Of a DNA stretch of 64,000 bases, positions 1 through 64,000 are shown piece by piece. Below the pieces are notes generated by a model. The model was given only the letters and a program-made list of their open reading frames with translations. It was not told the DNA's origin and did no database searches. Source of the DNA: a virus (taxonomy: Duplodnaviria > Heunggongvirae > Uroviricota > Caudoviricetes); IMG/VR virus record IMGVR_UViG_3300027734_000050, positions 1 through 64,000 of that record, one strand, 5' to 3'. Each line of letters begins with the position of its first letter. Within the stretch, counting starts at the first letter, position 1. A program made the position numbers and the translations under genes.

Positions 1-81
1 TGCACATCGGTTGGAACGCGAACTGATTGCTCAGTATGCACCTGCACTGAACACAGATGTTCGCGTGAAGCAAAACGGTTG
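1..81 (+). CDS. 3' end of an upstream gene (partial, C-terminus only)
   Basis: Frame 3 is open from the window edge to TGA at 79-81 and is followed immediately by a consensus promoter. Confidence 0.3.
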
Positions 82-107
82 ACCAGAAATCACCGTTTTG
101 CTATAAT
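79..107 (+). promoter_or_regulatory. sigma70-type promoter: TTGACC, 17-nt spacer, TATAAT (extended tgcTATAATacaca motif)
   Basis: TTGACC at 79-84 and TATAAT at 102-107 with a 17-nt spacer. The same tgcTATAATacac motif recurs near 1450, 2479, 28336, 28872 and 31423. Confidence 0.6.
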
Positions 108-133
108 ACACATATCGCAACAAGGAGATCCGT

Positions 134-328
134 ATGATGACTTCAATTTTTATCGTTCGTGCAGAGACCCGGGGATGCCCTGAGAGTTATATTTCTGGTG
201 TTTATCCCACAGCAGAATTAGCACAGGCTCGTGTCGATTTCATGCTAACTGATGGGATGGACTTGGCATGGTATGACGAAGTAAAAGTTGGCCCCGATGG
301 TGCTGACTGTATGCTTTGCAATCGCTAA
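134..328 (+). CDS. hypothetical small protein (64 aa)
   Basis: ORF preceded by AAGGAG 7 nt upstream of the ATG. It lies downstream of the promoter. Confidence 0.5.
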   Translation: MMTSIFIVRAETRGCPESYISGVYPTAELAQARVDFMLTDGMDLAWYDEVKVGPDGADCMLCNR

Positions 329-341
329 CAAGGAGCACAAG

Positions 342-539
342 ATGACTATGGTAGCAAAGATGACAGACGGCCGCATGGTCGAAGTCGTGCGGGTTGCTGA
401 CACCGTGGGCTTCAGTTCTGACCGTGGGTGGGTTATGGTCTGCTTTGACTTTGAGAAGGCTGATCGCAAGCGCGAACACTTCAAGTGGGTTCCTGCTGAG
501 ACCCGATTTGATTGGGTTAGAGAATTTGTTTTTGTTTAA
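342..539 (+). CDS. hypothetical small protein (65 aa)
   Basis: ATG at 342 is preceded by the RBS AAGGAGCACAAG. It is in frame with the 288-539 ORF. Confidence 0.5.
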   Translation: MTMVAKMTDGRMVEVVRVADTVGFSSDRGWVMVCFDFEKADRKREHFKWVPAETRFDWVREFVFV

Positions 540-551
540 CGCAAGGAGCGT

Positions 552-803
552 ATGATGGCAATCGTTTGGAATGTTCAAGTATATCGGGTCAATCCCGAGA
601 CTGCCCGCCCCGACTTCTACAAGGTCCTAAGCGAGCGAGAGTTCGCGGTCGAAGGTGAGGCATATACAGGAGCGGCCGAAGAAGAGGCATATGGATATGC
701 GGCAGTTTACAACCGTGAGCACTTCTACAATCACCCAGATACTCCTACAGGCTTTGCCTTTGTGACTGGACGGATTGACACTGAGACCGGAGAGAACCTG
801 TGA
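552..803 (+). CDS. hypothetical protein (83 aa)
   Basis: RBS GCAAGGAGCG precedes the ATG at 552. Confidence 0.5.
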   Translation: MMAIVWNVQVYRVNPETARPDFYKVLSEREFAVEGEAYTGAAEEEAYGYAAVYNREHFYNHPDTPTGFAFVTGRIDTETGENL

Positions 804-1006
804 ACGAACGAATTGATCAACTGTGGGGCCAAGCCTTGGATGCAGCAGTGCCTGAAACATACAGCCGACTGAGTTACAGCCAAGTGCTCAAAATCAAACA
901 GGTGTTCGCCGAGTTGATTGTGAGAGAATGTGCCCTAGTTGTTCACAAAAAGACTGGTCCTAAATCGGCATTGAATGTATTAGACCATTTTGGAGTTGAA
1001 GAATGA
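800..1006 (+). CDS. hypothetical protein (68 aa), tandem paralog of 1003-1239
   Basis: GTG start overlaps the upstream stop. Begins MNERI and ends FGVEE like the next gene. Confidence 0.45.
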   Translation: MNERIDQLWGQALDAAVPETYSRLSYSQVLKIKQVFAELIVRECALVVHKKTGPKSALNVLDHFGVEE

Positions 1007-1239
1007 ACGAACGAATAGAAAAACTTATCTCTGAGGCTATCGAGGCGATTCCTGACCATGTGGAATTTAATTTGCCTAAAGAGTTTACAGAAAAGTTCGC
1101 CGAACTGATTGTGCGGGACTGTTTGAATATTGCTAAAAATTGGGATGATCAACTGGTAAATGCCAATCTTGTTAAAGAATCAAATGCGGTAGGCATTGTG
1201 ACATATAGAATCGCACGACAATTTGGAGTTGAAGAATGA
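1003..1239 (+). CDS. hypothetical protein (78 aa), tandem paralog of 800-1006
   Basis: Begins MNERIEKL, contains FAELIVR(D/E)C and ends FGVEE, as in the preceding ORF. ATGA overlap. Confidence 0.5.
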   Translation: MNERIEKLISEAIEAIPDHVEFNLPKEFTEKFAELIVRDCLNIAKNWDDQLVNANLVKESNAVGIVTYRIARQFGVEE

Positions 1240-1454
1240 CTAAATCTATGATAACACGCACCCAGGAACAACGACAAGAGATCGATGCCAAATACAACGA
1301 ACTCTGCTCTGCGCTGACTGAGTTTGATTTCCAACTGCGGGAATTCACTCGACTATTTGATCCATGCATAGATGACATCTACCAAAGGACCCAGGGTGTG
1401 CATGATCTCTTGATGGAAATAGATGAGGAATTGATTGACGAGTTTGGCGAGTGA
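1236..1454 (+). CDS. hypothetical protein (72 aa)
   Basis: ORF with ATGA stop/start overlap to the upstream gene. Confidence 0.45.
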   Translation: MTKSMITRTQEQRQEIDAKYNELCSALTEFDFQLREFTRLFDPCIDDIYQRTQGVHDLLMEIDEELIDEFGE

Positions 1455-1481
1455 TGCTATAATACACCCAAGAGGTAAATC

Positions 1482-1856
1482 ATGAGCAAAGAAATCACTG
1501 TGGCAATGCTGGACCGCACAATTCAATTGTGCAGGCAAAATGCATTTTGGGGCAAACCTTCTGCTGTGCCGCGGGTGCTGGATTTCTACTTTGAAAAGAC
1601 TCGAACCAGTGTGAAAGAAGATTGGCCCGACTCATTCTCATTTCAGGACCTGGCTCGGGCTCTGGGCGAGGACCCAGTGCGGTATAGGATTTACTACAGC
1701 CGAGATAATCTTACTCTACGGCTGTTTGTATTCCGTCCTCGATGCACCTGGGACGAACGGAAAATCATGTTGGACTTGGGGTTTGTTGTTGCTAATGATG
1801 GCGATACAGAAAACATCCCGGACCAACCTCAAGCGGAAGAAAATGAAACTATCTGA
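1482..1856 (+). CDS. hypothetical protein (124 aa)
   Basis: ORF with RBS AGAGGTAAATC upstream. A tgcTATAATacac promoter motif lies at 1447-1460. Confidence 0.5.
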   Translation: MSKEITVAMLDRTIQLCRQNAFWGKPSAVPRVLDFYFEKTRTSVKEDWPDSFSFQDLARALGEDPVRYRIYYSRDNLTLRLFVFRPRCTWDERKIMLDLGFVVANDGDTENIPDQPQAEENETI

Positions 1857-2247
1857 ACACAGTCGAAACCGTCTGCTGCATTCTTTCTCACTGTGGGATG
1901 TGCCGCAGGAATACAGCCAGCATGTGTATGACTATCTAGTAAATGGCTGGCCGCCGGGCAGTTTCTACACCGCGGTGTTTGCCAATGATTTTGTGAGTGC
2001 CATGGTGAGTAGCCATCCTGGCAATAGAATAGACCCACTGAAAAATCTCGCAGGCTGGATGCTCAATCACATGCCCGTGCAAGCCCGCGGCAGTTATGAT
2101 CGTGTAAGCAAATGGATTGGCATGAGCGATGACCATCGTAGAACTGTACTGGAACAGGCCAAGTTGATCTACGATACCAAAACAGAAGTGTGGTTGATCT
2201 TGAAAAACGAACACACCAGCGATCCATATGATCGGGCAGTAGCATGA
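1843..2247 (+). CDS. hypothetical protein (~134 aa)
   Basis: Internal ATG (MKLSEHS...) of the 1726-2247 ORF. Chosen to avoid overlap with 1482-1856. Confidence 0.4.
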   Translation: MKLSEHSRNRLLHSFSLWDVPQEYSQHVYDYLVNGWPPGSFYTAVFANDFVSAMVSSHPGNRIDPLKNLAGWMLNHMPVQARGSYDRVSKWIGMSDDHRRTVLEQAKLIYDTKTEVWLILKNEHTSDPYDRAVA

Positions 2248-2459
2248 AACCCGTATCAGCCCGCGGTGCGACAGGACACTTGATCTCGGTCATGGGCAAG
2301 ACCATGTTCCGTGTGTATGATCAGGATCACAACTTCACGGACTATGACATCCATCACGCAGATCTCGAAGTCACTATCACTGACCCGGATGCGTTCTTCT
2401 ACCGTGATGAATTCACGGATCGGCTGGATCACGGCCCTGACACATTAGGACTGGATTGA
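2244..2459 (+). CDS. hypothetical protein (71 aa)
   Basis: ORF with ATGA overlap to the upstream gene. Confidence 0.4.
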   Translation: MKPVSARGATGHLISVMGKTMFRVYDQDHNFTDYDIHHADLEVTITDPDAFFYRDEFTDRLDHGPDTLGLD

Positions 2460-2484
2460 CCGGTATCTCCAATACTGCTATAAT
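2456..2484 (+). promoter_or_regulatory. sigma70-type promoter: TTGACC, 17-nt spacer, TATAAT
   Basis: TTGACC at 2456-2461 and TATAAT at 2479-2484, with the same extended motif tgcTATAATacacac. Confidence 0.6.
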
Positions 2485-2592
2485 ACACACATGAAACGAT
2501 ACTTAATCGAATTTGCCCAATCCGCAGTGATCGCCGCTGTGATTGGATTTCCATTTGCGTTGTATTTTTACAACATGAAACCCTAAGGAATT

Positions 2593-2928
2593 GTGATGAA
2601 TAAGATTCTTGCTGCAACTTTGATCCTGGCCGTGAGCACTGCTCATGCACAATGGGACTTTGATAATTCAGGAGGTCGTATTTTTGATATGAAGAAAAAT
2701 ATGACTGCTAAAACTACCGTAGAGATAAGGTATGTCAAAGCATCTGAGGTAACAGCGGCTTGCGATGCTCAAAGTCGTAAACTTGGATTTAATGGATTTC
2801 CTAGTGGTGCATTGGCCTGTAGTTGGAATTGGCAAGATAAGTGTCTGATCATCTTTCCAGAAAAAGTAGATATGCGTACAGTAGGACATGAAATGATGCA
2901 TTGCTTACAAGGTTCGTGGCACGAATGA
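2593..2928 (+). CDS. small secreted protein with HExxH zinc-metallopeptidase motif
   Basis: N-terminal signal peptide MMNKILAATLILAVSTAHA. The motif HEMMHC lies near the C-terminus. RBS GGAATTG present. Confidence 0.5.
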   Translation: MMNKILAATLILAVSTAHAQWDFDNSGGRIFDMKKNMTAKTTVEIRYVKASEVTAACDAQSRKLGFNGFPSGALACSWNWQDKCLIIFPEKVDMRTVGHEMMHCLQGSWHE

Positions 2929-3381
2929 TTCACCCGCTGCTTCGCCGACGATTTGAAACTGCCCGAGCCGATGGTGCAGGTACCCGAGCACGAGCACGAT
3001 TGCGATTGATAACCTGGGCCGGGTGGTTATGGGGTTTTATCCGAGGATGATAACATGAACATTGAAGAATACGCTGACCAACTAGAAGAACAGGTTCCTA
3101 GTTGGGTAGTCAGCACCTTTGGATCTTGGCCCGTGGAAACACGACTGTACATGTATCTGCATCACTTGCAGTTGGCCCGCATGGATGAATTTGTTCAACT
3201 GTTGAAGGAGCGATAGCATGTGGGCATTGTTAGTGATTACAATCATAAACGGTGGAGAGGCGCCATCTAAGTTCGAGACTGTGAACTATCCCACCTTGCA
3301 GGCTTGTATGCAAGCCAGGGCAGAGGCAGAACGCAAGCCTGCTGCACATGGCTATTGCAGTTTTGAACCAAGGAAATCTTT

Positions 3382-3795
3382 ATGAGCAAACCTGCACATC
3401 CCGGCAGCATCACAACATGGGCCAAGCGACCCAAGTGTCAGATTGATGGCTGTGAGAATGATGCTAAGTTTGAATACCAGTACGATGATGGCACATGGAA
3501 ATGGCGTGTGAGGCACGGTAAAATTATCTGTACTGCTCATCAAAAGTCCAGCTGGCATCCGTATCTTCGGCATCGTAAAGATTACTGCGAAAATGTTTCT
3601 GGTTTTTTAGGATTTAAATGTACAACTAATATATACTGGAATGGTATGTTAGATGTAGATCATAAAAATGGCAATCCCGGCGATAATAGAAAACGGAATT
3701 TGCAGACATTGTGTAAATGCTGCCATGCATACAAAACAAACAAGAACAAAGATGGACAAACTCCAGGTAGACTAGCATTAGGGATAAAATCATGA
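3382..3795 (+). CDS. HNH endonuclease
   Basis: Motif DVDHKNGNPGDNRKRNLQTLCKCCH, which is an HNH core flanked by Cys zinc ligands. Confidence 0.7.
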   Translation: MSKPAHPGSITTWAKRPKCQIDGCENDAKFEYQYDDGTWKWRVRHGKIICTAHQKSSWHPYLRHRKDYCENVSGFLGFKCTTNIYWNGMLDVDHKNGNPGDNRKRNLQTLCKCCHAYKTNKNKDGQTPGRLALGIKS

Positions 3796-3923
3796 TCAAA
3801 TACATCACCAACCGTTATGAAAGTGTAGTGCTGCCTTGGGAGCCGGGCTTGATTGAATGGCTACATGAACACTATCCCAGGAGTAAATACCGCATAGTAG
3901 AAGTATCCGCTGAATAAGAATTT

Positions 3924-3998
3924 GGGCCAATAGCTTAATGGTAAAGCAACCGACTCATAATCGGTCGAGTCTTGGTTCAATTCCAAGTTGGCCCACCA
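3924..3998 (+). tRNA. tRNA-Met/Ile2 (anticodon CAT)
   Basis: Acceptor stem GGGCCAA/TTGGCCC, T-loop GGTTCAATTCC and anticodon loop CTCATAA. The 3' CCA is encoded. Confidence 0.8.
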
Positions 3999-4004
3999 TT
4001 TACA

Positions 4005-4415
4005 ATGAAGAGAACCGTTGACTACAATCTAGAAAAGGACATCCGGTCATGTGAGTGGATGCTGAAAAAGGTCATGGACAGTGAGACCTACGCACAGAAT
4101 CTCTATGCAGCCATGTGCAACAATGTGTTCCAACCCAACCAAGTATGGCCTCGACTCAAAGATGAATACTGGTCATGCTCATGGCGAGCAGCCGGCGGTA
4201 TCATTGCCGACTTGAGAGGTCAAGACGAAGCCGATGGTATCGTTGCCGAATTGAGAGGGCAAGGCGATTACATGGACTGGTATTGCTCGGGCATCTTTGG
4301 AGCAGGCGAGGCAGATAGTTATCAAGGCTATGTGAGTGAGGGCACTGTGACAGATGAGATCCGTCAAGACCTTTTTGCCATAGGGTGGACGGTAGAACCC
4401 TATCCAAAGGATTAA
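4005..4415 (+). CDS. hypothetical protein (~136 aa)
   Basis: ORF begins MKRTVDYN just after the tRNA. Confidence 0.45.
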   Translation: MKRTVDYNLEKDIRSCEWMLKKVMDSETYAQNLYAAMCNNVFQPNQVWPRLKDEYWSCSWRAAGGIIADLRGQDEADGIVAELRGQGDYMDWYCSGIFGAGEADSYQGYVSEGTVTDEIRQDLFAIGWTVEPYPKD

Positions 4416-4501
4416 AAAATTCAATAGCCTAATGCTATTAAAAAGCATTGACACATAGGTGTTGCATGCTATATACTTGCGTTGACAACCAAGGAGAACG
4501 C

Positions 4502-4951
4502 ATGTCACTCACAATCAAAAACTTAGAAAGTGCCCTGGCTGGAGAAAGCCAGGCACACATCAAATATCGTTATTTTGCAAGACTTGCTCGAGCAGAAGGC
4601 TACGAGGAAGTAGCCCGCCATTTCGAGCATACAGCAGATCAAGAACTGTTACATGCATGGAGCCACCTAGAATTGCTGATCGGAAAACCCTCAACACGGG
4701 AGTGCCTGATCCGGGCAATCGAAGGGGAAACTTACGAGTTTGAGACCATGTATCCCGAATTCCGCAGGGCTGCTGAACACGAAGGCGATGCCCGTGCTGT
4801 AGCAGAAGCCAACACTCAGATTTCTGAATCAAAAGAGCATGCAGAGCAATTTGCTGCGGTGTTGGCCCGGGCAGAGAAGAAGTTTGCTGCTCTAGCAAAG
4901 ATCGAAGCCCGCCATGCAGCGGCTTATAAAGAAAAATTGGAGTCACTATAA
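4502..4951 (+). CDS. rubrerythrin/ferritin-like di-iron protein
   Basis: The motif E..AH.KYRYFA..A matches a rubrerythrin-type ferritin-like domain, and the protein has paired EX2H-like helices. RBS AAGGAGAACG. Start at M MSLTIKN. Confidence 0.65.
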   Translation: MSLTIKNLESALAGESQAHIKYRYFARLARAEGYEEVARHFEHTADQELLHAWSHLELLIGKPSTRECLIRAIEGETYEFETMYPEFRRAAEHEGDARAVAEANTQISESKEHAEQFAAVLARAEKKFAALAKIEARHAAAYKEKLESL

Positions 4952-5085
4952 TGGAACATGTTTGTGTAGTATGTGGACACATCCACGATGAAGAAACCGA
5001 AGGCACCTGGGATTCATTGCCCGATGATTTTGTTTGCCCAGAATGCGGCTGCGGTCGAGAAGAATATCAAGACCTGGTGGTGTAG
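4951..5085 (+). CDS. rubredoxin (44 aa)
   Basis: CVVCGH...CPECG, i.e. two CxxCG knuckles. The start overlaps the rubrerythrin stop as TAATG. Confidence 0.75.
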   Translation: MEHVCVVCGHIHDEETEGTWDSLPDDFVCPECGCGREEYQDLVV

Positions 5086-5094
5086 TGTGTAAAT

Positions 5095-5772
5095 ATGGGT
5101 ATAATGCCCGACACGAGCACCCCAAAACCCCTGATCGCCCTGTTCTCTCACCATCCTGAATGCAGCAATCAATGCTGTGAGGGGATCGAAAGAGCATTAG
5201 GCAGTCACTATGATATACAAAGATTTGACGAAAAAACCCTAGATGCTGATCTCCTAGCATCTGCTGCTGTAGTGGCATTTCCTGGCGGTATTGGGGATGC
5301 TGATAGTTACTACGACTTCTTCCTACGCAAAAAAGCCAACATGGTAGCAGACTATGTGGCACAGGGTGGTAGGTATCTGGGCATCTGCATGGGAGCATAC
5401 TGGGCAGGACATTGGTTCTTTGACATCTTGCAGGATGTAAAATGCGAACAATACATCAAAAGACCCGGTGCAGATGTGCGTAAGAGTTATGGCACAGTCA
5501 CACCAGTGGACTGGCAAGGGCAACGGCACAACATGTTCTTTTGGGATGGATGTGCATTAGTCGGGGATGAAAGCAAGTTTGATGTAGTCGCTCGCTACCA
5601 AAACGGAGACCCGATGGCTATTGTGCAAGGACGGATCGGGCTGATAGGGTGCCATCCAGAGAGCACAGAAATCTGGTTCGAAAAGCCCAGGCAATACATA
5701 TCGCAGCACTGGCATCAGGGGCGGCATCATGAACTATTGTTGCGATTTGTCGACGATCTAATGAAAAAGTAG
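5095..5772 (+). CDS. class I glutamine amidotransferase-like / BPL_N-like protein
   Basis: GGIGDADSYYDF...GGRYLGICMGAY...GCHPE suggests a Cys-His-Glu triad arrangement. Confidence 0.45.
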   Translation: MGIMPDTSTPKPLIALFSHHPECSNQCCEGIERALGSHYDIQRFDEKTLDADLLASAAVVAFPGGIGDADSYYDFFLRKKANMVADYVAQGGRYLGICMGAYWAGHWFFDILQDVKCEQYIKRPGADVRKSYGTVTPVDWQGQRHNMFFWDGCALVGDESKFDVVARYQNGDPMAIVQGRIGLIGCHPESTEIWFEKPRQYISQHWHQGRHHELLLRFVDDLMKK

Positions 5773-5773
5773 G

Positions 5774-5803
5774 TTGACTCGAAACGGCTCTATGCTATAT
5801 AAT
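5774..5803 (+). promoter_or_regulatory. sigma70-type promoter (TTGACT ... TATAAT)
   Basis: TTGACTcgaaacggctctatgcTATATAAT ends about 7 nt before the ATG at 5810, so the mRNA may be leaderless. Confidence 0.45.
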
Positions 5804-5809
5804 AGGGCT

Positions 5810-6058
5810 ATGTTTAAAATCTACTACACAGATCCGGTGAGCGATGCGAGTCACTCACACAATGTTCTTACCCTGACCGAAGCCCTGCAATACACAGAAG
5901 GATGGCGGCGGATGGGCATGACTTTCGTGACCATGGTCAGTGAAAACCCCGATTCCGTGGGCCGCCCTGGTGTAGACTCAGTGGTGGATGGCAAGACTCC
6001 TGATGGAGTAGCCTACACCTGGAACAAGGCAAGTCGAATTGGAAAGACAAGGAAATAG
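5810..6058 (+). CDS. hypothetical protein (~82 aa)
   Basis: ATG at 5810 is the first start downstream of the promoter's -10 element. In frame with ORF 5774-6058. Confidence 0.4.
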   Translation: MFKIYYTDPVSDASHSHNVLTLTEALQYTEGWRRMGMTFVTMVSENPDSVGRPGVDSVVDGKTPDGVAYTWNKASRIGKTRK

Positions 6059-6059
6059 C

Positions 6060-6527
6060 ATGCCAAAGTGTTATCAGTTAGTAGGTGTGCCCGGTTCGGG
6101 TAAAAGCACCTGGCATTCGGAACAGGACTGGTTGCAGACGGCTGCCTACATCAGCACGGATCGTTATGTAGAAGAATTCGCTAAGAATATGGGCAAGACC
6201 TACAGCGAAGTGTTCAAAGAAGTCATGCCTGAATGTGTGAAATACATGACCGGTGATGCAGTCCATGCCCGTGAAGCGGGTCAAGACATTGTGTGGGATC
6301 AAACTAGCACCACAGTTGCAAGCCGTTCTCGTAAGTTTGCTATGTTGCCTGACTATGAGCATATCGCTGTGGTGTTTGCTACACCTGAACCTGCTGAACT
6401 AGTAATGAGATTAGACAGTCGTTACGATTCAGGAAAAATTATTCCAGATCAAGTAGTACAAGATATGATCAACAATTGGGAAGAACCTACCCTAGAAGAA
6501 GGTTTTAAAGAAATTTGGAGAGCATAA
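6060..6527 (+). CDS. P-loop kinase (polynucleotide-kinase/zeta-toxin-like AAA_33 fold)
   Basis: Walker A GVPGSGKST at the N-terminus. Small (~155 aa) kinase fold. Confidence 0.6.
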   Translation: MPKCYQLVGVPGSGKSTWHSEQDWLQTAAYISTDRYVEEFAKNMGKTYSEVFKEVMPECVKYMTGDAVHAREAGQDIVWDQTSTTVASRSRKFAMLPDYEHIAVVFATPEPAELVMRLDSRYDSGKIIPDQVVQDMINNWEEPTLEEGFKEIWRA

Positions 6528-7117
6528 TGCCAGCAGTATTTTTGGTATCAGACACACATTTTGGCCACAAAGGTATGTGTACTTTCACGCGATCAGACGG
6601 CGTGACCAAGTTGCGTCCATGGGACACACCCGAAGAAATGGACGAAGCCATGGTCAAGGCCTGGAACGAGCGTGTGGGTCCCAAGGACAAGGTATATCAC
6701 TTGGGCGATGTGGTGATCAACCGCAAAAGTTTAGCCACCATGAGCCGCTTGAACGGCGACAAGGTGTTGATCCGTGGTAACCACGACATCTTCCCTGACG
6801 ACGAATATCGCAAGTATTTCCGCGAGTTGCGGGCATACCATGTGATGAACGGCATGATCTTGAGCCACATCCCTATCCATGAAGAATCATTGGGCAGGTT
6901 TGGTGTGAACATCCACGGTCACTTACATGCTGCTCGTGTGATGAAGCGTGGGCCAGCCTCGGGCGAATTTGTGAGTGCTGTGGTTGATCCACGGTATCAT
7001 TGTGTGTGCGTGGAGCATACAGACTTTGCTCCTATCTTGTTTGAGGATGTGATGAAGAGGATCACTGCCGAAGGTGGGACCATTGGATTCCGCAACGGCA
7101 ACGGTCCAACTATGTAA
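6527..7117 (+). CDS. calcineurin-like metallophosphoesterase
   Basis: Motifs DTHFGH, GDVV, GNHD and GHLH are the canonical metallophosphoesterase signatures. The start overlaps the kinase stop. Confidence 0.7.
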   Translation: MPAVFLVSDTHFGHKGMCTFTRSDGVTKLRPWDTPEEMDEAMVKAWNERVGPKDKVYHLGDVVINRKSLATMSRLNGDKVLIRGNHDIFPDDEYRKYFRELRAYHVMNGMILSHIPIHEESLGRFGVNIHGHLHAARVMKRGPASGEFVSAVVDPRYHCVCVEHTDFAPILFEDVMKRITAEGGTIGFRNGNGPTM

Positions 7118-7253
7118 GGTGGTCTTCTCGCCTGCTCCCTTTCACCCACACCGAGTGATACAGCAAAGGAGAAGGGTGAAAGGGGATTGAGCCGCAGGGA
7201 CCAAATGCCTGCGTGGGATTCGGTAACCCACATTTATTAGACAGTAAAACAAC

Positions 7254-8483
7254 ATGACCAACTTCTATCTAAGACAGTGGGATTATTTACATCACACCGT
7301 CCAACCATTTTATTGGACGGTGTTCAATCATGAGACTGATCAATCAACACGATTCAACTTCAAACATGACGCTATAGTTTACAGAAAAACTTTACCACAT
7401 GCAACATTGTATTTTCATTGGTACGAAGAACAGTTTTCTAAGCTAAATGTATCAATGGAACCTCCTGAGTCATTGGCTGAGTTATACAGACAGCGAGCAC
7501 AAGAATTACGAGATGCCTACAAATATCTTAGATTAAGTTTCAGTGGTGGTGCAGATAGCTTAACCGCGTTACACAGTTTTGTAGATAATAATATACATCT
7601 TGATGAGATTGTGGTTGTGGACTACTTTGATGGATCCAACTATGACGATCCAATGAAATCGTCTGGACGAGAAATTAAGTTACATGCACTGCCATATCTA
7701 AAACAAATCGCACATCTCATACCAAATACCAAGCTCACTGTGGTCAACACCACTGCCAAAGATGACAATGATATGTTTAATGATTTTTCGGATGACCCCG
7801 AGAAGCATCCAACTTTTGATACCTTGGAAGGGCAACTGCATTTTGGGGTAGAAACTTGGTCACTGGGCAAGTTCATGATGCAGACCCCTCGCGAAAGTTG
7901 TTGCGATATCCACGGTGGTAGCAAAGTCAAACTGTTCAAGAACCGAGATAAGTGGTATTTTTATTGGGTAGATGGTGCTATGTCTGATCTAAACATGTGT
8001 GCTGCCTATCCTGAAGATTTCTTCATCAGCCGAACCATACCCAACTTGTATCTCAAAACAGTTTACTTGTTGAAAAATTTTTACATATCTCAGAAGTTTG
8101 ATGATGTCACCATCAATGAGTTTCCAGATCATCCCAAGAATCACCCGGCCTTCAATGTAGGGCTAGGCAGGAATTTGGCACCTGCACTTGCCACATACAA
8201 GACGTATTTTTCATCGCACAACCCATTGGACTGGAAGAATCATTTTATATCAGGGTGGCATTCGACCTTGTTCTTCAAGAACGTCGTAAACACCCCCGAA
8301 GGAGACAAGTGGATAAAAAACTACAAGCAAAACATAACGTCTATCATCGCAACAGCCGGTGACGAGTGGAATGTGGATAAACTAGGCAACCCGGTACCGG
8401 CATTCGGGCGCAAAGGACACTTGAGCAAGTTCTATTGTCTCAATGATGGGCGAGCCTATGACTCAGTGGATGCTAAAAAATAA
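7254..8483 (+). CDS. PP-loop superfamily ATP pyrophosphatase (409 aa)
   Basis: LRLSFSGGADSLTALH is a SGGxDS PP-loop motif, as found in TilS, MnmA, QueC and NAD-synthetase. Confidence 0.55.
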   Translation: MTNFYLRQWDYLHHTVQPFYWTVFNHETDQSTRFNFKHDAIVYRKTLPHATLYFHWYEEQFSKLNVSMEPPESLAELYRQRAQELRDAYKYLRLSFSGGADSLTALHSFVDNNIHLDEIVVVDYFDGSNYDDPMKSSGREIKLHALPYLKQIAHLIPNTKLTVVNTTAKDDNDMFNDFSDDPEKHPTFDTLEGQLHFGVETWSLGKFMMQTPRESCCDIHGGSKVKLFKNRDKWYFYWVDGAMSDLNMCAAYPEDFFISRTIPNLYLKTVYLLKNFYISQKFDDVTINEFPDHPKNHPAFNVGLGRNLAPALATYKTYFSSHNPLDWKNHFISGWHSTLFFKNVVNTPEGDKWIKNYKQNITSIIATAGDEWNVDKLGNPVPAFGRKGHLSKFYCLNDGRAYDSVDAKK

Positions 8484-8956
8484 TTTGCCTTTTTGGCAAA
8501 AAATCGCAGAAAAAGTTGCGATCAATGGTTGACAAGAGATAAATAATCCTATACAATACATGCTATGAACCAGTCGATACATCATTTATCCCTCAAACCG
8601 CTGACACAGAGTCAGGGCGTCTGCCCCACCTTGTGGTTTGCGATTGAGATGAATTATGATCGTGCGACAGGGTCAGGGGTCCGAGGAGACCTAGTATAAC
8701 ATAGCGTATACTTAACTTCCAAAGGACCCCAGGACTAAACACCCTGGGGTTCGTCTTTTATAGTGTGGAGCAACGAGGGCTCACCCCGCACTTAAAACAT
8801 GGGGAAACGGGCGGCCTGTGGGATGAAACTCCTTTTGTGGAGTGAAAAATCACAGCGTATTAAAGCATATCGGTGGCGTCACAGATCCGGGTCGGGGTGG
8901 CAGCTAACACTCAATATGCTTTAATACACGCATTCCAAAGAGTGCGTAAATAATCA
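8484..8956 (+). other. 470-nt non-coding, highly structured region (candidate ncRNA / processing region)
   Basis: No ORF of 60 aa or more. Promoter TTGACA-17-TACAAT at 8528-8556. GC-rich hairpins include ccccagg...cctgggg at 8727-8749. Confidence 0.35.
8867..8927. repeat. 14-bp perfect inverted repeat (gtattaaagcatat / atatgctttaatac) around a 33-nt GC-rich loop
   Basis: Arms at 8867-8880 and 8914-8927. The aagcatat...atatgctt core also occurs in the tmRNA intervening-segment stem at 21403/21468. Confidence 0.6.
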
Positions 8957-9733
8957 ATGCCTGTATTCTTAGACTCAGTGATAGAGTTCTACATCACCAA
9001 TCAATGCAACCTGGCCTGCACCAACTGCAATAGGTTCAATGACCATGACTTTCGTGGACATTACTCATGGGAAGACTCAGCAGAGGCTGTTGAAGCATGG
9101 AGTAAACGCATCGATGCACCCATGCTCACCATCATTGGTGGAGAACCTAGCCTACATCCTGGATTGGAAACCTGGGTCTCAAATCTTCGTAGATTATGGC
9201 CCGACACTGAGATCATGATACAAAGCAACGGAACCAATCCAAAATTGGCTCGTGAACTTGATTTATGGACAAGATACCGCACAGGATGGGGTATAAGTGT
9301 ACACCAACCACAGATGAGGCACACATTGGAAAAACAATGGGATCAGATCACCCGAGGGTTTTTTGACAACATTGAATTCACTCCGGCTGCTGTGATTCCG
9401 CAAGGTGACGGGTTCACTGTACATCATAGTAATCCTGTAACAGCATTCAAGGCATGTACCATGCGGCACAGCCATACCATATTCCAAGGACGCTTGTATA
9501 AGTGTCCAGTGATGGCTGTATTGCCCGAGTTCCGCACTCAACATTCAGTTGAGATGGACTCAAGACAACAACAGTTGTTATCGCAGTATCAGCCTTTGAG
9601 TGCGGATTGTTTGGAACAACAGTTGATAGACTTTGTTGATACAAGACATCAACCGATCGATCAATGTGAATTTTGCCCTGGCGAATTTGATTTCCAGCCA
9701 GTGGTATTCCATAAAAGAAAAAAACTGCTCTGA
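8957..9733 (+). CDS. radical SAM protein (QueE/NrdG-like small rSAM)
   Basis: CNLACTNC is a CxxxCxxC motif at residues 17-24. IIGGEP motif also present. Confidence 0.65.
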   Translation: MPVFLDSVIEFYITNQCNLACTNCNRFNDHDFRGHYSWEDSAEAVEAWSKRIDAPMLTIIGGEPSLHPGLETWVSNLRRLWPDTEIMIQSNGTNPKLARELDLWTRYRTGWGISVHQPQMRHTLEKQWDQITRGFFDNIEFTPAAVIPQGDGFTVHHSNPVTAFKACTMRHSHTIFQGRLYKCPVMAVLPEFRTQHSVEMDSRQQQLLSQYQPLSADCLEQQLIDFVDTRHQPIDQCEFCPGEFDFQPVVFHKRKKLL

Positions 9734-9803
9734 TGGCGCAATTGGTAGACGCACTATCTTGAGGTGGTAGAAAGTGTGAGTTCGACTCTCACTCAGAGCA
9801 CCA
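9726..9803 (+). tRNA. tRNA, anticodon GAG (Leu-type anticodon but class I shape with a short variable loop)
   Basis: Acceptor GCTCTGA/TCAGAGC, discriminator A with CCA, T-loop GAGTTCGACTCTC and anticodon loop TTGAGGT. Confidence 0.6.
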
Positions 9804-9814
9804 AGAAATTATCG

Positions 9815-9893
9815 GCCCCGGTGGACAAATCTGGCAAAGTCGCTTCTCTCAAAAGGAAGAGTTCTGCGAGTTCAACTCTCGCCCGGGGTACCA
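9815..9893 (+). tRNA. tRNA, anticodon CAA (Leu-type anticodon, 3-bp D-stem, short variable loop)
   Basis: Acceptor GCCCCGG/CCGGGGT with ACCA end. T-arm GCGAGTTCAACTCTCGC. Anticodon stem CTTCT/GGAAG with loop CTCAAAA. Confidence 0.55.
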
Positions 9894-9900
9894 AATTATT

Positions 9901-9976
9901 GCAACTTTAGCTGATGTGGTCATAGCGCCGGTCTGAAGAGCCGGTGAACCAGGTTCGATCCCTGGAGGTTGCACCA
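9901..9976 (+). tRNA. tRNA-Phe (GAA)
   Basis: Acceptor GCAACTT/AGGTTGC. Anticodon loop CTGAAGA. T-loop GGTTCGATCC. CCA end. Confidence 0.75.
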
Positions 9977-9986
9977 TAAAACATGT

Positions 9987-10062
9987 TGGGGTGTCGCCTA
10001 GAGGCCTAAGGCACTGGTCTTTGAAATCAGTATCATGAGTTCGAATCTCATCTCCCCTGCCA
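9987..10062 (+). tRNA. tRNA-Gln (TTG)
   Basis: Gln-like TGGGGTG start. Anticodon stem CTGGT/ATCAG with loop CTTTGAA. T-arm ATGAGTTCGAATCTCAT. Ends GCCA. Two acceptor-stem mismatches. Confidence 0.55.
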
Positions 10063-10107
10063 TCTAACAAAGACCCGTCAACATGGCGGGTTATTAAAAA
10101 AGCAGTT

Positions 10108-10136
10108 GACCAGTATCGTGGTTGATGCTACAATAG
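10108..10136 (+). promoter_or_regulatory. sigma70-type promoter TTGACC-17-TACAAT
   Basis: ttgaccagtatcgtggttgatgctacaat lies upstream of tRNA-Glu. Confidence 0.5.
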
Positions 10137-10207
10137 AGACTAGTTAGAAAGAAGCACGGTGCATCGACGCTGTGCTGCAAGTTCGTTAAAAATTTCAGCA
10201 AGTATTT

Positions 10208-10282
10208 GCTCGGTTCGTCTATCGGTTAGGACGCTGCCCTTTCAAGGCGGAAAGACGAGTTCGATTCTCGTACCGAGTACCA
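10208..10282 (+). tRNA. tRNA-Glu (TTC)
   Basis: Acceptor GCTCGGT/ACCGAGT. Glu-like D-arm TCTATCGGTTAGGAC. Anticodon stem CTGCC/GGCGG with loop CTTTCAA. T-arm ACGAGTTCGATTCTCGT. CCA end. Confidence 0.8.
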
Positions 10283-10357
10283 TATTGAAGCACATTAAAA
10301 CACGCCCCTAGTAGCAGTAGCGAATCAAGGGTGGAAGGTTGAGTGTGCTTCAATATG
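10281..10357. repeat. 14-bp inverted repeat (catattgaagcaca / tgtgcttcaatatg) anchored on the CCA of tRNA-Glu, with a 49-nt loop
   Basis: Arms at 10281-10294 and 10344-10357. It joins the tRNA-Glu 3' end to the 5' end of the next tRNA-like element. Confidence 0.6.
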
Positions 10358-10422
10358 GTGATAGCTTAGTGGGAGAGTGCAGTCGTTGGCTGTGGGCACA
10401 GGTTCAAATCCTGTTCACTATT
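10355..10422 (+). pseudogene. degenerate tRNA-like element (acceptor and T-arm intact, no valid anticodon arm, no CCA)
   Basis: Acceptor ATGGTGA/TCACTAT. D-arm TAGCTTAGTGGGAGAGT. T-arm ACAGGTTCAAATCCTGT. Only 19 nt lie between the D-arm and T-arm, and these form a competing hairpin CTGTG/CACAG. Confidence 0.3.
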
Positions 10423-10434
10423 TCGTATTTTGCA

Positions 10435-10800
10435 AAAAGAAAACACTGTCATCTAGGACTTGTCGGGTGAATAAAACAGTTGGGTAAAAGTCCTTACGGC
10501 GAGTCGCTATATAAGAACACATTTCAGCGGGATAGACCGTGTTGGATAGTTTCTGTTTGGTACAGTATCCGAAGTGTGTTCCTATTTAGTAAAGAATCAA
10601 GTGGAAAGCAAGAGCCACAAAGTAAGCATCGCCGGGTCAGGAAATGTGTCCGGGACGTGTAGGCCGCGCAACCTATACAAACAACGATGGGGTAAGAGCC
10701 CTCATAACATTTTCGCCAAATTTAGGTCTCAAAGTGTTCATGGACGCACACAAGCCTGTCACGCTTGAAGAAGGGGATCGTTACCCCTTGGGACCGCCAA
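10435..10800 (+). other. ~365-nt non-coding spacer inside the tRNA array (possible ncRNA)
   Basis: Only short overlapping ORFs of 60-64 aa without RBS. Flanked by tRNA-like elements. Confidence 0.25.
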
Positions 10801-10806
10801 GTTTTT

Positions 10807-10944
10807 GCGCTGGATTGATATTGCGGTTGGAGTTGATCGCCCAATGGCAGACAGGTTTAATTCCTGTTAGGTGCACCAAGTTATGCAGTGATTGGAGAAG
10901 GCAGATGCCCCGTGCATCGCATACTAGTTGCCACAGAGGTTCGA
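10807..10944 (+). pseudogene. two degenerate tRNA-like elements, each ending ...GCACCAAGTT
   Basis: The elements at 10807-10878 and 10881-10944 each have a canonical T-arm (ACAGGTTTAATTCCTGT and AGAGGTTCGATTCCTTT) and a GCACCA 3' end. No convincing anticodon arm was found. Confidence 0.3.
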
Positions 10945-10969
10945 TTCCTTTGGCTGCACCAAGTTTTAT

Positions 10970-11048
10970 CTGTGTGTGAGAAAGTCCGGTCTAATCTACT
11001 CGCCTTGGAAGTGAGAAATCGTAGGTTCAAATCCTACCGCACAGACCA
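10970..11048 (+). tRNA. tRNA-like, anticodon TGG (Pro), non-canonical D-arm; possibly a pseudogene
   Basis: Acceptor CTGTGTG/CGCACAG. Anticodon stem CTCGC/GTGAG with loop CTTGGAA. T-arm GTAGGTTCAAATCCTAC. ACCA end. The 20-nt D region does not fold into a D-stem. Confidence 0.4.
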
Positions 11049-11259
11049 ATTTTTGAGAGTGTCAGCAAGAGAAAGTCACGCTGAAAAGCTTCTTCGAAGA
11101 GCTTGACAGTGTAACGCAACGGGGGGCGCGAATCCCCAGCAGCAATATAAGTGGACGTTGTGACAAGTATCCCAAGTGGCGTACCGAGACCTTGCCGGCC
11201 TTGTATAATAAGGTGAATGGTTCCGATAATATGGGCGGAACTACTCTCAAATTCAATCT

Positions 11260-11346
11260 GGAGACGTGTGCCGAGTGGCGAAGGCAGCTGACTGTAAATC
11301 AGTGACATAAGAAACACCGTAGGTTCGATCCCTACCGGCTCCACCA
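11260..11346 (+). tRNA. tRNA-Tyr (GTA), type II with long variable arm
   Basis: Acceptor GGAGACG/CGGCTCC. Anticodon stem GCTGA/TCAGT with loop CTGTAAA. Variable arm GACATAAGAAACACC. T-arm GTAGGTTCGATCCCTAC. CCA end. Confidence 0.75.
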
Positions 11347-11352
11347 TATTTC

Positions 11353-11427
11353 GGGGGATTAGTGATAATGGTAGCACATGTGCTTTGCAAGCATGAAGCA
11401 GGAGTTCGATTCTCCTATCCTCCACCA
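11353..11427 (+). tRNA. tRNA-Ala (TGC)
   Basis: Acceptor GGGGGAT/ATCCTCC has a G3:U70 pair. Anticodon loop TTTGCAA. T-arm AGGAGTTCGATTCTCCT. ACCA end. Confidence 0.75.
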
Positions 11428-12162
11428 TTACCGAAATGCACGTTGTCTGAATGCTTCACTGAATACGCCATCCACTCTCAACGAGTAGCAGGCTTGCGGT
11501 GCAGGATCTGACCCGTGATGATTATTGGTGTTGAACCAATTACAATTTCCTGATGAATAGATTTTTTGATCAGTTTCAACATCTAATAGATAAAATTTCT
11601 TCCGATCAGGAGCAAAGTCAATCCAGATGAATTCATCCGAAGCGGGGCGGCTATCATCTGCATAGTCGGTATGTATTGGACTATACCCGCCGGGATAGTT
11701 AATGAATAAAGTCGTGCGACCGTAGTCGCTAAAAATCTCTTGGCGATCAAGCCACTCATAGAAGAAGGCAAGTTGTATATCTTCTGGTAGCGCCACGCAT
11801 TCAGTGGCATGATGCTTGGTAGCGTAGTCTAATGCGTATCGACTGGTTATGGTAAATGTACATGCAGTAACATCTTTTTCAAATACAATGTAATTGGCAA
11901 ATTGATCGCATCTGATTAGATCAGCAACAACTTCTCGTAGGCTAGAGTCAGCGACCATGTCAGGGTTGTCTTCAAACTCATCTTGATAATCATGGGTGCC
12001 AAGACTACCATCTTTAAAAAGCGAACCGTAGAATTTGGTTGGCTTGAGCAGGTGATGATTTTTGGCAATAAATGCCGAGACATAAGGTTTGATTGCAAGG
12101 AGGCCGTTGAGGTCTATTAGATGGTCAAAATTTAAAAACGGTTGATTGTGTGCTAAGAACAT
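11428..12162 (-). CDS. cupin / 2OG-Fe(II)-oxygenase-like protein (aspartyl beta-hydroxylase-like)
   Basis: HTDYADD ... NWFNTNNHHG gives a possible His-x-Asp...His facial triad. It is the only minus-strand gene in the first half of the window. Confidence 0.35.
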   Translation of the reverse strand: MFLAHNQPFLNFDHLIDLNGLLAIKPYVSAFIAKNHHLLKPTKFYGSLFKDGSLGTHDYQDEFEDNPDMVADSSLREVVADLIRCDQFANYIVFEKDVTACTFTITSRYALDYATKHHATECVALPEDIQLAFFYEWLDRQEIFSDYGRTTLFINYPGGYSPIHTDYADDSRPASDEFIWIDFAPDRKKFYLLDVETDQKIYSSGNCNWFNTNNHHGSDPAPQACYSLRVDGVFSEAFRQRAFR

Positions 12163-12213
12163 AAAATATTTATTGCATGGTACTTTTTACTAAGTATTTT
12201 TAAGAGTTTATAT

Positions 12214-12292
12214 TCCGAGAAACCCGAGCTAGGTGCATGGGCGTGACTGTTAATCACTGGTTAGGTGGGTTCGAACCCCACACTCGGAGCCA
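12214..12292 (+). tRNA. tRNA-like, anticodon GTT (Asn), atypical D-arm
   Basis: Acceptor TCCGAGA/ACTCGGA with GCCA end. Anticodon stem GTGA/TCAC with loop CTGTTAA. T-arm GTGGGTTCGAACCCCAC. Confidence 0.5.
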
Positions 12293-12299
12293 AATTTTA

Positions 12300-12373
12300 G
12301 CCCTACTAGTACAATGGCAGTACACTGGTTTTGTAATCCTGTGATGGCAGTTCGATTCTGTCGTGGGGCACCA
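12300..12373 (+). tRNA. tRNA-Thr (TGT), weak anticodon stem
   Basis: Acceptor GCCCTAC/GTGGGGC. D-arm GTACAATGGCAGTAC. Anticodon loop TTTGTAA. T-arm GGCAGTTCGATTCTGTC. ACCA end. Confidence 0.6.
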
Positions 12374-12378
12374 CATAT

Positions 12379-13035
12379 ATGAAAAAAGCCGTGATCCTAG
12401 GCTGTAGCCATTCAGTTGGAGCAGAGATGCATCAAGAACCAGGATTGGTTTTTGACAGCTTCAATCAAGCCAACGACTATGAACAGACTCATTCTTATCC
12501 TGCTCAGATTGCACAGGTATTAGGATATGATCCAATCAATCTCAGCATATCAGGCGGCAGCAATGACGCCATGTTCAGACGGTTCACAGAACAAACTTTA
12601 ACACCCAACGACATAGTGATTGCTTGTTGGACAGGTGTGAATAGAAGTGAAATCTATGATAGCCAATGGATTGCAATGGCTCCGGGCGCAGTGCCAGATC
12701 AAGTCAATGCAGACTACTTTAAACAGTGGTTGTTGTATTCTGCCAACACTGAAGTAGGTATGTTGAATAAAACAAAAAACATCCTTGCACTCAATGCTCT
12801 GGCTCATGCACAAGGCATCCAAGTGATCAACATAGACAGTTTTTGGCCAGTGCCAGATGTTGCCTGGCCCAACTCAGTAGAGTGGGCTGTGAACATAGAT
12901 TTTATGGCATGGTGCCAACAACACAACTTTCCCCACACAGAGAAAGTTCATTTTTTCAAACCAGCACATGACTCGTTTGCCCAGCATGTGCTACAGAATA
13001 TTGCGGGTAGGGTGGCCACCACACCGGTCTCATAA
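12379..13035 (+). CDS. SGNH/GDSL-like hydrolase
   Basis: The N-terminal VILGCSHSVG is a GDS(L) block with a Ser nucleophile. ISGGSND is a block II-like motif. Confidence 0.45.
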   Translation: MKKAVILGCSHSVGAEMHQEPGLVFDSFNQANDYEQTHSYPAQIAQVLGYDPINLSISGGSNDAMFRRFTEQTLTPNDIVIACWTGVNRSEIYDSQWIAMAPGAVPDQVNADYFKQWLLYSANTEVGMLNKTKNILALNALAHAQGIQVINIDSFWPVPDVAWPNSVEWAVNIDFMAWCQQHNFPHTEKVHFFKPAHDSFAQHVLQNIAGRVATTPVS

Positions 13036-13075
13036 GCCAGGTGCATCGGCAGTTCGAATCTGTCACCCGCATCCA
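13002..13075 (+). tRNA. tRNA-like, anticodon CAT (Met/Ile2), small D-arm; overlaps the 3' end of the preceding CDS
   Basis: Acceptor TGCGGGT/ACCCGCA. Anticodon loop CTCATAA. T-arm GGCAGTTCGAATCTGTC. TCCA end. Confidence 0.4.
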
Positions 13076-13195
13076 AGTCAAGTCCATGCGTCACTCAAAC
13101 TGAATGAGTGTTTACCCGTCAGGGAGTCTCTGGACAGTTTTTCAAGTCCATACAGCCTCGATCTGATGGGGCCTCGTCACTGGACTGATTTCTTT

Positions 13196-13272
13196 ACCGC
13201 CTTGGCTCAACTGGATAGAGCACTGGATTACGAATCCGGGGGTTGGGAGTTCGAATCTCTCAGGTGGTACCA
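13196..13272 (+). tRNA. tRNA-Arg (ACG)
   Basis: Acceptor ACCGCCT/AGGTGGT. D-arm GCTCAACTGGATAGAGC. Anticodon stem CTGGA/TCCGG with loop TTACGAA. T-arm GGGAGTTCGAATCTCTC. ACCA end. Confidence 0.8.
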
Positions 13273-13277
13273 TTCAT

Positions 13278-13351
13278 GGCCCTTTAGTTAAAAGGTATAA
13301 CAGACGCTTGATAAGCGTCAGTCGGAGGATCGTTACCTCCCGGGGCTACCA
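13278..13351 (+). tRNA. tRNA-Ile (GAT) with non-canonical T-loop ATCGTTA
   Basis: Acceptor GGCCCTT/CGGGGCT. D-stem GTTA/TAAC. Anticodon stem GACGC/GCGTC with loop TTGATAA. T-stem GGAGG/CCTCC. ACCA end. Confidence 0.55.
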
Positions 13352-13356
13352 AACAG

Positions 13357-13385
13357 TTGACAACATTGTCAAAATGTTGTATAAT
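13357..13385 (+). promoter_or_regulatory. perfect-consensus sigma70 promoter TTGACA-17-TATAAT
   Basis: ttgacaacattgtcaaaatgttgtataat. Confidence 0.55.
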
Positions 13386-13490
13386 AGATTTTTTACACAG
13401 GAGCACAGCATGAAACATGCTAAACCATAGTGTCAATCCAGATCCCATGTAGGTCCGGGTTGGCACGTGAAAGACAATTTTACATACCAA

Positions 13491-13565
13491 CCCTCTAAGA
13501 TGTTAAGGCAGCATGCCGGACTCTTAATCCGTGACGTCCGAGTTCAAATCTCGGTGGAGGGACCA
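13491..13565 (+). tRNA. tRNA-Lys (CTT)
   Basis: Acceptor CCCTCTA/TGGAGGG. Anticodon loop CTCTTAA. T-arm CCGAGTTCAAATCTCGG. ACCA end. Confidence 0.65.
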
Positions 13566-13569
13566 ATAT

Positions 13570-13645
13570 GGGGCTATAGTTAAGCGGTTATAACATCACC
13601 CTTTTAAGGTGTAAGACCTCGGTTCGAATCCGAGTGGCCCTACCA
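13570..13645 (+). tRNA. tRNA-Lys (TTT)
   Basis: Acceptor GGGGCTA/TGGCCCT. D-stem GTTA/TAAC. Anticodon loop CTTTTAA. T-arm CTCGGTTCGAATCCGAG. ACCA end. Confidence 0.7.
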
Positions 13646-13796
13646 TTTAGTGAAACACTTTGCCCAAGCGAGAAACACATCTGTGGAGTCGCTCTCTGCA
13701 CGAGGATGTGAAAAGTCGGAATTATCCTTGCCCCCGCTCTTGGGGATGCGAATTAGGAAAAGGCAAAGGGAAGAGACAGAGTGTTTCACTAAATGG
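13643..13796. repeat. 17-bp inverted repeat (ccatttagtgaaacact / agtgtttcactaaatgg) anchored on the CCA of tRNA-Lys, with a ~120-nt GC-rich loop
   Basis: Arms at 13643-13659 and 13780-13796. A third copy of agtgaaaca lies at 13913. Confidence 0.6.
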
Positions 13797-14016
13797 TAAA
13801 ATTGAAGTTGACCTAGATCTATCCTGTGATGGATATGAGCAAGCGTGAAATATACGACATGTTGCCGGTGAGTCTGCGAGACTTGTTCTGGTCATGCCGA
13901 GTGCCTCAATATAGTGAAACAACAATCTCATCATGTGGAAGATGTAATACTTGCGTGACCTTGAAAGAACAAGGCATTCGCAAATAGAAAGCAAGGCATA
14001 ATTCGTACTATATAGT

Positions 14017-15549
14017 ATGATGTATGACGCTATTATTTTTACAGATTGTTGGGATATGATCGGCAATATCCCGGCGATTGGTGCATACAAATGTGCCCAT
14101 TCTCTAAGAAAAAATGGATACACTTGCTTGGTAGTAAATCATGTTGGAGAGTTTGAGTTTGAGGAACTGGTTGATCTATTGGACCAGGCCATTGGAAATA
14201 ATACTCGTCTGATTGGGTTTAGCACTACTTTCATATCCAACAAACTTGAATTAGAATCCAGCCTCTTCCCAGATGGGTTCTCCAGCCGTAATGAAATTTT
14301 GTTACCTCAAGGTGTAGAATTTGAGAGAAAAATAATAAAGTACATCCGAGATAAAAACAATCTTGTTAAAACTGTAGTGGGTGGCACAAAAGCCACGGTG
14401 AATTATTCAAATCGAGACATAGATTATGTATGTATCGGATACAGCGAAGTTAGTATTGTAAATCTCATGGATCACTTGATTAAAGAGATTGATCTTCAGA
14501 ACAGTCATCGAAACATTTTTGGTCGTGTTATCTTAGATGATAGATATGCACCATCATACGAATTCTCCAAGGAAGATATGATATGGATTGACACTGATGT
14601 GGTGAACCATAAATGTTTGCCTATCGAGATCGGTCGTGGATGTATTTTTCAATGCAAATTTTGTTCCTATCCATTGATCGGGAAGAAGAATCTAGACTAT
14701 GTAAAATCCTACGATTGTTTACAACATGAATTACAAAGAAACTATGAGCAGTTTGGTGTAAAAAATTATCTCATCATGGACGACACGTTTAATGACAATG
14801 TTGAAAAACTAAACCGCATTGAGTCTGTAGTGTCAAAATTAGATTTCCAACCGGAATTTTGGGCATACATCAGACTAGATCTACTTTGCACCAGACCCGA
14901 AACTTTGGATATGTTGTATCGCATTGGTGTTAGATCCATGACGTTTGGTATAGAAACGATGAATCCCAGTGCTGCCAAAAGCATCGGCAAAGGGTTTGAT
15001 CGAAATAAACTCGTTGCCAAACTAGATGAAATTGCGGAAAAATATCCCGACATGTACACAGGAAGTGGCTTTATAGTGGGACTTCCTGGCGAGACACCAG
15101 ATGATTTAAGAAAAACTTCTGATCGATTGATTTCTAGAGAAATTAAGTTACATAATTGGCAATGGGCACCATTGTTTATTGAACGTACAGGAACAGTGAC
15201 TTATACCAGTGAATTCGGACGTGACTTTGAAAAATATGGTTATGTGGATCAGACTCCATTGGATTCGTCTCGGATTGTCAACTGGAAATCTAATGTCATG
15301 ACTCGTGATGAATCTACAGAATTAGCAAATGAACTTAACTCCGTAGCCCAAGATCATGCAGGATTATATCCAGGTAGCATGACAGAAATTAGCACATATG
15401 GAAAATTTCAATGGAAAGATATCATGAAAAACTATCGAAAATTTTCTAAGTTGAATGTCCATAACAACCTACTCGTAGAACATCTTAGACCGAAGTTTAT
15501 GCAAGAATACAAGAAAAAGTTGTTTGATCTGGTTGCAGAGAAATCTTAA
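14017..15549 (+). CDS. B12-binding-domain radical SAM protein (class B rSAM-like)
   Basis: The N-terminal part is a Rossmann-like B12-binding region. GRGCIFQCKFCS is a CxxxCxxC motif at about residue 208. 510 aa. Confidence 0.6.
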   Translation: MMYDAIIFTDCWDMIGNIPAIGAYKCAHSLRKNGYTCLVVNHVGEFEFEELVDLLDQAIGNNTRLIGFSTTFISNKLELESSLFPDGFSSRNEILLPQGVEFERKIIKYIRDKNNLVKTVVGGTKATVNYSNRDIDYVCIGYSEVSIVNLMDHLIKEIDLQNSHRNIFGRVILDDRYAPSYEFSKEDMIWIDTDVVNHKCLPIEIGRGCIFQCKFCSYPLIGKKNLDYVKSYDCLQHELQRNYEQFGVKNYLIMDDTFNDNVEKLNRIESVVSKLDFQPEFWAYIRLDLLCTRPETLDMLYRIGVRSMTFGIETMNPSAAKSIGKGFDRNKLVAKLDEIAEKYPDMYTGSGFIVGLPGETPDDLRKTSDRLISREIKLHNWQWAPLFIERTGTVTYTSEFGRDFEKYGYVDQTPLDSSRIVNWKSNVMTRDESTELANELNSVAQDHAGLYPGSMTEISTYGKFQWKDIMKNYRKFSKLNVHNNLLVEHLRPKFMQEYKKKLFDLVAEKS

Positions 15550-15569
15550 AAGTGTTATAATAGTTCTAT

Positions 15570-15645
15570 GGTGTCATTAGTGTAGTGGCCTGCACCCTGC
15601 TCTGTGAAAGCGGTAGTACCGGATCGATACCGGTATGGCACCCCA
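15570..15645 (+). tRNA. tRNA-His (GTG) with encoded G-1
   Basis: Extra 5' G precedes the acceptor GTGTCAT/ATGGCAC. Discriminator is C. Anticodon stem CTGCT/AGCGG with loop CTGTGAA. T-arm ACCGGATCGATACCGGT. CCA end. Confidence 0.8.
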
Positions 15646-15652
15646 AATTTTC

Positions 15653-15727
15653 AGTTGTGTGACGTAGATGGATGCGTACCGCCCTCATAAGGCGAGGAGG
15701 TTGGATCGATACCAACCACAACTACCA
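15653..15727 (+). tRNA. tRNA-Met/Ile2 (CAT)
   Basis: Perfect acceptor AGTTGTG/CACAACT. Anticodon loop CTCATAA. T-arm GTTGGATCGATACCAAC. ACCA end. Confidence 0.8.
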
Positions 15728-15730
15728 CAT

Positions 15731-15813
15731 GCCCTGGTGACTTATGCAAATTGGCACAGCTACTGGTCTTAGAAGCCAGGTTTTTGCGGGTTCGAGTCCC
15801 GCCTAGGGCACCA
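15731..15813 (+). tRNA. tRNA, 83 nt, anticodon TAG (Leu) with oversized D region; atypical
   Basis: Acceptor GCCCTGG/CTAGGGC. Anticodon stem CTGGT/GCCAG with loop CTTAGAA. T-arm GCGGGTTCGAGTCCCGC. ACCA end. Confidence 0.5.
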
Positions 15814-15870
15814 AGATGACTCGCCTTGATTGATGGCGTATAATAGGAAAAGTAGTCAATCACAAATCTC

Positions 15871-15945
15871 GGGGGATTGGTATAGTTGGTAACATACCGC
15901 CATGGCATGGCGGAGTCAGCGGCTCGAATCCGCTATCCTCCACCA
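15871..15945 (+). tRNA. tRNA-Ala (GGC)
   Basis: Acceptor GGGGGAT/ATCCTCC, identical to the other Ala tRNA including G3:U70. Anticodon stem CCGCC/GGCGG with loop ATGGCAT. T-arm AGCGGCTCGAATCCGCT. ACCA end. Confidence 0.75.
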
Positions 15946-15952
15946 ACAACAT

Positions 15953-16042
15953 AGAGGATGCAGTAGGATGGTTCCTACACCTGTTTGGAAAACAGGCGAC
16001 TGGCGTGAGCTGGTCGGGGTTCAATTCCTCCTTCCTCTGCCA
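15953..16042 (+). tRNA. tRNA-Ser (GGA), type II
   Basis: Acceptor AGAGGAT/TTCCTCT. Discriminator G. Anticodon stem CCTGT/ACAGG with loop TTGGAAA. Long variable arm. T-loop GGGGTTCAATTCC. CCA end. Confidence 0.7.
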
Positions 16043-16064
16043 CAACAATAGAAAGGAACAAGTC

Positions 16065-16493
16065 ATGAATGAATTTGATGTATTAGTGGGCAAGCGTATA
16101 AATGGCTTGTTTATAGCCAACGACAAGTGGACACTGGTATTCCGTGATGTGTCCGGGCGCCGTTATCGTTTTGACACCGAAAATGATTGCTGCAACTCTG
16201 TGTGGTTTAACCATGTGACAGGTGCAAACATCCTGGGTGAAGGCAATACCTTCGATCTGCTACGCGGTGCAGAAGTGTTATCAGTAGAAGCCAAGGGCTG
16301 GGATGAAAACCGCAGCGACGAAGATGGATACGAAGTGGTTCAAGATGCGTTCTGGACCATACGCACCAACCGTGGCTACATAGACCTTGAAGTGCGTAAC
16401 AGCCACAATGGTTACTATGGTGGCAGCGTGAGCTATAGCGGCACCAATGTGGGTGAGTTGGCCGACATGGTACAGATCACCGAAGACTTCTAA
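16065..16493 (+). CDS. hypothetical protein (~142 aa)
   Basis: Start at MNEFDV after the RBS AAAGGAACAAG. The upstream part of the 16005 ORF overlaps tRNA-Ser and was trimmed. Confidence 0.5.
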   Translation: MNEFDVLVGKRINGLFIANDKWTLVFRDVSGRRYRFDTENDCCNSVWFNHVTGANILGEGNTFDLLRGAEVLSVEAKGWDENRSDEDGYEVVQDAFWTIRTNRGYIDLEVRNSHNGYYGGSVSYSGTNVGELADMVQITEDF

Positions 16494-16570
16494 CTCTGTA
16501 TGGCGCAGCCCGGTAGCGCACTTGCATGGGGTGCAAGGGGTCGCAAGTTCGAATCTTGCTACAGAGACCA
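16494..16570 (+). tRNA. tRNA-Pro (GGG)
   Basis: Perfect acceptor CTCTGTA/TACAGAG. Anticodon stem CTTGC/GCAAG with loop ATGGGGT. T-arm GCAAGTTCGAATCTTGC. ACCA end. Confidence 0.75.
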
Positions 16571-16571
16571 C

Positions 16572-16645
16572 AGACTCTTAGTTCAATGGAAGAACGATAC
16601 CCTGACATGGTATAGAAACAAGTTCAATTCTTGTAGAGTCTACCA
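16572..16645 (+). tRNA. tRNA-Val (GAC)
   Basis: Perfect acceptor AGACTCT/AGAGTCT. Anticodon stem ATACC/GGTAT with loop CTGACAT. T-arm ACAAGTTCAATTCTTGT. ACCA end. Confidence 0.8.
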
Positions 16646-16730
16646 CTTGACAGGTATTGCGAATCCTGCTATAATTGTGGCATAGATAGAAAACATCTAT
16701 CCGTGCTCTTTAAAAATTTCGTAAGTTTTT

Positions 16731-16804
16731 GCCTCGTTAGTTTAATGGTAGAACTCCGTCTTTACACGGCGGTTGCGGCAGTTCAATTCTGTCACGAGGT
16801 ACCA
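16731..16804 (+). tRNA. tRNA-Val (TAC)
   Basis: Acceptor GCCTCGT/ACGAGGT. D-arm GTTTAATGGTAGAAC. Anticodon stem CCGTC/GGCGG with loop TTTACAC. T-arm GGCAGTTCAATTCTGTC. ACCA end. Confidence 0.8.
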
Positions 16805-16807
16805 AAT

Positions 16808-16885
16808 GTAGCGGTGGCGGAGAGGTCCAACGCAAGAGTCTGCAAAACTCTAACACCGTGAGTTCAAATCTCACCCGCTACTCCA
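16808..16885 (+). tRNA. tRNA-Cys (GCA)
   Basis: Perfect acceptor GTAGCGG/CCGCTAC. Discriminator U. Anticodon stem AGAGT/ACTCT with loop CTGCAAA. T-arm GTGAGTTCAAATCTCAC. CCA end. Confidence 0.7.
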
Positions 16886-17011
16886 TATATGAACACATTC
16901 ACGGTGGGGATACCAGCAACTGGACGCAGGGGCTATCCGAAAGAGCAGGCATGCTTACCGAAAGCTGGAGACGAGTGTGTTCTTATATGGACAGTTGGTC
17001 CAACAAAATAA

Positions 17012-17085
17012 CTCGGTATAGTGAAATGGTATCACCCGTGCTTTGGGAGCATGAAGCGGAAGTTCGATTCTTCCTACCGAGACCA
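17012..17085 (+). tRNA. tRNA-Pro (TGG)
   Basis: Perfect acceptor CTCGGTA/TACCGAG. D-stem GTGA/TCAC. Anticodon stem CGTGC/GCATG with loop TTTGGGA. T-arm GGAAGTTCGATTCTTCC. ACCA end. Confidence 0.75.
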
Positions 17086-17091
17086 AACAAC

Positions 17092-17178
17092 GCGACTGTG
17101 GCGAAATAGGTAGACGCCTCAGACTTAAAATCTGATGTCCGTAAGGGCGTACCGGTTCGATTCCGGTCAGTCGTACCA
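17092..17178 (+). tRNA. tRNA-Leu (TAA), type II
   Basis: Acceptor GCGACTG/CAGTCGT. D-arm GCGAAATAGGTAGACGC. Anticodon stem TCAGA/TCTGA with loop CTTAAAA. Long variable arm TGTCCGTAAGGGCGT. T-arm ACCGGTTCGATTCCGGT. ACCA end. Confidence 0.8.
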
Positions 17179-17180
17179 GA

Positions 17181-17255
17181 CTGGCGTTAGTATAATGGAT
17201 AATACAGCGGTCTTCTACACCGTGAATATGGGTTCGATTCCTGTACGCCGGACCA
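17181..17255 (+). tRNA. tRNA-Arg (TCT)
   Basis: Acceptor CTGGCGT/ACGCCGG. Anticodon stem GCGGT/ACCGT with loop CTTCTAC. T-loop GGGTTCGATTCC. ACCA end. Confidence 0.7.
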
Positions 17256-17263
17256 GAATATTG

Positions 17264-17354
17264 CCAGCGAGACTGGGTAGTCAGAGAGGTCTTATAAGCC
17301 TTTTAGCGCCAGATTAGCGTTCTTGAGAGAGTTCGAGTCTCTCCGCTGGTACCA
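17264..17354 (+). tRNA. tRNA, 91 nt type II-like, anticodon loop CTTATAA (TAT, Ile-AUA?) - identity uncertain
   Basis: Acceptor GCCAGCG/CGCTGGT. T-arm GAGAGTTCGAGTCTCTC. ACCA end. Candidate anticodon stem GAGGT/GCCTT. The long extra arm is poorly paired. Confidence 0.5.
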
Positions 17355-17365
17355 AACTGTAATGT

Positions 17366-17388
17366 GTAAGTGAGTAAGTAAGTAAAAT
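17366..17388. repeat. simple (GTAA)n-like repeat between tRNAs
   Basis: gtaagtgagtaagtaagtaaaat. Confidence 0.5.
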
Positions 17389-17462
17389 GTATCCATAGTG
17401 TAATGGCAGCATCGCGGTCTCCAAAACCGTCAGTCTAGGTTCGAGTCCTAGTGGGTACGCCA
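17389..17462 (+). tRNA. tRNA-Trp (CCA)
   Basis: Acceptor GTATCCA/TGGGTAC. Anticodon stem GCGGT/ACCGT with loop CTCCAAA. T-arm CTAGGTTCGAGTCCTAG. GCCA end. Confidence 0.75.
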
Positions 17463-17478
17463 ACAAAGAAAGTAAATC

Positions 17479-17961
17479 ATGAAAAAAATGGACCTAGAAA
17501 AAGTCAAAGCATTTATCCATGCACAAAGTCCTGAAACTTCTGTTTACCTGGGCTGCGATAGTGAAAGAGTTAAAGTAGATGGCGTATGGCATGCAGACTA
17601 TGCTCTAGCAGTGGTGGTGCATATCGATAGTTGCCATGGTTGCAAGATCTTTGGTGAAGTACACCGTGAACGCGACTGGGATCAACGCAGTGATAAACCT
17701 AGCATGCGACTGATGAACGAAGTTTACAAGGTGAGTGAACTGTTCCAAAAGATGGCAGATGTGTTAGAAGATCGACTGGTTGAAGTCCACTTGGACATTA
17801 ACCCTGATCAGATGCACAAGAGTTCTGTTGTGGTTAACCAAGCAATTGGATATATAAAGGGAACTTGTAATGTGATTCCAATGGTCAAGCCAAGAGCGTT
17901 TGCTGCTAGTTATGCAGCAGACAGACTAGATTGGGTGCTGAGCAATCGCAAAGCAGCCTAA
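17479..17961 (+). CDS. hypothetical protein (160 aa) embedded in the tRNA array
   Basis: ORF with RBS AAAGAAAGTAAATC upstream. No recognisable motif. Confidence 0.5.
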   Translation: MKKMDLEKVKAFIHAQSPETSVYLGCDSERVKVDGVWHADYALAVVVHIDSCHGCKIFGEVHRERDWDQRSDKPSMRLMNEVYKVSELFQKMADVLEDRLVEVHLDINPDQMHKSSVVVNQAIGYIKGTCNVIPMVKPRAFAASYAADRLDWVLSNRKAA

Positions 17962-18033
17962 CCCGGGCGGCGTGAAAGAGAGCCGTCAACAGCCCGTTTA
18001 GGGACGATTGGGTGAGAAGCCCATCCCAATACC

Positions 18034-18107
18034 GCGGGGTTCGTAAAATGGTATTACCTCATCCTTCCAAGTTGATGTCAGGAGTTCGATTCTCCTACCC
18101 CGCTCCA
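18034..18107 (+). tRNA. tRNA-Gly (TCC)
   Basis: Perfect acceptor GCGGGGT/ACCCCGC. Discriminator U. D-stem GTAA/TTAC. Anticodon loop CTTCCAA. T-arm AGGAGTTCGATTCTCCT. CCA end. Confidence 0.75.
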
Positions 18108-18367
18108 AGTCTATTTAGAATGTTAGAGGCACGAGTCCTGAGTCGTTGTGTGAATTCACTTTCGGTAAGAACGCCCTTGGCAAGATTGCACTTGCGGCAT
18201 GTGACTTGCAGATTGTTGTAAGTGGTTTCTCCACCCTGTGATTCAGGTATCACATGATCCATGTGGATTTCGGCACTGCTGAGATCTTCGTCACAATATA
18301 CACACCGAGGCCCATCTCGTTCAATGATTCGTTGGCGTAGGTTGCGTGGTATGTGTTGCTTCAACAT
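18095..18367 (-). CDS. HNH endonuclease (90 aa) inside the tRNA array
   Basis: CVYCDEDL...HMDHVIPESQGGETTYNNLQVTCRKCNLAKG is a canonical HNH with CxxC pairs. Its 3' end overlaps tRNA-Gly by about 13 nt. Confidence 0.7.
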   Translation of the reverse strand: MLKQHIPRNLRQRIIERDGPRCVYCDEDLSSAEIHMDHVIPESQGGETTYNNLQVTCRKCNLAKGVLTESEFTQRLRTRASNILNRLGAG

Positions 18368-18565
18368 CAGGAATATTTAAGATCAATCGGATCGGGCGAG
18401 TTAAAAACTCATTGACGATGGGCCCAACTGCAAGGGACCAAAAATTGAAACCAGTGCCTCTGACCCAACGAGGGAGATGATTAGTCATCATCATTACATG
18501 TGACTGGTGGGCTCCGGGTGTTGAACCTGACTGCCCTTAAACTCAAATGCAGTGCCCGATTTTGA

Positions 18566-18594
18566 TTGACTTGTATCGAGTTTAAATATATAAT
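18566..18594 (+). promoter_or_regulatory. consensus sigma70 promoter TTGACT-17-TATAAT upstream of tRNA-Ser(GCT)
   Basis: ttgacttgtatcgagtttaaatatataat. An almost identical module is found at 20427-20455. Confidence 0.6.
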
Positions 18595-18603
18595 AACAAC
18601 ATA

Positions 18604-18694
18604 GTGAGTTGGATGAGTGGCTTAAATCAACACCCTGCTAAGGTGTCGTCTCCAGTAATGGGGGCCGTGGGTTCAAATCCCACACTCACTGCCA
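18604..18694 (+). tRNA. tRNA-Ser (GCT), type II
   Basis: Perfect acceptor AGTGAGT/ACTCACT. Discriminator G. Anticodon stem ACACC/GGTGT with loop CTGCTAA. Long variable arm. T-arm GTGGGTTCAAATCCCAC. CCA end. Confidence 0.8.
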
Positions 18695-18710
18695 AACAAA
18701 TAGCACAAAA

Positions 18711-19403
18711 ATGAAATTAGTTTTTTGTTTTCCTGGCCAATCATTCAGCAAGAACTGGATGGCAGCGTGGAATGACACCATACGCTGGCTTTATCGAAAC
18801 AACATAGAATATGTGACAATAAATGCATATTCGCCAGTGATCTACAACTGTAGAAACATGCTGTTGGGGGCTACCGGTAATCCACCTAGAACTTTCCGAC
18901 CATTCAACGGCGTGCTAGATTACGATTGGATCATCTGGATTGACAACGATAACATCTGGACACCCGAGGATCTTGAACGACTGATCAGTGTTCCTGAACA
19001 CCAGATCGTCACTGGATTCTATATACAGCATGACAACCGAACTTATGCACAGGCTGTGTTCCACAGTGATAGTAAAACCGATTTGCTGTGGTTACCACGA
19101 GAGATGGTGCATGTAAATGGATATAGATTCCAGTTGGCTGCCTCAGGAATGGGATTCATGGCTGTGCAAAAAGGTGTGTTTGAATCCATGGAATGTCCGT
19201 TCTTCCGACCCGTTGAATACGAAATCAAAGATGATACAACTGCATTCTTATCAGAGGACACAGGCTTCTGCCACAGGGCAATAAACGCAGGATACCAAGT
19301 ATGGGCAGATCCCGGCATACAGGTCAAACATGAGAAGGCCTGGTTGTTAAGCGGTGACAGCGATCACGGCATCAAGCCCGAGAATGTTGTGTTAAATAGA
19401 TAA
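18711..19403 (+). CDS. putative GT-A-fold glycosyltransferase (DxD-type)
   Basis: WIDNDNIW has a DxD-like motif after a beta-strand. SEDTGFC is also present. 230 aa. The functional call is weak. Confidence 0.3.
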   Translation: MKLVFCFPGQSFSKNWMAAWNDTIRWLYRNNIEYVTINAYSPVIYNCRNMLLGATGNPPRTFRPFNGVLDYDWIIWIDNDNIWTPEDLERLISVPEHQIVTGFYIQHDNRTYAQAVFHSDSKTDLLWLPREMVHVNGYRFQLAASGMGFMAVQKGVFESMECPFFRPVEYEIKDDTTAFLSEDTGFCHRAINAGYQVWADPGIQVKHEKAWLLSGDSDHGIKPENVVLNR

Positions 19404-20446
19404 TGCAACCGCCCAAGTTCCTGTTCTTAGATATCAACCTACAATGCAATCTCAAATGCAAGACCTGCATGTATTGGACACGAGAAGAAGTTGTATTACC
19501 CACACACATATCTATCGAACAACGCAGTGATATCATTGCAGAGTTTGCTACACTGAATCCCCAAGGGGCTGTGGTGATCTGTGGTGGCGAAGCACTGATG
19601 AATCCTGAAAGGTATTGGCCTATAACAAGACAATGCCGTTCATTAGGACTAAGATGTTTGAGCGTGATGAATGGCACTATGGTCACAGATCTGTCGTTCG
19701 CTAAGAAATTGATAACGGAAGGCCCAAGCGAAATAACAATATCCTTGAACAGTTATATCCCAGAGGTGCATGATTCCACCCGTGGAGTCGCAGGATCATT
19801 TGACATGGCAGTGAATGCCATCCGGTTGTTGTTGCAGGCAAGAAAAGAATTAAACAGCAACACACCCATCTACGCCATGTCAGTGATGTGCGAACAGAAC
19901 TATCGAGACCTAGATCAGTTCTACGACTTTGTGTTGAATGATCTAAAGGCAGACAAGTTAAAGTTAAACTGGTTACAGCCCACATTTGGCACATTGCTGG
20001 ATCGTAATGGTGATCCACGGCCAGACAAGTTCTACGACAACAATGTGATCCGTGATCATGAAGCATTGTTTGAGATCTTGAATCACTGCACAGAGAAATA
20101 CCAGTTGAATCTGGATCCCGAATACATAGAAACAGTTCGCAAGTATCATCGCAGTGTGTTCAAGAATGCGGATGCAGTCACAGGCTGGGATGGTGACGGC
20201 ACAGAAGATGCCATATGCAACAGTTTCGATCGCAACATCATGGTCAATATGGACGGTGTTGCCCGACTGTGTTTTTCAGATCAGTTCCCTAGTTTCAAGA
20301 TTAGCAGGCCCGGTGATCTCGCACATTTGTGGCACAGTGCCGAACCAGTGAGAAATCTCATGAGACCGTGCAGACAGTATTGCGGAATCAGTCACAGCGT
20401 AAGGCGAGTCAATGCTACTAAGAAGATTGACATCTATCAAGTTTGA
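19403..20446 (+). CDS. radical SAM protein (SPASM/twitch-like, AnSME/PqqE-like)
   Basis: CNLKCKTC is a CxxxCxxC motif at residues 15-22. VICGGEALMNP is present. There are C-terminal Cys residues. Confidence 0.6.
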   Translation: MQPPKFLFLDINLQCNLKCKTCMYWTREEVVLPTHISIEQRSDIIAEFATLNPQGAVVICGGEALMNPERYWPITRQCRSLGLRCLSVMNGTMVTDLSFAKKLITEGPSEITISLNSYIPEVHDSTRGVAGSFDMAVNAIRLLLQARKELNSNTPIYAMSVMCEQNYRDLDQFYDFVLNDLKADKLKLNWLQPTFGTLLDRNGDPRPDKFYDNNVIRDHEALFEILNHCTEKYQLNLDPEYIETVRKYHRSVFKNADAVTGWDGDGTEDAICNSFDRNIMVNMDGVARLCFSDQFPSFKISRPGDLAHLWHSAEPVRNLMRPCRQYCGISHSVRRVNATKKIDIYQV

Positions 20447-20455
20447 ATATATAAT
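20427..20455 (+). promoter_or_regulatory. perfect-consensus sigma70 promoter TTGACA-17-TATAAT upstream of tRNA-Gly(GCC)
   Basis: ttgacatctatcaagtttgaatatataat followed by aacaacata, as at 18566. Confidence 0.6.
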
Positions 20456-20465
20456 AACAACATAA

Positions 20466-20540
20466 GCGGGCATGGTGCTAGTGGTAACACATAACTTTGC
20501 CAAAGTTAAGTTACGAGTTCGATTCTCGTTGCCCGCTCCA
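20466..20540 (+). tRNA. tRNA-Gly (GCC)
   Basis: Perfect acceptor GCGGGCA/TGCCCGC. Discriminator U. Anticodon stem TAACT/AGTTA with loop TTGCCAA. T-arm ACGAGTTCGATTCTCGT. CCA end. Confidence 0.8.
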
Positions 20541-20689
20541 TCAACAGCGGATAAGTTACATTATCCAGTATGAGTCACTAAGGTAGGTACCTAATCCTTA
20601 GGGCAAGTAACAGTATCAAAATGCGATGTAACAGGTGAGTAGTGATCTACTTCATAGGGGATACCTCAAAAATGTTCTCCACCAATTCT

Positions 20690-20777
20690 GGAAGTGTGGT
20701 AGAGAGGTCTATTACAGCAGTCTTGAAAACTGCCGGGTCGAAAGGCTCCGTGAGTTCGAATCTCACCGCTTCCGCCA
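20690..20777 (+). tRNA. tRNA-Ser (TGA), type II
   Basis: Acceptor GGAAGTG/CGCTTCC, close to E. coli tRNA-Ser. Discriminator G. Anticodon stem GCAGT/ACTGC with loop CTTGAAA. Long variable arm. T-arm GTGAGTTCGAATCTCAC. CCA end. Confidence 0.8.
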
Positions 20778-20832
20778 ACAACACGGCTCTGCCCTGTGCT
20801 CTTTGTCAAATCACAGCAGGGTTCTTTTACAT

Positions 20833-20907
20833 CGGCCTTTGGTGAAATGGATATCATACTGGGCTTCGAACCCAGTGGTGGGAGTTCGATCCTCTCAGGG
20901 CCGGCCA
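20833..20907 (+). tRNA. tRNA-Arg (TCG)
   Basis: Acceptor CGGCCTT/AGGGCCG. Anticodon stem CTGGG/CCCAG with loop CTTCGAA. T-arm GGGAGTTCGATCCTCTC. GCCA end. Confidence 0.7.
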
Positions 20908-20912
20908 AACTG

Positions 20913-20987
20913 CTCCGTGTAGTTCAAAGGATAGAACGAGGTCCTCCTAAGACTTAAATATCAGTTCAATTCTGGTCGCGGAGACCA
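20913..20987 (+). tRNA. tRNA-Arg (CCT)
   Basis: Acceptor CTCCGTG/CGCGGAG. D-stem GTTC/GAAC. Anticodon stem AGGTC/GACTT with loop CTCCTAA. T-arm ATCAGTTCAATTCTGGT. ACCA end. Confidence 0.7.
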
Positions 20988-20991
20988 ACAT

Positions 20992-21065
20992 GCTCCTATA
21001 GTTAAATGGCAGAACACATCCTTGGTAAGGATGAGATACAAGTTCGATTCTTGTTAGGAGCACCA
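20992..21065 (+). tRNA. tRNA-Thr (GGT)
   Basis: Perfect acceptor GCTCCTA/TAGGAGC. Anticodon stem CATCC/GGATG with loop TTGGTAA. T-arm ACAAGTTCGATTCTTGT. ACCA end. Confidence 0.8.
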
Positions 21066-21299
21066 ACAATAAGGAGACCATATGTTCGTAGGATTGATGG
21101 GGGTTGACAATGATGGTAAAACCATGTACACTCCCAGTGGTAACAAGATATTTTTCACACTGCCCTGGGGACTAGCGTGGCGTGTGCAAGAGATACAACA
21201 TTGGATCGCTCGGAAGACTTGGCGATAAATAAGAGTTAGCACTATAGAAGATTAGATAATATCAAATCTCAGGGCTGGTACACCACATGCAACCTCTCC

Positions 21300-21401
21300 G
21301 AGAAGTGGCATGGTTAGACCGTATAGTGTTGAAAGTTATTGCTGTATGAAGCAAAGAGAAAAGTGTTCTGGACGCGGGTTCGACTCCCGCCAGGTCCACC
21401 A
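21300..21401 (+). ncRNA. ssrA: tmRNA acceptor piece (T-arm, 3' acceptor strand and CCA) of a circularly permuted two-piece ssrA gene; 5' boundary uncertain
   Basis: ggacgcgggttcgactcccgccaggtccacca is almost identical to the 3' end of E. coli tmRNA (GGACGCGGGTTCAACTCCCGCCAGCTCCACCA). It lies upstream of the matching 5' acceptor strand, not downstream. Confidence 0.7.
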
Positions 21402-21486
21402 CAAGCATATTGCGGTGTGTATTCGAAAGACCGATCACCTTGGCGTTTCGATGTTTTCGCAAGTGATTTTACAATATGCTTTTGAT
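21402..21486 (+). other. tmRNA intervening segment closed by the inverted repeat aagcatattg / caatatgctt
   Basis: Arms at 21403-21412 and about 21468-21477 bring the CCA end and the GGGCCTG 5' end together. This arrangement is typical of permuted ssrA precursors. Confidence 0.55.
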
Positions 21487-21694
21487 GGGCCTGACATTGG
21501 TTTCGACAGGGCAAAGAGTAACAGAGTGGACAGCTCGGGAAAGCAGAACCCGTAGGGTTGGGGAGACTCGGCCGTAGAAGCAAAAAACGTAAATGCAAAC
21601 GACGAACAGTTCGCTTTAGCAGCCTAAACACTGCTTAGGGTAGGAAATACCTCGTAACAGAAATCACCAAACCCGCTTCGGCGGGTTTTTTTTT
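21487..21694 (+). ncRNA. ssrA: tmRNA coding piece: 5' acceptor strand GGGCCTG, tag ORF gca aac gac gaa cag ttc gct tta gca gcc taa (ANDEQFALAA), terminator
   Basis: gggcctgacattggtttcgacaggg parallels E. coli GGGGCTGATTCTGGATTCGACGGG. Acceptor pairing 1-7/66-72 retains G3:U70 and has a compensatory C4:G69. The tag reading frame is at 21595-21627. A rho-independent terminator lies at 21669-21694. Confidence 0.7.
21669..21694 (+). terminator. rho-independent terminator (aaacccgc-ttcg-gcgggttt followed by a T9 run)
   Basis: Perfect 8-bp GC-rich stem, tetraloop and T-run. It is followed immediately by promoter TTGACA-17-TATACT at 21697-21725. Confidence 0.8.
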
Positions 21695-21748
21695 GATTGA
21701 CACACCCGGGCTTTTCGTGTATACTGACATTTTTAACCAAGGAGTCTT

Positions 21749-22606
21749 ATGTTTCTCATTATCGTAGGTTTTGTTATTGGTCTGATCATCGCGGGTGCTA
21801 TCGCATTCATTTCTGATTTCAAACAAATTGGTGCAGCAATCGCAGCAGGTATGGCTACTGTTTTGTTGTTCGTTGGTGTAGCCAGTTTCACCGTGATATC
21901 AGCAGGTCATACTGGTGTGCAGGTCACATTCGGTGAGGTCAATCCGCAACCTTTAACTGAAGGTGTGCATATGGTCAATCCTATCAGCAGCATTGCTGAT
22001 GTGGATGTTCGACTACAGAAAGCTGAACTCAAAGGTGCCAACGCAGGAACCAAAGACCTGCAGGTTGTGCATACTGACATCGTAGTAAACTATCGTCTGG
22101 ACCCACTCAAGGTTCCACACATCTTCAAAGAGTATGGACTCAATGTTGACGAAAAGGTTCTTGGCCCTGGTATCAACGAAGCGTTCAAATCAGTAACTGG
22201 CCACTATACCAGTGAAGAATTGGTTACCAAGCGTGATTTGGTCAGTCAAGAGATCCTGCAACACTTGGTCACTAAGATGGCTCCGTTCAATATTACTGTG
22301 AGCAACATCAGCCTGGTGAATTTTGGATTCAGTCAAGCATATCAACAAGCCATTGAAGACAAGGTGATCTCTGCACAGAAAACTGCCAAGGCACAACAAG
22401 ACCTTGAGCGTATCAAAGTTGAGGCTGCAAGTCGTATTGCTCAAGCCGAAGGTGAAGCCAAGGCCATTGCTATCCAAGCCAGTGCTATCCAAAGCAACGG
22501 TGGTGCAAACTATGTGCAACTGCAATGGATCGAAAAATGGGATGGTAAGTTGCCTGCTACTGTGGTAGGTGCTGATAGCAAGACATTGATGAATATCAGC
22601 AAGTAA
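21749..22606 (+). CDS. SPFH/band-7 (prohibitin/HflK/C-like) membrane protein
   Basis: N-terminal TM helix, then an SPFH core, then an Ala/Gln/Glu-rich coiled coil (AQQDLERIKVEAASRIAQAEGEAKAIA). RBS AAGGAG present. Confidence 0.7.
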   Translation: MFLIIVGFVIGLIIAGAIAFISDFKQIGAAIAAGMATVLLFVGVASFTVISAGHTGVQVTFGEVNPQPLTEGVHMVNPISSIADVDVRLQKAELKGANAGTKDLQVVHTDIVVNYRLDPLKVPHIFKEYGLNVDEKVLGPGINEAFKSVTGHYTSEELVTKRDLVSQEILQHLVTKMAPFNITVSNISLVNFGFSQAYQQAIEDKVISAQKTAKAQQDLERIKVEAASRIAQAEGEAKAIAIQASAIQSNGGANYVQLQWIEKWDGKLPATVVGADSKTLMNISK

Positions 22607-22621
22607 CATTCTTGCTGGTCA

Positions 22622-22645
22622 GGGCCCTTCGGGGCCCTTTTTCTT
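22622..22645 (+). terminator. rho-independent terminator (gggccc-ttcg-gggccc followed by T-run)
   Basis: Perfect hairpin followed by tttttcttt. Confidence 0.75.
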
Positions 22646-22657
22646 TAAATATATTAT

Positions 22658-23650
22658 ATGATAAACTGGCCCATTGAAATAACAGAAAACAAATACAGTC
22701 GTTGGTATGAGCAACTGATCAACAAATCTCGCGACAGAGAACCTATCATTGGTTATACAGAAAAGCATCATGTGATTCCCCGCAGTCTCGGTGGAGACAA
22801 CACTAAACAAAATCTAGTCAATCTCACTGCCAGGGAACACTATGTGGCGCATGCACTTCTATGGAAGATGAAACTTCCAGGGGTTGCTGGAAGTAAGATG
22901 GCATTTGCTTTTAACACTTTTATAAGTAGGATGCATGTGAATGATGAGCATTCTTACACCATAAGCAGTAGAATATACGAATCGTTTAGAATTCACTATG
23001 CCAATATTTTAAGATCAACAATGACGGGGTCGGGCAATCACTTCTATGGAAAAAAACACTCAGAAGAGACTAGGCGAATCATTGGAGAAAAAAGCAAACT
23101 CAAAGAGTTTAAACGCGGACCGGATAATCCTAACTGGGGCAAGAAGCAGAATGTTAGCCTAGAGGGCAAGGCCAGAAAACTTGCCGCTCATAAAAAACAC
23201 TGGGCCGATCCCAGTTGGAAAGAGCAGGTATTAGCCAAAAGAGAAAAAGTTAGTAAACAACCCGAAGTGGTTGCCAAAAGAAAAGCAGCCGCAGATGCAA
23301 AAAGGGGTGTAAAACGAGACCCTGCTCACACAGAAAAAATGAGAGCGGCGGCATCGGCACGAAAAGGTAAAAGTTGGAAAGAAATATATACTCCTGAGCA
23401 AATTATACGACTGCAAGAAGGAAGGAAGAATAGAGTTCTAACACCTGAAGCAAAAGCGAAGATGTGGTTTAAAGGAAAAGGCAAAGGAATCCCTAAAGTA
23501 AAACATCCATGTCCGCATTGTGGAAAACTATGTGCAGGGAATATGCTAGCCAAGTGGCACGGTGATAATTGTAAATCACTCAGTAGTAACACTGACTCAC
23601 AATCCAGATTGTCTTTAGGAATCTTGTGTTACAATCGTGATACATACTAG
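22658..23650 (+). CDS. HNH homing endonuclease with NUMOD3-like DNA-binding repeats (I-HmuI-like)
   Basis: HHVIPRSLGGDNTKQNLVNLTAREH is an HNH core. It is followed by repeated GKKHSEETRR / GKSWKE NUMOD-like segments and a C-terminal CPHCGKLC zinc finger. Confidence 0.7.
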   Translation: MINWPIEITENKYSRWYEQLINKSRDREPIIGYTEKHHVIPRSLGGDNTKQNLVNLTAREHYVAHALLWKMKLPGVAGSKMAFAFNTFISRMHVNDEHSYTISSRIYESFRIHYANILRSTMTGSGNHFYGKKHSEETRRIIGEKSKLKEFKRGPDNPNWGKKQNVSLEGKARKLAAHKKHWADPSWKEQVLAKREKVSKQPEVVAKRKAAADAKRGVKRDPAHTEKMRAAASARKGKSWKEIYTPEQIIRLQEGRKNRVLTPEAKAKMWFKGKGKGIPKVKHPCPHCGKLCAGNMLAKWHGDNCKSLSSNTDSQSRLSLGILCYNRDTY

Positions 23651-23762
23651 GACAGTATGTCATTCTAACCAAGGAGAAAATTATGAAATGGACTGCACCA
23701 CAAGCAAGCGATATGCGTTTTGGATTTGAAATCACTATGTACATCGCCAATCGCTAATCCAA

Positions 23763-23824
23763 ACAAGCCCACTTTGGTGGGCTTTCTCTTGACTATTTTT
23801 TCTATTGGTGTATAATTGTGACAT
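23763..23824 (+). promoter_or_regulatory. terminator-promoter module: aagcccactttggtgggctttctcTTGACT-16-TATAAT
   Basis: Hairpin agcccac/gtgggct at 23766-23783 runs into the -35 TTGACT. The same module recurs at 25046-25099. Confidence 0.55.
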
Positions 23825-23978
23825 AAATAATTTTAGCAACGCCGGCAGGGGCCGACGTCGGACTCAACTTGACGCCTGGGGTAGAGAAACCCTTTTACCA
23901 TAGTGATACTCATGGAACGCCATCCGTAATGCGGAACTCTTCCGCAGCTAAAATTTTTATACTTTTAGGAAAATTTTA

Positions 23979-25040
23979 ATGAAATCAATCACAATCATTG
24001 CGGCCGCCGCATTGGCGATTTTGCCCGCAGTAAGTTTTGCTCAGCAAAGCCTCACAATAGCAGGACCTGGTGGTAGTTATACCGCAGGGCAAACACAATC
24101 TCAGTTCAAACCCTTTGAATCCAAGACTGGAATCAAAGTTACCACTGAAGATTTTGATGGATCTTTGGGAGCCATGGCTGCACAGGTCAAGGCAGGTAAT
24201 GTCAAATGGGACATTGCTGTGATCGACAAACCAGAAGCAATCAAAGGTTGCGAAGAAGGTGTATTTGAAAAAATTGACGCAACCAAGTTGCCATCTGGCG
24301 ATGATGGTACTGCTGCTGCAAAAGACTTCTTCCCAGGTGCTGTGTTACCATGTGCTGTGGGCAACAGTACCTATACCAACGCGATAGCATATGATGCTAC
24401 TAAGTTCGGAGCCAATGGTCCTAAAACACTGGACGACTTTTTTGACACCAAGAAGTTTCCGGGCAAGCGTGGTCTCCGTAAAGATCCAGTAGCGGCTCTG
24501 GAATGGGCATTGATCGCTGATGGTGTGCCAATGACTGATGTTTACAAAGTGTTGGCAACACCGGCTGGTGTGGATCGCGCTTTCAAGAAGTTGGACACCA
24601 TCAAGAAAGATATTGTGTGGTGGGAAGCAGGCGCAGTAATGGTACAACGCCTGGCTGCTGGTGAAGTGGTTATGACCCATGCTTGGCATGGTCGTATCGT
24701 CAGTGCTAATCTCAAAGAGAACAAGAACTTTGCGATCGTGTGGGACGCACAACTGATGGCAACTGATTATTTTGTAGTGCTTCAGGGCAGTAAAAACTCT
24801 GCTGCGGCCAATGAACTCATACGATTTGCTACCAGCACCAAGCCCTTGGTCGATCTGACAAATCATATTCCTTATTCACCAAGCCGTAAATCCGCTCTCG
24901 CCCGGGTGCCAGATAGTAATCCTAACAAGGCCTATCTGCCGGCTGCTCATCTAGGACGAGCAATGACTGTGGATGCAGTTTTCTGGATGGAACATGGTGA
25001 TGATCTGTCTAAACGATTCCAGAATTGGTTAGCCAAGTAA
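23979..25040 (+). CDS. periplasmic ABC-transporter substrate-binding protein (PotD/PotF polyamine-binding-like, SBP family 1)
   Basis: Signal peptide MKSITIIAAAALAILPAVSFA. The pattern GPGGSYTAGQTQSQFKPFESKTGIKV resembles PotD. 353 aa. Confidence 0.6.
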   Translation: MKSITIIAAAALAILPAVSFAQQSLTIAGPGGSYTAGQTQSQFKPFESKTGIKVTTEDFDGSLGAMAAQVKAGNVKWDIAVIDKPEAIKGCEEGVFEKIDATKLPSGDDGTAAAKDFFPGAVLPCAVGNSTYTNAIAYDATKFGANGPKTLDDFFDTKKFPGKRGLRKDPVAALEWALIADGVPMTDVYKVLATPAGVDRAFKKLDTIKKDIVWWEAGAVMVQRLAAGEVVMTHAWHGRIVSANLKENKNFAIVWDAQLMATDYFVVLQGSKNSAAANELIRFATSTKPLVDLTNHIPYSPSRKSALARVPDSNPNKAYLPAAHLGRAMTVDAVFWMEHGDDLSKRFQNWLAK

Positions 25041-25045
25041 TCATA

Positions 25046-25099
25046 TCAAGCCCACTTCGGTGGGCTTTCTCTTGACTTTTTGTTTGATATATACTACAA
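25046..25099 (+). promoter_or_regulatory. terminator-promoter module: aagcccacttcggtgggctttctcTTGACT-17-TACAAT
   Basis: Second copy of the hairpin and -35 fusion seen at 23763. Confidence 0.55.
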
Positions 25100-25106
25100 T
25101 ACACCT

Positions 25107-25352
25107 ATGGGAACACAATCAGATTACTTCAACGAAAAGGGTTACAAGCCAAAATACTGGATCGGTGACCGTGTATTTGGCCATTGGAACAAGATTCCTT
25201 TTGTTGGCACCGTGGGCAATGACACAGTGATTAACGAAGCCATGGGTCCACAGATATCCATTCATCTCGACCTACCTATCCGGTTCCGAGACAAGACCCA
25301 CAACATCATCATAGTCAAGCATAAAGATATCAAAAAATTGGTTGAGTTTTAA
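25107..25352 (+). CDS. hypothetical protein (~81 aa)
   Basis: ATG at 25107 (MGTQSDY) is the first start downstream of the promoter's -10 element. Confidence 0.4.
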   Translation: MGTQSDYFNEKGYKPKYWIGDRVFGHWNKIPFVGTVGNDTVINEAMGPQISIHLDLPIRFRDKTHNIIIVKHKDIKKLVEF

Positions 25353-25354
25353 CT

Positions 25355-25384
25355 TGACTTGTACAGCGTTTTGCTGTATACTGT
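25355..25384 (+). promoter_or_regulatory. sigma70 promoter TTGACT-17-TATACT
   Basis: ttgacttgtacagcgttttgctgtatact is followed by the RBS AGGAGAAAAC and the ATG of the RpoZ-like gene. Confidence 0.5.
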
Positions 25385-25411
25385 AACTATCAACAACCCC
25401 TAGGAGAAAAC

Positions 25412-25645
25412 ATGGCACGAATCACTAGCCAAGCAGCAGTATCAATGATCGGAAACCGTTACGAAATGGTGCTGATCGCAGCCCGGCGTGCCCGAGAACT
25501 AGCCCGCGGTGACATGCCCAAAGTTACTAAAGTTTCCAGCCATGCTGTGACTGCTTTGCGTGAAATTGAGCAGGGTTTTGTGGATCGCAGTTGGCTTTAC
25601 AAGCCACAAGATGTGGTTTCTCGCAGCCATCACAGGAAATACTGA
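25412..25645 (+). CDS. rpoZ: RNA polymerase omega subunit (RpoZ) homolog
   Basis: MARITSQAAVSMIGNRYEMVLIAARRARELA...ALREIEQG aligns residue by residue with bacterial RpoZ ([29 protein letters not shown]...ALREIEEG). 77 aa. Confidence 0.75.
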   Translation: MARITSQAAVSMIGNRYEMVLIAARRARELARGDMPKVTKVSSHAVTALREIEQGFVDRSWLYKPQDVVSRSHHRKY

Positions 25646-25681
25646 AGATCACTGTGCTTGTGAAAAAAGATAAATATCTTC

Positions 25682-28087
25682 ATGAGCACAGACATCTTTC
25701 GAAGATACCTCGATCTTTTAAACGAGGCCCGCGGACCGGCACCTACTGAATTCACGCCTACACATTTCCACAAGAACTTTCTTGGTGCTAAAATTCCGTT
25801 GATGCAAACACCAGATGGTAGTTTCTGGTGGATGACTACTGACCCGGACAGCCCACGTGCTGGTAGAACTATACAACCTTGGATCGGTAATACCAAAGAT
25901 CGATCTAGCATGGCCAGTGTAGATGGTGTTATTGTTGATAAAAAACCTGTGGAATTTCCCGATGGAACCAACTGGGAAGAAAATTCCAGCGTCAGTCAAA
26001 GCGCCACACCCGGGTTTGACTTAGTAGCCCCAAACACCAAATTGGCGCCTGAAGATCCCCCTGGTTACCGATTCAGCAATGATGATGCTCTTGCTGCATT
26101 GGCTAAAAAACTATCCGGTGGTGATAAACAAACATCCGGTGGTGATAAACAAACATCCGGTGGTGATAAACAAACATCCGGTGGTGATAAACAAACATCC
26201 GGTGGACCGGAGGATGGTCCAGGGCTTGCGGGCGGCGCACGTTGTGCAATATGTGGCACGATAAAGATGGAGCACAGCGGCCTTAATCATATATTTACAC
26301 CTGGCGGCAATACTAGGCCTGCACCGGTACCACAAGATGTACCACAAACTGGTCCACAAGATGTACCATCCGGTGGCGGTAATGTTTCTCGAATCAAACA
26401 ACTACAAAAAGAATTACTAGCAGCAGGTGCTAACCTAGGAACCACTGGTGCTAACCACGACGGCATAGACGGTGACATAGGTCCATTGACCCGTGCTGCT
26501 ATGGCCAAATATCCTGACATTGCAGCCAAGTATAAGGATCTTGGTGCAGGGCAAGGTGCCACACCTCCGGGTAAATCTGGTATTGAAAAATTAAATGGTG
26601 CATTGACTGCCATTGAAGGCATACTAACCAAATACAAAGTCAAACTAAACGAAGATCAAGACCCACTGACTCCTGCAGATCAGATGAAGCAGTGGCGGTC
26701 GTTGATGGAATTGACACAGGCCGATATGGATGCTGCTGCGGCTAAACGTACTGCGAGCCAGGCGGGCAATCAATCAAAGATAGATGCACGATATGCAGCA
26801 GATGCACAGGCTAAAAAAATTGGCCCGTATTACAGTGATACACCAGCTAAGGCAATGCCATATTCACAGGCAGCACAACGACCATGGGCAGGTGCAGCCG
26901 GTGCCGCTGAACAAGGTGCTGCTGCTGCTGCCGAAACAGGTGCAGTAAAAAGTGCCGCTGGTGCAGCAAGTAAAACATTAGGCCGAGTAGCACCCGGAGT
27001 CGGGTTGGCGTTAGGTGCGTATGATGCCTACAATCGTGCTAAACAAGGCGACTATACAGGTGCAGGTATTTCAGGATTGGCAGGTATAGCGGCATTGTTT
27101 CCAGGTCCTGGTACATGGATCTCCGGAGGCCTGCTCGCATTAGGTTTAGCTCGTGATCTGGCCAAGGAGCCAACAGTAGCCATTTCTGCCGAAGATGCTA
27201 AAACTATTGCAGAAAATATCAAGATCATACAAGACTGGCAAAAGGATCCTGCTAATCGAGATGCCTTGACTCCTGAATTAAAAACTCGCATAGCAAATGT
27301 CCTTAAAGGTGTTGCCACTCTGGGTGTTCCTGCTGAATCGGCTACCCCGGCAGGTACCCCGGCTACCACACCTGCTGCAAATTCAAAATTAAATCAAATA
27401 AATCAGACTTTGGATTCCATGGATAAACTGCTTAAGAAGAATAATTTTGAAAGTAGTAGTAGTAATAAAAAATCACCACCATTGACTGAAGCAGAACACA
27501 TGGCTCGCTTGCGTAGTATTGTTAACGAAGATGTGTCTGACTACATCCCAAGTTGGGAGACAATAGGCAAAGGTGCTGCTCTTGTTGGTGCTACAAAAGC
27601 ATATAACCATTTGTTCATGCCGCAAAAAACACCACCGGGCACACCACCGGGCACACCACCGGGCACACCACCGGGCACACCACCGGGCACACCACCGGCG
27701 TCGCCCACTGCCTCCAGGGCGTCTATCTACTTAAGATCTTTACTAACTAAAGCCGGCCCAATGTTAAGCAGAGTCGGTAGTATTATAAAGATAGGTGGCA
27801 TTGGAACACTGATCTACTTTGGTTACAAAATGGTCACTGGACTATACGATGCTGTGATGGAAGATCCTGCTACTGCTGCGGCAGCCGGTATCAATCCTAA
27901 AGAAGTACAAGAACTCAAACAATTAACTGAACAATTGACCCAACTGGTAGGCGATGGCAAAGATCTACCACCAGAAGTGCAAGAAAAATATACAGCAATA
28001 CAAGCACGTATCGTTAAATTAGGAGAACGATTTACATTGGAACAGCAGGCTAGAGAACAAAATAGAAAAGCAAGAGAGAAAAACTAA
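25682..28087 (+). CDS. 801-aa repeat-rich protein with peptidoglycan-binding domain and hydrophobic Gly/Ala segments (internal virion / ejection / tape-measure-like protein)
   Basis: LLAAGANLGTTGANHDGIDGDIGPLTRAAMAKY is a PG_binding_1-like motif. TM-like stretches are present. A C-terminal coiled coil is present. Tandem peptide repeats are SGGDKQT x4 and TPPG x6. Confidence 0.55.
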   Translation: MSTDIFRRYLDLLNEARGPAPTEFTPTHFHKNFLGAKIPLMQTPDGSFWWMTTDPDSPRAGRTIQPWIGNTKDRSSMASVDGVIVDKKPVEFPDGTNWEENSSVSQSATPGFDLVAPNTKLAPEDPPGYRFSNDDALAALAKKLSGGDKQTSGGDKQTSGGDKQTSGGDKQTSGGPEDGPGLAGGARCAICGTIKMEHSGLNHIFTPGGNTRPAPVPQDVPQTGPQDVPSGGGNVSRIKQLQKELLAAGANLGTTGANHDGIDGDIGPLTRAAMAKYPDIAAKYKDLGAGQGATPPGKSGIEKLNGALTAIEGILTKYKVKLNEDQDPLTPADQMKQWRSLMELTQADMDAAAAKRTASQAGNQSKIDARYAADAQAKKIGPYYSDTPAKAMPYSQAAQRPWAGAAGAAEQGAAAAAETGAVKSAAGAASKTLGRVAPGVGLALGAYDAYNRAKQGDYTGAGISGLAGIAALFPGPGTWISGGLLALGLARDLAKEPTVAISAEDAKTIAENIKIIQDWQKDPANRDALTPELKTRIANVLKGVATLGVPAESATPAGTPATTPAANSKLNQINQTLDSMDKLLKKNNFESSSSNKKSPPLTEAEHMARLRSIVNEDVSDYIPSWETIGKGAALVGATKAYNHLFMPQKTPPGTPPGTPPGTPPGTPPGTPPASPTASRASIYLRSLLTKAGPMLSRVGSIIKIGGIGTLIYFGYKMVTGLYDAVMEDPATAAAAGINPKEVQELKQLTEQLTQLVGDGKDLPPEVQEKYTAIQARIVKLGERFTLEQQAREQNRKAREKN
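26114..26204 (+). repeat. 21-nt tandem repeat x4.3 (tccggtggtgataaacaaaca), coding for (SGGDKQT)n
   Basis: Perfect head-to-tail copies inside the 801-aa CDS. Confidence 0.85.
27629..27698 (+). repeat. 12-nt tandem repeat x~6 (acaccaccgggc), coding for (TPPG)n
   Basis: Perfect copies inside the 801-aa CDS. Confidence 0.85.
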
Positions 28088-28348
28088 TGATCAAACCAGG
28101 TGCAAATTATCGAATGCCTCAGCATATCAAACGTAGATTGTCTACTATACGCGATAATCATCTCCGCGGAGAAATCCGCAGACTTATGATACAGGCAAAT
28201 CTTGCTAGCCGTGTTTCTGCTCCACGCACTAAAAACGAAAATTAAACTGTATCTGTTGTAAAAAAACAACAACTGGAGTTGTGAAAAATCGCAACTTTCT
28301 GTTGAAAAAACGGTAGACCACTATCTCCCGAACTGCTATAATATACGC

Positions 28349-28651
28349 ATGTTCAGCAAAAAGGAGTCAGCAGTGTCTACAGCAACTTACCAAGCACTCA
28401 CCGAGCAACAAAAACGCGAAGTCCGCATGTATGGCGTGACTGAAGCAGGCATGCGTGAATCGGTGGAATCCTCAATCACTTTCCGCTTTAGTGGTCCTGC
28501 TATGATGGCTGCAAGCCTGATGAGCGACGCCCAGGAAATGATCAACACCGAATACGGCGAAGTTGATAGCATGCGAGCAGAGGATGCTCGTCAATGTCTG
28601 AATCGTGCCAAGTGGATCCTGTTCGAATATGTGATGAAGGACGGAGAATAA
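28349..28651 (+). CDS. hypothetical protein (100 aa)
   Basis: ORF directly after the tgcTATAATatacgc promoter motif. Possibly leaderless. Confidence 0.4.
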   Translation: MFSKKESAVSTATYQALTEQQKREVRMYGVTEAGMRESVESSITFRFSGPAMMAASLMSDAQEMINTEYGEVDSMRAEDARQCLNRAKWILFEYVMKDGE

Positions 28652-28653
28652 TC

Positions 28654-28863
28654 ATGAACTATGGCATGTATACTGACGCCGGCAACTCGGCCATCCAAGG
28701 CATTGTGATGGTTGCCAAAGTGCATCAACTGTCATGGCCCACAGTGGTAGGCATGCTGGAGGCTATCTCTTTGGAAGAAGCCTACGAAGAAGCCAGGGAC
28801 ACCGCTGTGCTAGAAGCGGTTTATCAAACTTTGGTTGGCAAGCGTAATACGGTTGACCAGTAA
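28654..28863 (+). CDS. hypothetical protein (~69 aa)
   Basis: Internal ATG (MNYGMYTD) of the 28594 ORF, placed after the stop of the upstream gene. Confidence 0.4.
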   Translation: MNYGMYTDAGNSAIQGIVMVAKVHQLSWPTVVGMLEAISLEEAYEEARDTAVLEAVYQTLVGKRNTVDQ

Positions 28864-28913
28864 TCCGCGAACTGCTATAATACACACATCACTAAACAAC
28901 TCTGGAGTCAGAT

Positions 28914-29384
28914 ATGGGAACTCGTAGCCGCATTGGCGTCATGCATGGAGACAAGTGCAAAAGTGTTTACTGTCATTGGGACGGCTATCTGTCGCACAAT
29001 GGCAAGATCCTGCAAGAGCACTATGACAGTTCCAAAGCCAATCACCTGGTAGCATTGGGCGACATGAGCAGCCTGGATGAGCAGATTGGCGAGAAGCATC
29101 CTTTCGACGGCTACTCGGGCGAGGAAGCCAAAGTCTTGTATGACCGCGCTCGCGAGAACAAGTGGACTACCTTCTACGGTCGCGATCGCGAAGAGAAAGA
29201 TGTGGACTTCCAAGTAAGCCAAAGCTTCAACGAGTTCTTGGAACTGGTAGAAGGCACTGGTGCTGAATACTTTTACATCATGCGAGATGGTGTCTGGTAT
29301 TGCGGTAGCCGGTATGCTGTGGAAGGCATGATCCCCGACACCCTGTATGTCCTAAGCGAGCAGTTGGCGAAAGAAACTGTTTGA
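28914..29384 (+). CDS. hypothetical protein (156 aa)
   Basis: ORF preceded by promoter TTGACC-17-TATAAT at 28852-28880 and the RBS CTGGAGTCAG. Confidence 0.5.
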   Translation: MGTRSRIGVMHGDKCKSVYCHWDGYLSHNGKILQEHYDSSKANHLVALGDMSSLDEQIGEKHPFDGYSGEEAKVLYDRARENKWTTFYGRDREEKDVDFQVSQSFNEFLELVEGTGAEYFYIMRDGVWYCGSRYAVEGMIPDTLYVLSEQLAKETV

Positions 29385-29439
29385 CAAGAAATTCAAGATC
29401 ACTTACAATACACTCATCAACAACAGAAAGGTCTCCGAT

Positions 29440-30525
29440 ATGAGCGATTCACGCACCGTCACTTCGCGCCAAGCGCACAAGAGTCTGCTTAAAGCATTCA
29501 AAGCCCAACGCCCGCTGTTCCTGTGGGGCCCTCCTGGAATTGGCAAGAGTGAATTGGTAGAAGGCATTACCAAAGAACTCAACGGTTACATGATCGACCT
29601 GCGTTTGGGCCAGATGGAACCCACTGACATCCGTGGTATTCCGTTCTACAACAAAGAGATTGGCAAGATGGATTGGGCACCTCCTGTGGAATTGCCTGAC
29701 GACGAACTGGCCAGCCAGTATCCTATCGTTGTGCTGTTCTTGGACGAACTGAACAGTGCCGCAGCCAGTGTTCAAGCCGCTGCTTATCAGTTGATCTTGA
29801 ACCGTCGCATTGGCAAGTATGTGCTGCCTAAGAATGTTGTGATGGTTGCCGCAGGTAACCGTGAAAGCGACAAGGGTGTGACTTATCGTATGCCTACTCC
29901 GTTGGCAAATCGTTTCATCCACCAAGAGATGAAGGTGGACTTTGCCAGTTGGTTGGAATGGGCTGTGCTCAACAACATCCACAAAGATGTGGTAGGTTAC
30001 TTGAGCTTTGCCAAGCAAGACCTCTACGACTTTGACGCTAAAACCGCAAGCCGTGCGTTCGCTACTCCGCGTTCTTGGACATTCGTTAGCCAACTGCTGG
30101 ACGACGAAGACAGCGACACTGACACCACTACCAACTTGGTAGCGGGCACTGTGGGTGAAGGCCTGGCAGTGAAGTTCATGGCACACCGCAAGGTTGCTGG
30201 ACGCATGCCCAAGCCCGAAGACATCTTGAGTGGCAAGGTCAAGGACTTGAATGTGAAAGAAGTCAGTGCTATGTACAGCCTGGTTATTTCCATGTGCTAC
30301 GAACTCAAGGCGGCTGTTGAGAACAAAACAGACGAGAAGAAGTTCCACGAAATGGCTGATAACTTCCTCAGTTACATGATGCGGAACTTTGAGACTGAGT
30401 TGACTGTGATGGGTTCGCGTATTGCATTGACCACATACGACTTGCCATTCAAGCCTACCAAGCTCAAGCACTTCGATGAGTTTCACAGCAAGTTTGGAAA
30501 GTATGTGCTGCAAGCACAAAGCTAA
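29440..30525 (+). CDS. MoxR-family AAA+ ATPase (AAA_5 / CbbQ-NirQ-GvpN-like)
   Basis: Walker A LWGPPGIGKSEL. Walker B VVLFLDELN. The sensor region AAGNRES resembles MoxR proteins. Promoter TTGACA-17-TACAAT at 29381-29409. Confidence 0.7.
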   Translation: MSDSRTVTSRQAHKSLLKAFKAQRPLFLWGPPGIGKSELVEGITKELNGYMIDLRLGQMEPTDIRGIPFYNKEIGKMDWAPPVELPDDELASQYPIVVLFLDELNSAAASVQAAAYQLILNRRIGKYVLPKNVVMVAAGNRESDKGVTYRMPTPLANRFIHQEMKVDFASWLEWAVLNNIHKDVVGYLSFAKQDLYDFDAKTASRAFATPRSWTFVSQLLDDEDSDTDTTTNLVAGTVGEGLAVKFMAHRKVAGRMPKPEDILSGKVKDLNVKEVSAMYSLVISMCYELKAAVENKTDEKKFHEMADNFLSYMMRNFETELTVMGSRIALTTYDLPFKPTKLKHFDEFHSKFGKYVLQAQS

Positions 30526-30531
30526 AACGGA

Positions 30532-30557
30532 ACGGGGGCCACGGTCCCCGTTTTTTA
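30532..30557 (+). terminator. rho-independent terminator (acgggg-gccacggt-ccccgt followed by T6)
   Basis: GC-rich hairpin and T-run after the MoxR gene. Confidence 0.6.
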
Positions 30558-30558
30558 T

Positions 30559-30900
30559 ATGCATTATCAAGTCACCCGTTTAGATCGTAGGCACTCACAT
30601 CATGAGCGGTTCTCTCACATGATTGAATTCTCCAAGCGGCGACTAGGAACTCTGGGTATACCCACTTACAACACCGGCGCTTTGGATTTTGATCGTGCTC
30701 GGCGTTGGTTCAACGACACCTATGGATGGAGTCAAGAAGCAGACCTCCAGACCAAGATAGACAAAGACGCTCGACATCTCATGCAGCCAGCAGAGTCAAA
30801 CACACATTGGGCATATCACACAGAATACCGAGACTTCCGTATCTATGCCAATGAGCCTGAGGTTGCCTGGTTCCAGTTGAAATTCACCAATGAATCATGA
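30559..30900 (+). CDS. hypothetical protein (113 aa)
   Basis: ORF. Start uncertain; an alternative start is M at 30619. Confidence 0.4.
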   Translation: MHYQVTRLDRRHSHHERFSHMIEFSKRRLGTLGIPTYNTGALDFDRARRWFNDTYGWSQEADLQTKIDKDARHLMQPAESNTHWAYHTEYRDFRIYANEPEVAWFQLKFTNES

Positions 30901-31184
30901 CCACGGGCATCACAGTAAAAACTGATCTTATCATCTTTGACAGTGAAGAGTTGTGGGATCCCATCCGACAAAAGATCGTGGCAGAGTATGGCGCCAGTCA
31001 CTTGTTTAGATGGGTCAGCAGACGCGAACTGGGATTCACTGTGCGGTTTCATCAGAACTGGATCACCATCAACAAGAACTCCTATGGTGATGATATCACC
31101 CCCCGCAGGTGGTGCCAAAATCAAGTGCATCTGGACTTTTTTAACGACTCGGCACTCACATGGTTTCAACTTAAATACCTTTAA
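30897..31184 (+). CDS. hypothetical protein (95 aa)
   Basis: ORF with ATGA overlap to the upstream gene. Confidence 0.45.
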   Translation: MTTGITVKTDLIIFDSEELWDPIRQKIVAEYGASHLFRWVSRRELGFTVRFHQNWITINKNSYGDDITPRRWCQNQVHLDFFNDSALTWFQLKYL

Positions 31185-31198
31185 CATCAGGAGTCATC

Positions 31199-31372
31199 AT
31201 GGCAGGCAAAGCAAAATCCGTATACCTCACAGTCACACCCATCAACCAGCATAACACCGTTTTCAAGAAGATGTTTTTCAATGCCAAGGAGTTCAATGAC
31301 TATGTGAAAACAGATGAATTCAAAGCATTGTATCCGGACACAGAGTACAAAATAATCAAAGAAATCTACTGA
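31199..31372 (+). CDS. hypothetical small protein (57 aa)
   Basis: RBS AGGAGTCATC precedes the ATG at 31199. Confidence 0.4.
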   Translation: MAGKAKSVYLTVTPINQHNTVFKKMFFNAKEFNDYVKTDEFKALYPDTEYKIIKEIY

Positions 31373-31462
31373 AAATCGCAACTGCGGTTGGCAAATTCGG
31401 TAGACTGGTATTGCTCGAAATGCTATAATACATGCATAGACAGCAACAAACAGGAGAAGAAA

Positions 31463-31672
31463 ATGTCAGCAATCACAGTTAAAGAAATGATAGAGGCCTT
31501 GAGCAAGTTGCCTCAGGATGCAGAGTTGGTAATAACCGAAAGCGGTTATTACTCCTACAACGAGTTCGCAGACATCATGCTGCCCGAAGCATACACCGTA
31601 GAAGGTATGGATTGTGATGCAGACAAGGGCAAGGTAGTTTATCGCATCGGTCACTCACACCAATCTTACTAA
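31463..31672 (+). CDS. hypothetical protein (~69 aa)
   Basis: RBS ACAGGAGAAGAAA. Promoter motif atgcTATAATacatg lies at 31419-31433. Confidence 0.45.
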   Translation: MSAITVKEMIEALSKLPQDAELVITESGYYSYNEFADIMLPEAYTVEGMDCDADKGKVVYRIGHSHQSY

Positions 31673-31682
31673 GGAGAAACAC

Positions 31683-31916
31683 ATGATCGCAGAACGCCCT
31701 CGCACCGCACTTTATGACGCACGCCACGGTGGTCCATATGACCGTGGTAGTGCCGACAGTTACTACAGCCGTGGATTCAACCCGCACTACTTTGAAGGTG
31801 CTACCTCTATCACTCCTCGTGTGGAGATGGCAGACATGACTGCCGCTGAGATCACAGCCTACACCGCAGGCTTCAACGACAACGAACAGTTTGGTGATAA
31901 GAAAGATTGGGGTTGA
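31683..31916 (+). CDS. hypothetical protein (77 aa)
   Basis: RBS AAGGAGAAACAC precedes the ATG. Confidence 0.5.
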   Translation: MIAERPRTALYDARHGGPYDRGSADSYYSRGFNPHYFEGATSITPRVEMADMTAAEITAYTAGFNDNEQFGDKKDWG

Positions 31917-31917
31917 T

Positions 31918-32094
31918 ATGAGCATGCTCGCAGAAAAAATGAACGACGACATCCAGCGTATCATCGATCGCCTGGAGCATATCAAGCAGGAACGGAACCG
32001 CTGGGAGAAGATCCGCTTGGTGAAACAGGTCACCCATTCAGTAGAAGACTATGAGTCCTACTGGCAAGAGAAACTGGCTGACTTGGCGGGTTGA
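31918..32094 (+). CDS. hypothetical small protein (58 aa)
   Basis: ATG at 31918 directly follows the upstream TGA. Coiled-coil-like. Confidence 0.35.
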   Translation: MSMLAEKMNDDIQRIIDRLEHIKQERNRWEKIRLVKQVTHSVEDYESYWQEKLADLAG

Positions 32095-32143
32095 CTAGAA
32101 ATGCAATCTCAGTTATACTGCATTATTCTAACAAAGGACACAT

Positions 32144-33454
32144 ATGGCAATTAAAGGTCACACGGCAGACACCAAAGACAACAAGTTCAAAGATCTTGTG
32201 GGTCCCAAGGACATGAAACTGGACGGCATTGTGCGTGAGAAACTGATCACTGCCCGTGTGGGGCTGTTGCTCAAGGCCAGTTTCTTTGGCAATCTTGCTA
32301 CTCGCTTGAAACTGATCAATGCGGACGAATGGTGTGCTACTGCCGCAACAGACGGTAGAAACTTCTATTACAACACCCGCTTCATCCAACTGCTCAAGCC
32401 CAAGGAGATTGAATTCCTGTTTGGTCACGAAGTGTTGCATTGTGTTTATGACCACTTTGGTCGTCGAGGCGAACGCGAACCGCAGATCTGGAACGTCGCT
32501 AACGACTTCTGCGTGAACGCAGACTTGAAGGAACACGGCGTAGGCGAGTTCATCACTTCAGTGCCGTGCCTGTATGATCGCAAGTATAACGGTTGGAGTT
32601 CAGAAAAGGTCTACGATGACTTGATGAAGAATGCCAAGAAGATCAATCTGAGCGACTTGTTGGACCAGATGATCGACGAGCACTTGGATGGTGAAGGTGA
32701 CGACGAGAGCGAAGGTGGTGGTAAAGATGATGGTGAAGAAGTTGACGGCAGTGGCAAGAGCAAAGGCAAAGGTCGTCCCAAGATTTCCGATGAAGAACGC
32801 AGAGCCATCCGCGACGAGATCAAGGAAGCCATGCTGGCAGCAGCCGCCACAGTAGATGGTGCTGGCAACATTCCACTAGGTGTTCAGCGTCTTATCAAAG
32901 AGATGACTGAACCCAAGATGAACTGGCGCGAACTGTTGCGTATGAACTTGGAGAGCACTATCAAGAGTGACTACACTTGGATGCGAGCCAGTCGACGCGG
33001 TTGGCACATGGATGCGGTCATGCCTGGCATGAAGCCCGATGAGATGATTGATATCGCTCTTGCGATTGACGCTTCGGGCAGTATGGACGAAGGTATGCTC
33101 AAGGATATCTTGAGCGAAGTTCAAGGTATCATGGATTCGTTTCCTGTATACAAAATCCATGTGGTTTCGTTTGATACCCAAACATACAATCCGCAACAAT
33201 ACGATTCGGACAACTTGGACAGTATTGTTGATTACGAAGTGCAAGGCGGTGGTGGTACTAGCTTTGAATGCTTTTACGAGTATTTCAAAGAAAACGACAT
33301 CACTCCGCATCGCTTGGTAGTGTTCACAGACGGTTACCCTGGTGGTTCATGGGGTGATGAGAACTTCTGTGAAGTCACTTGGATCTTGCATGGCACTACT
33401 ACGATTGAGCCACCGTTTGGTACTTGGGCTTACTACGAAGAAGCAGACAAATAA
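32144..33454 (+). CDS. vWA-domain protein with N-terminal HExxH metallopeptidase-like domain (MoxR partner)
   Basis: HEVLHCVYDH at about residue 105. An acidic linker follows. vWA MIDAS motif DASGSM at about residue 290. Confidence 0.65.
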   Translation: MAIKGHTADTKDNKFKDLVGPKDMKLDGIVREKLITARVGLLLKASFFGNLATRLKLINADEWCATAATDGRNFYYNTRFIQLLKPKEIEFLFGHEVLHCVYDHFGRRGEREPQIWNVANDFCVNADLKEHGVGEFITSVPCLYDRKYNGWSSEKVYDDLMKNAKKINLSDLLDQMIDEHLDGEGDDESEGGGKDDGEEVDGSGKSKGKGRPKISDEERRAIRDEIKEAMLAAAATVDGAGNIPLGVQRLIKEMTEPKMNWRELLRMNLESTIKSDYTWMRASRRGWHMDAVMPGMKPDEMIDIALAIDASGSMDEGMLKDILSEVQGIMDSFPVYKIHVVSFDTQTYNPQQYDSDNLDSIVDYEVQGGGGTSFECFYEYFKENDITPHRLVVFTDGYPGGSWGDENFCEVTWILHGTTTIEPPFGTWAYYEEADK

Positions 33455-33474
33455 ACTCAACGAGTTTGTCCAAA

Positions 33475-33510
33475 ACACCCTGAGAAATTTATCTCAGGGT
33501 GTTTTCTTTT
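33475..33510 (+). terminator. rho-independent terminator (acaccctgaga-aattta-tctcagggtgt followed by T-run)
   Basis: 11-bp perfect stem followed by tttcttttg. Confidence 0.75.
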
Positions 33511-33756
33511 GTAAATATCTGTATGGAAAATAACGACACTCAACTCACAATCAACGACATCGCCATGACCCGCGATGTGATCGACCTTGCTTGCAAGCGC
33601 GGTGCCTTCAGTGGTGCCGAGGCCAAACAGGTTGGAACCTTATTTGAAAAACTGGATCAGTTTATCAAGGCTGCATTAGCACAGGCTGAAGCAGAAAAGC
33701 AGGCCGATGCTGGGGTGCCAGAATCAGCCACCGCGCCAGAAACTCAAGGAGAATAA
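33499..33756 (+). CDS. hypothetical protein (85 aa)
   Basis: ORF after the terminator. Acidic C-terminus. Confidence 0.4.
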   Translation: MFSFVNICMENNDTQLTINDIAMTRDVIDLACKRGAFSGAEAKQVGTLFEKLDQFIKAALAQAEAEKQADAGVPESATAPETQGE

Positions 33757-33757
33757 C

Positions 33758-34516
33758 ATGGCATTTTTAAAACACATTGGTAAGCATGCTGACCGTAAAG
33801 TGGCAGTGATCTTTAGACAGATTCCCGGAGACGATCACATGTGTCTGTGTATCTATCCAGACCTGTTACCTATCAACTTACACGATCCGTTAATGAAGGT
33901 ATTAGAAAGCCCAGTAGGCCAAAATGCCGAAGAGTTTGCTGATGCATTGAATCGTAACATCTTCCCAGATGGTCGTAACATGTTGCAGACCTTGCACACA
34001 GAGCGATTGATGAAGCGTGTGCAGACTGAACAGATCTTGATGACACCAACATTGCAAAGCAATGTTCGTCTCAGCGAACTCAACAAGATTCTTAACGAGA
34101 TGAAGAAGGGCGAAGATGCTGTTCGCAAGATGGCCGAATTGGATGGTGCTCGCGGCATGGTTGATCCTAAGACCAAGCGAGCCGCTGAAGCCGCTTACAA
34201 AGCCGGACAACAATCCCCTCGTAGTACAGTAGAAGCAGGATATACTTCAGCACCCACAGATGGTGCCTTAGATGATCGTGCTATTGCTGCCAACATGCTC
34301 ACACAGGCTGTGAAGATGCACAACGAAGCCACTTCACTGATCAATGAAGCAGCAAGAATGAAGAAAGAAGCAGAGAGAATGTTCCCGGGTGTGAAGATGA
34401 TGGACCTGCCTAAGATGGCACCAATCCCACAGGTGGAAACAGAAGCACCAGCCGCTCCAGTAGTGAAACGAGGCCGCCCGGCCAAGGCTAAGGCTGCTGC
34501 TCATGCCACTGAGTGA
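33758..34516 (+). CDS. hypothetical coiled-coil protein with C-terminal AT-hook-like KRGRPAKAK
   Basis: RBS AAGGAGAATAAC precedes the ATG at 33758. Confidence 0.5.
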   Translation: MAFLKHIGKHADRKVAVIFRQIPGDDHMCLCIYPDLLPINLHDPLMKVLESPVGQNAEEFADALNRNIFPDGRNMLQTLHTERLMKRVQTEQILMTPTLQSNVRLSELNKILNEMKKGEDAVRKMAELDGARGMVDPKTKRAAEAAYKAGQQSPRSTVEAGYTSAPTDGALDDRAIAANMLTQAVKMHNEATSLINEAARMKKEAERMFPGVKMMDLPKMAPIPQVETEAPAAPVVKRGRPAKAKAAAHATE

Positions 34517-34805
34517 AGAGTTTCTTGCCAAGTGGGATCACATAATCTCTGAGGTCGAGAAGACTCAGGTTCCGTTGAAATGTATCAACAAGATGGTCAT
34601 CCGCATTGTCGGGGGCAAACAGAAGACCATCAATCTCTCTAGACTAAGACGAGACGGACTTGATGACGACGAGATTGAAGAGATCATGAATAGAAATCTC
34701 CATATCCTTGGTGAATCAGTGAACAACATTGATTTCATATTAGACGTTAACACTGTGGCTGGAATCATACAACCGGCCACAGACAAATTATTGAAAAGTT
34801 TATGA
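34503..34805 (+). CDS. hypothetical protein (100 aa)
   Basis: ORF overlapping the upstream stop. Confidence 0.45.
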   Translation: MPLSEEFLAKWDHIISEVEKTQVPLKCINKMVIRIVGGKQKTINLSRLRRDGLDDDEIEEIMNRNLHILGESVNNIDFILDVNTVAGIIQPATDKLLKSL

Positions 34806-35470
34806 ATGTTAAATTACTCAGTCACAGCCAACCAACTCCAGAATTTGCAGAACTGGGCATCCATGATGCACAAGAACTCATCGCGTATTGCGCCCGTGTC
34901 AGCAATCCCAGCAATCAACTCAACACAGAAACATCAGAACGACTCATCCGATACCTGGTCAAACACCAACACTGGAGCCCACTGGAAATGGTCTCTGCCT
35001 GCTTGGAAATCACAACCACTAGAGACATTGCCCGACAAATCTTACGGCACAGAAGTTTCTCATTCCAGGAGTTCAGCCAACGCTACGCTGACCCAACGCA
35101 GGATCTCAGTTTCGTACGGCGGGCTGCTAGACTCCAAGACACCAAGAATAGACAAAACAGCATAGAGACCAGCAACGAAGATCTCGCACTATGGTGGGAT
35201 AGTGCCCAACAAGAGATTATCGATCTAGCACGGAAGCATTATGCCCGTGCCATTGAACTGGGTATTGCTAAAGAACAAGCTAGGGCTATCTTGCCCGAAG
35301 GTAATACGGTCAGCAAACTATACATGAATGGTACCCTGAGATCATGGATCCACTTCCTCGAACTACGAAGTGCCAATGGTACACAAAAAGAGCATCAAGA
35401 AGTTGCTGTGGCCTGTGCTCAAGTTATCGCACAAATTTTCCCGATGGCAGCAGACTTGGTTGCAAAGTAG
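34802..35470 (+). CDS. thyX: flavin-dependent thymidylate synthase ThyX
   Basis: The ThyX signature RHRSFSFQEFSQRY (RHRx7S) is present. Length 222 aa is typical for ThyX. Confidence 0.8.
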   Translation: MNVKLLSHSQPTPEFAELGIHDAQELIAYCARVSNPSNQLNTETSERLIRYLVKHQHWSPLEMVSACLEITTTRDIARQILRHRSFSFQEFSQRYADPTQDLSFVRRAARLQDTKNRQNSIETSNEDLALWWDSAQQEIIDLARKHYARAIELGIAKEQARAILPEGNTVSKLYMNGTLRSWIHFLELRSANGTQKEHQEVAVACAQVIAQIFPMAADLVAK

Positions 35471-35493
35471 AAGTCGATCTGCTATACTAGTGT

Positions 35494-35841
35494 ATGGCTA
35501 AACTAATGAGAGATCTCGATCGAGAACGAGATCACAACCAACACGCCAGAGGTCCGGAATGCATGATCATCAATGATCAGGTAGTAAAAGTTTCGGACAT
35601 GGTGGTGCATAGATTCCGCATGGGAGATGTTGAAGATCCTGTGCTGTATGCTGCTCAACCTATACATGCGTGGCAACAGACTGAAGCAGGTAAATTCGTG
35701 ATGGAATGTGCTTTAGAATCCCCTTGGTGGGTGCGGCACATGGATCCGATGGACTACGGATATCAGTTTGCCATCGTGGCCCGCATGAAAGAATCCGATC
35801 AAACTTTTTACACACTAAAATATGTTGGCACCACGAATTGA
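35494..35841 (+). CDS. hypothetical protein (115 aa)
   Basis: ORF after promoter TTGCAA-17-TATACT. Confidence 0.45.
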   Translation: MAKLMRDLDRERDHNQHARGPECMIINDQVVKVSDMVVHRFRMGDVEDPVLYAAQPIHAWQQTEAGKFVMECALESPWWVRHMDPMDYGYQFAIVARMKESDQTFYTLKYVGTTN

Positions 35842-36094
35842 ATTCTTAGACGCAGTAGAAGTCCCATACCGCACTGTAAGAAAACTGGTATGGAACGGCA
35901 CAGAATTTGTGCCTATACTGGTGTATAGGATACAAGGACATCTCAAGGACGAAGTGCATCAGTGGTTACGAAACACTTACGGACCGCGAGGGCAATATCT
36001 AAATGGTCGTCATTGGGATCATTACGAGGGGAAATTTACTGTGATGGACGAACAGGTGTATATGTTCTACAAATTGAAATGGGAGAGAGGATGA
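35822..36094 (+). CDS. hypothetical protein (90 aa)
   Basis: ORF. Its stop overlaps the next start as ATGA. Confidence 0.4.
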   Translation: MLAPRIEFLDAVEVPYRTVRKLVWNGTEFVPILVYRIQGHLKDEVHQWLRNTYGPRGQYLNGRHWDHYEGKFTVMDEQVYMFYKLKWERG

Positions 36095-37056
36095 AAATAT
36101 TAGTCACAGGCGGGCTTGGCTTAATCGGACACAATGTAGTCAAACGCCTACAAGAACAAGGCCACACCGCATCCATCATCGATAATCGTACCACATACGG
36201 AATAATTCCACAGGCAGAACTTGACTACTTGATGACCGAGAGATTGAAAAAGATTAAGTTATCACCATCGCACTTGTATAATCGAGACATCTGTGATAGA
36301 GAATCCATTGACGACATATTTGAGATTGAGCAGCCCGATGTAGTGATACACATGGCGTCATTTCCACGACAAAAAGTCGTGAATGCCGACCCTGCATGGG
36401 GGTCTCGTGTGATGATGGAAGGGTTGATCAATGTGCTCGAAAGTGCCAAAAAACACAAAGTAAACCGAGTTGTGTATATTTCCAGCTCAATGGTGTATGG
36501 TGACTTCACAGATGATGTCACTGAAGACGCTGTATGTAGGCCGCAAGGCCAATACGGTATTATGAAACTTGCAGGAGAAAACCTTGTTAAAGACTATGCT
36601 CGCCGTGGTTGTTTTGATCACGTTATTATCCGTCCCAGTGCTGTTTATGGGCCGCTCGATGTGGAAGACCGAGTTGTCTCCAAATTCATGCTCACAGCAA
36701 TGCGCGGCGGCGTGCTCCGGGTCAACGGATCTAGTGAAACACTAGACTTCACTTATGTGGATGACGCTGCTGATGGTATCGTGGCTGCTGCTACGAGGTT
36801 TGTGGGTGCTTGCCAAACATTTAACATCACAAAAAGTCACAGCGTGAGTCTGCTACAGGCCGCTGGCATGATCATTGAGATTGTTGGTAAAGGATCAATT
36901 GAACTGCGCGACAAGGATGCAGACTTTCCAAGTCGTGGTGCGTTGAATATAGATCTTGCTAGAGCCGTGTTGAAATATGATCCCAAGGTGGATGTTGCAG
37001 AAGGATTTGAGAATTACTATAACTGGTTCACCAACAGTTCGTATTGGAAAACATGA
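36091..37056 (+). CDS. NAD-dependent sugar epimerase/dehydratase (SDR family)
   Basis: N-terminal VTGGLGLIGHNVV is a GxxGxxG Rossmann motif. YxxxK context present. Start at MKILVTGG, RBS GGGAGAGAGG. Confidence 0.7.
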   Translation: MKILVTGGLGLIGHNVVKRLQEQGHTASIIDNRTTYGIIPQAELDYLMTERLKKIKLSPSHLYNRDICDRESIDDIFEIEQPDVVIHMASFPRQKVVNADPAWGSRVMMEGLINVLESAKKHKVNRVVYISSSMVYGDFTDDVTEDAVCRPQGQYGIMKLAGENLVKDYARRGCFDHVIIRPSAVYGPLDVEDRVVSKFMLTAMRGGVLRVNGSSETLDFTYVDDAADGIVAAATRFVGACQTFNITKSHSVSLLQAAGMIIEIVGKGSIELRDKDADFPSRGALNIDLARAVLKYDPKVDVAEGFENYYNWFTNSSYWKT

Positions 37057-38138
37057 ATATACCATTTACAAATTTACACCAGCAATATCTTGATTGCAAA
37101 ACAGAGGTAGATCAGGCCATAGCAAACACTATCGCTAGTAGCAGTTACATCACAGGACCTGATGTTACTGTGTTTGAAGCAGCCATGGCTGAATATGTTG
37201 GTGCTGAAGATTGTGCCAGCACTGGGTCGGGCACCATGGCCCTGATCTGTGCATTACGAGCCGCTGGTGTCGGCCCTGGACATGAAGTGTTAACTACTCC
37301 ACACACTTTTGTAGCCACTACAGAAGCCATTGTCATGGTAGGTGCCCGACCTGTGTTTGTGGACATTGATCCTGCCACACACCTAATGGATTTACACTTG
37401 ATGCTGGCAAGGATCACCTCTAGAACACGAGCAGTGCTTTGGGTAGATATGTATGGACAATGTCCAGATTTGGATCGCATGAAAAAGATCTGTAAATTAA
37501 ACGATCTTGTGATGATTGAGGATGCTGCTCACAGTCTAGGAACACAATGGAAAGGTCAACAAATTGGCAGCATAGCCGATCTCACTTGCTTTAGTTTCAA
37601 TCCGGTGAAGAATCTTGGCGCCATGGGCGATGCTGGTTGTGTGACTGGCAGTCAAGAACTCATGGATCGTGTGCGTATGTATCGAGATCACGGCCGCACA
37701 GGACGCTATGACATAGTAGAACTGGGATACAATGCTAGAATTGACAACATGCAGAGCAACATTGTGCTGGCCAAGTTACCCAAACTGGTGCATTGGATCA
37801 ATCGCAAACGTGCAATCTGCTCTTGGTATGATGAACAGTTGAGTGATATTGTCAAAACCATACATCGAGATCCGCGTGTAGGGCAAGGTCATTATGTGTA
37901 TGTGATACAGACACCACAGCGAGATGCATTGAAACAGTTTTTAGCAGATCGTGGTATCCAGACCAATGTGCATTATGCTACTACCACACATCAACAACCG
38001 GCATATCAAGCATGGTATTCTCCATGTCCTGTAGCAGAGATCACAGTGAAAGAGATTTTAAGCCTGCCTTGTTGGTATAGCATGACTCAAGATCAACTGG
38101 ATCATGTTGTGACCAGCGTCAAGGAGTTTTTTGTATGA
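37044..38138 (+). CDS. DegT/DnrJ/EryC1/StrS-family PLP-dependent sugar aminotransferase
   Basis: The family signature SFNPVKNLGAMGDAG carries the PLP lysine. GYNARID is present. Confidence 0.75.
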   Translation: MENMNIPFTNLHQQYLDCKTEVDQAIANTIASSSYITGPDVTVFEAAMAEYVGAEDCASTGSGTMALICALRAAGVGPGHEVLTTPHTFVATTEAIVMVGARPVFVDIDPATHLMDLHLMLARITSRTRAVLWVDMYGQCPDLDRMKKICKLNDLVMIEDAAHSLGTQWKGQQIGSIADLTCFSFNPVKNLGAMGDAGCVTGSQELMDRVRMYRDHGRTGRYDIVELGYNARIDNMQSNIVLAKLPKLVHWINRKRAICSWYDEQLSDIVKTIHRDPRVGQGHYVYVIQTPQRDALKQFLADRGIQTNVHYATTTHQQPAYQAWYSPCPVAEITVKEILSLPCWYSMTQDQLDHVVTSVKEFFV

Positions 38139-39007
38139 ATATGTGGTTGGTTGGTGCAGGATATTGGGGATCTAAGTTGTTGGAGACCTTGAAGAAGTTT
38201 GATGTGACTGCACAGGTCATCGACATACGCAATGGGCAGACCATTGATGATATCATTTCAAAGGATCCAGTTATGTTGGCCACACCACTGTGGCAGCATC
38301 ACGAGCAGACTGTAAAATTACTACAGCGTGGGCACGATGTGTATGTAGAAAAGCCCATGGCCGAAACCGTGGAAGAAATCGCCGATATACAGAAATATTT
38401 ACAATCTGGACAGTTGCTCATGGTGGGTCATTTGTTTGTGCATCATCCACAGATGCATGAGATCCGTTCTATAATCAATCAAGGTGCGATAGGAAAATTA
38501 CAGCATGTAACCAGTCGTAGATTGAATTGGGGGATCTATCAAACCAAAACAGATCCACTGCTGAGCTTGGCTGTGCATGATATCAGCATACTGTTACAGG
38601 TATGTTCAAATCTTAAAATCACCCAATCTCGGGCATGGAACTATGCCCAAGGACCACAATGCGACCGAGTATCATTCAGCGGGCATGCAGATGGTGTGAC
38701 CTTTGATGTTGATGTGAGTTGGCATTGGCCTGTTCGCACTAGGCAAACTGTGTTCATTGGCACACAGGGACAGATTGTTTGGGATCAAGATGTGAATGCC
38801 GTGACTGTGAAGAAGAATCTGATCATCAACAATCGTGCTGTGGCGGATGAGAATCCAATTGAGATATATCTCAACGGTATCACACCATTAGAAGCCGAGC
38901 TAGAGCATTGGATCGATTGTATACATTCTCGGCAAACACCCAGCAGTGATATCAAGCAGGCTGCCCAGGTGGCTAACATAGTTCAGCAAGTAAAAGACTT
39001 ACTGTAA
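38135..39007 (+). CDS. Gfo/Idh/MocA-family NAD(P)-dependent sugar oxidoreductase
   Basis: N-terminal WLVGAGYWGSKL is a GxGxxG motif. EKPMA motif is typical of this family. Confidence 0.65.
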   Translation: MNMWLVGAGYWGSKLLETLKKFDVTAQVIDIRNGQTIDDIISKDPVMLATPLWQHHEQTVKLLQRGHDVYVEKPMAETVEEIADIQKYLQSGQLLMVGHLFVHHPQMHEIRSIINQGAIGKLQHVTSRRLNWGIYQTKTDPLLSLAVHDISILLQVCSNLKITQSRAWNYAQGPQCDRVSFSGHADGVTFDVDVSWHWPVRTRQTVFIGTQGQIVWDQDVNAVTVKKNLIINNRAVADENPIEIYLNGITPLEAELEHWIDCIHSRQTPSSDIKQAAQVANIVQQVKDLL

Positions 39008-40627
39008 GTCTCCGTAGCGTGACACAAAATACTCACGCAACCATTCCCATCTAAATGACTGTTTAAGAGTTGACAATGCTTGATCACTGGCTTTGAAGAA
39101 CTCTACTCCATCACGAGCACCTTTCAAGCACCATTCAGCATGATTGCCTTGGGCACGAGATAGCCAGGTATTCAATCTGTATTCGCCATCTACAGTGGGT
39201 GATTGCGATTCAAAGTAGGCCAACTTAGCACATTCTCTAAATGCTGTACGCCAGGTGTGGTAAGGAGTTTGATTGAAGTCACCATAACAACTGACCATGG
39301 GCACACTTTCATGAGCAAAACTCAAGGTGTAATCCAATCCAAAGTTCTTTGCCTGATTGAGTTCACGAATACCTTGGCAGTTGTACATCACCACACCCAT
39401 GTGTCCGTATTGTAACCCATTCACTGTGTTGATACAATCGAAGATGTAGTTCTTGGGTTGTTGCATGCGATCGGGCACATAGGAAAAATCAAATTGTTCA
39501 TGCAATCGGGTCTTGGCAAATACTGCGTAATACCAAGGAGTTGAACTGAGATCTGCTGCTGCCTCAAGAGCAGTTTCCATACCTGCCACACCATGCACAC
39601 GCTTGGATCTGGCACATCGTTGTGCTAGTATGTTCCAATTTTGTTCTGCATCAGGTTCATCATAGGATATGAATACCACATCCATCAAGGCATCAACACG
39701 ATCATTACAGTGTGTTTTATCTATGTAGGGATAATCGTATAACTGGGTTTTTATGTAAGGAATCGCTGCCTTGGGCACAATAACACCACCAGCACCCGGA
39801 CTTAATGGAACTATGGTCTTGGTTTTCTCTCTCCATAACGAAACAGCCGGAGGTCTTAGGCCTTGACTGACAGTGTGTCCGGTCGAAAAGATAGCCAACG
39901 GCCCTGCAAAGTCTTGAGTCTGCACAGCATTGACATGGCTATCCAAGTTGTGTTTTATTACGGGCATAGGCCTTCGTGGCACTGATAGGTATTGATCAAC
40001 AAAGTTACAATCATACCAGTCCAACAACTCCACAGTTTCTGCCTTTGCAGCAAAACTAGGCACATGCATGAAGAATGTGTCTCCAAACTTTTGTTCATCG
40101 CTGGCAAACACATGCAGCAGATTGTATTGCCAATGACTAGGGTGCCACGAGAAATCAAAATCAGTGTAATCGCAGATACTAGAGCACACCCAAACAAATT
40201 CATGTTCAGTGGCAATGCTCTTGGCCAATCGGATCAATGTATCTCTGTAGTTGTCGAAGTATCTTACACGGCGAGCAACATTGGGTATCTGTCCTGCTGC
40301 ACCATCCATGTGATCGATCTCGTAGATAGCAGTGGCTAGAGTTCTTGGCAATACCGGAGCAGCATGATAGTTTGTGTCTGTGTAGCCCGCAGTAGGAACA
40401 AGATATGTGCCCGAATCCTGTTGATGTTGGCTGGGCCATGCATGTCGTTGATGTGCTTGCCAAGGTGGAGGTTCATAAAGGAAATCAAAGCCTGTGTAAT
40501 CCACTAAGTATGATACCATCCAGAAGAATCGTGTACGCGATTGCTGTTGTGCTTGCTCAATAGATTCAACCTGTTGCTCATGTGGAAACAGGTTAGGTTT
40601 GGTTCCAATATAAAATATATCAAACAT
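38999..40627 (-). CDS. 542-aa protein of the glycosyltransferase-like paralog family (internally duplicated DYTDFDFSWHPSHWQ module)
   Basis: Duplicated DYT(D/G)FDF...W segments. Shares the VVFISYDEPDAEQNW block with 59956-60906. Convergent 9-nt overlap with 38135-39007. Confidence 0.5.
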   Translation of the reverse strand: MFDIFYIGTKPNLFPHEQQVESIEQAQQQSRTRFFWMVSYLVDYTGFDFLYEPPPWQAHQRHAWPSQHQQDSGTYLVPTAGYTDTNYHAAPVLPRTLATAIYEIDHMDGAAGQIPNVARRVRYFDNYRDTLIRLAKSIATEHEFVWVCSSICDYTDFDFSWHPSHWQYNLLHVFASDEQKFGDTFFMHVPSFAAKAETVELLDWYDCNFVDQYLSVPRRPMPVIKHNLDSHVNAVQTQDFAGPLAIFSTGHTVSQGLRPPAVSLWREKTKTIVPLSPGAGGVIVPKAAIPYIKTQLYDYPYIDKTHCNDRVDALMDVVFISYDEPDAEQNWNILAQRCARSKRVHGVAGMETALEAAADLSSTPWYYAVFAKTRLHEQFDFSYVPDRMQQPKNYIFDCINTVNGLQYGHMGVVMYNCQGIRELNQAKNFGLDYTLSFAHESVPMVSCYGDFNQTPYHTWRTAFRECAKLAYFESQSPTVDGEYRLNTWLSRAQGNHAEWCLKGARDGVEFFKASDQALSTLKQSFRWEWLREYFVSRYGDLQ

Positions 40628-41747
40628 GATTAGGATAGATGAGATTTACGAAAATACATTCTTGCCCTGGGTGAGAAAAAACTTACCTACCACCACTCTT
40701 TACTATCATGATCCTTTTGGGCATAGCGATCCTTCCAGTTTACATTGTAGAAGTTTAAATAATTTGCCACTCGACGATACCAGTTTCATATACTTCTTTG
40801 ATCAAGAACCTTTGATCTTAGATCTACATCAAACAACATTCGACCGTGTGGACCAAAACAACATAGCAAAATTTAAACCTTGTAATAGAAAAACAGGAGC
40901 CATAGTAGTTAGCGAAACTGCCAGTGACAACATAGATTATATATGTAAACAACGAAACTTGCAACCTTTTTATTATTTTTTTCATGGGTGGGCAGCACTA
41001 GACTGGTATCGCGGGTATGATCGAACTTTCCTAATCACTCCATGGACCAAAAGAACAATTCGAAAAACATTCTTCAGTGCCAATCGCATCATTGGTGGGC
41101 TACGACAACATCGTGTGTTAATGTTGTATCACTTTGCCCAGTTAGGATTATTGGATAATTGGATCAGCGCCAGTGCTGTGTGTCCAGTAGAGAATATGCC
41201 CATTGGTGAAATCGCTAAACATTATCAGGAACGATATCCCGACATCGTTGATGTAGTCAATAACATAGAGTTACCTAGACTGTTTCCCGATGAAGATACT
41301 CCTAGAATGAGCAGTTGTTGGTTAGATCAATTTGATCCATGTGCCGAAAGTTTAGTGTATCATGTCACAGAAACTGTGTATACTGGACGTAGATTACAAC
41401 TTACCGAAAAATCATTCAAACCTATTGCCTTGGGTATGCCATTTGTACTGTCAGCCACCGCGGGAAGCCTGGCATATCTAAGAAGTTATGGATTCCAAAC
41501 CTTTTCAGAGGTCTGGGACGAGAGTTACGATCTCGAATCTGACGACTTCTTACGAGCCGAGAAAGTTGCTGCCTTACTAAAACAATTAGATGATCTTTCT
41601 GAACAACAGAAACATGAACTGTTCCAAGCCTGTTGGCCTGTGATTGAACATAACTGGAACTGGTTCTATCGCGGTGAGTTTGAATCAGTACTGTGGACCG
41701 AACTCACCAACATGTTAGATTCAATCAAGGCACATTTAACAGTATGA
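40626..41747 (+). CDS. glycosyltransferase-like paralog family member (373 aa)
   Basis: C-terminal block TEKSFKPIALGMPFV...YLRSYGFQTFSEVWDESYD, shared with 41744, 53211 and 55683. The start codon overlaps the divergent minus-strand start by 2 nt. Confidence 0.5.
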   Translation: MIRIDEIYENTFLPWVRKNLPTTTLYYHDPFGHSDPSSLHCRSLNNLPLDDTSFIYFFDQEPLILDLHQTTFDRVDQNNIAKFKPCNRKTGAIVVSETASDNIDYICKQRNLQPFYYFFHGWAALDWYRGYDRTFLITPWTKRTIRKTFFSANRIIGGLRQHRVLMLYHFAQLGLLDNWISASAVCPVENMPIGEIAKHYQERYPDIVDVVNNIELPRLFPDEDTPRMSSCWLDQFDPCAESLVYHVTETVYTGRRLQLTEKSFKPIALGMPFVLSATAGSLAYLRSYGFQTFSEVWDESYDLESDDFLRAEKVAALLKQLDDLSEQQKHELFQACWPVIEHNWNWFYRGEFESVLWTELTNMLDSIKAHLTV

Positions 41748-42931
41748 TTTATATCTCAATAGATCACTTGCATCCTGTTACCCGTAGACCTATGCCTAAT
41801 GGTATACCTGTACATCAGCATGATCAGATTGATCAATTAGGCAACGATAGATTGGATTTTCCTCGCATAATTTACTATCTACGTGATTGTAAAATCTCCT
41901 ATCAAATAGTAAACCCTGCCCACGCACCTGTTGGATCATGGTATCCGATGGTGCTAAGTTGGTTTGATTTCAGCCGAGACTATATGTCATTGATAAGCCC
42001 AGCAGCATTGAGTCGTATCAAAGCAAAAGAAATGCTAGTGGTGTTCACTTACCACGAAGGAGATCATCCTGGACGTATCCGTGATAGATTGGACACACTT
42101 TGTTCCGATCACGGGATAGATCCTGCTATGACATGGTTGATATCAGGCAATACAACTGCCGATCAATATCCAAACTCCGTGTATTGGCCTGAATTGGAAT
42201 TCATGTATTGGCGGACCGTGGATAGAAACTCAGGTGCTCAGTATCACCTCAATCCTAGGTCACAAGCATATACTGGATTATGCCGTATAGATAAACTATG
42301 GCGCAAGGTATTCATGAGTGATCTGTGGAGTCATGGATTGCACAAACAAGGTTACTTCAGTTACACTCAACATCTACTAGGAGGCGAGGACAACTACTAC
42401 GAATGTGCATTAAGAAATAGTTATCTTGCTGAATGTCAACTCAGGGTAGATCAGTTCATTGCTGCCGGACCATTTCTTGTGGATGATCTAGATACTCGGG
42501 CTCACAATACCTATGATCAGAACATGACTGACTTGTACACAGACAGTTACTTCAACATTGTGTTAGAGACCATGATCGATATTGATGATTCTGGTGGACA
42601 GTTTATCACAGAAAAAACTTTTAAACCCATATTCAACAATCAATTCTTTGTGGCTGTGAGTTCCGCAGATCATCTCCGACATCTACGTGATCTAGGATAT
42701 CAGACCTTTGGAAGATGCATAGATGAGAGTTACGATTCAAACACCAACAATCAAGATCGATTCGAATCTGTGTTGGATCTTACCAAGTCATTGATACAAT
42801 CAGGGCAGGATAATTTGCATCGTCTGTACGAGGATCTTGCACCTGAGATACAACACAATGCTCGAGTGTTCCAGTCAGGAATGGCTCACCGATTGAAAGT
42901 GGTCGTGGATCGCATCAACTGCAAACTTTGA
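41744..42931 (+). CDS. glycosyltransferase-like paralog family member (~395 aa)
   Basis: C-terminal block TEKTFKPIFNNQFFV...LRDLGYQTFGRCIDESYD. Start at MIYISIDH. Confidence 0.5.
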   Translation: MIYISIDHLHPVTRRPMPNGIPVHQHDQIDQLGNDRLDFPRIIYYLRDCKISYQIVNPAHAPVGSWYPMVLSWFDFSRDYMSLISPAALSRIKAKEMLVVFTYHEGDHPGRIRDRLDTLCSDHGIDPAMTWLISGNTTADQYPNSVYWPELEFMYWRTVDRNSGAQYHLNPRSQAYTGLCRIDKLWRKVFMSDLWSHGLHKQGYFSYTQHLLGGEDNYYECALRNSYLAECQLRVDQFIAAGPFLVDDLDTRAHNTYDQNMTDLYTDSYFNIVLETMIDIDDSGGQFITEKTFKPIFNNQFFVAVSSADHLRHLRDLGYQTFGRCIDESYDSNTNNQDRFESVLDLTKSLIQSGQDNLHRLYEDLAPEIQHNARVFQSGMAHRLKVVVDRINCKL

Positions 42932-44390
42932 TTCCATAACACCGTTGGAATCGATCGGCATCTCTGGGATCGTTGACCATGGGCTCACCACGTATGTTGA
43001 GGCTGGTGTTTAACAGCATAGGGCATCCGGTCATCACATACCACTTTTCTAGTAGTTGTCGGATGCCTGATCCATCTCTAGGTACAGTTTGTACCCTGCT
43101 GGTGCCATCTACATGCACAATAGCAGGAAACTGACCTGGATCACGACATTCTGCTGTGACCTGCATGTATGGGCTGGTATCGAAGTTAGGCGGCATATAA
43201 AAGTATTCTGCTGCGTATTCTTCTAGGATCACAGGTGCAAATGGTCGGAACTTTTGTCTGCGTTTGATCTCATTCACCCGGTTCTTGATTGAATGTCCTC
43301 TTGGGTCTGCTAGTAGACTGCGATTGCCCAGCGCCCGCGGTCCGAACTCTGCACGGCCTGATGCCACACCCACTATCTTGTCCGTGACTAGATGATCCAA
43401 GATTTCATTTACCGGGTAAGCACCGGGTATATTATGTCCCAGAAAAGTGTCTCGCCAATTAACACGGCCACCATGAGCCAAACAACTAGCACCGAGACTA
43501 TTGCCAGCATCGCCCGGATTAGGCATAATCCAAATTTTTTCATAGTATTGTCCTAAGAATCTATTTGCCAGGCAGTTCAATGCTACACCACCACCGTATA
43601 CTAGATTACGGCTGCGGCCATGCTCTCTGGCTTTTTGTAGAACATCTCGTATCATGCTTTCCACTAGAAATTGTGCTGTGCTGGCAATGTTTGCAGGATC
43701 AGCATGAGGCAGAAAGTCATCGCCTACTCCAATGTGTAGATTCTGTTTAAAGCGGAGTCCAGGTATGGTATCTACTAACTGTTTTCTCATCTCGTCGAGA
43801 TACAGTGGCTCACCATATGCTGCCATGCCCATGAGTATGTATTCTTCATCCATGGGCTTTAACCCTACACGAGCAGTCATAGCCGAATAGAACAATCCAA
43901 TACTATCAGGATATCGCAGACTCCACACTTTCTTGTATCGTGCTCGACCGTTTTCATACCAAGCATCCCAGATGGTCACAGTGTCAAACTCGCCAATGGC
44001 ATCTATCACCACAACTGTGGCATCTTCAAATGGGCTGGTCTGGAATCCCCCTGCTGCATGACACAAGTGATGCCCATGTGTGTGTATTTTAGGACGCCCT
44101 ATGATTCTGTATGAAGGTCCTAGTAATCGATCCCAACTGGGCCATTGAAATCCTTCACCGCTGCGTAGGTGTCGCATGGCTTTGATCCAAGGGCGTTCAT
44201 AGTAGTGATACTCTAGTTTATCGGAATCTGTATGCGCTAATGCGTCCAATACAAGATGATCATTGAGATCCTTATCGTGCTTTTTCTTGCTGTAGCGTTC
44301 GCTGTGAGCAGCAAACAAGATATCGCCAGCCTGATTGACCACACTCACTGCGGCATCATGGAAGCCGGCTGAGATGCCTATGTAATTCAT
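42915..44390 (-). CDS. NodU/CmcH-family carbamoyltransferase
   Basis: N-terminal MNYIGISAGFHDAAVSVV is the hallmark of the Kae1/YgjD-like carbamoyltransferase N-domain. 491 aa. Confidence 0.7.
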   Translation of the reverse strand: MNYIGISAGFHDAAVSVVNQAGDILFAAHSERYSKKKHDKDLNDHLVLDALAHTDSDKLEYHYYERPWIKAMRHLRSGEGFQWPSWDRLLGPSYRIIGRPKIHTHGHHLCHAAGGFQTSPFEDATVVVIDAIGEFDTVTIWDAWYENGRARYKKVWSLRYPDSIGLFYSAMTARVGLKPMDEEYILMGMAAYGEPLYLDEMRKQLVDTIPGLRFKQNLHIGVGDDFLPHADPANIASTAQFLVESMIRDVLQKAREHGRSRNLVYGGGVALNCLANRFLGQYYEKIWIMPNPGDAGNSLGASCLAHGGRVNWRDTFLGHNIPGAYPVNEILDHLVTDKIVGVASGRAEFGPRALGNRSLLADPRGHSIKNRVNEIKRRQKFRPFAPVILEEYAAEYFYMPPNFDTSPYMQVTAECRDPGQFPAIVHVDGTSRVQTVPRDGSGIRQLLEKWYVMTGCPMLLNTSLNIRGEPMVNDPRDADRFQRCYGIKVCS

Positions 44391-44484
44391 TTGTAGATAA
44401 AGGGATCGCGTTTGCGAAGTTCTCGCAGTTTTTTACGATAGCGTATCTCTAGTGTGATCTTTGCCCATAGTCTTTTAATCCAAT

Positions 44485-45561
44485 TCATCGCATGCTCCTT
44501 ATTTGTTGCAACTCATAATCGGCATCGCTCCACCGATACTCATATGTAGCCTGAGCACGATTGGTACGTATTTTATATACATCTAGATGAGTTTCCATCT
44601 GTCTCCATATTTCATCATGGTTGGTAGTACCGAAACTGCGAATTAAATCCACTTGGGCTACTTTTGGGTGGCCAATGGTCAGTGACTTGTCATCCGGATC
44701 AAACCCGTTTTGTGCGAGCCATGTTCTAAACTCAGCCAGTGCCCGGATCTGCCACTCATAAGACGCAGGATCTTTTGCCCATTCGATATCAAAGTCACCG
44801 GCTGCTTCTGTCTGTGAACGTAATGCACCGGTGACCAATTCGCCTATCCGACTGTCACGCCCTTCGTCATTGAACACTTCCCAATGATGTTTGCCTACCG
44901 CTTTATTTACACCCACATACACCCCGCCTAGGCTTCGATTGATTGTTTCTATACCAAACAATTCGTAATCTTCTGCGTCTAGCACAAATCTTGGTGCTTT
45001 CAACCAACACATCAACTGTGATGGTCTGCGCCATTCAGGTGATTCAATCAGTCTGCGAATACTTAGAACCAGACTTTCATGTTCGTGACACAACAAGTTC
45101 AACTGCCGTATATGCCATCGTGTTACATCATCTGCGGCAGTATAGTAAGGGCTCATGGCACCCGAGGTACCTTGGAGATCCTCAAAATATCTGTGCAATC
45201 GATTCATTAGATCTCGATTGACTCCGTCCCACCCCTTGGATTCTGTGTTTGATCCGGCAATCAACCAATCCGCGGACACAGTATTTTCCGGAGTGAATGA
45301 ATCTGTGATCGTGTATCCTAACCCGGCTGAATTGATTGCTGTGATGCTGCGATTGATCTGTTCGCAAATATATGCAATTGAGCGATCACTGTTGGCCCAT
45401 CCTAGCCAGCAGTAGTTTTTTTCTAGATGATAATTGTTTTGTACTAGATGATCAAGTGCAGCCAACCATTTGCGTGAAAGACTATTATCTTCCACATCAA
45501 TGTATACTGTTAGCACATGATCGTTTTTGTCACGTAAATCTATTTCAATTGTATCAAGCAA
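44485..45561 (-). CDS. hypothetical protein (358 aa) in the modification locus
   Basis: Long ORF, translationally coupled (overlap) with the downstream radical SAM gene. Confidence 0.5.
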   Translation of the reverse strand: MLDTIEIDLRDKNDHVLTVYIDVEDNSLSRKWLAALDHLVQNNYHLEKNYCWLGWANSDRSIAYICEQINRSITAINSAGLGYTITDSFTPENTVSADWLIAGSNTESKGWDGVNRDLMNRLHRYFEDLQGTSGAMSPYYTAADDVTRWHIRQLNLLCHEHESLVLSIRRLIESPEWRRPSQLMCWLKAPRFVLDAEDYELFGIETINRSLGGVYVGVNKAVGKHHWEVFNDEGRDSRIGELVTGALRSQTEAAGDFDIEWAKDPASYEWQIRALAEFRTWLAQNGFDPDDKSLTIGHPKVAQVDLIRSFGTTNHDEIWRQMETHLDVYKIRTNRAQATYEYRWSDADYELQQIRSMR

Positions 45562-46843
45562 TGTTCATCCACCATTTCAGTACATCGGGCCTTACCGACA
45601 GGATATCGGTCATAGTCACGGGTTGTGTTCTTATCTGTTCTAATTGTAACACACGAGTACGGCCTTGAGCAAGAGCAGATTGGTATTGATCAGGCCATTG
45701 TTCTTCAAATGTAGGACGATTCTTCAACTGTGTCAATACATCTCGCATGGCGCCCGATGTATCTGCTATCAATTCATCTAGCCATGGTTCTAACAAGTGT
45801 CTAGGCAGAGCCAATGGGCTCATGATGATGTCCGGAGAGAATGAAAAGATGACTTTGGCTAGAACATCTACACCGAATTGTCTAGCGAGTTCTGTAATTT
45901 TGCCAACTTCGAACATTCCGGGCAGAGTGAGCGTAAAGTCAATTCTGACTTGACGAGGGTGACGCTGGATCGCAACTGCGTTACCGAAGTTTTCAAGCCA
46001 TTGATCATAATCAAGACCTGTTCTAATGTATTCACCAATTGTGCCTGTACCGTCGAGACTTGCACATATCTGCCAATCGCGTAGCCCAGGAAGAACGTCG
46101 CGATAGAGATTGATGCCACGATACTCCACCCTGGATAAGTTTGTATTATATCTAGCATATACTTTCGGCCCATCCCCTAGTTCTATTATGCGTTGCATGT
46201 AGCGCCAATGCTGTTCATACATCAATGGTTCGCCGCCCACCCAATATACTTCTTCTACTCTGTGCTGTTCTACAGCATCACTGAACTCACGTTCAATTTG
46301 ACTATCCTGGAACTTGGAGATCTGCTCACGTACCTCGGGCTGCATCCAGTTATTTTTAGGATTGCTCCAATTGACCATGTGATGTGTCTTTTGTTCCGAC
46401 TCCCAACTACTACTCAGCATGTCTCCGCAGGTTCTACATTTGAAGTTGCACAGGTTGCTGAATCTATAATCCCAACTCACTGGTTGCATGGTAGTGCGAC
46501 CGGTAGCATCTGTTTGTTCTAAAATTGCGGAGTATTTATGTTGAAACAAATGGCTAAAGTATGTGCGATAAACATCAGTATTCAAAAGTTGATCATTGCA
46601 GACCTCGCATTCAGGCAATCGTTCACCGGCCATCATGCGGCGCCGAACTGATCGCATGTGATCACCGTTCCAATGTTCCTCAAGGGTGATAGGAATATAG
46701 GTGCCGGTACCTGATTTAGTATCTATATATTGCTGGAAGTTTTGTGCTGGCTCGCGGCTAGCACAGCACATGCGCCTTTCAGTCTGTGGAGAGAGATAAG
46801 TGTGTACCCAAGGCGCTAAACATAGAGAATTAGGTTTTTGCAT
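45554..46843 (-). CDS. radical SAM protein, paralog A (N-terminal Cys-rich domain plus CxxxCxxC)
   Basis: N-terminal CLAPW...CC...PECEVC, then CNFKCRTC. Shares FS(N/S)xW and GGEP blocks with the other paralogs. Confidence 0.65.
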   Translation of the reverse strand: MQKPNSLCLAPWVHTYLSPQTERRMCCASREPAQNFQQYIDTKSGTGTYIPITLEEHWNGDHMRSVRRRMMAGERLPECEVCNDQLLNTDVYRTYFSHLFQHKYSAILEQTDATGRTTMQPVSWDYRFSNLCNFKCRTCGDMLSSSWESEQKTHHMVNWSNPKNNWMQPEVREQISKFQDSQIEREFSDAVEQHRVEEVYWVGGEPLMYEQHWRYMQRIIELGDGPKVYARYNTNLSRVEYRGINLYRDVLPGLRDWQICASLDGTGTIGEYIRTGLDYDQWLENFGNAVAIQRHPRQVRIDFTLTLPGMFEVGKITELARQFGVDVLAKVIFSFSPDIIMSPLALPRHLLEPWLDELIADTSGAMRDVLTQLKNRPTFEEQWPDQYQSALAQGRTRVLQLEQIRTQPVTMTDILSVRPDVLKWWMNIA

Positions 46844-48041
46844 AGTTTAAAATATGTGCCAATTCCAGGGCTACCTTTTTTAGATCCTGTTGTCTGCGTT
46901 GATCTAATCGGCGTATCTGTTGTCGTGTTTCTTCACCGTCGGTCGATTCCCCGCGAATCATAAAGTCGATGATACGGCCAAACTCTGCACGAAATTGCTC
47001 AGGTGCCTCGCAAGTGCTGAGATAATCAGCAATGTGTTGTTTGGCATCAGATGGCAATCTTGAGATTGAAAAATACCATGCATCGTGCATCATGTTCCAA
47101 TATACAAAATCAAAATCTTGTAATGCTATCCACAATGCCACTTCGTCAAGATATCGCACATTGAATACATTCACTGTGGTGCAGCATTGTAACTGCAAGT
47201 TAGGCATACCTTCTCTCATGAATCTAAAACGATCGATGTTCTCTTTTACTGTTCCCCAGGATGCATTTGAGCGTTGATATTCAAAACGTGGCCCAATGTC
47301 ATCAACACTAAACGCAATCTCTACAGTCTTAAAATGTTTCCATATTTCCGGGCCTCTCAACGGAAACAGCGTTCCATTGGTGTTGTAATGTATCTCAACC
47401 TGGCCAGCAATCCCACGATCCACTATTCCTTGTAACATATCAAAGTGCTGTTCGATCATGAATGGTTCGCCGCCAGTGAATTCAATGTATCGTATATCGT
47501 CAAGCACACTATCAATCTGAGACCAGAAATGATCGTTATCTTTGGGCCATGCACCTGCTCGCAACATTTTGTAAGCATGGCTAGATTTTTGTTCGTTGCG
47601 CGGCATGAAAGAAATTTCTTCTCCGGCGAACTGTGAACTGGACCAGGAACCGCAGATCCTACATTTGAGATTGCAGATGTTCCCCAGTTTGAGATCTAAG
47701 AACATCAATGGTTTGGCATCCTGTGTCCAATGGTCATGCTTGAGCGTGTGTTTTAGACGATCTAGGGTGTGCATACGTTTTGATGTACGTCCTGCATCTT
47801 CTTCGTTCCAACATTTCCTACAAGTTTCTGGCTTTTGCCCTGCAAGGAATCCTGTGCGTAATTCGCGCATGTGATTGCTATTTTGTATGTCAGCAAAGTC
47901 AGCCGTGGTTAATTCAAACTTGTTTCCATCGTTGTCTAGGATCTCATCGTCGGCCAAACAACAAGGTCTTACTGTGCCAATGGGGCTGGCCTCTAGACTG
48001 ATCCAAGGTAATACACAGAATTGATCGTGCGGCAAGTTCAA
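46830..48041 (-). CDS. radical SAM protein, paralog B
   Basis: CVLPW...PCC...TCRKCW, then CNLKCRICGSWSS. Confidence 0.65.
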   Translation of the reverse strand: MNLPHDQFCVLPWISLEASPIGTVRPCCLADDEILDNDGNKFELTTADFADIQNSNHMRELRTGFLAGQKPETCRKCWNEEDAGRTSKRMHTLDRLKHTLKHDHWTQDAKPLMFLDLKLGNICNLKCRICGSWSSSQFAGEEISFMPRNEQKSSHAYKMLRAGAWPKDNDHFWSQIDSVLDDIRYIEFTGGEPFMIEQHFDMLQGIVDRGIAGQVEIHYNTNGTLFPLRGPEIWKHFKTVEIAFSVDDIGPRFEYQRSNASWGTVKENIDRFRFMREGMPNLQLQCCTTVNVFNVRYLDEVALWIALQDFDFVYWNMMHDAWYFSISRLPSDAKQHIADYLSTCEAPEQFRAEFGRIIDFMIRGESTDGEETRQQIRRLDQRRQQDLKKVALELAHILNYAKT

Positions 48042-49294
48042 AATAAAATCTTTCTATCTGCTTGTTTGAAAATCTCAACCAACTCATTGTATTGTGGATG
48101 ATCAGGATTGTATATATTTTTCTGCTCGAATACCTCAGTTGACCAAGTGCCCCAGTTCCACATTTTCTGAAAATTAACATTGGTGATACCCAACTGATCA
48201 CAGAGTTTGACGAAAGCCGGAATTTCTTTATAGTTATCTAGTTGTACAACAAAGTCCGCAGTGATTTGAAGAGGGTGTTGGTTTTTTTTAATGATGTGTT
48301 GTACCCAACGAACATTATCTAACAATTGATTCCACTGTCCGTTGACTCTGATTTTTTTATAAGTTTCTTCTGTGGCAGCATCAAAACTTATTCTCAATTC
48401 TTGTAATGTAGGAAGTAGTTTTTCTAACATGTCTGATTTAGATCGTAGATAACTCCCATTGGTTTGTATAATGTGTTTGATGTTTTGTTTGCCAGTGGCC
48501 AGTATGTATTCCAACAATTCAATGTAAACATCACTGATAAACGGCTCGCCGCCGGCCCATCTGATTTCTATGGGTTGTGATTGTATCTGATCAATTACAA
48601 GATGTTTGATTTTAGTTACTATTTGATCATTGATTGAACGGATGACATGATGATTGTTGTTGTTTATCAATTCAGTCCTGCAACTAGGGCATCGAAAATT
48701 ACAAGTATAGTCAAAATCAAATATAAGATTTTTAGGAATTTCAGATACCAATAACTGGTCGTGACTCACAAATTCCAATGGCACGTGGTTTGATTGAGGA
48801 TCACTGTGATATCTCTCTGGACTTACTTGTCCAAAAAATCCGCAGATCTGATTATTACAATAGAAATATCTTCCAGCAACAATTTCTTGACGTATGCGTT
48901 GAGCAGATTCTGAATTCAAAACATCATATACATTGTCAACATGTAATATATTACCCACAAATTTTGGAACCCAACTTGGACTACTACACACAAAAACTTC
49001 TCCGTTGTTGTTCACACCCATGGTACTCCATGGTACCTGGCATATCGGTTGCTCGTGATAATTTTTATCAAAAAATATCTGTTTCTGTCGTTGTTGATTA
49101 TTTTCGGCAAGTATGCTGCCATCTATAGTTATATCTGAGTATGTTTGCTGCATCATGCTAACAAACTCATCAACTTCTCGTTGTATATCTGGATGGTCTG
49201 CAGGAATACCAGATATGATATCGTCTAGGCTTGGCCAAGAAGGTCCGGCAAATGTCTTATAGTCTAACTGACCGATGATTTTTTTTAAGTTCAT
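48038..49294 (-). CDS. radical SAM protein, paralog D (longer N-terminal extension)
   Basis: CQVPW...VCSSP...CNNQICG, then CNFRCPSC. Confidence 0.6.
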   Translation of the reverse strand: MNLKKIIGQLDYKTFAGPSWPSLDDIISGIPADHPDIQREVDEFVSMMQQTYSDITIDGSILAENNQQRQKQIFFDKNYHEQPICQVPWSTMGVNNNGEVFVCSSPSWVPKFVGNILHVDNVYDVLNSESAQRIRQEIVAGRYFYCNNQICGFFGQVSPERYHSDPQSNHVPLEFVSHDQLLVSEIPKNLIFDFDYTCNFRCPSCRTELINNNNHHVIRSINDQIVTKIKHLVIDQIQSQPIEIRWAGGEPFISDVYIELLEYILATGKQNIKHIIQTNGSYLRSKSDMLEKLLPTLQELRISFDAATEETYKKIRVNGQWNQLLDNVRWVQHIIKKNQHPLQITADFVVQLDNYKEIPAFVKLCDQLGITNVNFQKMWNWGTWSTEVFEQKNIYNPDHPQYNELVEIFKQADRKILF

Positions 49295-50550
49295 GTCAAT
49301 GCCTGCAATTCAGGTATTACATCAAGCAAACGTTCTGCACGTATATCGTCTAGTTCATGTGTTTTACGCCAGAAGGTATCAATGAGATGTGTGTTGTCAG
49401 TGGCCATCATGAATTTAATAGCCGACTCAAACCCAACACTGGCACGTTGCAATGGATCATTGTCTCGCAACCAGTTAATGTGTTCTTGGTACTTCATCCG
49501 TAGACGTTGTTTGTATTTTATTGTAGCAATGTCGATTCTTAAATGTGCAGGATCTTGTAAGATGTTTACATTAAGGTCCTGCGGGCGTATCAACCCACGT
49601 TCAACCCAATCTCGATGAAAATCAGGTAAATGCCAAGCATTCATGATGCTTAGAGTAGGGCTGATGTAAAAATCTACATCAGGACATATTTTCAACATCT
49701 CTATCCTGTTTTGTTCAACACGATTCCAATCTGTACCTTTGCGTATATATTCAGCATACTTTGTTGATCCGTCAAGGCTGGCCCCCACTGCTACGCTGTC
49801 AAACTGTTTCCAATATTCAAAAACACTCTGCCCTTTTAGATCTGTATGTGTGAAGTTTGTATTGTAGATCAATCTCACATCAAATCGTCCTCGACGAACA
49901 AGTTCATCTAAAATCCGATAATGTTCTTCCATCAGCAAAGGCTCACCACCGGCAAAGTATATCTGCTCTACATAATCGATGTGAGGTAACAACTGTTCCC
50001 ACATGTCAGTTTCTGTACGACCTGCGTAGTTTAATACCCGATTGCGATCTTTCCAGTCACCCCCGGCCAACTTGACCTGATCCTGATACCATTGGCTTGA
50101 GAAGATATGCCCACAACTGCGACATTTGAGATTACAGAGATTTGAAAAACGTATGTCCCAATAGGTCATTTCAAAAGGATTCTTGTCTAACTTTTTGATG
50201 TGATGACCATGATGTTTGTTTGCACTTTTGCGACCTGAAAAGAATCCCGATTGTTCTTGCTCGTAACAACGACCACAAGCAGCATTGGGTGTTTCATTCA
50301 ACATATCTGCCCGTAACTGTTGCATGGGTTGATCTTTCCATATCTCTTCAAGTGTGCTGGATCTACAATTGCCCACTGGATATTTCATCTCTGAGTGACA
50401 ACAAGGATATGCTTCCCCGGTAGGGTAGGCATGTAGATGTATCCAAGGGTAAATGCAGAATGTTTTCGAATCTGTTAATAAGAATTCTTCACGTTCTGTG
50501 AGATCCACAGGCCTCACTAGATTTGTACTATTATATTTGTAATCACTCAT
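49291..50550 (-). CDS. radical SAM protein, paralog C
   Basis: CIYPW...PCC...ACGRCY, then CNLKCRSCGHIFSSQW. Confidence 0.65.
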   Translation of the reverse strand: MSDYKYNSTNLVRPVDLTEREEFLLTDSKTFCIYPWIHLHAYPTGEAYPCCHSEMKYPVGNCRSSTLEEIWKDQPMQQLRADMLNETPNAACGRCYEQEQSGFFSGRKSANKHHGHHIKKLDKNPFEMTYWDIRFSNLCNLKCRSCGHIFSSQWYQDQVKLAGGDWKDRNRVLNYAGRTETDMWEQLLPHIDYVEQIYFAGGEPLLMEEHYRILDELVRRGRFDVRLIYNTNFTHTDLKGQSVFEYWKQFDSVAVGASLDGSTKYAEYIRKGTDWNRVEQNRIEMLKICPDVDFYISPTLSIMNAWHLPDFHRDWVERGLIRPQDLNVNILQDPAHLRIDIATIKYKQRLRMKYQEHINWLRDNDPLQRASVGFESAIKFMMATDNTHLIDTFWRKTHELDDIRAERLLDVIPELQALT

Positions 50551-51289
50551 ACAGATGTTGCCAATGTTGTAAAATTGTTTTTTCCAGATTTAAATTTAAA
50601 TTTCCAACAAATGTACTTGGGGTCAGCAATACAAATTCTGAAAATTGTACGAGAAATTTTGTAATGTCAGAATGCAGTCGATCTTCTTCATGCGAGTCGG
50701 CCCTGAACAGCACAAATTTGGTTTTTGAATTTCGACATTTTAAAACTATTTCATTCACATACTTTGTAAAATCATAAAAACTGTTATCGCAGACTCTACT
50801 TAGTTGTAGCACTACATTTCTGTCAGTCAAGTCTGTTATCATTACTTGTTTCCATAACTCTTGATTGTTTTTGACTTTTATAATCTGGCAGTTACTAGAT
50901 GATGGGTTAAAATACGTGACTATATAACACCATGGAATCTGTGATTGTATGATCACATCCTGCCATTTTTTTAGATAGATACAGGTAGTCAAAGTTATAT
51001 TAAAAATTGAGAGATCGTTATAGCTAAGTAGGTCTTGATCTAACATTATTAACAAATCAAATTTTTTACACATCAATCTCAAATAATCCACAGTTATGGT
51101 TCCAATATCTGTGTAATAACACCCAGGTAAGATGTCCAGTACAGATTCGATTAATAACCCGTTTAAGGGTATAGCATATTGTATTGATATCATCTTGGAC
51201 TTGAGTGCGGTGTCCTCTGAACTATTACCTAGGCATAGTATTTTCATTGTTGCCAGGCCCGAGAACTTTCTTGAAACCAATTTTTCCAT
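50543..51289 (-). CDS. hypothetical protein (248 aa) in the modification locus
   Basis: ORF translationally coupled to its neighbours. AT-rich. Confidence 0.45.
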   Translation of the reverse strand: MEKLVSRKFSGLATMKILCLGNSSEDTALKSKMISIQYAIPLNGLLIESVLDILPGCYYTDIGTITVDYLRLMCKKFDLLIMLDQDLLSYNDLSIFNITLTTCIYLKKWQDVIIQSQIPWCYIVTYFNPSSSNCQIIKVKNNQELWKQVMITDLTDRNVVLQLSRVCDNSFYDFTKYVNEIVLKCRNSKTKFVLFRADSHEEDRLHSDITKFLVQFSEFVLLTPSTFVGNLNLNLEKTILQHWQHLYE

Positions 51290-51876
51290 AGCTTTGCAAC
51301 CAGGCCAACATCTAGTTCTAAATTTAATTTTTTATCTAATAGAATAATCTGATCTAAATATGTATCCTCATTAAAAAAACTATCAAACGGAATCGGGAGT
51401 AATCGATCTTGAAACATATTTTGTAATTTCAGTTGATGCTGATACTCATCATCAAAATCAAGATAATACTGTTTGGCTTTTTGATTGTTTATTAAAAAAT
51501 CTTTATGGCTTGGAGTGACTTGAACTGAGATAACTTTTTCGTAGAAATTATCGCCCCACAATATATTTTTTGTATATTGATTGTAAAAATCGACAGGATG
51601 CCATTGATCAATTAACCATAGTTTGGATTGTTCATAATGATAAAAATCAACTAGCCCACGTTTAAAATTTAAACAATCTTTGGTTTCTTCTTTTTTCCAG
51701 TTTTGGCTGTCCCATATTGAGTATCGATTGAATTTTTCTTCCGCAGTTAGTGTTTTTTCATATTCCCTGAGATCTCGTCCAGATGTTCCGGTGATTGTTT
51801 TCTCACTGAGAGTCAATGTTTTATACAACATATTTCCAGCAGACCCTGGCAAATAAATGATTGTTGCTTTTAACAT
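51244..51876 (-). CDS. hypothetical protein (210 aa), possibly P-loop/sulfotransferase-like
   Basis: N-terminal IIYLPGSAGN is a Gly-rich loop. Weak. Confidence 0.35.
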   Translation of the reverse strand: MLKATIIYLPGSAGNMLYKTLTLSEKTITGTSGRDLREYEKTLTAEEKFNRYSIWDSQNWKKEETKDCLNFKRGLVDFYHYEQSKLWLIDQWHPVDFYNQYTKNILWGDNFYEKVISVQVTPSHKDFLINNQKAKQYYLDFDDEYQHQLKLQNMFQDRLLPIPFDSFFNEDTYLDQIILLDKKLNLELDVGLVAKLWKNWFQESSRAWQQ

Positions 51877-51882
51877 AGTCGA

Positions 51883-53214
51883 TCAGAGAGTATGATACCA
51901 AGGTTTTAGTGCAGGAAATGCTAGATCAAAGCATTTGCCTCGACGCTGATCATATTGTGCGTAGAACTGCTTAAAGTCATTCAGCAACTTGGGCCGATCA
52001 AATGCTTCTGAGTGCGGAGTTTTGACTATGTCAAGATAATCAATCAAGCGTTGAACATGATTGACTTCGTGCTCATGCAAGAATTCACTATTCCACCAAG
52101 AGTCAAGCCAGACTTCTAACCGTTGTCGAAATACCGTGCGTAGTTCGTCGGGCAACACCAAAGGTGATTGGAAACTAGGAAATCGCAGGATGTTCAAGGT
52201 AAAACTCACAGCATCACGGCCGTATTCTATTTTCCAGTTCATTATGCATTCCAAGAACTGATCCAGTGAGCACAGACACAATGCATTGATTGTGTTCATG
52301 ATGTGTATGCCACGGAACTTACCTGAATCAAGAAGTCGTTCCACATTGTTGGCCCAGTCATCCCATACTAACCCGTCTCTGATATATTCGGCTTGCAGAC
52401 CTACACTTTCGTTGGATGTATATAAGTCAACTTCTAATCCATCAATGCTTGCTAACAATCGATCTAGATCCACCGCAGTGCCTAGATTTGAATTGATTGC
52501 CAAGCGTGTTTGGCTACGCCCTGGATTGTTCTTAAACCAGTCAATCAGTTTCCATGTCTCGCCCGACATCAGTGGCTCGCCACCGGTTATGCGGAGTTCT
52601 TGGAGGGTTCGATGTAGGTCCGACTCCCACCACGCAAAGAACGCCTCCACATAAGGATTGGTCTCACCGAAACTATAAAGCTGACTACTGCCATGATCGT
52701 GAGTAAAGTGATTCCTACCATCAGACACAAGACCTTGATAGGGTCCATTTTTACGAATGTCTCGAACCCAAGTGCTGCTGAATGCAGGATTACAATAACT
52801 GCAAGCAAATTGGCAAGTGCGGTCAAAAGCAATCTCCAAGGTACGGAGGTTGAAGTCTTGATCTGGTGAATTGGTATGTGCTTCATTTAACAACTCAATG
52901 GGGTAAATCTTACTCTTATACACACGGTCACTGATGGCATCACTGCCCATGTCTTCTATCTTCCAGCAATACTCACAACCAGCAGGGCGCTCGCCCTCAA
53001 TCATCTTGCGACGATCCTCTTTCTTTTGATCAGTATTGTGCAGCAGCCTAGGGTTGGCCCGAACTTTATCAATGTCCACCAAATGGGCCGGCGGGTGATG
53101 GCAACTTGTAGTCATGCCACTTCCTAACCAGATGGTAGCATTGTACCATTTTGCTGCACAAAAACTTGCACTCTTGGTGTCTAGCACCTGTCGCTTGAAT
53201 TCTAAATCGGTCAT
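51883..53214 (-). CDS. radical SAM protein, paralog E
   Basis: CAAKW...SCHHPP...GCEYCW, then CQFACSYCNPAFSSTW. GGEP motif present. Confidence 0.65.
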   Translation of the reverse strand: MTDLEFKRQVLDTKSASFCAAKWYNATIWLGSGMTTSCHHPPAHLVDIDKVRANPRLLHNTDQKKEDRRKMIEGERPAGCEYCWKIEDMGSDAISDRVYKSKIYPIELLNEAHTNSPDQDFNLRTLEIAFDRTCQFACSYCNPAFSSTWVRDIRKNGPYQGLVSDGRNHFTHDHGSSQLYSFGETNPYVEAFFAWWESDLHRTLQELRITGGEPLMSGETWKLIDWFKNNPGRSQTRLAINSNLGTAVDLDRLLASIDGLEVDLYTSNESVGLQAEYIRDGLVWDDWANNVERLLDSGKFRGIHIMNTINALCLCSLDQFLECIMNWKIEYGRDAVSFTLNILRFPSFQSPLVLPDELRTVFRQRLEVWLDSWWNSEFLHEHEVNHVQRLIDYLDIVKTPHSEAFDRPKLLNDFKQFYAQYDQRRGKCFDLAFPALKPWYHTL

Positions 53215-54323
53215 TGTTGTTGTAGGAATTGTAGAAATCGGTCAGGAAACTCCTGCCGGATCTTGGAACCCAGTTCCTTCATATGTTGTTGATTATACTT
53301 ACTTATTGCTTGGGCCGCAACCAGAAATTCATCTAAATCACCGGCACACAGATCTTGAACTATAGTGGCTATCCTATCCAATCGGTCTTGATTGTTATCG
53401 ATCAGATCAAACGATTCATCTATTAGAGTGTGATATGTTTGGAATCCTGCATGATGCAGATCTCTGTAAAAGCCACGATTGGCCACAACCACAAAAGGAT
53501 GACCCATGGCCATGGGTTTGTAGATCTTTTCACTGCGTAGACTGTATGGATAATCACATACTGTTTCGGTGACTAAACTAAAATAGGTATCAATGTATGG
53601 CTCCGCACGGATGTATACGTCACCCCATTGGTTATTGAACAGTTCGTGTTTGATAAAAGCGTGTTCAAATTGATTTTGAGTGTTGTTATGATATCTCTCT
53701 ACTTCATAATTGCTCGGCAACAAATGTATAGCAGATTGTCGACTCAATAAATCGGTCTGGTATGTATGATGATATACCAGTGTAGTGTCAAGATTGGTCC
53801 AAAGTGCATGTTCCAACAATTCGGCATCACGCATCTTTTCTATCATGTATTTTCTATGCGGGCGAGTACGGCCATTCAAGAACAAGAATTTGTAGGGCTT
53901 GTTTGTTTTGCTGTATATCTCATCCACTCGGCTGGATTGTTCCACATTTTGTTCATACCCAATCACCCGATTGAGATAACAATCATACACTAGACAATTG
54001 AGTTCAGGTTCCATTTCGCCACACCCGACCAGCAAAAGTTTCTTTTGGGTTACTAGATCCAGCAGCCCTAGCCCCTGGCATTGTAGTTTCAGAGTGCTTG
54101 ATCCTTCACTAGGGTTGGCCAATACAGGTAAGAAGAATCCTTCTGTGGCCAATTCTTTTATCCTTGATGAGTACTGGTTTACTGTTTGTCGAGCAAATAT
54201 TGTGATTGAATTGGCCACAGGTTCATGCTGATCGAAATCCCAAAATGTATCATCTACTAGATGTTTGATTTCAGGATAGATCTCACATTGAGTGTCACAG
54301 ATGATAGTTCGGTTACCTAGCAT
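53211..54323 (-). CDS. glycosyltransferase-like paralog family member (370 aa)
   Basis: C-terminal block SEKIYKPMAMGHPFVVV...LHHAGFQTYHTLIDESFD. Confidence 0.5.
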   Translation of the reverse strand: MLGNRTIICDTQCEIYPEIKHLVDDTFWDFDQHEPVANSITIFARQTVNQYSSRIKELATEGFFLPVLANPSEGSSTLKLQCQGLGLLDLVTQKKLLLVGCGEMEPELNCLVYDCYLNRVIGYEQNVEQSSRVDEIYSKTNKPYKFLFLNGRTRPHRKYMIEKMRDAELLEHALWTNLDTTLVYHHTYQTDLLSRQSAIHLLPSNYEVERYHNNTQNQFEHAFIKHELFNNQWGDVYIRAEPYIDTYFSLVTETVCDYPYSLRSEKIYKPMAMGHPFVVVANRGFYRDLHHAGFQTYHTLIDESFDLIDNNQDRLDRIATIVQDLCAGDLDEFLVAAQAISKYNQQHMKELGSKIRQEFPDRFLQFLQQQ

Positions 54324-55686
54324 GTAGACTGCATTGTTTCCACCAAGAGATCATTTCAGGAAATGTTTTTTCAAAGTCTGTGCCTCTGCGGCGATCATGT
54401 TCGCTGAAAAATCTGTAAAAATCTGCTAGGTGTTGAGGGCTAGTTGTATTCAACGCTGATCGCATCCATGCTATATCACGCTCGAGCCGTTGCACTTCAT
54501 AGTCCTTGAAACCATGAAACGGATCGGCCGCAGTTTCTAGGTTGGCCAACATAAAGTCTCGTGCTTGTTCTAGTTTTGCAGCATAACTTTCAGGCAAGGT
54601 CTGAAGGCTTTGCCATGCCGGTTGTCGCAGCACAGGTGTGTCAAACCACACACGCTGATATGTCTTGCTGTATTGGCGGCGTAGATCTAGTATCCATTGC
54701 ATCAATGGCAGGAAGCCTGTTACACTTAAATTGTTCATTGTGATGATAAAGGTCAGACTATTACGATATGGAATGTCCGTGAGATATGTTTCCACATTGT
54801 TTTTCAATCTGTCAAAATCCAAGCCATGGCGTATGTATTCTGCTTGTGGGCCTATGCCCGAATCAAGGCTCACATACTGCATGAAGTGTTCAATGTCAGT
54901 GCTGCATAGTCGTTGAACATAGTCAAAGTATTTTGTTGATAGTTCGGGCTCTACACTGAAGTTTGATGTCACGGCCAAATGTAGATCGCTTTTTGGATTC
55001 TCCAACACATAGTCAAACACTCTGTAGGTGTTTCGATCCATCAGTGGTTCGCCACCGGTCATGCGGAAGTGTTTGAGTTCAGGATACAGACTAGGCCACC
55101 AAGCCCAGAATGCTTCTACATAAGGGTTGTGATCACGGGCAGGGATAGGCCTGCGGCTGCCGCTAAAATGCTCAGCAGCGTTATGAGGAACCAAAGTAGG
55201 AAATGCCCCGTGGCGTTCAACTTCTTGCTGCCAACTAGAGCTGAACTGCGGGCTGCAATAGCTGCATTTAAGGTTGCAGGCATTGTTAAAATTGACTTCC
55301 ACATATGACGGTACGACATCTTCATCTCCAGTTGAGTTTTTTATCCGTTCAAAATCCACGGCTGCCCAGGGCTCACCAGATCTATAATGTCGATCGCTGA
55401 GTTGTCCTAGATCTTCCATGTTCCAACAGTAACTGCATTCAGTGGGTCTCTGTTGTTGTAGCATTATCTTGCGTTGTTCTTTTTTATGCTGGGTATTATG
55501 CAAAGCAGCAGGATTGACAGCAATCGCAGCAGAATCTGTTGCATGCAAGGGCGGATGATAACAACTGTTATTTAATCCTGTAGTAAGATGCAAGCTGACC
55601 TGTTTCCATTTGGCCAGACACAATGCTGGCCCTAGATCTGTCTTCATCTGTTGAGCAGATACTATGAATTTACTTTGATCTGTCAT
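54313..55686 (-). CDS. radical SAM protein, paralog F
   Basis: CLAKW...SCYHPP...ECSYCW, then CNLKCSYCSPQFSSSW. Closest paralog to E. Confidence 0.65.
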   Translation of the reverse strand: MTDQSKFIVSAQQMKTDLGPALCLAKWKQVSLHLTTGLNNSCYHPPLHATDSAAIAVNPAALHNTQHKKEQRKIMLQQQRPTECSYCWNMEDLGQLSDRHYRSGEPWAAVDFERIKNSTGDEDVVPSYVEVNFNNACNLKCSYCSPQFSSSWQQEVERHGAFPTLVPHNAAEHFSGSRRPIPARDHNPYVEAFWAWWPSLYPELKHFRMTGGEPLMDRNTYRVFDYVLENPKSDLHLAVTSNFSVEPELSTKYFDYVQRLCSTDIEHFMQYVSLDSGIGPQAEYIRHGLDFDRLKNNVETYLTDIPYRNSLTFIITMNNLSVTGFLPLMQWILDLRRQYSKTYQRVWFDTPVLRQPAWQSLQTLPESYAAKLEQARDFMLANLETAADPFHGFKDYEVQRLERDIAWMRSALNTTSPQHLADFYRFFSEHDRRRGTDFEKTFPEMISWWKQCSLHAR

Positions 55687-56672
55687 ACTCCAAATATCTT
55701 TGTAAAATCTTCTTCTGTTAATTCTAATAATCTATAGAGATTGTGATCCAAGATTGGAGTCATATCTTTGAACATAGATTCTAAATCTCTAATAGAGAGG
55801 CAGCTCAACTGTTGAATATTATCAATCATAGCCGGTACGTGGCACCCATCAGGGTCCTCACTATAGCCTTCGTCCCACCACTTATTGAAAGTTTGAAACC
55901 CCAACCGTTTTAGATTGGGAATCAGATCAGCCGGTCCTTGAACCATAAACGGTGTACGCATCAATATTGGCCTCCATATTTTTTCATCTATATAAAAAGT
56001 ATTGCCCTTGTTAAAAGTCAAGCTGACCAGCTCTAAGAAAAATCCAGGATAGTGATCTGTGATGTTGTATGTTAAATCCGGTCCAATGTAATCAACATCG
56101 ATTGGATCTATTTTTATCGGTCCATGAGTTATCAGATCAAATGCCCAGGTCAAATTCTCTTTTGGTATGTTTATGTCACACATCATATCCTCGATGCCAA
56201 TAAATGATCGATGGAATGATTTTGAAACATCGCAATGATACGATTGCAAGGTCTGCGAACGATGATTGGCCCTTAGATAACTTGCTAGATATAACCTCTC
56301 TTTGTTGCTGTGTCCGATAAAATGGCCAAAATGTCGTAAATCCTGATCAAACTTTTTAACGCTATCTACACCAGTGATATATTTTTTTTGTGCATTTTTT
56401 AGCTCGTAATTTTGGTGATGTTTTACTATGACGTAATCATGATGCCGTTCAATGAAATTAGCTGTGTGTATTTCTATCTGTTGTTTTGGGTAATTAAACA
56501 CGCCACATATGTTATCAAGCAAGTCATATATGCCATTGCTTTGGCAGCAAGGACCTTCCCCATTAAGATCAATCCGGACCACCGTTGGGTTGCTCTGTAC
56601 TGCCTGTATTATCTCGATGATCACCCGATCACGATCTACAATCCTTCCTTCTGTGGTGACTAGTTTTATCAT
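55683..56672 (-). CDS. glycosyltransferase-like paralog family member (329 aa)
   Basis: C-terminal block DEKIWRPILMRTPFMV...LKRLGFQTFNKWWDEGY. Confidence 0.45.
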   Translation of the reverse strand: MIKLVTTEGRIVDRDRVIIEIIQAVQSNPTVVRIDLNGEGPCCQSNGIYDLLDNICGVFNYPKQQIEIHTANFIERHHDYVIVKHHQNYELKNAQKKYITGVDSVKKFDQDLRHFGHFIGHSNKERLYLASYLRANHRSQTLQSYHCDVSKSFHRSFIGIEDMMCDINIPKENLTWAFDLITHGPIKIDPIDVDYIGPDLTYNITDHYPGFFLELVSLTFNKGNTFYIDEKIWRPILMRTPFMVQGPADLIPNLKRLGFQTFNKWWDEGYSEDPDGCHVPAMIDNIQQLSCLSIRDLESMFKDMTPILDHNLYRLLELTEEDFTKIFGV

Positions 56673-56703
56673 AGTAGGAAGTATTTAACAGTTAAATAGA
56701 TGC

Positions 56704-57294
56704 ATGTTTGAAATAATCTCAGAATTTGAAAATCGCATTGCACAATTTTACGGCAGTTCTTACGCTGTGTCAACTGATAGTTGTACGCATGCCATTGAAT
56801 TGTGCCTACGTCATCAGAAATCCAACGATGTAAGCTGTCCTACGCAGACCTACGTTAGCATTCCGATGACATTTGAAAAACTTGGGTTGCGCTGGTCCTG
56901 GAACGATCAATCCTGGCAAGACTACTACTACATCGGTGGAACAAATGTCATTGATGCTGCTGTGTATTGGCAAAGAGATGGATACATCAACGGTACCTTG
57001 ATGTGCCTTAGCTTTCAGTTCCAAAAACATCTAAGCCTTGTACGAGGTGGTGCTATATTAACCAATGATCATGACGAATACGTGGCACTTAAAAAACTAA
57101 GTTTTGATGGCAGGTATGGTAATTCTCCCTGGAGGGATCAAGACATCACCAGTCTAGGATATCATTACTACATGCCTATAGAAACTGCTAAATTAGGATT
57201 GGAAAAAATTGATGCTGCTATTTCTTCTATTCCAAGAAAATGGAGCCATCTGGATTACCCTTACCTCCCGGATTTTTCAGTATTTCAGAAGTGA
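56704..57294 (+). CDS. short DegT-like PLP aminotransferase-fold protein (196 aa)
   Basis: FENRIAQFYGSSYAVSTDSCTHAIEL resembles the DegT N-terminus. SFQFQKHLS is a candidate PLP-lysine site. GGAILTND is present. Confidence 0.45.
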   Translation: MFEIISEFENRIAQFYGSSYAVSTDSCTHAIELCLRHQKSNDVSCPTQTYVSIPMTFEKLGLRWSWNDQSWQDYYYIGGTNVIDAAVYWQRDGYINGTLMCLSFQFQKHLSLVRGGAILTNDHDEYVALKKLSFDGRYGNSPWRDQDITSLGYHYYMPIETAKLGLEKIDAAISSIPRKWSHLDYPYLPDFSVFQK

Positions 57295-57979
57295 TCCGTT
57301 GATGCAATAATTTTGCATAGTATCTGTGGCCGTCGGCAGTTGGATGTTTTCCATCTTCGGCAATCCAATTATTTCTTTGTGCAATGTCCTCAAGGCAATC
57401 TTCCTGATACACGTTATTCCAGTCTATTAGATTGTACAGGTGTTCAAACCTTGAGAACTTTCTAATAGGTCTCCAATGCATGAACAAGTATGGTATGTTG
57501 TTTTCTTTAAGTACCGATTGCAAACTGATCATTCGAATGTATTCAGATTTGAGTATTTCTTTGTACCCAGTAACCGCATGGCATGATTGAAATACCTCAC
57601 TCACACTATCTTTGGTTCCTCTTAGATATCCTAAGCTGAATATCCAATTTTTTTCTACATGATCTTGATCATCAATGGGATATACTATTTTACTGGGCCA
57701 GTCATTCTGTGCGCTCTGATAGATTGAAGTATTAAGACTGTCAGAAAATTTAGAGATGTCATCCACACGGAAATCCATTCGACCACATTCTGCCCACATC
57801 ACCAATACCAGATCATATTTCCTTTGTGAGATTTCGCCTATGGTGGTTTCGTGTATGTAGGTATTGCCACATCCTGCCATGGCTAGATTTACTAGTTCGC
57901 ATCCCAGTAGTTCTTTAAGAAAATAAGGCCAAGAATCTGGACCTCTACTGACACTAGCACCATTGACAAGTATATTCAT
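57227..57979 (-). CDS. SGNH/GDSL-like hydrolase (250 aa)
   Basis: N-terminal ILVNGASVSRG is a block I motif with a Ser. The 3' end overlaps 56704-57294 convergently. Confidence 0.4.
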   Translation of the reverse strand: MNILVNGASVSRGPDSWPYFLKELLGCELVNLAMAGCGNTYIHETTIGEISQRKYDLVLVMWAECGRMDFRVDDISKFSDSLNTSIYQSAQNDWPSKIVYPIDDQDHVEKNWIFSLGYLRGTKDSVSEVFQSCHAVTGYKEILKSEYIRMISLQSVLKENNIPYLFMHWRPIRKFSRFEHLYNLIDWNNVYQEDCLEDIAQRNNWIAEDGKHPTADGHRYYAKLLHQRITSEILKNPGGKGNPDGSIFLE

Positions 57980-59058
57980 TGATATTGTTTCTCAAGTTGA
58001 GCACGTGATACTTTGCCGCTTGTGCCGGTCGAGATAGTGTCTAGTTGTTTTATCATGGTCGGGCGGCAATGCTGATTAATATCTGTCAGAACTTTTTGTA
58101 CCTGAGCCGGCGTGCAATTTCCAGTGTACAAACATTTTACACTATCACTGCCAAATATAACACAGGTTTCGATCAATGGCAACAAACGCATCAACTGATT
58201 TTCTATACTTAGTGGATTGAGTTTGTACCCGTTGACATTGATTTGATCACGATGGCGACCTATGATGCGATAATACCCATCTGAATCCTGCTGTGCTAGA
58301 TCGCCGGTATCATACCAATCTTTAGTAAAGAGACATTCTCCTTTGATCCAAAGATGTTGATCTCTTATTTCTGCTTGTATTCCCGAAGGCAATCCAACAG
58401 TTCCTATTCGTTGTTCGCCATTTAATGGATTTGTAAAACAATGGCTCAAAGATTCAGTCATGCCAAATGCTTCAATCACAGGCACATTGAATTTGGCACA
58501 GAGATGTTGATACAAGGTGTCAGGCAATGCTGCACTAGCACTACGAATAAATCTCAATGTTGTTAAATCTAGATTACCGACGATCTTGAGAATACCCGGG
58601 ATCGCTGTTATAAAAGTGGGAGAGAGTTTTGGAAGATTACGTATTTCATTCAATGACAAGAACTTCATTTCACATCCTGATGATTTTGCAGCCCAATAAA
58701 ATCCTTGCCCATGTGCATGGCTCAGGCTCATCACACTAACATACCGATCGTTGGCAGTGATGTTGTATGCATTACATATAGTTTTTGCAAGAATATCAAT
58801 TTGATCTTGTGTAAAACTACAAAATTTACTGTCACCGGTAGTACCGGATGTATACCATAGCAATTTCTCTCCAGGATAGTCTCTTCCGGATCTACTAGAT
58901 TCTCCTTGATTAGTAATTAACAAACTCCAATCGGCTTGATCTAATAGATATGATTGTCGTTGAACTGTTGCTTTAGGATCTATTATCATAAGACTATAGT
59001 CCGTCAACTCGTCGATATAATCTTGCGGATTATCTACACAAAGTACAGCCCGTTTCAT
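57976..59058 (-). CDS. AMP-dependent synthetase/ligase (stand-alone adenylation enzyme, 360 aa)
   Basis: YTSGTTGDSK is the AMP-binding core motif. WYDTGDLA...GRHRDQINVNGYK is an A8-like motif. Confidence 0.7.
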   Translation of the reverse strand: MKRAVLCVDNPQDYIDELTDYSLMIIDPKATVQRQSYLLDQADWSLLITNQGESSRSGRDYPGEKLLWYTSGTTGDSKFCSFTQDQIDILAKTICNAYNITANDRYVSVMSLSHAHGQGFYWAAKSSGCEMKFLSLNEIRNLPKLSPTFITAIPGILKIVGNLDLTTLRFIRSASAALPDTLYQHLCAKFNVPVIEAFGMTESLSHCFTNPLNGEQRIGTVGLPSGIQAEIRDQHLWIKGECLFTKDWYDTGDLAQQDSDGYYRIIGRHRDQINVNGYKLNPLSIENQLMRLLPLIETCVIFGSDSVKCLYTGNCTPAQVQKVLTDINQHCRPTMIKQLDTISTGTSGKVSRAQLEKQYQ

Positions 59059-59936
59059 TTGTTGTTTATTTTATCTTTGTATTTTGTTTGCAAGAGTCTG
59101 ATCTGCCTGACGGATTTTATATAAAAATCTTCGACGGTGATTCCATCAAACTGTGGAGGCCGCATGGCAGACAAATTAAAAATTTCTCTCTCTCCTATAT
59201 TTTGTGTAGCTGTGTTTAAAATCGTTGCTATCTCTTTTTGTTTGCGGACCGGCATGGATTTCAATGCAATAGTGATATTAAAAATATATGGAGCATCTAT
59301 TCCTAGCTCTTTTAGTGTTTTTATTTTAGGTTCCTGAGGCAAGCGACCGGGGCAACTGGCAGCGATCATTTGCATCTTAGGGTTCTTTGTTTTTAACGAG
59401 GTATAACTTTCATACTTGTCAATAACAAATTCAATTCCATTGTCCCCGGCCATGTTGATTAACGCATCGTTGTTGCTTTTAAACACAATGTATAGAACAT
59501 CAAATTTATACTTCTCACCAAGAGCAAGTGCAGTCAAATGCGAAGCATTTCCAGCCCCAACTCCGCCTACTACAAATTCTGACTGCCCGGATAAAGTTTT
59601 ATTTGTTATCACTGCCCAACATGCATCACCAAATGCATAAATCGGCACATAATCAGTCTCAATGAGTTTTCCTGATTCAATATTTTCTACATATGTTGGG
59701 GCGATAATTGCCAAGCTGTTTTCATCCAAGTTCTTGACAGCAATAATTTGATTACCACCAGGTTTGAATTCTACCACAAATTTATAGGTAGATTGTATGA
59801 AATTTGCTTCGTCGACTACACGGAACAACGCCGGGGTGGCACTGTGTGCCGGGCTGTATGGGCTATAGATCTTGATTGTTTCACCGGCAAATGTGCTGCT
59901 GTACAAAACTAGTAATACTAATTTTAACCATTTCAT
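59055..59936 (-). CDS. secreted TctC/Bug-family-like substrate-binding protein
   Basis: Signal peptide MKWLKLVLLVLYSSTFA. GGVGAGNASHL resembles the tripartite tricarboxylate receptor fold. Confidence 0.4.
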   Translation of the reverse strand: MKWLKLVLLVLYSSTFAGETIKIYSPYSPAHSATPALFRVVDEANFIQSTYKFVVEFKPGGNQIIAVKNLDENSLAIIAPTYVENIESGKLIETDYVPIYAFGDACWAVITNKTLSGQSEFVVGGVGAGNASHLTALALGEKYKFDVLYIVFKSNNDALINMAGDNGIEFVIDKYESYTSLKTKNPKMQMIAASCPGRLPQEPKIKTLKELGIDAPYIFNITIALKSMPVRKQKEIATILNTATQNIGEREIFNLSAMRPPQFDGITVEDFYIKSVRQIRLLQTKYKDKINNK

Positions 59937-59955
59937 ATTTTTAAAATTAAAATTA

Positions 59956-60906
59956 TTAAATGGTATCTATCTCTCGAACCATGGCACCACGGTTGCGCCA
60001 ATTGCTACGATAATGGCGTTTGAAAAACTCACTGGCTTCCACTGTGAGCATATGCATGGGTAGATCTAATTGTGTATGCAATTCCGTAGCGATGTTGTTG
60101 CTCACATGCTCGGGCTGTTCCTTTTCTACAGTTCGCCATATCTCAGACAATGCATCAAAGTTTTGTACCTGCAAATAGTCCCAGTTGGTGAGCATGGTCA
60201 TATATGTACCTTGTCGGGCTCCGGCCATGGCCCAGTATCCATAGTCTACATCTGCACCCACATTGTGCCAGATGGTAAGATGGTCAAGATTGCGTTGATG
60301 CACACGTTGTTGAAATTCAGGCAATGTGGGCCGTCGGCCACGATCCAAACACATCTTTACACCTTCGCGGAAGCCAGCACGCCAAGCATGGAATGCTGAC
60401 CCATTGGGATATGTGGTTGAATAACAGTCATGCATGGCCCAATACAATGGATCGAAACAAAACTCCACTTGGGTTTCTGTACGGCCGTCTGTAGCTTCAT
60501 GAGTACGCATGGCATTCACAAACGTGCGTGTCCAACTACTGATGCCACCATTACCATACATAAGACCATTCACATGGTTACGAGCACGCCATCGGAACAC
60601 CGCTTGCTCATGTTGTTCAGTGGGGAATAGCAGTGTCTGGTTGAAAAACTCCGGATCAGGAAGGTTGTCACCATCAATCAATACAAAACGCTCAGTGGTG
60701 CTGGCTTCTGCTGCTGCTTTGTGTGCTGCGTCTGATCCTTTGACTCCGTCTATTCTAGTGGCCCACGGAACCATGTTCCGTATCTTGACCCAGTGTTCTT
60801 CTTTCTGGGGCTCATCATAACTGAGATAGATGCAGTCTAGATCAGCGACATCAATTTGTTTCGACGACATTTTCTTTTTTCTTCCAATATTGTCCTGGTT
60901 GATCAT
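59956..60906 (-). CDS. hypothetical protein (316 aa) sharing an N-terminal block with the 542-aa paralog
   Basis: CIYLSYDEPQKEEHW here matches VVFISYDEPDAEQNW in 38999-40627. Confidence 0.45.
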   Translation of the reverse strand: MINQDNIGRKKKMSSKQIDVADLDCIYLSYDEPQKEEHWVKIRNMVPWATRIDGVKGSDAAHKAAAEASTTERFVLIDGDNLPDPEFFNQTLLFPTEQHEQAVFRWRARNHVNGLMYGNGGISSWTRTFVNAMRTHEATDGRTETQVEFCFDPLYWAMHDCYSTTYPNGSAFHAWRAGFREGVKMCLDRGRRPTLPEFQQRVHQRNLDHLTIWHNVGADVDYGYWAMAGARQGTYMTMLTNWDYLQVQNFDALSEIWRTVEKEQPEHVSNNIATELHTQLDLPMHMLTVEASEFFKRHYRSNWRNRGAMVREIDTI

Positions 60907-61195
60907 TTACCACAACAGTCACATCATTGATATGGCAAAGTGTTCCTGAATCTGCAGGTACGAGTTTGGTCATCCTGGCAGTTCTACGTCTAACAATTTT
61001 TCCATCAACAACGTTCACTGCCCGGTCCTGCAATGCAAATTGCTCGGGTGTGACATCAACATACTTACCGGGCAACTCTTCATGACTGTAAAATAATGGT
61101 AGTCCTGCATCATCATAGTAGAGCCTATAGTATACCGGCTTGGCATCAGTCCATTTGTAGTTGTGCCAAAACTCTAAAAATTCTTGTTCAGACAT
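60851..61195 (-). CDS. hypothetical protein (114 aa)
   Basis: ORF overlapping its neighbours. Confidence 0.4.
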   Translation of the reverse strand: MSEQEFLEFWHNYKWTDAKPVYYRLYYDDAGLPLFYSHEELPGKYVDVTPEQFALQDRAVNVVDGKIVRRRTARMTKLVPADSGTLCHINDVTVVVNDQPGQYWKKKENVVETN

Positions 61196-61964
61196 GTCGC
61201 CAATCTTTCACATGATAATGAACTGCACCCCACTGTGCCACAGTATTGATCCTTAACGGATTGAGTTCCCATGTGAGTTCTTTAGTCCAATCAGATGTGT
61301 GTATAGGAATCATATGTCGTTTCATATGCACGATTTGTGGATATATTGCAAATGGCATAGTAACCAATTCAGGTCCAATGATCTGTGCTGCCATGGCATA
61401 CACTAAATCCGTAGATGGTACTTCGTCTGGAAACTTTAGCAAGGTCTTGTAATCACTCCAGTGTTCGAATATCCTGCGTACTAGACCAAAGAACTCCTGT
61501 GCAGTCGGGCTCAATCTCCAGTAAGTGATGGCATTGTATACATCGGGCAGGTTGTTTGTGTCAAATACTTTTCTGTAGAATCTACTAGTGGCTGGTTGAT
61601 CGTAGAAGTCTCTGGCACCAGTGGATATCACAACATCTCTATGCTCAAACATGGTCCACCAGTGATCTATCTCGCTGGCAATGACCATGTCTGCTTCCAA
61701 TTTGATAGTCTGCCTAAATGGGCTTGCACCAAACACTTGCCAGTCGTTGGCATAGAGATTATCACTGAGTGGTAACTCGAATGTTTTGTAGTAGTCTATC
61801 AGGGCAGACCAATTGGCATTAGGTTGGTCGGTCAACAAACAGACTTTGGCATCAGGATGAAACTGCTTGATTGTTTTGATCAAGTTATATGCACAGTCTA
61901 CATAGTTGACCGTGGGAGTGTTTATGGCTGTGATCAAATAGCCGCGTTCACTTTGCACTGGCAA
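61188..61964 (-). CDS. hypothetical protein (258 aa)
   Basis: ORF translationally coupled to its neighbours. Confidence 0.45.
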   Translation of the reverse strand: MPVQSERGYLITAINTPTVNYVDCAYNLIKTIKQFHPDAKVCLLTDQPNANWSALIDYYKTFELPLSDNLYANDWQVFGASPFRQTIKLEADMVIASEIDHWWTMFEHRDVVISTGARDFYDQPATSRFYRKVFDTNNLPDVYNAITYWRLSPTAQEFFGLVRRIFEHWSDYKTLLKFPDEVPSTDLVYAMAAQIIGPELVTMPFAIYPQIVHMKRHMIPIHTSDWTKELTWELNPLRINTVAQWGAVHYHVKDWRHV

Positions 61965-62748
61965 TGATATCTCCTAGATGTTTTTTGCCCATGGCATGAA
62001 AATTCATGCCCCATGCCATTCTTTTCAGTCGGCCTTGATCTTGATACTTGACTTCAAAGCGATCGTCGTCGATCTGTGTAATTTCATGTTCGGGTAATAC
62101 ACTGGCCAGCATCCAAGGTATGTTGTCTACTTTTAATGTGTGTCCGCTTACTATACCCAGGGCGATGCTGAGTGCGTAGTCATTGCGATATTGACTGCCG
62201 GTGATATGGTATAGATCTTTGTAGTGCTTCCAGTTGTTTTTTACCATGGTCATTGAATCAAAGATATATTGTGCTGTGTTACTACGACGGAACATCATCA
62301 CTGTGGCCCACCACATGGGCATCTTATGCTGCCCAAAATAATTAAGTCCTGAAAAATCCGTGATACCTGTTATGTCCCAAGCCGTTTGATGGCACATAAA
62401 TTCCTGTGGCGCGGCAAGAACCATTTTTAATTCGCTGCCGCAAACAACATAGTCAGCATCCAATAGCAGAGTCTGATCCCAAGGAGTTAAACTGTATGCG
62501 TCAGTTCGAGTGGCATTATACCAGGTTACAGTTTCTTTGTAATCATCAAAGTATCGGGTTCCTCCACTCGTAGGATCGGCTTGAATAACACGATCAAACT
62601 TGTCGAGCCGTGACTGATCAGTGCAATCTGTGATCACTGCTACTGGGATGTCAAGATGACGACGGATACGATCAGCACTCCATGCGGCCATAGCAATGTA
62701 ATCAGTGTGTTCATTGTTGAACGCAAATATCAATGCACCAGTGGTCAT
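61948..62748 (-). CDS. hypothetical protein (266 aa)
   Basis: ORF translationally coupled to its neighbours. Confidence 0.45.
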   Translation of the reverse strand: MTTGALIFAFNNEHTDYIAMAAWSADRIRRHLDIPVAVITDCTDQSRLDKFDRVIQADPTSGGTRYFDDYKETVTWYNATRTDAYSLTPWDQTLLLDADYVVCGSELKMVLAAPQEFMCHQTAWDITGITDFSGLNYFGQHKMPMWWATVMMFRRSNTAQYIFDSMTMVKNNWKHYKDLYHITGSQYRNDYALSIALGIVSGHTLKVDNIPWMLASVLPEHEITQIDDDRFEVKYQDQGRLKRMAWGMNFHAMGKKHLGDIIASAK

Positions 62749-63149
62749 CGTTGTTTGTTCAGTTGTTCGTGCTCTACATACCAGGCATTCATCTGTTCTT
62801 GCCAGTGCATCATGGCCATGCCGCGTAGTTGTTCGGGATTGACCTGCACTGGGATTTCATACAAATCCAAGATCACTGCATCGCATGGCGGCACTGTGGC
62901 CAACAATACCAAGAGTTCCGGGCCAGCACGCCACATACCTCCGGCGTGGGCAAATAGCATCTTGGCCTCGTATTTTTCTTTGAGTACACGGCGTGCAGCC
63001 ACATGGTCAAACCGTGCTCGTGCATGAGCGATCAAATTGTCAGTATTCATTTGAGTATTATAAATGAAAAAAGGGCAAAAGTCTACCTTTTGCCCTTGTG
63101 GAGTTTTGCCTATTAAGCCACCGAAGCAGCGATTGAGGGCGTGCCCCAA
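62745..63149 (-). CDS. hypothetical protein (134 aa)
   Basis: ORF downstream of the structural gene. Confidence 0.4.
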   Translation of the reverse strand: MGHALNRCFGGLIGKTPQGQKVDFCPFFIYNTQMNTDNLIAHARARFDHVAARRVLKEKYEAKMLFAHAGGMWRAGPELLVLLATVPPCDAVILDLYEIPVQVNPEQLRGMAMMHWQEQMNAWYVEHEQLNKQR

Positions 63150-64000
63150 CTATCGCTTAATCCTTGTGCCGTGGATGGTGGAAGATAGGTGACCAATGTG
63201 GTCGGTGCAGTAGCACCACCAATTGAGGTAGCAGGGCTTGATACTGCTGTTCCGCCCGAAATGTCGGCTGTGGTACCTGCACCTGAACTACCATCGCTGA
63301 CCCAGGTTGTGACCAATGTCAGCACTGTGGCCGAAGAGGCCGCAGTTGTACGGATATATTCTCCAGAATATGGAGCAGTAGCGTTGTTTAGTTGGAATAA
63401 AGTTGCAGGGGTTCCTGTTAATTGATACCACCCAGTAGTTGTGGCCAATGTGGTCTGTGTTCCACCGCCACCACCAATACGAGTGGTTCCGGTATAACTG
63501 ACGCCGGCAATGGTCTGTGCCGCGCTGTTGACTCGACCACTTATGTAAATCGATCCACATTGGCCTGCAAGAGTATTCCAATCTGGATCGGTGTCGGTTC
63601 CTGTGCTAGATTTACCATATTGCAATCTCACTAGGCCTCCGGCATTCCAAAAGTATCTGGCTTGATCGGCACTAGGGAAGGTCACAGTATGAGTGAATGT
63701 GATAGTCCATGCTGATTGCCCCGATCCGGTAGCAGTTGTTTTGCTTGTGGTACCTGAGAATGTGCCGTATTGTGTACCTGAACTTGTTGCATTACCACGA
63801 TTGACGGTGACACTGGTAATGTCGGTAGCCACATTGGCTAAGATAGCAACAACATTACCAGTGACTGGGGCGGTTCTTGCGGTTATAGTCGTGGTAGTTT
63901 GAGCTCCTGCTGTGGCAAGATTATTAACCAAGGTAGCCCAACTAGTGGCGGTCACTATTCCACCGGTGCTCACTGCACTGATTGCTGTTTGTCCCCACCC
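63113..64000 (-). CDS. Ser/Thr/Gly-rich virion structural (fiber/decoration-like) protein, N-terminus probably beyond window edge
   Basis: Composition is more than 45% T, S, G and A, with repetitive TTT/GGT runs. The ORF is open to the window end. Confidence 0.5.
   Translation of the reverse strand, partial: GWGQTAISAVSTGGIVTATSWATLVNNLATAGAQTTTTITARTAPVTGNVVAILANVATDITSVTVNRGNATSSGTQYGTFSGTTSKTTATGSGQSAWTITFTHTVTFPSADQARYFWNAGGLVRLQYGKSSTGTDTDPDWNTLAGQCGSIYISGRVNSAAQTIAGVSYTGTTRIGGGGGTQTTLATTTGWYQLTGTPATLFQLNNATAPYSGEYIRTTAASSATVLTLVTTWVSDGSSGAGTTADISGGTAVSSPATSIGGATAPTTLVTYLPPSTAQGLSDSWGTPSIAASVA

Follow-up and report, generated by a model that had tools for sequence, protein, structure and literature searches.

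Sequence evidence that a large uncultured phage carries an intact beta-type permuted (two-piece) tmRNA gene

An uncultured tailed phage carries, beside a large set of tRNA genes, a short locus in which the two ends of a tmRNA seem to be encoded in reverse order, which raises the question of whether the locus is a complete permuted tmRNA gene, to which type it belongs and whether it serves the phage. The locus lies at positions 21300-21694 of a stretch of 64,000 nucleotides (positions 1 to 64,000 of IMG/VR record IMGVR_UViG_3300027734_000050; hereafter, the window), and the features given below are on the plus strand unless stated. Two-piece tmRNAs from permuted genes occur in Alphaproteobacteria, in a betaproteobacterial group and in Cyanobacteria (PMC11915505); PMC9004378 cites Keiler et al. 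2000 for the alphaproteobacterial tmRNA of Caulobacter and Sharkady & Williams 2004 for the betaproteobacterial lineage. Phage tmRNAs have been on record since 2014 (PMC4131195). Buchholz et al. (2022), using ARAGORN, counted 133 unique phage tmRNAs, 53 of them two-piece and mostly of aquatic origin (PMC9004378). Huge phages possess a tmRNA alongside numerous tRNAs and further genes for translation, including SmpB in some (Al-Shayeb et al. 2020, PMC7162821). Phages are not broken out separately in the supplement to the tmRNA database paper. Because two-piece phage tmRNAs and huge-phage tmRNAs are already in print (PMC9004378, PMC7162821), the window gene is a further phage example of the published two-piece tmRNA and not a new category, and it is less unusual than the initial annotation suggests.

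The initial annotation read the locus as a circularly permuted two-piece tmRNA gene in a phage and proposed ARAGORN and tmRNA covariance models as a check; both detectors return a permuted tmRNA, a result well outside what chance would give. ARAGORN reports a 'tmRNA*' (permuted) at 21309-21718 with the tag ANDEQFALAA*. The Rfam model RF01850 (beta_tmRNA; curated threshold, 84 bits) matches 21285-21691 with 120.2 bits (E=4.9e-36) and is aligned over its whole length (1-331), and RF04321 (tmRNA_permuted; curated threshold, 47 bits) matches 21340-21627 with 120.2 bits (E=6.6e-23). Within Rfam clan CL00001, RF01850 wins over the other tmRNA models, including the alpha model, so that the alphaproteobacterial analogy first drawn for the gene gives way to the beta type. 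The two detectors and the covariation among relatives described below uphold the original reading.

The gene order at the locus is the tRNA-like 3' half, an intervening sequence (IVS), and the tRNA-like 5' half with the tag. An ordinary one-piece tmRNA gene could in principle be mis-read as permuted, as the 5' module and the tag look like those of standard genes; nothing otherwise favors this reading, and it fails for want of a tRNA-like 3' half beyond the tag. A sensitive Rfam search of 21484-23500 reveals no such half within 2 kb past the tag, and its best match is a 5'-truncated RF01850 alignment (model 139-331) that stops at the terminator, directly after which the near-consensus promoter of the next gene begins (21697). 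The 3' half sits upstream and pairs perfectly with the 5' half. The chance of such a mis-reading is vanishingly small, and a one-piece gene ending past the tag, which the initial annotation had named as the outcome that would count against it, is not seen in 21484-23500. Judged from its sequence, this locus of a large uncultured phage is essentially certain to be a permuted tmRNA gene, intact and of the two-piece betaproteobacterial type. Two ORFs that overlap the gene (21310-21555 on the plus strand and 21314-21631 on the minus strand) are mechanical, and their tblastn matches in relatives reflect the conservation of the RNA gene.

The structured part of the acceptor piece spans 21340-21401, as placed by the sequence, the Rfam alignment and the comparative alignment, with its 5' end put at approximately 21334-21340. 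It contains the 5' strand of distal P2 (21341-21345), the 5' side of the mid-P2 pairs (21351-21352), the 5' strand of P2a (21364-21370) and an intact T-arm (21374-21378/21386-21390) with a 5-bp stem, GCGGG/CCCGC, and a 7-nt loop, UUCGACU. The 3' strand of the acceptor stem (21391-21397) follows, and then the discriminator A21398 and the encoded CCA (21399-21401), with which the 3' module GGACGCGGGTTCGACTCCCGCCAGGTCCACCA terminates at 21401. The 5' module GGGCCTGACATTGGTTTCGACAGGG, whose first letters are GGGCCTG, begins at 21487, beyond a gap of 85 nt. All 7 of 7 pairs of the acceptor stem GGGCCUG/CAGGUCC are present, including G3:U70 and C4:G69, which bears out the earlier description of a perfect helix across both pieces with G3:U70 kept and C:G at 4:69. 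The alanine identity set is intact: G3:U70, the discriminator A73, and the encoded CCA, the stem being followed by ACCA.

The 85-nt IVS (21402-21486) is predicted to be excised, and it ends in UGAU, which places a U at -1 before G1. It is closed by a 10-bp stem, 21403-21412/21472-21481, whose strands aagcatattg and caatatgctt are perfect complements. A repeat search reports this stem and the acceptor stem together, as a single imperfect inverted repeat of 22 nt (21391-21412/21472-21493).

The coding piece spans approximately 208 nt (21487-21694) according to the Rfam and comparative alignments. It starts with the 5' strand of the acceptor stem (21487-21493) and continues with GGUUUCGAC (21499-21507), the 3' strand of P2a (21507-21513), the 3' side of mid-P2 (21526-21527) and the 3' strand of distal P2 (21530-21534); mid-P2 forms a purine-rich internal loop that is mismatched to the Rfam consensus. 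Two hairpins, stem A (21536-39/21549-52) and stem B (21556-62/21567-73), occupy the position of PK1. The tag reading frame (21595-21627) is complete: it runs from the alanine resume codon GCA to the stop codon TAA (21625-21627), encodes ANDEQFALAA* with a hydrophobic ...ALAA end, and is preceded by a conserved GUAAAU. The hairpin P5 (21618-22/21631-35) encloses the stop codon; hairpin P6 (21638-42/21648-52) follows, and then the conserved single strand CGUAACAGAA. An intrinsic terminator (21669-21694), consisting of a hairpin at 21669-88 with the 8-bp stem AAACCCGC/GCGGGUUU and the loop UUCG, then U9, matches the terminal hairpin of the RF01850 model, and the coding piece is assumed to end there. 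The boundaries given in the initial annotation (3' module end at 21401, 5' module at 21487, an 85-nt gap, tag at 21595-21627) are all exact. Against its estimate of two pieces of about 100 and 200 nt, a coding piece of approximately 208 nt is predicted, and for the acceptor piece approximately 62-68 nt is likelier.

The carrier is a phage and not a betaproteobacterial chromosome, as indicated by the tRNA array, PHROG matches and a jumbo-phage ATPase nearby, and the RF01850 RNA architecture is therefore found here in a different carrier. The tRNA set noted earlier beside the gene consists, by ARAGORN and Rfam, of 37 tRNA genes at 3924-21065, all on the plus strand and covering all 20 amino acids, and this translation module closes with the tmRNA gene, its final RNA gene. 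The GC content of the window genome is approximately 45%. The phage has no near match among cultured phages; its closest cultured relatives at the protein level are the PA5oct-like Pseudomonas jumbo phages (49% identity). A temperate phage that integrates into host ssrA could leave behind a fragment of that gene, and prophages commonly attach at ssrA, the 3' fragment of which is often phage-borne (PMC4383910, PMC9004378). The window gene holds both tRNA-like halves, the whole mRNA-like domain and a terminator in permuted order rather than a mere 3' fragment; no integrase is present among the approximately 50 ORFs scanned, and the setting is a tRNA array in a jumbo-phage-like genome. An integration-site remnant is hence scarcely credible.

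A permissive pattern that covered the 5' module and ran into the beginning of the tag yielded 48 loci in IMG/VR, 43 of which are called permuted by ARAGORN, with tags of the ANDxxFALAA type (the identical tag in 7); 11 of the loci are on contigs of 127-364 kb. In total, approximately 45 permuted relatives were collected from viral contigs and from the cultured phages XacN1 and Bhz51. Those scanned with Rfam, XacN1 and Bhz51 among them, reach the RF04321 threshold, and all except two (L005 and L045) are listed above the RF01850 threshold as well. The loci of the relatives are low in GC (35-44%), and their tmRNA genes have approximately 50% GC. Many relatives possess protein genes of the window at 45-80% amino-acid identity, among them those for the ATPase, thymidylate synthase, a DUF2201 protein, carbamoyltransferase and radical-SAM proteins, and the tmRNA is therefore a trait of a large-phage clade and not a chance capture.

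For the comparative test, 30 distinct sequences were aligned after excision of the IVS, and 47 proposed pairs were scored. Paired combinations fill 94.4% of the cells, compared with 83.0% after shuffling (0 of 500 shuffles) and 38-50% when the partners are slid by 1-3 columns. Compensatory changes on both sides are observed for 23 pairs (0 of 500 shuffles), and the covariation score is 0.326 versus 0.136 after shuffling. The helices that join the two pieces are the best supported by covariation: P1, the acceptor stem, is 100% paired with 3 covarying pairs, P2a is 99.5% paired with 5, and distal P2 is 88.5% paired with 3. Additionally, the T-arm is 100% paired with 4 covarying pairs. The acceptor stem exists in six covarying versions among the relatives, and G3:U70 is retained in 30 of 30. 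At the PK1 position, the two tandem hairpins covary, with stem A 98% and stem B 96% paired; no supported pseudoknot pairing for PK1 or PK2 was found in the window gene, and a covarying H-type PK2 (GGTTGG/CCAACC and variants) is clear only in other subgroups of relatives. A third helix between the pieces, 21335-39 (GUUAU)/21654-58 (GUAAC), which was suggested by constrained folding, was rejected, as it exhibits no covariation and becomes mismatched where its 5' side differs. The conserved AGTTAT more probably belongs to the promoter or to the region where transcription starts than to a helix.

The unconstrained precursor has a minimum free energy (MFE) of -112.7 kcal/mol (z = -2.2). Its MFE fold recovers P1 with the IVS stem, stem B, P5, P6 and the terminator, and the centroid fold likewise contains P1 and the IVS closing stem; the T-arm and P2 are not recovered by unconstrained folding. 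Forcing the comparative helices yields a fold only approximately 7 kcal/mol above the MFE. Thermodynamic folding alone is weak evidence here, and covariation was relied on instead because both the precursor MFE and the two-piece cofold mispair the T-arm with the PK1 region.

Among the relatives, the IVS varies from 56 to 255 nt in length. Of 32 distinct IVSs, 29 have ends that pair with each other (7-16 pairs, in differing sequences), and in all of them the letters just before G1 are ..TGAT or ..TAAT. A stem that closes the IVS has thus been conserved in the precursors of this beta-type group. The earlier description of an IVS closed by a 10-bp inverted repeat, as in alphaproteobacterial precursors, is correct for the stem and incorrect for the type.

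The gene is not confined to one assembly. The interval 20249-24106 of the window is identical to a contig of JGI metagenome 3300027733 (Ga0209297_1000064, 80.7 kb), and five other contigs from several independent metagenomes match the tmRNA gene, wholly or over the part that they contain, at 100% identity. The exact protein sequence of the neighboring ATPase is found in 101 data blocks, the longest contig, GROS21-1 scaffold_24 of ENA ERZ19398161, being 341,273 bp. Two natural variants are informative about the structure: one (L100) has changes at unpaired positions only, and the other (L102), which has the tag ANDSQFALAA, carries a compensatory change from A-U to G-C in P5 and a change from G.U to A-U in stem B.

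The tag had been described as being of a gammaproteobacterial type. A back-translated search for ANDEQFALAA*, with one genome per bacterial species, produced 41 loci, 39 of which are standard one-piece genes. These one-piece carriers belong to the Rhodocyclaceae (Uliginosibacterium, Dechloromonas and Viridibacterium), Limnobacter and the Pasteurellaceae, and because of its occurrence in Rhodocyclaceae and Limnobacter, the tag is not diagnostic of Gammaproteobacteria. One of the 41 bacterial tag loci (L084) received no ARAGORN call. The sole permuted case, on a MAG contig of 23 kb, is set among tRNAs and resembles the window, and a misbinned phage is therefore its probable source. The combination of a permuted gene with ANDEQFALAA is, so far, phage-specific.

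The start of the RNA bears on how the gene is expressed. In at least 18 of 33 relatives, a sigma-70 promoter matching 10-12 of 12 positions has a -10 box that ends 8-9 nt before the distal P2 helix, and the 5' end of the acceptor piece was placed at this helix because of that promoter position. The candidate -10 box of the window, TATAGT (21322-21327), aligns to the promoter columns of RF01850, but this proximal promoter is degenerate, with a match of 8 of 12, a poor -35 (CCGAGA/CGAGAA) and a gap of 12 nt to distal P2, the -10 box being displaced by 3 nt. A strong sigma-70-like promoter, TTGACA-17-TACACT, is located upstream of the tmRNA gene at 21104-21132. No plus-strand terminator is present between this promoter and 21669, so transcripts from it could run on into the tmRNA gene, and the expression of the tmRNA may rely partly on such read-through, because the window -10 box sits 3 nt further away and the -35 is poor. 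In two relatives (L025 and Bhz51), the tmRNA gene instead abuts a tRNA.

The degenerate proximal promoter, as well as an extra U between the acceptor stem and GGUUUCGAC that distinguishes the window gene from nearly all relatives, might suggest a passenger, namely, a recently captured or decaying host ssrA without a selected function in the phage. However, the gene is intact across a diverse clade of viral contigs that share the protein genes of the window, compensatory changes have accumulated among the phage copies, and identical copies occur in independent samples. Additionally, the bacterial genomes with the exact tag have one-piece genes, so there is no obvious recent donor. A passenger is therefore very unlikely, although less so than a remnant of integration.

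The locus is instead likely to be a functional permuted ssrA of the betaproteobacterial two-piece type belonging to a large phage (related contigs reach approximately 341 kb), and its RNA probably takes part in trans-translation with host factors. The precursor would comprise approximately 360 nt, or more if it arises by read-through from the 21104 promoter, and would end at the terminator at 21669-21694. The acceptor stem stacked on the IVS closing stem could present a pre-tRNA-like substrate, in which RNase P would cut 5' of G21487 and 3' trimming would halt at the CCA ending at 21401, thereby releasing the 85-nt IVS. The acceptor piece (approximately 62-68 nt) and the coding piece (approximately 208 nt) would remain base-paired, be charged by host AlaRS and be delivered to stalled ribosomes by host SmpB. 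The ribosome would then resume on GCA21595 and append ANDEQFALAA, by which the peptide would be marked for host proteases and the ribosome recycled. With the full tRNA set, the RNA might sustain translation during infection, for example, when host RNA synthesis is off or when mRNAs and tRNAs are cleaved; the benefit to the phage is a conjecture.

A partner gene for this RNA was sought by tblastn. No smpB was found in the 64-kb window, where the best match (E = 0.15) falls over tRNA genes, nor in the viral loci of the relatives or the bacterial ssrA loci. The query, an E. coli SmpB sequence, scores 194 bits against Pfam PF01668, and real genes matched it at 100%. Against IMG/VR, it retrieves only E. 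coli-type genes at the ends of prophage contigs, a result that is uninformative for this clade. Because the window lacks smpB, the function would depend on SmpB from the host or encoded elsewhere, and the suggestion in the initial annotation that the phage maintains its own ribosome-rescue capacity stands for the tmRNA gene and not for SmpB.

The absence of smpB from the 64-kb window would also suit an RNA that acts against the host rather than in rescue, by sequestering host SmpB or outcompeting host tmRNA. The tmRNA of phage DS6A, which has only the tRNA-like domain (TLD), resembles a tmRNA inhibitor that perhaps titrates SmpB (PMC4131195), and amino-acid recycling has been suggested for phage Melnitz (PMC9004378). 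However, conservation and covariation extend to the resume codon and the motif upstream of it, to the tag frame with its ...ALAA end and to the stop-codon hairpin; a pure SmpB sponge would need none of these, which argues that the tag is translated. An anti-host role is thus improbable, and rescue of stalled ribosomes is preferred.

A comparison with known systems places the window gene closest to the bacterial RF01850 tmRNAs, with which it shares the permutation, the architecture of P2 and the tRNA-like domain, the IVS position, an ANDExFALAA-type tag, a reduced 3' pseudoknot region and the terminal hairpin. It lies on a low-GC phage genome and its mid-P2 is off consensus; overall, it differs from the RF01850 tmRNA only in the phage carrier, the reduced 3' region and an unproven PK1. 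The subgroup of the window has a simple hairpin and an intrinsic terminator where other relatives have a PK2-like pseudoknot. The Caulobacter-type two-piece tmRNA (RF01849) follows the same principle, a precursor being processed into acceptor and coding pieces held by pairing, but the window gene matches the beta and not the alpha Rfam model.

Among phage tmRNAs, those of the Methylophilales phage Melnitz and the pelagimyophages are also ARAGORN-detected permuted ssrA genes (PMC9004378). The gene of Melnitz is of the alphaproteobacterial type and has a glutamine riboswitch, whereas the window gene is of the beta type, and Rfam reveals no riboswitch in the window. The huge phages resemble the window phage in combining a tmRNA with many tRNAs, although some encode SmpB, whereas none is found in the window; the paper is silent on the form of the gene (PMC7162821). 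Phage-borne ssrA is also present in the mycobacteriophage Bxz1 group and in Bacillus phage G (PMC4131195), where it is one-piece in the standard order; the DS6A RNA lacks an mRNA-like domain, whereas the window gene is permuted and complete. The Xanthomonas jumbo phage XacN1 and the Stenotrophomonas Menderavirus phages (Bhz51, Mendera, Moby and others) carry genes that are permuted according to ARAGORN, score above the RF01850 and RF04321 thresholds and adjoin tRNA genes. Their DNA is alignable to the window only in the tRNA-like 3' part (80-89% identity), and their tags, ANANTFDYALAA and VAANDDSYTVRIAA, differ from that of the window. In several of these records, the gene is unannotated or mislabeled as tRNA-Leu or a hypothetical protein.

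The beta-type two-piece tmRNA is common, and often unannotated or mislabeled, in a clade of large low-GC phages with complete tRNA sets, to which the window adds a well-resolved case from an abundant phage. This case supports the view that large phages carry their own translation-maintenance module, and approximately 35 distinct sequences now form a comparative set for the structure and the processing signals of two-piece tmRNA, such as the IVS closing stem and the U at -1. A more speculative reading, for which the odds are rather poor, holds that the 'betaproteobacterial' two-piece tmRNA is largely propagated by phages, independently of the tmRNA form of the host, and that its IVSs are able to host small genes. 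Vertical inheritance among large aquatic phages is proposed in this reading, and the one-piece genes of bacteria with the identical tag are in line with it. Xanthomonas and Stenotrophomonas hosts have one-piece ssrA, and their phages carry the permuted gene. If this reading were true, some Betaproteobacteria might owe their permuted form to phages, which would have been its vehicle or even its source. Small protein genes may also be accommodated in the excised IVS of some relatives, and the precursor would then serve as mRNA and tmRNA at once.

In relatives of the permuted tmRNA gene that have long intervening sequences (IVSs) between the two tmRNA pieces, an ORF of 41-80 aa takes up nearly the whole IVS. 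Among the viral contigs, such ORFs are found on the + strand at L005:5645-5865, L030:781-1036 and L039:812-1035, and within the 138-nt IVS that occurs in L007, L011, L028 and L043. Each has a Shine-Dalgarno-like motif 4-6 nt ahead of its start codon, AAAGGA in the L007 group and AAGGAAG in the others, and this motif falls within the 5' arm of the stem that closes the IVS. The ORFs of different relatives show no kinship to one another and no match to PHROG families, and the 85-nt IVS of the window holds no such ORF. The IVS of a permuted tmRNA gene may be a slot for small genes.

Near-consensus sigma-70 promoters are present on both flanks of the tmRNA gene, both on the + strand, with TTGACA-17-TACACT at 21104-21132 and TTGACA-17-TATACT at 21697-21725, and the phage appears to use host-type promoters at this locus. 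The stretch from the promoter at 21104-21132 to the tmRNA gene contains a possible ORF of 34 codons.

Many metagenome contigs with the downstream Band_7 gene (L099-L105) start within the tmRNA gene, at points corresponding to window positions 21371, 21498, 21549 and about 21635-21640. This conserved RNA gene seems to be a point where assemblies break off, probably since it is common to related phages that occur together. In the variant contig L101, the genes after the Band_7 gene differ from those of the window, which indicates that the region is mosaic between samples. Two genes 3' of the tmRNA gene, the window carries a NUMOD3/homing-endonuclease gene (22658-23650, +).

Several cultured Stenotrophomonas and Xanthomonas phages have permuted tmRNA genes that are left without annotation, called tRNA-Leu or tRNA-OTHER, or covered by "hypothetical protein" CDSs; examples of such missed or mislabelled genes are found in MN095772.1 (Moby), NC_048804.1 (Mendera), AP018399.1 (XacN1) and ON758385.1 (BUDD). 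Of the 41 loci in bacterial genomes that encode the tag ANDEQFALAA, just one has a permuted gene, on a 23-kb contig of a "Haliscomenobacter sp." MAG (NZ_JBBAKG010000090.1). This gene has tRNA genes around it and shares 79-90% identity with that of the window, so the contig is probably of phage origin and misbinned into a Bacteroidota MAG.

Further downstream, a MoxR-like AAA ATPase (phrog_1297) is encoded near a phrog_1314 protein, the pair occupying 29440-30525 and 32144-33454 (+). The PHROGs name of the latter, "HNH endonuclease", looks doubtful; identical metagenome genes match DUF2201/DUF2201_N in Pfam.

ARAGORN identifies 37 tRNA genes in 3924-21065, representing all 20 amino acids and interspersed with protein genes; only 34 of the 37 are reported by Rfam. 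Oddities of the array include a 92-nt tRNA-Ile(UAU) at 17263-17354, a 68-nt tRNA-Asn at 10355-10422 and three copies of tRNA-Met(CAU).

Radical-SAM genes are also located in the tRNA region, at 8957-9733, 14017-15549 and 19403-20446; the one at 14017-15549 shows a weak match, below threshold, to a B12-binding domain. These are additional to a cluster of lower GC (36-45%) at 42915-59058 (-), where at least six radical-SAM paralogues are encoded in tandem, along with a Nol-like carbamoyltransferase and an AMP-binding enzyme. Three radical-SAM proteins of this cluster have the SPASM domain N-terminal to the radical-SAM core, an unusual order because the SPASM domain is normally C-terminal to the core.

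Follow-up and report, generated by a model that had tools for sequence, protein, structure and literature searches.

A conserved radical SAM and glycosyltransferase locus adjoining the fibre genes of uncultured giant phages

What might a giant phage make with a locus crowded with radical SAM enzymes, glycosyltransferase-like proteins and sugar-nucleotide enzymes, and to what would the product be attached? This question is raised by a 64,000-nucleotide stretch of viral DNA (hereafter the window), whose portion from 36 to 64 kb is an enzyme-dense locus; the source is a freshwater-lake jumbo myovirus, uncultured and ~345 kb in size. The ORFs of the window were annotated by Pfam and NCBIfam profile searches, and conservation counts refer to 80 related viral contigs that were examined. 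The ORFs are found where an earlier sequence-only reading had placed them, and the enzyme-dense locus is real. It is also phage-borne, as indicated by 37 tRNAs, a tmRNA, ThyX and homing endonucleases in the window, by relatives on contigs of 337-348 kb, and by synteny with the baseplate/fibre region of the Ralstonia jumbo phage RsoM2USA, a distant, cultured relation. The locus is kept by a widespread group of uncultured giant phages of lakes and the ocean. The system had been proposed to be undescribed, and our literature search found no published description of it.

Gene order in the locus runs from the fibre through the T/S-rich protein, a small protein, two GT8 proteins, a second small protein and the 316-aa protein to the radical SAM enzymes, and is retained in related viral contigs spanning 85% to ~40% identity. 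A search for the same gene order elsewhere recovered this arrangement in 80 of the 80 related viral contigs, and thus it is not due to chance. The enzyme genes directly follow the fibre genes on the same strand. As the sequence-only reading had noted, the locus ends at a structural gene rich in Thr, Ser and Gly, which lies on the minus strand (positions 63113 to 64000; Thr 21.7%, Ser 10.8%, Gly 12.6%, Ala 12.9%) and is cut by the window edge. On the source contig this fibre-associated protein, our proposed acceptor, has a full length of 327 aa. Ahead of it lie a paralog of 334 aa, a fibre of 411 aa that weakly matches Peptidase_G2, and a protein of 4790 aa. T/S-rich proteins occur in 48/80 loci, a count limited by flank length, and RsoM2USA ORF355 joins a stretch resembling the N-terminus of the fibre to the domain of this T/S-rich protein. 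Next on the minus strand is a small conserved protein of ~101-134 aa (62745 to 63149; 44/80 loci) that is homologous to RsoM2USA ORF354.

This position appears to favour a fibre protein as the acceptor over DNA or the cell surface. The explanation we prefer, to which we assign a probability somewhat short of even, is that the locus is a glycan synthesis and tailoring module that would glycosylate a fibre protein in the cytoplasm and tailor the glycan by radical chemistry. Gene content, folds, paralogy, conservation, gene order and the variable cassettes are seen directly, while we infer the acceptor, the identity of the sugar and every radical SAM reaction. Such a glycan would serve to shield the surface by which the virion recognises its host, or to vary it, and a sugar coat placed on a fibre protein by a locus of this kind would be undescribed. 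Directly adjacent fibre and enzyme genes in a conserved order count in favour of fibre glycosylation. However, the adjacency could merely reflect late co-expression, and many tail fibres that carry no glycan are likewise rich in T, S, G and A, which also counts against this reading. A further point against it is a terminator-like hairpin with an 11-bp stem and a T run, which separates the enzyme genes from the fibre gene; a promoter-like site comes after it (63057 to 63097, minus strand; both are pattern matches only).

That the locus encodes many glycosyltransferase-fold proteins along with amino-sugar-nucleotide enzymes is supported by several families. Five glycosyltransferase-like paralogs had been counted from the letters, but the family has four members, located at 40626 to 41747 and 41744 to 42931 on the plus strand (the latter within an ORF from 41693; 395 aa in the source contig gene call) and at 53211 to 54323 and 55683 to 56672 on the minus strand. 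BLASTP and hhalign (probability 99.3-100) agree on this paralogy; a 358-aa ORF is unrelated to these proteins. The GT-B fold of the family is predicted from a structure model of the member at 53211 to 54323, which resembles Mimivirus L138.

Two other glycosyltransferase-like families had been missed. The first is a GT8-like (GT-A) pair on the minus strand, found in 62/80 loci, whose family profile matches glycogenin (E 1.2e-5); one member carries a DAD motif (61948 to 62748; similar to RsoM2USA ORF353) and the other EAD instead of DxD (61188 to 61964; similar to ORF352). A conserved 114-aa protein without family matches (60851 to 61195, minus strand; 35/80 loci) separates this pair from the second family. 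Its 316-aa core member (59956 to 60906, minus strand) has a VDGDN motif and lies immediately upstream of the radical SAM block, and its 542-aa relative (38999 to 40627, minus strand; similar to RsoM2USA ORF348) matches it over the C-terminal half (BLASTP; hhalign probability 99.8) without a DxD, carrying AVFAKT at the alignment site where relatives have VDGDN. A glycan would be begun in the host cytoplasm, on Ser/Thr residues of the T/S-rich protein encoded just upstream, by the GT8-like pair together with the 316-aa protein, and the GT-B paralogs would lengthen it. The weak resemblance of the 316-aa family to GT-A enzymes counts against this proposal.

Profile searches of the locus ORFs found no flippase (Wzx), polymerase (Wzy) or initiating phosphoglycosyltransferase, and the proteins of the locus contain no transmembrane segments. 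This absence of membrane-bound export machinery, a direct observation, is what a soluble pathway in the cytoplasm would lead one to expect. Recent capture of an O-antigen cluster was considered and is ruled out, since the core is kept across the phage lineage to ~40% identity and lacks these three functions.

The same transferases might instead serve to remodel the LPS core, lipid A or capsule of the infected host, for instance to prevent superinfection or the sticking of progeny to debris, with peripheral-membrane GT8 and GT-B enzymes and a carbamoyltransferase acting on lipid-linked host glycans. GT8 is the family to which LPS-core Glc/Gal transferases belong, core-type transferases need no transmembrane helices, and the Pseudomonas LPS core contains a carbamoylated heptose. 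Moreover, the Vibrio phage K566, which is unrelated, has four N-twitch radical SAM genes that are interleaved with two GT8 genes of Pfam significance and one weak match to GT4. Its cluster adjoins an LpxC-like gene (Pfam E 1.3e-40) and a gene annotated as PagP; in that phage this suggests host LPS as the target, and it counts against fibre glycosylation. We nevertheless consider surface remodelling unlikely in the present lineage. The core module is fixed beside fibre genes rather than lysis or early genes; lipid-carrier, flippase, ligase and export genes were not found in the locus; and a TctC-like protein with a signal-peptide-like N-terminus, which would suit a surface role, is a rare accessory (2/80 loci). 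Surface conversion is also typical of temperate phages. RsoM2USA, by contrast, is reported as lytic (PMC8504454).

The most conspicuous genes are those for radical SAM enzymes, six of which do lie on the minus strand as the sequence-only reading had stated. Five exceed the cut-off (170 bits) of the NCBIfam model NF033640 for N-terminal-twitch radical SAM proteins: rS45 (45554 to 46843; 284.8 bits; CxxxCxxC and GGEP motifs; orthologue in 69/80 loci), rS46 (46830 to 48041; 331.5 bits; Pfam SPASM at residues 9-78; 77/80), rS49 (49291 to 50550; 386.8 bits; 80/80; >7,000 database homologues), rS51 (51883 to 53214; 290.8 bits; 33% identical to rS54; 73/80) and rS54 (54313 to 55686; 318 bits; 71/80). 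The last is the orthologue of the single RsoM2USA copy and is 36% identical to RsoM2USA ORF349. The sixth enzyme (48038 to 49294) is a divergent accessory copy that scores 102.5 bits, has a GC content of ~0.38 and belongs to a type present in 7/80 loci; the segment from 48041 to 49289 has no counterpart in two relatives (L008 and L010). Their tandem arrangement holds for four contiguous genes (overlaps of 14, 4 and 4 nt), which are followed by two unannotated ORFs and then by alternating radical SAM and GT-B genes, two of each, that overlap by 4-11 nt. None of the core enzymes is a copy of housekeeping QueE or NrdG (285-387 bits on NF033640 versus 16-27 on QueE/NrdG models), and the suggestion that these enzymes carry out C-methylation gains no support because a B12-binding domain is absent from all six. 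The statement that such a set is unusual also needs qualifying: five to six copies are the norm in a very abundant phage lineage, comprising in the window five conserved orthologues and one accessory.

Across the 80 contigs, the core enzymes are separate orthologues in a fixed order, and CxxxCxxC is intact in 415 of 419 radical SAM copies, which indicates selection on five different steps and favours the fibre glycosylation reading. Each of the five could perform a different radical step on sugars, such as oxidation, dehydration, epimerisation or C-C/C-O bond formation, with BtrN, DesII and AprD4 as analogues. Yet functionally known SPASM/twitch enzymes mostly modify peptides or proteins, and the nearest solved structures (8vpo, CteB, anSME) match through the core domain only, both of which count against the fibre glycosylation reading, as does the scarcity of glycosyltransferases (~7/82) among the heterogeneous neighbours of bacterial homologues.

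The five enzymes might instead modify protein directly, in the manner of RiPP maturases, introducing cross-links, epimerised residues or oxidised Ser/Thr into the T/S-rich fibre or another structural protein while the glycosyltransferases act separately. Their best PDB matches include CteB, anSME, YydG and SkfB, they are encoded beside a Ser-, Thr- and Trp-rich protein, and a minimal locus retains five radical SAM genes without GT-B or carbamoyltransferase genes. We regard this alternative as decidedly unlikely, given that no leader-peptide-type precursor, RRE/PqqD domain, maturation protease or exporter was found in the locus, that T/S-rich proteins are nearly free of Cys (0.3%), making thioether chemistry improbable, and that the GT8 pair and the 316-aa protein persist even in minimal loci. 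The interleaving of radical SAM and glycosyltransferase genes in two unrelated phage lineages, here and in K566, likewise speaks against it and for fibre glycosylation.

The presence of sugar-nucleotide enzymes also favours fibre glycosylation. Pfam domains bear out the claimed SDR epimerase/dehydratase, DegT aminotransferase, Gfo/Idh oxidoreductase and carbamoyltransferase. The SDR protein (Epimerase, E 3.8e-44; plus strand) probably starts at 36091 and ends at 37056 within an ORF from 35962 (321 aa in the source contig gene call); it is homologous to RsoM2USA ORF358 and closest to dTDP-glucose 4,6-dehydratase (TIGR01181, 114.6 bits, below cut-off). ThyX is encoded ~0.6 kb upstream of it. Two plus-strand genes follow: a PLP-dependent sugar aminotransferase (37053 to 38138, ORF from 37044; DegT_DnrJ_EryC1, E 1.4e-102), whose top NCBIfam match is PseC (237.7 bits, below the cut-off of 423.5), and an oxidoreductase (38135 to 39007; GFO_IDH_MocA and its C-terminal domain) closest to UDP-GlcNAc 3-dehydrogenase (NF040723, 81 bits, below cut-off). 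These soluble phage enzymes are candidates for producing one or more amino-deoxy sugar nucleotides. A NodU/CmcH-family carbamoyltransferase (42915 to 44390, minus strand; Carbam_trans_N E 2.9e-36, Carbam_trans_C E 6.2e-50; 54/80 loci) would add a carbamoyl group.

An aminoglycoside pathway would employ a comparable set, namely DegT, Gfo/Idh, a TobZ-type carbamoyltransferase, glycosyltransferases and a weakly BtrN-like twitch domain (E 0.04), and the product might accordingly be a free aminoglycoside- or nucleoside-like carbamoylated pseudo-oligosaccharide that is employed in the course of infection and not linked to the virion. This seems quite improbable: exporter, resistance and cyclitol synthase genes were not found in the locus, the SDR, DegT and Gfo genes occur in only 2-12/80 loci within the flanks examined, and the reading leaves unexplained why the locus is always linked to fibre genes. 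We judge it highly improbable that the sugars are placed on phage DNA bases as a hypermodification against restriction. The nearby ThyX gene would suit that role, as would the occurrence of radical SAM enzymes in some thymidine hypermodification pathways (PMC8989533), but the window yielded no hydroxymethylase, 5-hmdU kinase, TET-like oxygenase or other base-activating enzyme, the module lies in the structural rather than the replication region, and the GT-B match is generic.

Other viruses also bear on fibre glycosylation. The one-radical-SAM version of the locus in RsoM2USA, which counts in its favour, lies beside the baseplate-wedge ORF362 and adjoins ORF361, 359 and 356, virion proteins confirmed by MS (PMC8504454). 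There are precedents as well. In Mimivirus, the virus itself encodes the cluster that glycosylates its fibrils, with a 4,6-dehydratase, a PLP aminotransferase and several glycosyltransferases including L138 (PMC10117803), to which the modelled GT-B paralog bears a likeness. The virion of XacN1, which is related to RsoM2USA, contains at least two glycoproteins (PMC5852040); the module is absent from XacN1, which counts against the reading.

The slots that accessory genes fill are variable, and the window contains three such cassettes, each a low-GC stretch. Besides the sixth radical SAM gene, these include two unannotated ORFs (~234-248 aa and 210 aa; 50543 to 51876, minus strand; GC 0.356), which have no family matches and are absent from L008 and L010 and from all 80 viral loci, and a four-gene cassette on mixed strands (56704 to 59936; GC 0.39) without a DNA counterpart in L008 and L010. 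Pfam matches confirm two genes of the latter, for a short DegT-like fragment of 196 aa (56704-57294, plus strand; 3/80 loci) and a short AMP-binding enzyme (57976-59058, minus strand; 3/80). One of two claimed SGNH hydrolases (57227-57979, minus strand; 15/80) has a DUF6071/SGNH-like match below the Pfam cut-off (E 1.8e-5), and the second gained no support; the TctC-like assignment (59055-59936, minus strand) is weak at 21.9 bits against a cut-off of 27, and the hydrophobic N-terminus of this protein resembles a signal peptide. All of these are rare accessories rather than core components. Under the fibre glycosylation reading, strain-specific cassettes that supply an extra radical SAM enzyme, an SGNH-like esterase/acyltransferase, an adenylating enzyme or extra GT-B copies would diversify the product.

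The 358-aa protein (44485 to 45561, minus strand; 57/80 loci), which always follows the last core radical SAM gene, has no Pfam, PHROG, NCBIfam or PDB match. Between its gene and that of the carbamoyltransferase lies a basic 33-aa ORF (44387 to 44488, minus strand), called on source contigs, whose peptide exhibits only conservative changes in relatives at ~75% DNA identity.

The region from 35,962 to the window end encodes 28 tightly packed open reading frames (ORFs), as determined by ORF listing and translation, and these are arranged as two transcription units that converge near 42.9 kb. Searches with Pfam and NCBIfam profiles bore out most of the enzymes named in a sequence-only reading of this DNA. 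These include an SDR epimerase/dehydratase (top model dTDP-glucose 4,6-dehydratase, at a score under the cut-off of that model), a DegT aminotransferase (top model PseC), a Gfo/Idh/MocA oxidoreductase (top model UDP-GlcNAc 3-dehydrogenase), a NodU/CmcH carbamoyltransferase that carries both domains, a short AMP-binding enzyme, a 196-aa DegT fragment and a series of radical SAM enzymes. Matches to DUF6071 and TctC are weak, and the second of two proposed SGNH hydrolases found no support. At the window end lies the gene for a fibre-associated, T/S-rich protein (63113-64000, minus strand) in which Ser and Thr account for 32% of the residues. Virus-encoded sugar-nucleotide enzymes and glycosyltransferases are clustered with structural genes, as is expected of virion glycosylation, and we read the locus as a probable glycosylation machinery of viral origin whose conserved radical SAM component is without precedent.

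Five of the six radical SAM enzymes belong to NCBIfam NF033640 (‘twitch domain-containing radical SAM protein’, N_Twi_rSAM), a family defined by sequence alone, for which the curated whole-protein cut-off is 170 bits. The scores are 284.8 bits for 45554-46843, 331.5 for 46830-48041, 386.8 for 49291-50550, 290.8 for 51883-53214 and 318.0 for 54313-55686; the sixth enzyme (48038-49294) fails the cut-off at 102.5 bits. All six genes lie on the minus strand, as had been claimed for a tandem series of six paralogs, but only four are contiguous. The remaining two are located beyond two unannotated ORFs and alternate with glycosyltransferase-like genes. In an alignment of 10 radical SAM sequences, the CxxxCxxC and GGEP motifs are represented by invariant residues C139, C143, C146, G201, G202 and P204, and the N-terminal region has three more invariant cysteines (C32, C92 and C95) and a near-invariant one (C51). 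The CxxxCxxC motif is kept in 415 of 419 copies from 80 viral loci. A Cys-rich, twitch/SPASM-like domain precedes the core, and Pfam detects SPASM in three paralogs (residues 9-78, 85-137 and 32-96). Among solved structures, the nearest (8vpo, CteB, anSME, viperin, MoaA and BlsE) align with these proteins through the core domain only, and a PDB profile search gave a marginal likeness between the N-terminal region and the twitch domain of BtrN (E 0.04). Models for QueE, NrdG and MoaA score far below NF033640, which rules out ordinary housekeeping copies of QueE or NrdG, an explanation that had been raised for these genes. In bacteria, an NF033640 gene usually occurs singly, whereas the present locus has five orthologues in an unvarying arrangement, and our searches of the literature and PDB found no member of the family with a defined substrate, reaction or structure.

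Enzymes of this kind might alternatively modify a protein directly, which we regard as distinctly unlikely. The SPASM-like domain speaks for this proposal; against it, the locus lacks the hallmarks of RiPP maturases, in that no PqqD/RRE, peptidase or ABC match was obtained with Pfam or NCBIfam. The sole conserved small ORF encodes 33 amino acids and is unlike a RiPP precursor, as it is basic and has neither Cys nor a Ser- or Thr-rich core. This ORF (44387-44488, minus strand; MNWIKRLWAKITLEIRYRKKLRELRKRDPFIYK) overlaps both the stop of the gene for a 358-aa protein and the start of the carbamoyltransferase gene, and shows only conservative changes in relatives with approximately 75% DNA identity.

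Glycosyltransferase-like paralogs had been counted as five, but all-versus-all BLASTP and profile-profile comparisons recover four full-length members (40626-41747, 41693-42931, 53211-54323 and 55683-56672). The candidate for a fifth, the 358-aa ORF (44485-45561), was rejected because profile-profile comparison shows it to be unrelated. The predicted model of one of them (53211-54323) displays the two Rossmann-like domains of a GT-B fold, which the other three presumably share. Their family has no match in Pfam (even at E<=5), PHROG or NCBIfam, and it is large, with 12,380 representatives at E<=0.001. Two more paralog pairs were recognized. The first comprises 266- and 258-aa GT8-like proteins (61948-62748 and 61188-61964) that as single sequences have no Pfam GT8 match; a 12-sequence profile of the pair matches glycogenin-1 (E 1.2e-5) over the first ~100 positions only, and this match runs through the DxD motif, which reads DAD in 61948-62748 and EAD in 61188-61964. 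The second pairs a 316-aa protein (59956-60906) with the C-terminal half of a 542-aa protein (38999-40627, minus strand). A VDGDN motif is conserved in the 316-aa family, which has a weak GT2 match and may have a GT-A fold, its predicted model being too poor for a firm assignment; the C-terminal domain of the 542-aa protein, which is without the DxD of its paralog, may be a non-catalytic derivative. Residues 1-99 and 36-134 of the 542-aa protein each match two places in the homologue of a relative, suggesting an internal repeat of roughly 100 amino acids, and a ‘DF.F.W.P..W’-like motif can be discerned three times by eye. The 316-aa, 358-aa, 248-aa and 210-aa proteins have no match in Pfam (E<=5), PHROGs or NCBIfam, and PDB profile searches with the 316-aa, 358-aa and T/S-rich families returned nothing.

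A scan of IMG/VR with a five-sequence radical SAM alignment as the query revealed at least 596 relatives of the locus, and the counts that follow refer to the best 80 of these, whose identity to the query enzymes descends from 85% to 40%. Most of the 80 carry five (37 loci) or six (26) radical SAM copies, and the others have four (8), seven (5), three (3) or two (1). The five core enzymes (54313-55686, 51883-53214, 49291-50550, 46830-48041 and 45554-46843) are separate orthologues in the constant order rS54-rS51-rS49-rS46-rS45. Each was recovered from 69-80 of the 80 loci, and the 48038 type from only seven. The search of metagenomes for the same gene order, which had been recommended, showed that it does recur across related viral loci. 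It begins with the fibre gene, the T/S-rich gene, a small protein gene, two GT8-like genes, another small protein gene and the 316-aa gene, which is followed by a variable slot. It continues with rS54, an optional GT-B gene, rS51, rS49, a slot, rS46, a slot and rS45, and then with the 358-aa gene, a further slot and the carbamoyltransferase gene; on the opposite strand are two GT-B genes and the 542-aa, DegT and SDR genes. Minimal versions do without the GT-B and carbamoyltransferase genes.

Three stretches of the window are missing from relatives with approximately 75-80% DNA identity and coincide exactly with regions of low GC content (0.36-0.39, versus ~0.45 elsewhere). These carry the sixth radical SAM gene (48041-49289), the two unannotated ORFs (50553-51894) and the short DegT, SGNH-like, AMP-binding and TctC-like genes (~56.7-59.9 kb). 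They look like recently gained cassettes in fixed slots, and the locus is accordingly a long-established phage module whose cassettes can be exchanged. A recently captured bacterial O-antigen cluster is ruled out by the conservation of the core throughout the lineage and by the lack of membrane machinery. Specifically, Pfam searches of the locus detected none of the hallmarks of Wzx/Wzy or ABC systems for O-antigen or capsule (initiating phosphoglycosyltransferase, flippase, ABC exporter, polymerase/ligase), and none of the 28 ORFs has a convincing transmembrane segment. These absences fit a pathway of soluble enzymes in the cytoplasm.

Lakes and oceans harbour this lineage in great abundance, with thousands of database homologues for each of three query proteins. 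Among GTDB genomes, the closest radical SAM matches are on phage-like contigs binned in metagenome-assembled genomes (MAGs). Copies that are truly bacterial are usually solitary and lie in mixed neighbourhoods (Marinifilaceae, Bdellovibrionota, Flavobacteriales, Paenibacillus and Nitratireductor), where glycosyltransferases are moderately frequent neighbours (~7/82) and a heterogeneous Pfam census fixes no function. The full phage module is found on MAG contigs (our loci L013, L014, L015, L017 and L091) assigned to Haliscomenobacter sp. EUL_031, a Legionellales MAG, Verrucomicrobia TMED56 and Rickettsiales MED657. These contigs are probably mis-binned phage DNA, and the Haliscomenobacter contig (80% identity) could be a hint of a Bacteroidota host.

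The window derives from a freshwater-lake metagenome, in which exact-protein matches assign it to an 80.7-kb contig, and close relatives are on contigs of 337-348 kb. Past the window end, the same strand completes the T/S-rich gene (327 aa in full) and goes on to encode a 334-aa paralog, a fibre protein of 411 aa that weakly matches Peptidase_G2, and a protein of 4790 aa. Pattern matches indicate a terminator-like hairpin (63071-63097) and, after it, a promoter-like site that separate the fibre gene from the enzyme genes, which suggests that the two sets of genes differ in expression level and does not necessarily imply separate regulation. The only cultured phage that shares the module is the Ralstonia jumbo myovirus RsoM2USA (343.8 kb), whose ORFs 361 to 348 match locus genes in order, making the locus syntenic with the baseplate/fibre region of that phage. 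The matches are the giant protein beyond the window end (ORF361), the SDR (ORF358), the T/S-rich protein (ORF355), a small protein (ORF354), two GT8-like proteins (ORF353 and ORF352), the 316-aa protein (ORF350), the radical SAM enzyme at 54313-55686 (ORF349, 36% identity) and the C-terminal domain of the 542-aa protein (ORF348). The annotation of RsoM2USA makes ORF362 a baseplate wedge protein, and mass spectrometry has confirmed ORFs 361, 359 and 356 as components of the virion (PMC8504454). ORF355 fuses a stretch resembling a fibre N-terminus to the T/S-rich domain, thereby tying the T/S-rich protein to the fibre apparatus. The single indirect hint of a glycan on a virion protein is that virion glycoproteins have been reported for XacN1 (PMC5852040), a relative of RsoM2USA that is without the present module.

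An independent occurrence is provided by the cultured Vibrio phage K566 (OZ196521, ~255 kb), which belongs to a separate, perhaps KVP40-like, lineage. Its genes 0303-0309 (12600-26259 in our locus L001) include four N-twitch radical SAM paralogs in alternation with two GT8 genes, both significant in Pfam, and a gene with a weak GT4 match. Because K566 is unrelated to the phage of the window and yet interleaves the same two kinds of enzyme, the association of radical SAM enzymes with glycosyltransferases recurs independently. Its cluster adjoins genes for an LpxC-like protein and for a protein annotated as PagP, a context that speaks for enzymes that remodel the host surface. We consider this unlikely for the window locus, which adjoins a fibre gene; the K566 cluster, by comparison, lacks such a gene as well as the 316-aa family, the 358-aa protein and the carbamoyltransferase. 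The K566 record also contains genes for PnuC and nicotinamide phosphoribosyltransferase.

The best-supported model, which we favour tentatively and with a little less than even confidence, is soluble, cytoplasmic, direct glycosylation of the T/S-rich fibre-associated protein. It builds on the gene content, folds, order and conservation of the locus, from which we infer the acceptor, the sugars and the radical SAM reactions. The GT8-like and 316-aa enzymes would start the glycan, the GT-B paralogs would extend it and the five radical SAM enzymes would tailor it through radical chemistry, with a carbamoyl group presumably added by the carbamoyltransferase and the product perhaps varied between strains by the cassettes. 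A more far-reaching version, possible though doubtful, is that the five N-twitch enzymes and alternating glycosyltransferases constitute a novel radical-carbohydrate assembly line, yielding a cross-linked or rearranged fibre glycan with O-antigen-like cassette diversification. Such a line would be an as yet undescribed class of post-translational modification and would assign, for the first time, a function to a radical SAM family that has thousands of members. Sugar modification of phage DNA is the least probable alternative: a search of the 64-kb window for a base-activating enzyme found only ThyX and no dC/dU hydroxymethylase, TET-like oxygenase or 5-hmdU kinase.

Radical SAM enzymes of sugar pathways that carry an auxiliary-cluster twitch domain (BtrN and, by function, DesII and AprD4) oxidise, dehydrate or deaminate amino-sugar and cyclitol intermediates. 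BtrN-type sugar pathways keep similar gene company (DegT, a Gfo/Idh-type dehydrogenase and a carbamoyltransferase), although the twitch domain is C-terminal in BtrN and N-terminal in the enzymes described here. We know of no pathway with five twitch/SPASM sugar radical SAM enzymes. That the locus makes a free small molecule is very unlikely in our estimation; the shared gene company speaks for it and the adjoining fibre genes against it.

Virion glycosylation by virus-encoded systems is established for giant viruses and, recently, for mycobacteriophages, in neither case with radical SAM chemistry. The Mimivirus fibril cluster R132-L143 comprises a 4,6-dehydratase (R141), a PLP aminotransferase (L136), the glycosyltransferases L137, L138, R139 and L140, and L142 and L143 (PMC10117803). 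Both loci encode a self-sufficient viral pathway with a 4,6-dehydratase-like SDR, a DegT/PseC-type aminotransferase and several glycosyltransferases, for which virion surface fibres are the proposed target, and the predicted GT-B model resembles part of L138 (Foldseek E 2.3e-5). However, Mimivirus is a eukaryotic giant virus rather than a tailed phage, its cluster has neither the radical SAM enzymes nor the carbamoyltransferase, its glycosyltransferases belong to a different family (type 2 in CAZy), and its glycans have been determined chemically whereas the window locus is known from genes alone. Mycobacteriophage glycosyltransferases place O-glycans on capsid and tail tube (Freeman et al. 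2023, as cited in PMC12619734). As summarized there, phage enzymes encoded near structural genes act on virion structural proteins in the bacterial cytoplasm, as we propose here; unlike the window locus, the systems so summarized involve one to few glycosyltransferases, with no sugar-nucleotide pathway, radical SAM enzyme or carbamoyltransferase, and they glycosylate the C-termini of capsid and tail-tube proteins, not a T/S-rich fibre protein dedicated to this purpose. The same article describes ‘moraphages’, jumbo phages from aquatic habitats that reach 307 kb; its text makes no mention of radical SAM, and we found no link between moraphages and the present lineage. Literature searches for N-twitch radical SAM function or phage radical SAM/glycosyltransferase clusters retrieved no published description, in agreement with the earlier view that this is not a described system. 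None of 50,697 phage records was matched by the locus in a megablast search, and tblastn with an 801-aa ORF and one GT-B paralog likewise gave no match.

A fixed set of five enzymes from the uncharacterised family NF033640 is thus locked to glycosyltransferase and fibre genes. If the favoured model is true, this arrangement would give the first functional handle on NF033640 and reveal a form of glycan tailoring not seen before. It would also show that tailed phages exchange glycan cassettes and in this way vary the surface that binds receptors, with consequences for host range, evasion of immunity or defence, and phage engineering. These proposals are directly testable in two cultured phages, RsoM2USA, which has a one-enzyme version, and K566.

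Other features of the window include ThyX and homing endonucleases, one of which (22658-23650) is upstream of the locus, as are a MoxR-type ATPase (29440-30525) and a nearby vWA/DUF2201-type protein (32144-33454). Two solute-binding-type proteins are encoded, the weakly matching TctC-like protein (59055-59936, minus strand), which has a hydrophobic, signal-peptide-like N-terminus, and an SBP_bac_8 protein (23979-25040, plus strand; E 2e-45); such proteins are unusual cargo for a lytic-type jumbo phage. A dense island (3924-21718) holds 37 tRNA genes and a tmRNA (tag ANDEQFALAA), together with three radical SAM enzymes of other types: 8957-9733 (258 aa), 14017-15549 (B12-binding) and 19403-20446 (classic SPASM). 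These may be tRNA- or cofactor-related, and with the six of the locus they bring the 64-kb window to nine radical SAM genes.

Follow-up and report, generated by a model that had tools for sequence, protein, structure and literature searches.

Viperin and BlsE abstract hydrogen from sugar, cyclitol or ribose carbons, as do BtrN and MoaA. Both BtrN and MoaA have been described (PMC9012708), and in BtrN, the 2-deoxy-scyllo-inosamine dehydrogenase of the butirosin pathway (PDB 4M7S/4M7T), a twitch domain with four cysteine ligands follows the radical SAM core and its auxiliary cluster is fully ligated (PMC6231123). Many SPASM and twitch enzymes are RiPP maturases (PMC9012708, PMC6231123), and Tes is a lipid-modifying radical SAM enzyme (PMC13459092). 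The multi-copy family discussed here is also found in Vibrio phages K566, K567 and KVP40, Ralstonia phage RsoM2USA and uncultured freshwater Caudovirales, where its members are 21-40% identical to ours and are annotated just as "radical SAM" or "hypothetical".

The window, i.e. the whole stretch of 64,000 nucleotides that was analysed, comes from a giant (jumbo) freshwater phage and carries six related radical SAM ORFs, in which an extra Fe-S domain lies ahead of the catalytic core and not behind it. The array sits within a sugar-building gene cluster. The region encodes five conserved members of the family NF033640 and a distant relative, R3, and we lean towards the view that these enzymes tailor a sugar-type product one after another by radical chemistry.

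Family membership of the six radical SAM genes

All six ORFs reported in the earlier note are present on the minus strand (bit scores refer to the NCBIfam model NF033640):

54313..55686, minus strand: R6, predicted N-terminal-twitch radical SAM enzyme, 457 aa, 318 bits; Cys 23, 42, 84, 87 (twitch) and 137, 141, 144 (radical SAM)
51883..53214, minus strand: R5, predicted N-terminal-twitch radical SAM enzyme, 443 aa, 291 bits; Cys 19, 38, 80, 83 and 134, 138, 141
49291..50550, minus strand: R4, predicted N-terminal-twitch radical SAM enzyme, 419 aa, 387 bits; Cys 32, 50, 92, 95 and 139, 143, 146
48038..49294, minus strand: R3, divergent putative N-twitch radical SAM protein, 418 aa, 102 bits, below cutoff; Cys 85, 103, 146, 151 and 198, 202, 205
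46830..48041, minus strand: R2, predicted N-terminal-twitch radical SAM enzyme, 403 aa, TTG start, 332 bits; Cys 9, 27, 74, 77 and 123, 127, 130
45554..46843, minus strand: R1, predicted N-terminal-twitch radical SAM enzyme, 429 aa, 285 bits; Cys 8, 26, 79, 82 and 132, 136, 139

The ORFs R1, R2, R4, R5 and R6 match NF033640 ("N_Twi_rSAM") with 285-387 bits against a cutoff of 170 bits, and their E-values of 1e-84 to 1e-115 exclude a chance match. They cover essentially the whole model of 398 positions, R4 matching it best, and have in common the N-terminal twitch, the CxxxCxxC core and a helical C-terminal domain. By these profile scores the five are members of the N-terminal twitch radical SAM family, while R3, unlike them, stays below the cutoff and aligns with profile positions 3-300 only. 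The proposed group of six paralogs is thus a group of five with one distant outlier. Homologues in Paenibacillus, Lacrimispora, Saprospiraceae and other taxa bear the NCBI name "twitch domain-containing radical SAM protein"; R4 has more than 7000 homologues, and the best 120 of these are 83-100% identical to it. The model is of the "subfamily" type and has no assigned reaction, and our literature and PDB profile searches found no reported function or solved structure for any member. Of the match to a well-known radical SAM subfamily of defined function, which would have spoken against the earlier note, only half is borne out: the family has a name, but the searches gave no function for it.

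Pfam Radical_SAM matches all six ORFs (E 8e-11 to 6e-5), although its gathering score of 29.5 bits is reached only by R2 and R3, and CxxxCxxC and GGEP were found in every ORF, as had been claimed. In its twitch motif R1 has Thr instead of Gly. In a PDB profile search the best match of the family core is viperin (E 1.4e-10), and SkfB, anSME, BlsE and MoaA are matched as well. The model viperin_w_prok gives a weak match in all six ORFs, being the second-best NCBIfam match of R1 and R2 and the third of R3. We rejected the idea that R1-R6 are viperins, as they reach no more than 13-56 bits, a long way under that family's cutoff of 180 bits; moreover, viperin has neither an auxiliary cluster nor a twitch domain. 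An action on sugar-ring C-H bonds, actual or proposed, is common to viperin and the phage enzymes.

The divergence of the paralogs had been placed mainly in their middle region, which the pairwise comparison of the five family members does not bear out. Their mean identity is 31% in the segment GGEP..NTN, 26% around CX3CX2C and 20% in both the twitch and the core, and it falls to 9-10% in the linker between twitch and core, the insert between SSxW and GGEP, the post-core region and the C-terminal helical domain.

The N-terminal twitch domain

The cysteine domain at the N-terminus of R1-R6 is a twitch (half-SPASM) domain with the ligand pattern C-x17-18-C...C-x2-C (C-x4-C in R3). The R4 domain (residues 32-96) matches Pfam SPASM with E 3e-12 over positions 1-67 of 67; at the N-terminus R2, R3 and R4 score above the gathering score and R1 below it, and no Pfam SPASM match was obtained there for R5 and R6. 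Positions 13-85 of the family profile align to the C-terminal twitch of BtrN (residues 164-237, E 5.6e-7), and the AF2 model of R4 (pLDDT 94.5, pTM 0.91) has the canonical twitch order of secondary structure: Cys, beta-hairpin, Cys, helix, CxxC. An auxiliary Fe-S domain before the AdoMet radical core had been proposed from the ORFs, and this reading is right; yet the domain is not new, because it matches SPASM over its full length and can be aligned with the BtrN twitch. The architecture is already catalogued as NF033640, and the binding of an auxiliary cluster by the domain is predicted.

The conserved N-terminal cysteines are four, not the five that were described, because the second C of "CC" is found in only three of the six ORFs; it is a frequent extra cysteine (71/85 family members). 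"CC" occurs in R1, R2 and R4, whereas R3 reads CS and R5 and R6 read SC. In the numbering of R4, C32 is conserved in 80/80, C50 in 85/85, C92 in 84/85 and C95 in 85/85 family members; the three radical SAM cysteines are likewise invariant or nearly so among these 85 homologues. The full pattern is present in 131 of 135 single-unit members. The "CxxPW" motif becomes CxxKW in R5 and R6. Similarly, C-x2-C is common to all ORFs except R3, which has C-x4-C, an N-terminal extension of about 80 aa and no FSSxW.

The twitch is homologous to that of BtrN, including the Cys-hairpin-Cys and CxxC ligands, and four cysteines serve as ligands in BtrN as they would in the phage proteins. However, it precedes the core in the phage proteins and follows it in BtrN, the phage proteins exceed BtrN by about 150-200 aa in length and have an additional C-terminal helical domain, and the similarity between the two cores is insignificant. 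Pfam SPASM links the N-domain also to the SPASM enzymes (anSME, CteB, SuiB, PqqE) and to the twitch sactisynthase SkfB, but the seven-Cys motif with CX2CX5CX3C and the second auxiliary cluster are absent from the phage proteins and the domain order is inverted. The best PDB matches of the R4 model in Foldseek are anSMEcpe 4k37 (E 5e-6), CteB 5wgg and SkfB 6efn. Only the core superposes on the SPASM enzymes, because the TM-scores are just 0.33-0.38. The whole-chain fold is common to about 24 BFVD entries (TM 0.5-0.94), including Q6WHP4 of KVP40.

Gene neighbourhood

The radical SAM genes alternate with GT-B glycosyltransferases, four previously unannotated paralogs in all, and are surrounded by further genes:

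59956..62748, minus strand: module of U316, U258 and U266, whose order is kept next to the one family member of Ralstonia phage RsoM2USA
55683..56672, minus strand: GTd, putative paralog of the GT-B glycosyltransferases, 329 aa, with which the overlapping chain starts
53211..54323, minus strand: GTc, GT-B-fold glycosyltransferase between R6 and R5, 370 aa
50543..51876, minus strand: two small ORFs of 248 and 210 aa, without family matches in Pfam, PHROG and NCBIfam
44485..45561, minus strand: U358, conserved protein between R1 and pep33
44387..44488, minus strand: pep33, basic 33-aa peptide, MNWIKRLWAKITLEIRYRKKLRELRKRDPFIYK, with start and stop codons overlapping the neighbouring genes
42915..44390, minus strand: carbamoyltransferase of the NodU/CmcH/TobZ type (Pfam), last gene of the chain
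41693..42931, plus strand: GTb, GT-B paralog, 412 aa, 23% identity to GTc
40626..41747, plus strand: GTa, GT-B paralog, 373 aa, 23% identity to GTc and the same C-terminal motif
35962..39007, plus strand: sugar-nucleotide module of NAD-dependent epimerase/dehydratase, DegT aminotransferase and Gfo/Idh/MocA oxidoreductase (Pfam)

Overlapping start and stop codons link the chain from 56672 to 42915 on the minus strand, and its genes are probably translationally coupled. The C-terminal motif EK..(K/R)P...PF...G(F/Y)QT(F/Y)...DE is common to GTa-GTd; GTd has no Pfam, PHROG or NCBIfam match and its fold was assigned through its paralog GTc. GTa is kept in the related loci L001, L006, L007 and L009, and GTb is kept in related phage loci. 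The carbamoyltransferase (Carbam_trans_N E 3e-36, Carbam_trans_C E 6e-50) has homologues adjoining family members in 10 of the loci compared, four of these being bacterial and the other six phage or phage-like. The domains of the sugar-nucleotide module are recognised as Epimerase (E 4e-44), DegT_DnrJ_EryC1 (E 1e-102) and GFO_IDH_MocA (E 7e-10).

Profile searches gave no family match for pep33. Its orthologues in L001, L006, L007, L009, L010 and L011 have an almost invariant C-terminal half, and it is 88% identical in amino acids to the L001 peptide at saturated synonymous sites. U358 has no Pfam, PHROG or NCBIfam match either; it has orthologues in six related loci and a dN/dS of 0.046. In the stretch between U316 and GTd, which includes an AMP-binding (acyl-activating) gene at 57976-59058, the genes are missing from that place in L001, L006 and L007, and some have homologues in other relatives. 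U316 is 37% identical to its RsoM2USA counterpart (tblastn, E 5e-58), its GT-A/GT2-like match is weak (Glyco_tranf_2_3, E 0.0075), and BLAST finds homologues of U258 and U266 in L003.

Conservation in phages and bacteria

The order R6-R5-R4-R2-R1 is conserved in related freshwater jumbo phages of about 348 kb, and each of the five paralogs can be paired with one colinear orthologue down to about 50-60% identity; on this comparison they are an old colinear set. When compared with a relative whose synonymous sites are saturated, the genes have dN/dS of 0.05-0.07, and to judge from these ratios R1, R2, R4, R5 and R6 are under strong purifying selection. The values are 0.057 for R6 (89% identity to its L001 orthologue), 0.047 for R5 against L001 (orthologues also in L009, L010 and L011), and 0.067 for both R2, whose L001 orthologue is equal in length, and R1. 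R3 is confined to the lineage of the window (L004/L005), is missing from L001, L006 and L007, and its nearest homologue among the loci compared is 24% identical. It lies in a stretch of 36-38% GC, and the two small ORFs are also missing from L001, L006 and L007. The GC content of the small-ORF and R3 stretches is 0.356-0.38 vs about 0.44 in the flanks. R3 is thus a divergent, lineage-specific insertion, and together with the two small ORFs it makes up lineage-specific low-GC inserts within the array.

R6 has R5 as its sister paralog (33% identity), and the single RsoM2USA homologue is nearest to R6 (36%) and then to R5 (34%). In RsoM2USA the order of the U266-U258-U316-radical SAM module is kept, and in K566 four copies are interleaved with hypothetical proteins, but the other named phages have neither the five-member set nor the GT-B paralogs. 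In the literature searched we found no jumbo phage described with a colinear set of five members and GT-B transferases between them.

In bacteria tandem arrays and fusions of two to three units of the family are common, and about 38 of the best 150 metagenomic matches are such fusions. The family stands beside a carbamoyltransferase in four bacterial loci and beside DegT in four. The Bacteriovoracaceae locus L063 encodes also a Zn-dependent alcohol dehydrogenase and a small radical SAM protein with a C-terminal twitch/SPASM domain, a gene set that we judged to be aminocyclitol-like. A Paenibacillus homologue lies between genes for an ACP, a ketoreductase, two ketosynthases, a GT2 and a PPTase; loci of Saprospiraceae and Crocinitomicaceae encode UbiA prenyltransferases, PhyH dioxygenases and a WelO5-like halogenase; and Bacteroidota loci unite two to three family members with such enzymes and with ABC exporters. 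One isolate locus has no informative neighbours.

Proposed function and its alternatives

If the enzymes tailor a sugar-type product, the CxxxCxxC of each protein would bind a [4Fe-4S] cluster, which together with GGEP would bind and cleave S-adenosylmethionine to yield the 5'-deoxyadenosyl radical. A second cluster would sit on the four twitch cysteines, one before the beta-hairpin, one after it and the CxxC after the helix. It is probably fully ligated, because all four ligand positions are Cys, and would conduct or accept electrons, the role proposed in BtrN and anSME, and not serve as a substrate site as in MoaA. Each paralog would perform a different step initiated by hydrogen abstraction (oxidation, epimerisation, deoxygenation and C-C bond formation being candidates), and the target would be a sugar, aminosugar or nucleotide-sugar unit within a single glycoconjugate that the phage makes. 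A virion protein, the host envelope, DNA or a peptide may be the acceptor of this product. Family identity, twitch homology, purifying selection, colinear orthology and the GT-B neighbours are shown by the comparisons above. We infer the cluster stoichiometry, the electron-transfer role and the carbohydrate substrate by analogy, and the substrate class is drawn entirely from gene context, because no NF033640 member has a reported function or structure. This context is favourable: the array is bordered by genes for a carbamoyltransferase, DegT, an epimerase/dehydratase and Gfo/Idh/MocA, the solved proteins nearest by sequence profile (viperin, BtrN, BlsE and MoaA) all take hydrogen from sugar, cyclitol or ribose carbons, and BtrN acts on an aminocyclitol near DegT-type and dehydrogenase enzymes, a setting echoed in the phage cluster and in L063. 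Against the sugar reading speak the heterogeneous contexts of the family elsewhere (ACP and ketosynthase, UbiA and PhyH, the locus lacking informative neighbours), the frequency of peptide maturases among SPASM/twitch enzymes and the conserved 33-aa peptide in the gene chain.

One would argue from this peptide that the locus is a RiPP pathway, in which the twitch enzymes cross-link or epimerise pep33 before the neighbours glycosylate and carbamoylate it. Indeed, pep33 shares the gene chain and recurs in six related loci, and its C-terminal RYRK(K/R)LKELRKRDPFIYK hardly varies even where the enzymes are just 53-60% identical; weak NCBIfam matches to WgkB, YhhB and XyeB-type maturases point the same way, but they cover the generic radical SAM core only. 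Since Pfam and NCBIfam profiles detect an RRE/PqqD-like domain in none of the paralogs, and pep33 is without Cys, is missing from K566 and from every bacterial family array examined, is strongly basic and might just as well be a small protein that is regulatory or binds nucleic acid, we regard this pathway as improbable. The GT-B fold is also that of the T4 DNA glucosyltransferases, and jumbo phages often hypermodify their DNA. It could be that the enzymes act on nucleotides or on bases of the phage DNA and, with the GT-B transferases, make a glycosylated hypermodified base protecting the phage genome, for which the likeness of the core to viperin, acting on CTP, and the recurrent viperin_w_prok match would speak. 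We think this rather unlikely, given the subthreshold viperin scores, the lack of a hydroxymethylase, DpdA or kinase-type DNA-modification gene among the window genes examined, and the ABC exporters beside bacterial homologues, which suggest an exported product.

The Paenibacillus and Bacteroidota neighbours, the AMP-binding gene and the presence of Tes among the structural matches (Foldseek/PDB profile) would fit lipid, polyketide or terpenoid-type tailoring of unactivated acyl or prenyl carbons, with a glycolipid as the phage product. This too is an improbable reading, as Pfam finds no ACP, ketosynthase or prenyltransferase in the phage cluster, the AMP-binding gene is missing from its position in L001, L006 and L007, and the phage neighbours are mostly sugar enzymes. 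That the genes are recent tandem copies, redundant or decaying and without distinct roles, is hardly credible: the tandem arrangement and common architecture agree with it, but it is contradicted by the divergence of the paralogs (13-33% identity only), the own orthologue of each of the five, in the same order, in phages at 50-60% identity, and the low dN/dS, and the catalytic Cys and GGEP are all intact. The iterative or combinatorial tailoring of one substrate, which the earlier note had suggested, is plausible and fits the overlapping chain, the one-to-one orthology of the five paralogs and the fusions of two to three units.

N-terminal twitch domain of the radical SAM proteins

Six paralogous radical SAM ORFs had been claimed in the earlier note at the positions listed here, and all six were indeed found exactly there.

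The radical SAM ORFs and their scores against the family profile NF033640 (curated cutoff 170 bits, 398 positions)
45554-46843, minus strand: R1, radical SAM ORF with CxxxCxxC and GGEP; 284.8 bits, above cutoff
46830-48041, minus strand: R2, radical SAM ORF with CxxxCxxC and GGEP; 331.5 bits, above cutoff
48038-49294, minus strand: R3, radical SAM ORF with CxxxCxxC and GGEP; 102.5 bits, below cutoff, profile positions 3-300 of 398 only
49291-50550, minus strand: R4, radical SAM ORF with CxxxCxxC and GGEP; 386.8 bits, above cutoff
51883-53214, minus strand: R5, radical SAM ORF with CxxxCxxC and GGEP; 290.8 bits, above cutoff
54313-55686, minus strand: R6, radical SAM ORF with CxxxCxxC and GGEP; 318.0 bits, above cutoff

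The claim of one family stands for five of them: R1, R2, R4, R5 and R6 match NF033640 (NCBIfam "N_Twi_rSAM, twitch domain-containing radical SAM protein") over its whole length, whereas R3, being under 170 bits, is not counted as a member and is an outlier. Pfam Radical_SAM matches all six (E 8e-11 to 6e-5), and its gathering score of 29.5 bits is reached by R2 and R3 only. Membership among the viperins or prokaryotic viperins was rejected, as the six proteins score 12.9-55.8 bits where the cutoffs are 180 (NF038283) and 450 bits (TIGR04278). We consider the identity of these enzymes as N-terminal-twitch radical SAM proteins close to certain.

Mapping of every cysteine revealed four conserved N-terminal cysteines per protein and not the five that had been proposed. 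The first belongs to CxxPW (CxxKW in R5 and R6), the second follows 17-18 residues after it, and a CxxC pair lies 41-51 residues beyond the second (42 in R3, as C-x4-C); in R1, R2, R4, R5 and R6 the whole C-x17-18-C...CxxC pattern is located 46-50 residues upstream of CxxxCxxC. In the alignment of 85 family sequences the four twitch positions are Cys in 80/80, 85/85, 84/85 and 85/85 cases, and the same order of twitch before core is common to 131 of 135 single-unit homologues. The "CC" doublet of the earlier note is present in R1, R2 and R4 but reads CS in R3 and SC in R5 and R6, and its second cysteine is conserved in 71 of the 85 aligned sequences; a fifth essential cysteine was rejected on these counts.

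A twitch domain carries the first four SPASM cysteines, CX9-15GX4C-gap-CX2C, on a beta-hairpin followed by a helix (PMC6231123, PMC9012708). This expression is matched literally by R2-R6; in R1 the Gly is replaced by Thr. Pfam SPASM is detected at the N-terminus of four of the six proteins (R2, R3 and R4 above the gathering score, R1 below), residues 32-96 of R4 corresponding to SPASM positions 1-67 of 67 with E 3e-12. PDB sequence searches with R4 and R3 as single queries gave no significant match, so a family profile was needed. The profile of 85 members, searched against all PDB sequences, aligned at positions 13-85 with the C-terminal twitch of BtrN (chain residues 164-237, E 5.6e-7) and at positions of about 103-362 with the N-terminal cores of viperin (E 1.4e-10), SkfB, anSME, BlsE and MoaA. 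The AlphaFold2 model of R4 (pLDDT 94.5, pTM 0.91) has, according to DSSP, the order Cys32, beta-hairpin 40-48, Cys50, helix 74-84 and Cys92/Cys95, which in this predicted structure is the canonical twitch order. Foldseek comparison of the model with the PDB gave partial core superpositions only (TM 0.33-0.38), the best with anSMEcpe, followed by CteB, SkfB, BlsE and the viperins.

Judged from sequence, the N-terminal domain is thus a genuine twitch homologue with swapped domain order, and its four predicted cysteine ligands are enough for one auxiliary cluster. SPASM and twitch domains have been described as C-terminal extensions of the radical SAM core (PMC9012708, PMC13459092). In R1-R6, by contrast, the domain is N-terminal to the core; every solved SPASM/twitch enzyme has the domain order opposite to that of NF033640 proteins, and PDB sequence, profile and Foldseek searches found no solved structure with the N-terminal-twitch architecture. 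A full SPASM domain was rejected from the cysteine map: its seven-cysteine motif, which has CX2CX5CX3C plus a final Cys and binds two auxiliary clusters, is absent from R1-R6. The suggested auxiliary Fe-S domain ahead of the core is therefore upheld by the SPASM and BtrN matches, but it is not new: the twitch domain is known and the family is catalogued. In the literature searched we found no published work on the NF033640 family or on this cluster, and no reaction assigned to the family.

The gene array and its conservation

All genes from 56672 down to 42915 are on the minus strand and neighbouring ones overlap by 4-46 nt, a 6-nt gap being the sole exception; they probably form one chain of translationally coupled genes. 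A scan for sigma-70 sites gave no enrichment (59 sites, 56 expected from shuffles) and is given no weight here. With 11/12 matches, its best single site falls within the gap immediately upstream of 56672; it is only suggestive.

Five further loci preserve the order R6-R5-R4-R2-R1 as one-to-one orthologues, with identities of 70-89% in L001, L009 and L010 and about 40-70% in L011 and L012. When compared with L001 (GCA_050655815.1, a 347.5 kb relative), R1, R2, R5 and R6 show dN/dS of 0.05-0.07 at near-saturated synonymous sites, and these substitution rates indicate purifying selection; for R4 dN is 0.088 and the synonymous sites are fully saturated, hence no ratio is given. Redundant recent duplicates are essentially excluded by the low dN/dS, the colinear orthologues and a pairwise identity among the six paralogs of 13-33%, R5 and R6 being the most alike and R3 the most distant.

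R3 and two small ORFs at 50543-51876 are absent from the relatives L001, L006 and L007 and have 36-38% GC, as against about 44% in the flanks. In L011 and L012 other extra radical SAM genes are found inside the array, adjoining the R5-R4-R2 genes. Such additions, together with gains of the R3 type, indicate that five genes form the ancient core of the array, which is also a hot spot for additional members.

Low GC (36-39%) is seen at 48038-49294, 50543-51876 and 56704-59936, and the close relatives L001, L006 and L007 lack the genes at these positions. Besides R3, the genes are two unknown ORFs, a DUF6071/SGNH-like gene, an AMP-binding enzyme, a TctC-like binding protein and a truncated DegT fragment of 196 aa encoded on the opposite strand. 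All look like insertions into the cluster that are specific to this lineage.

The five-gene array is also carried by contigs binned to bacteria: L009 and L010 (Haliscomenobacter MAG), L011 (Legionellales MAG) and L012 (Porticoccaceae MAG), of which L009-L011 additionally carry the ORF U358, the peptide gene pep33 and the carbamoyltransferase. These contigs are probably mis-binned jumbo-phage DNA, or else the binning is possibly a clue to the host.

Gene context and possible function

The ORFs interleaved with the radical SAM genes have no Pfam, PHROG or NCBIfam match, and the searches of interleaved and flanking ORFs with these collections were almost all empty; therefore one ORF (GTc) was modelled for its fold. 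Four of these ORFs are paralogs with the common C-terminal motif EK..(K/R)P...PF...G(F/Y)QT(F/Y)...DE.

Paralogous ORFs with the C-terminal motif
40626-41747, plus strand: GTa
41693-42931, plus strand: GTb
53211-54323, minus strand: GTc, modelled for fold
55683-56672, minus strand: GTd

The model contains two Rossmann domains, and the interleaved ORFs are accordingly predicted to be GT-B glycosyltransferases. The flanking genes encode a carbamoyltransferase, an NDP-sugar epimerase/dehydratase, a DegT aminotransferase, a Gfo/Idh/MocA oxidoreductase, an AMP-binding enzyme and weakly GT-A-like proteins. Next to GTa, U542 (38999-40627, minus strand) has repeated segments of the "DFDF(S/L)W.P..W" type and a C-terminal domain homologous to U316 (59956-60906, minus strand), which has a weak GT2-like match. 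In Ralstonia phage RsoM2USA, homologues flank the single family radical SAM gene with this order preserved, an arrangement that suggests an older shared module.

With a threshold of E <= 1e-30, a profile of the six ORFs retrieved 6078 sequences, each representing a cluster at 50% identity. Fusions of two or three units account for about 38 of the best 150 matches. Such fusions of complete units, 750-1466 aa long, are seen in many family members (metagenomic proteins P0361-P0395 and others, and locus L031), which suggests that the paralogs act as physical partners. We located 198 family members in 87 fetched loci. Bdellovibrionota/Oligoflexia, Spirochaetaceae, Bacteroidota and a MAG labelled Elusimicrobia have arrays with 3-6 copies. 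Bacterial family members repeatedly have ABC exporters as neighbours (20 loci), as well as a carbamoyltransferase (10 loci, phage loci counted) and DegT (four bacterial loci). The locus L063 (Bacteriovoracaceae), with carbamoyltransferase, DegT, a Zn-dependent alcohol dehydrogenase and a small radical SAM protein with C-terminal SPASM/twitch, was judged aminocyclitol-like.

By analogy with characterised enzymes, each radical SAM protein would hold the SAM-cleaving [4Fe-4S] cluster and one auxiliary cluster fully ligated by cysteines. The auxiliary cluster is fully ligated in BtrN and anSME and has an open site in MoaA (PMC6231123, PMC9012708); full ligation as in the former two speaks for a part in electron transfer, while the substrate is oxidised or the radical is quenched. 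The gene context suggests that the substrates may be sugar, aminosugar or nucleotide-sugar units of one glycoconjugate and that each paralog may perform a different tailoring step, and the fusions suggest that the paralogs could work in physical contact. Taken together, two-cluster enzymes that act on a sugar-type substrate, one step per paralog, are the description towards which we lean slightly. More tentatively, the virus may encode an assembly line in which five radical SAM proteins, four novel GT-B transferases and the carbamoyltransferase make a glycan or glycopeptide, tailored by radical chemistry, for decorating the virion or remodelling the host surface; this is conceivable rather than probable. 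In view of the frequent fusions of two to three units, the radical SAM proteins may act in it as hetero-oligomers.

A RiPP pathway would make the radical SAM proteins act on pep33 (MNWIKRLWAKITLEIRYRKKLRELRKRDPFIYK), a basic peptide of 33 aa encoded at 44387-44488 (minus strand) between U358 (44485-45561) and the carbamoyltransferase (42915-44390), with start and stop codons overlapping both genes. The peptide is conserved in six related loci, where its C-terminal RYRK(K/R)LKELRKRDPFIYK is nearly invariant and more conserved than the surrounding enzymes. The other family arrays examined lack the peptide, which has neither Cys nor a recognised core motif. Against this pathway, no RRE/PqqD-like domain was found in R1-R6 and the neighbouring ORFs have no family match of that kind; we regard it as improbable. 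Tailoring of a lipid or polyketide-type product is equally improbable: a Paenibacillus locus has ACP, ketosynthase, ketoreductase and GT2 as neighbours of the family, and in Saprospiraceae/Crocinitomicaceae loci PhyH dioxygenases, UbiA prenyltransferases and a WelO5-like halogenase stand beside family members, while the phage array lies among the predicted glycosyltransferases and sugar enzymes. Nucleotide or DNA hypermodification is likewise an unlikely explanation.

If the assembly-line proposal is true, it would assign a first function to a radical SAM family that is large (at least 6000 clusters at 50% identity) and uncharacterised, and would reveal a new kind of phage-made natural product. 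NF033640 is large, without reported function, inverted in domain order and prone to arrays and fusions, and the phage clade is an unusually clean and approachable case of it, with five orthologous, strongly constrained paralogs, a compact chain and sugar enzymes that can be identified. The clade abounds in lake metagenomes, with thousands of variants; one solved substrate would lead to the annotation of thousands of genes and would show what the phage gains from about 14 kb of radical chemistry and glycosyltransferases. The advance made here is one of annotation and context, with no new principle.

A further set of loci in Saprospiraceae, Crocinitomicaceae and related Bacteroidota MAGs (L016, L048, L054 and L060) combines 2-3 family radical SAM genes with PhyH and UbiA, in most of them with the WelO5-like halogenase, with a carbamoyltransferase in L048 and L060 and with an ABC exporter in L016. 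It looks like an undescribed natural-product cluster type.

The host phage

The window comes from a jumbo phage (~348 kb), as indicated by its tRNA set, tmRNA, homing endonucleases and phage ATPase. The plus strand at 3924-21718 carries 37 tRNA genes, for all 20 amino acids (Rfam supports 35), and a tmRNA; the ATPase and its counterpart in PA5oct-like phages share 49% identity. The tmRNA, which follows the tRNA island, has the tag peptide ANDEQFALAA and matches the Betaproteobacteria family RF01850 with 120 bits, thus hinting at a betaproteobacterial host. The homing/HNH endonuclease genes at 22658-23650 and 32144-33454 (both plus strand), between the tRNA island and the sugar cluster, match PHROG 655 (E 4e-44) and PHROG 1314 (E 1e-104).

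Megablast of the 10 kb radical SAM region against 50,697 phage records gave no match, and tblastn gave only matches of 21-27% identity. R4 has more than 7000 homologues, of which the best 120 are 83-100% identical, come from metagenomes and lie on contigs of up to 348 kb; the sample ids looked up among the best metagenome matches (JGI) are presumably those of freshwater lakes. Viral relatives of the whole fold number about 24 BFVD models (TM 0.5-0.94), including KVP40 Q6WHP4 and many proteins of uncultured freshwater phages. Vibrio phage K566 has four family copies, and Ralstonia phage RsoM2USA has one, within a U266-U258-U316-radical SAM module syntenic with that of the window.

Two more radical SAM genes lie inside the tRNA island, at 14017-15549 and 19403-20446 (both plus strand). 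One is of the B12-binding type, with best NCBIfam similarity to PhpK/ladderane-type enzymes, and the other is generic and nearest to SPASM-type maturases; with the six ORFs of the array they bring the number of radical SAM proteins in the 64 kb to eight.
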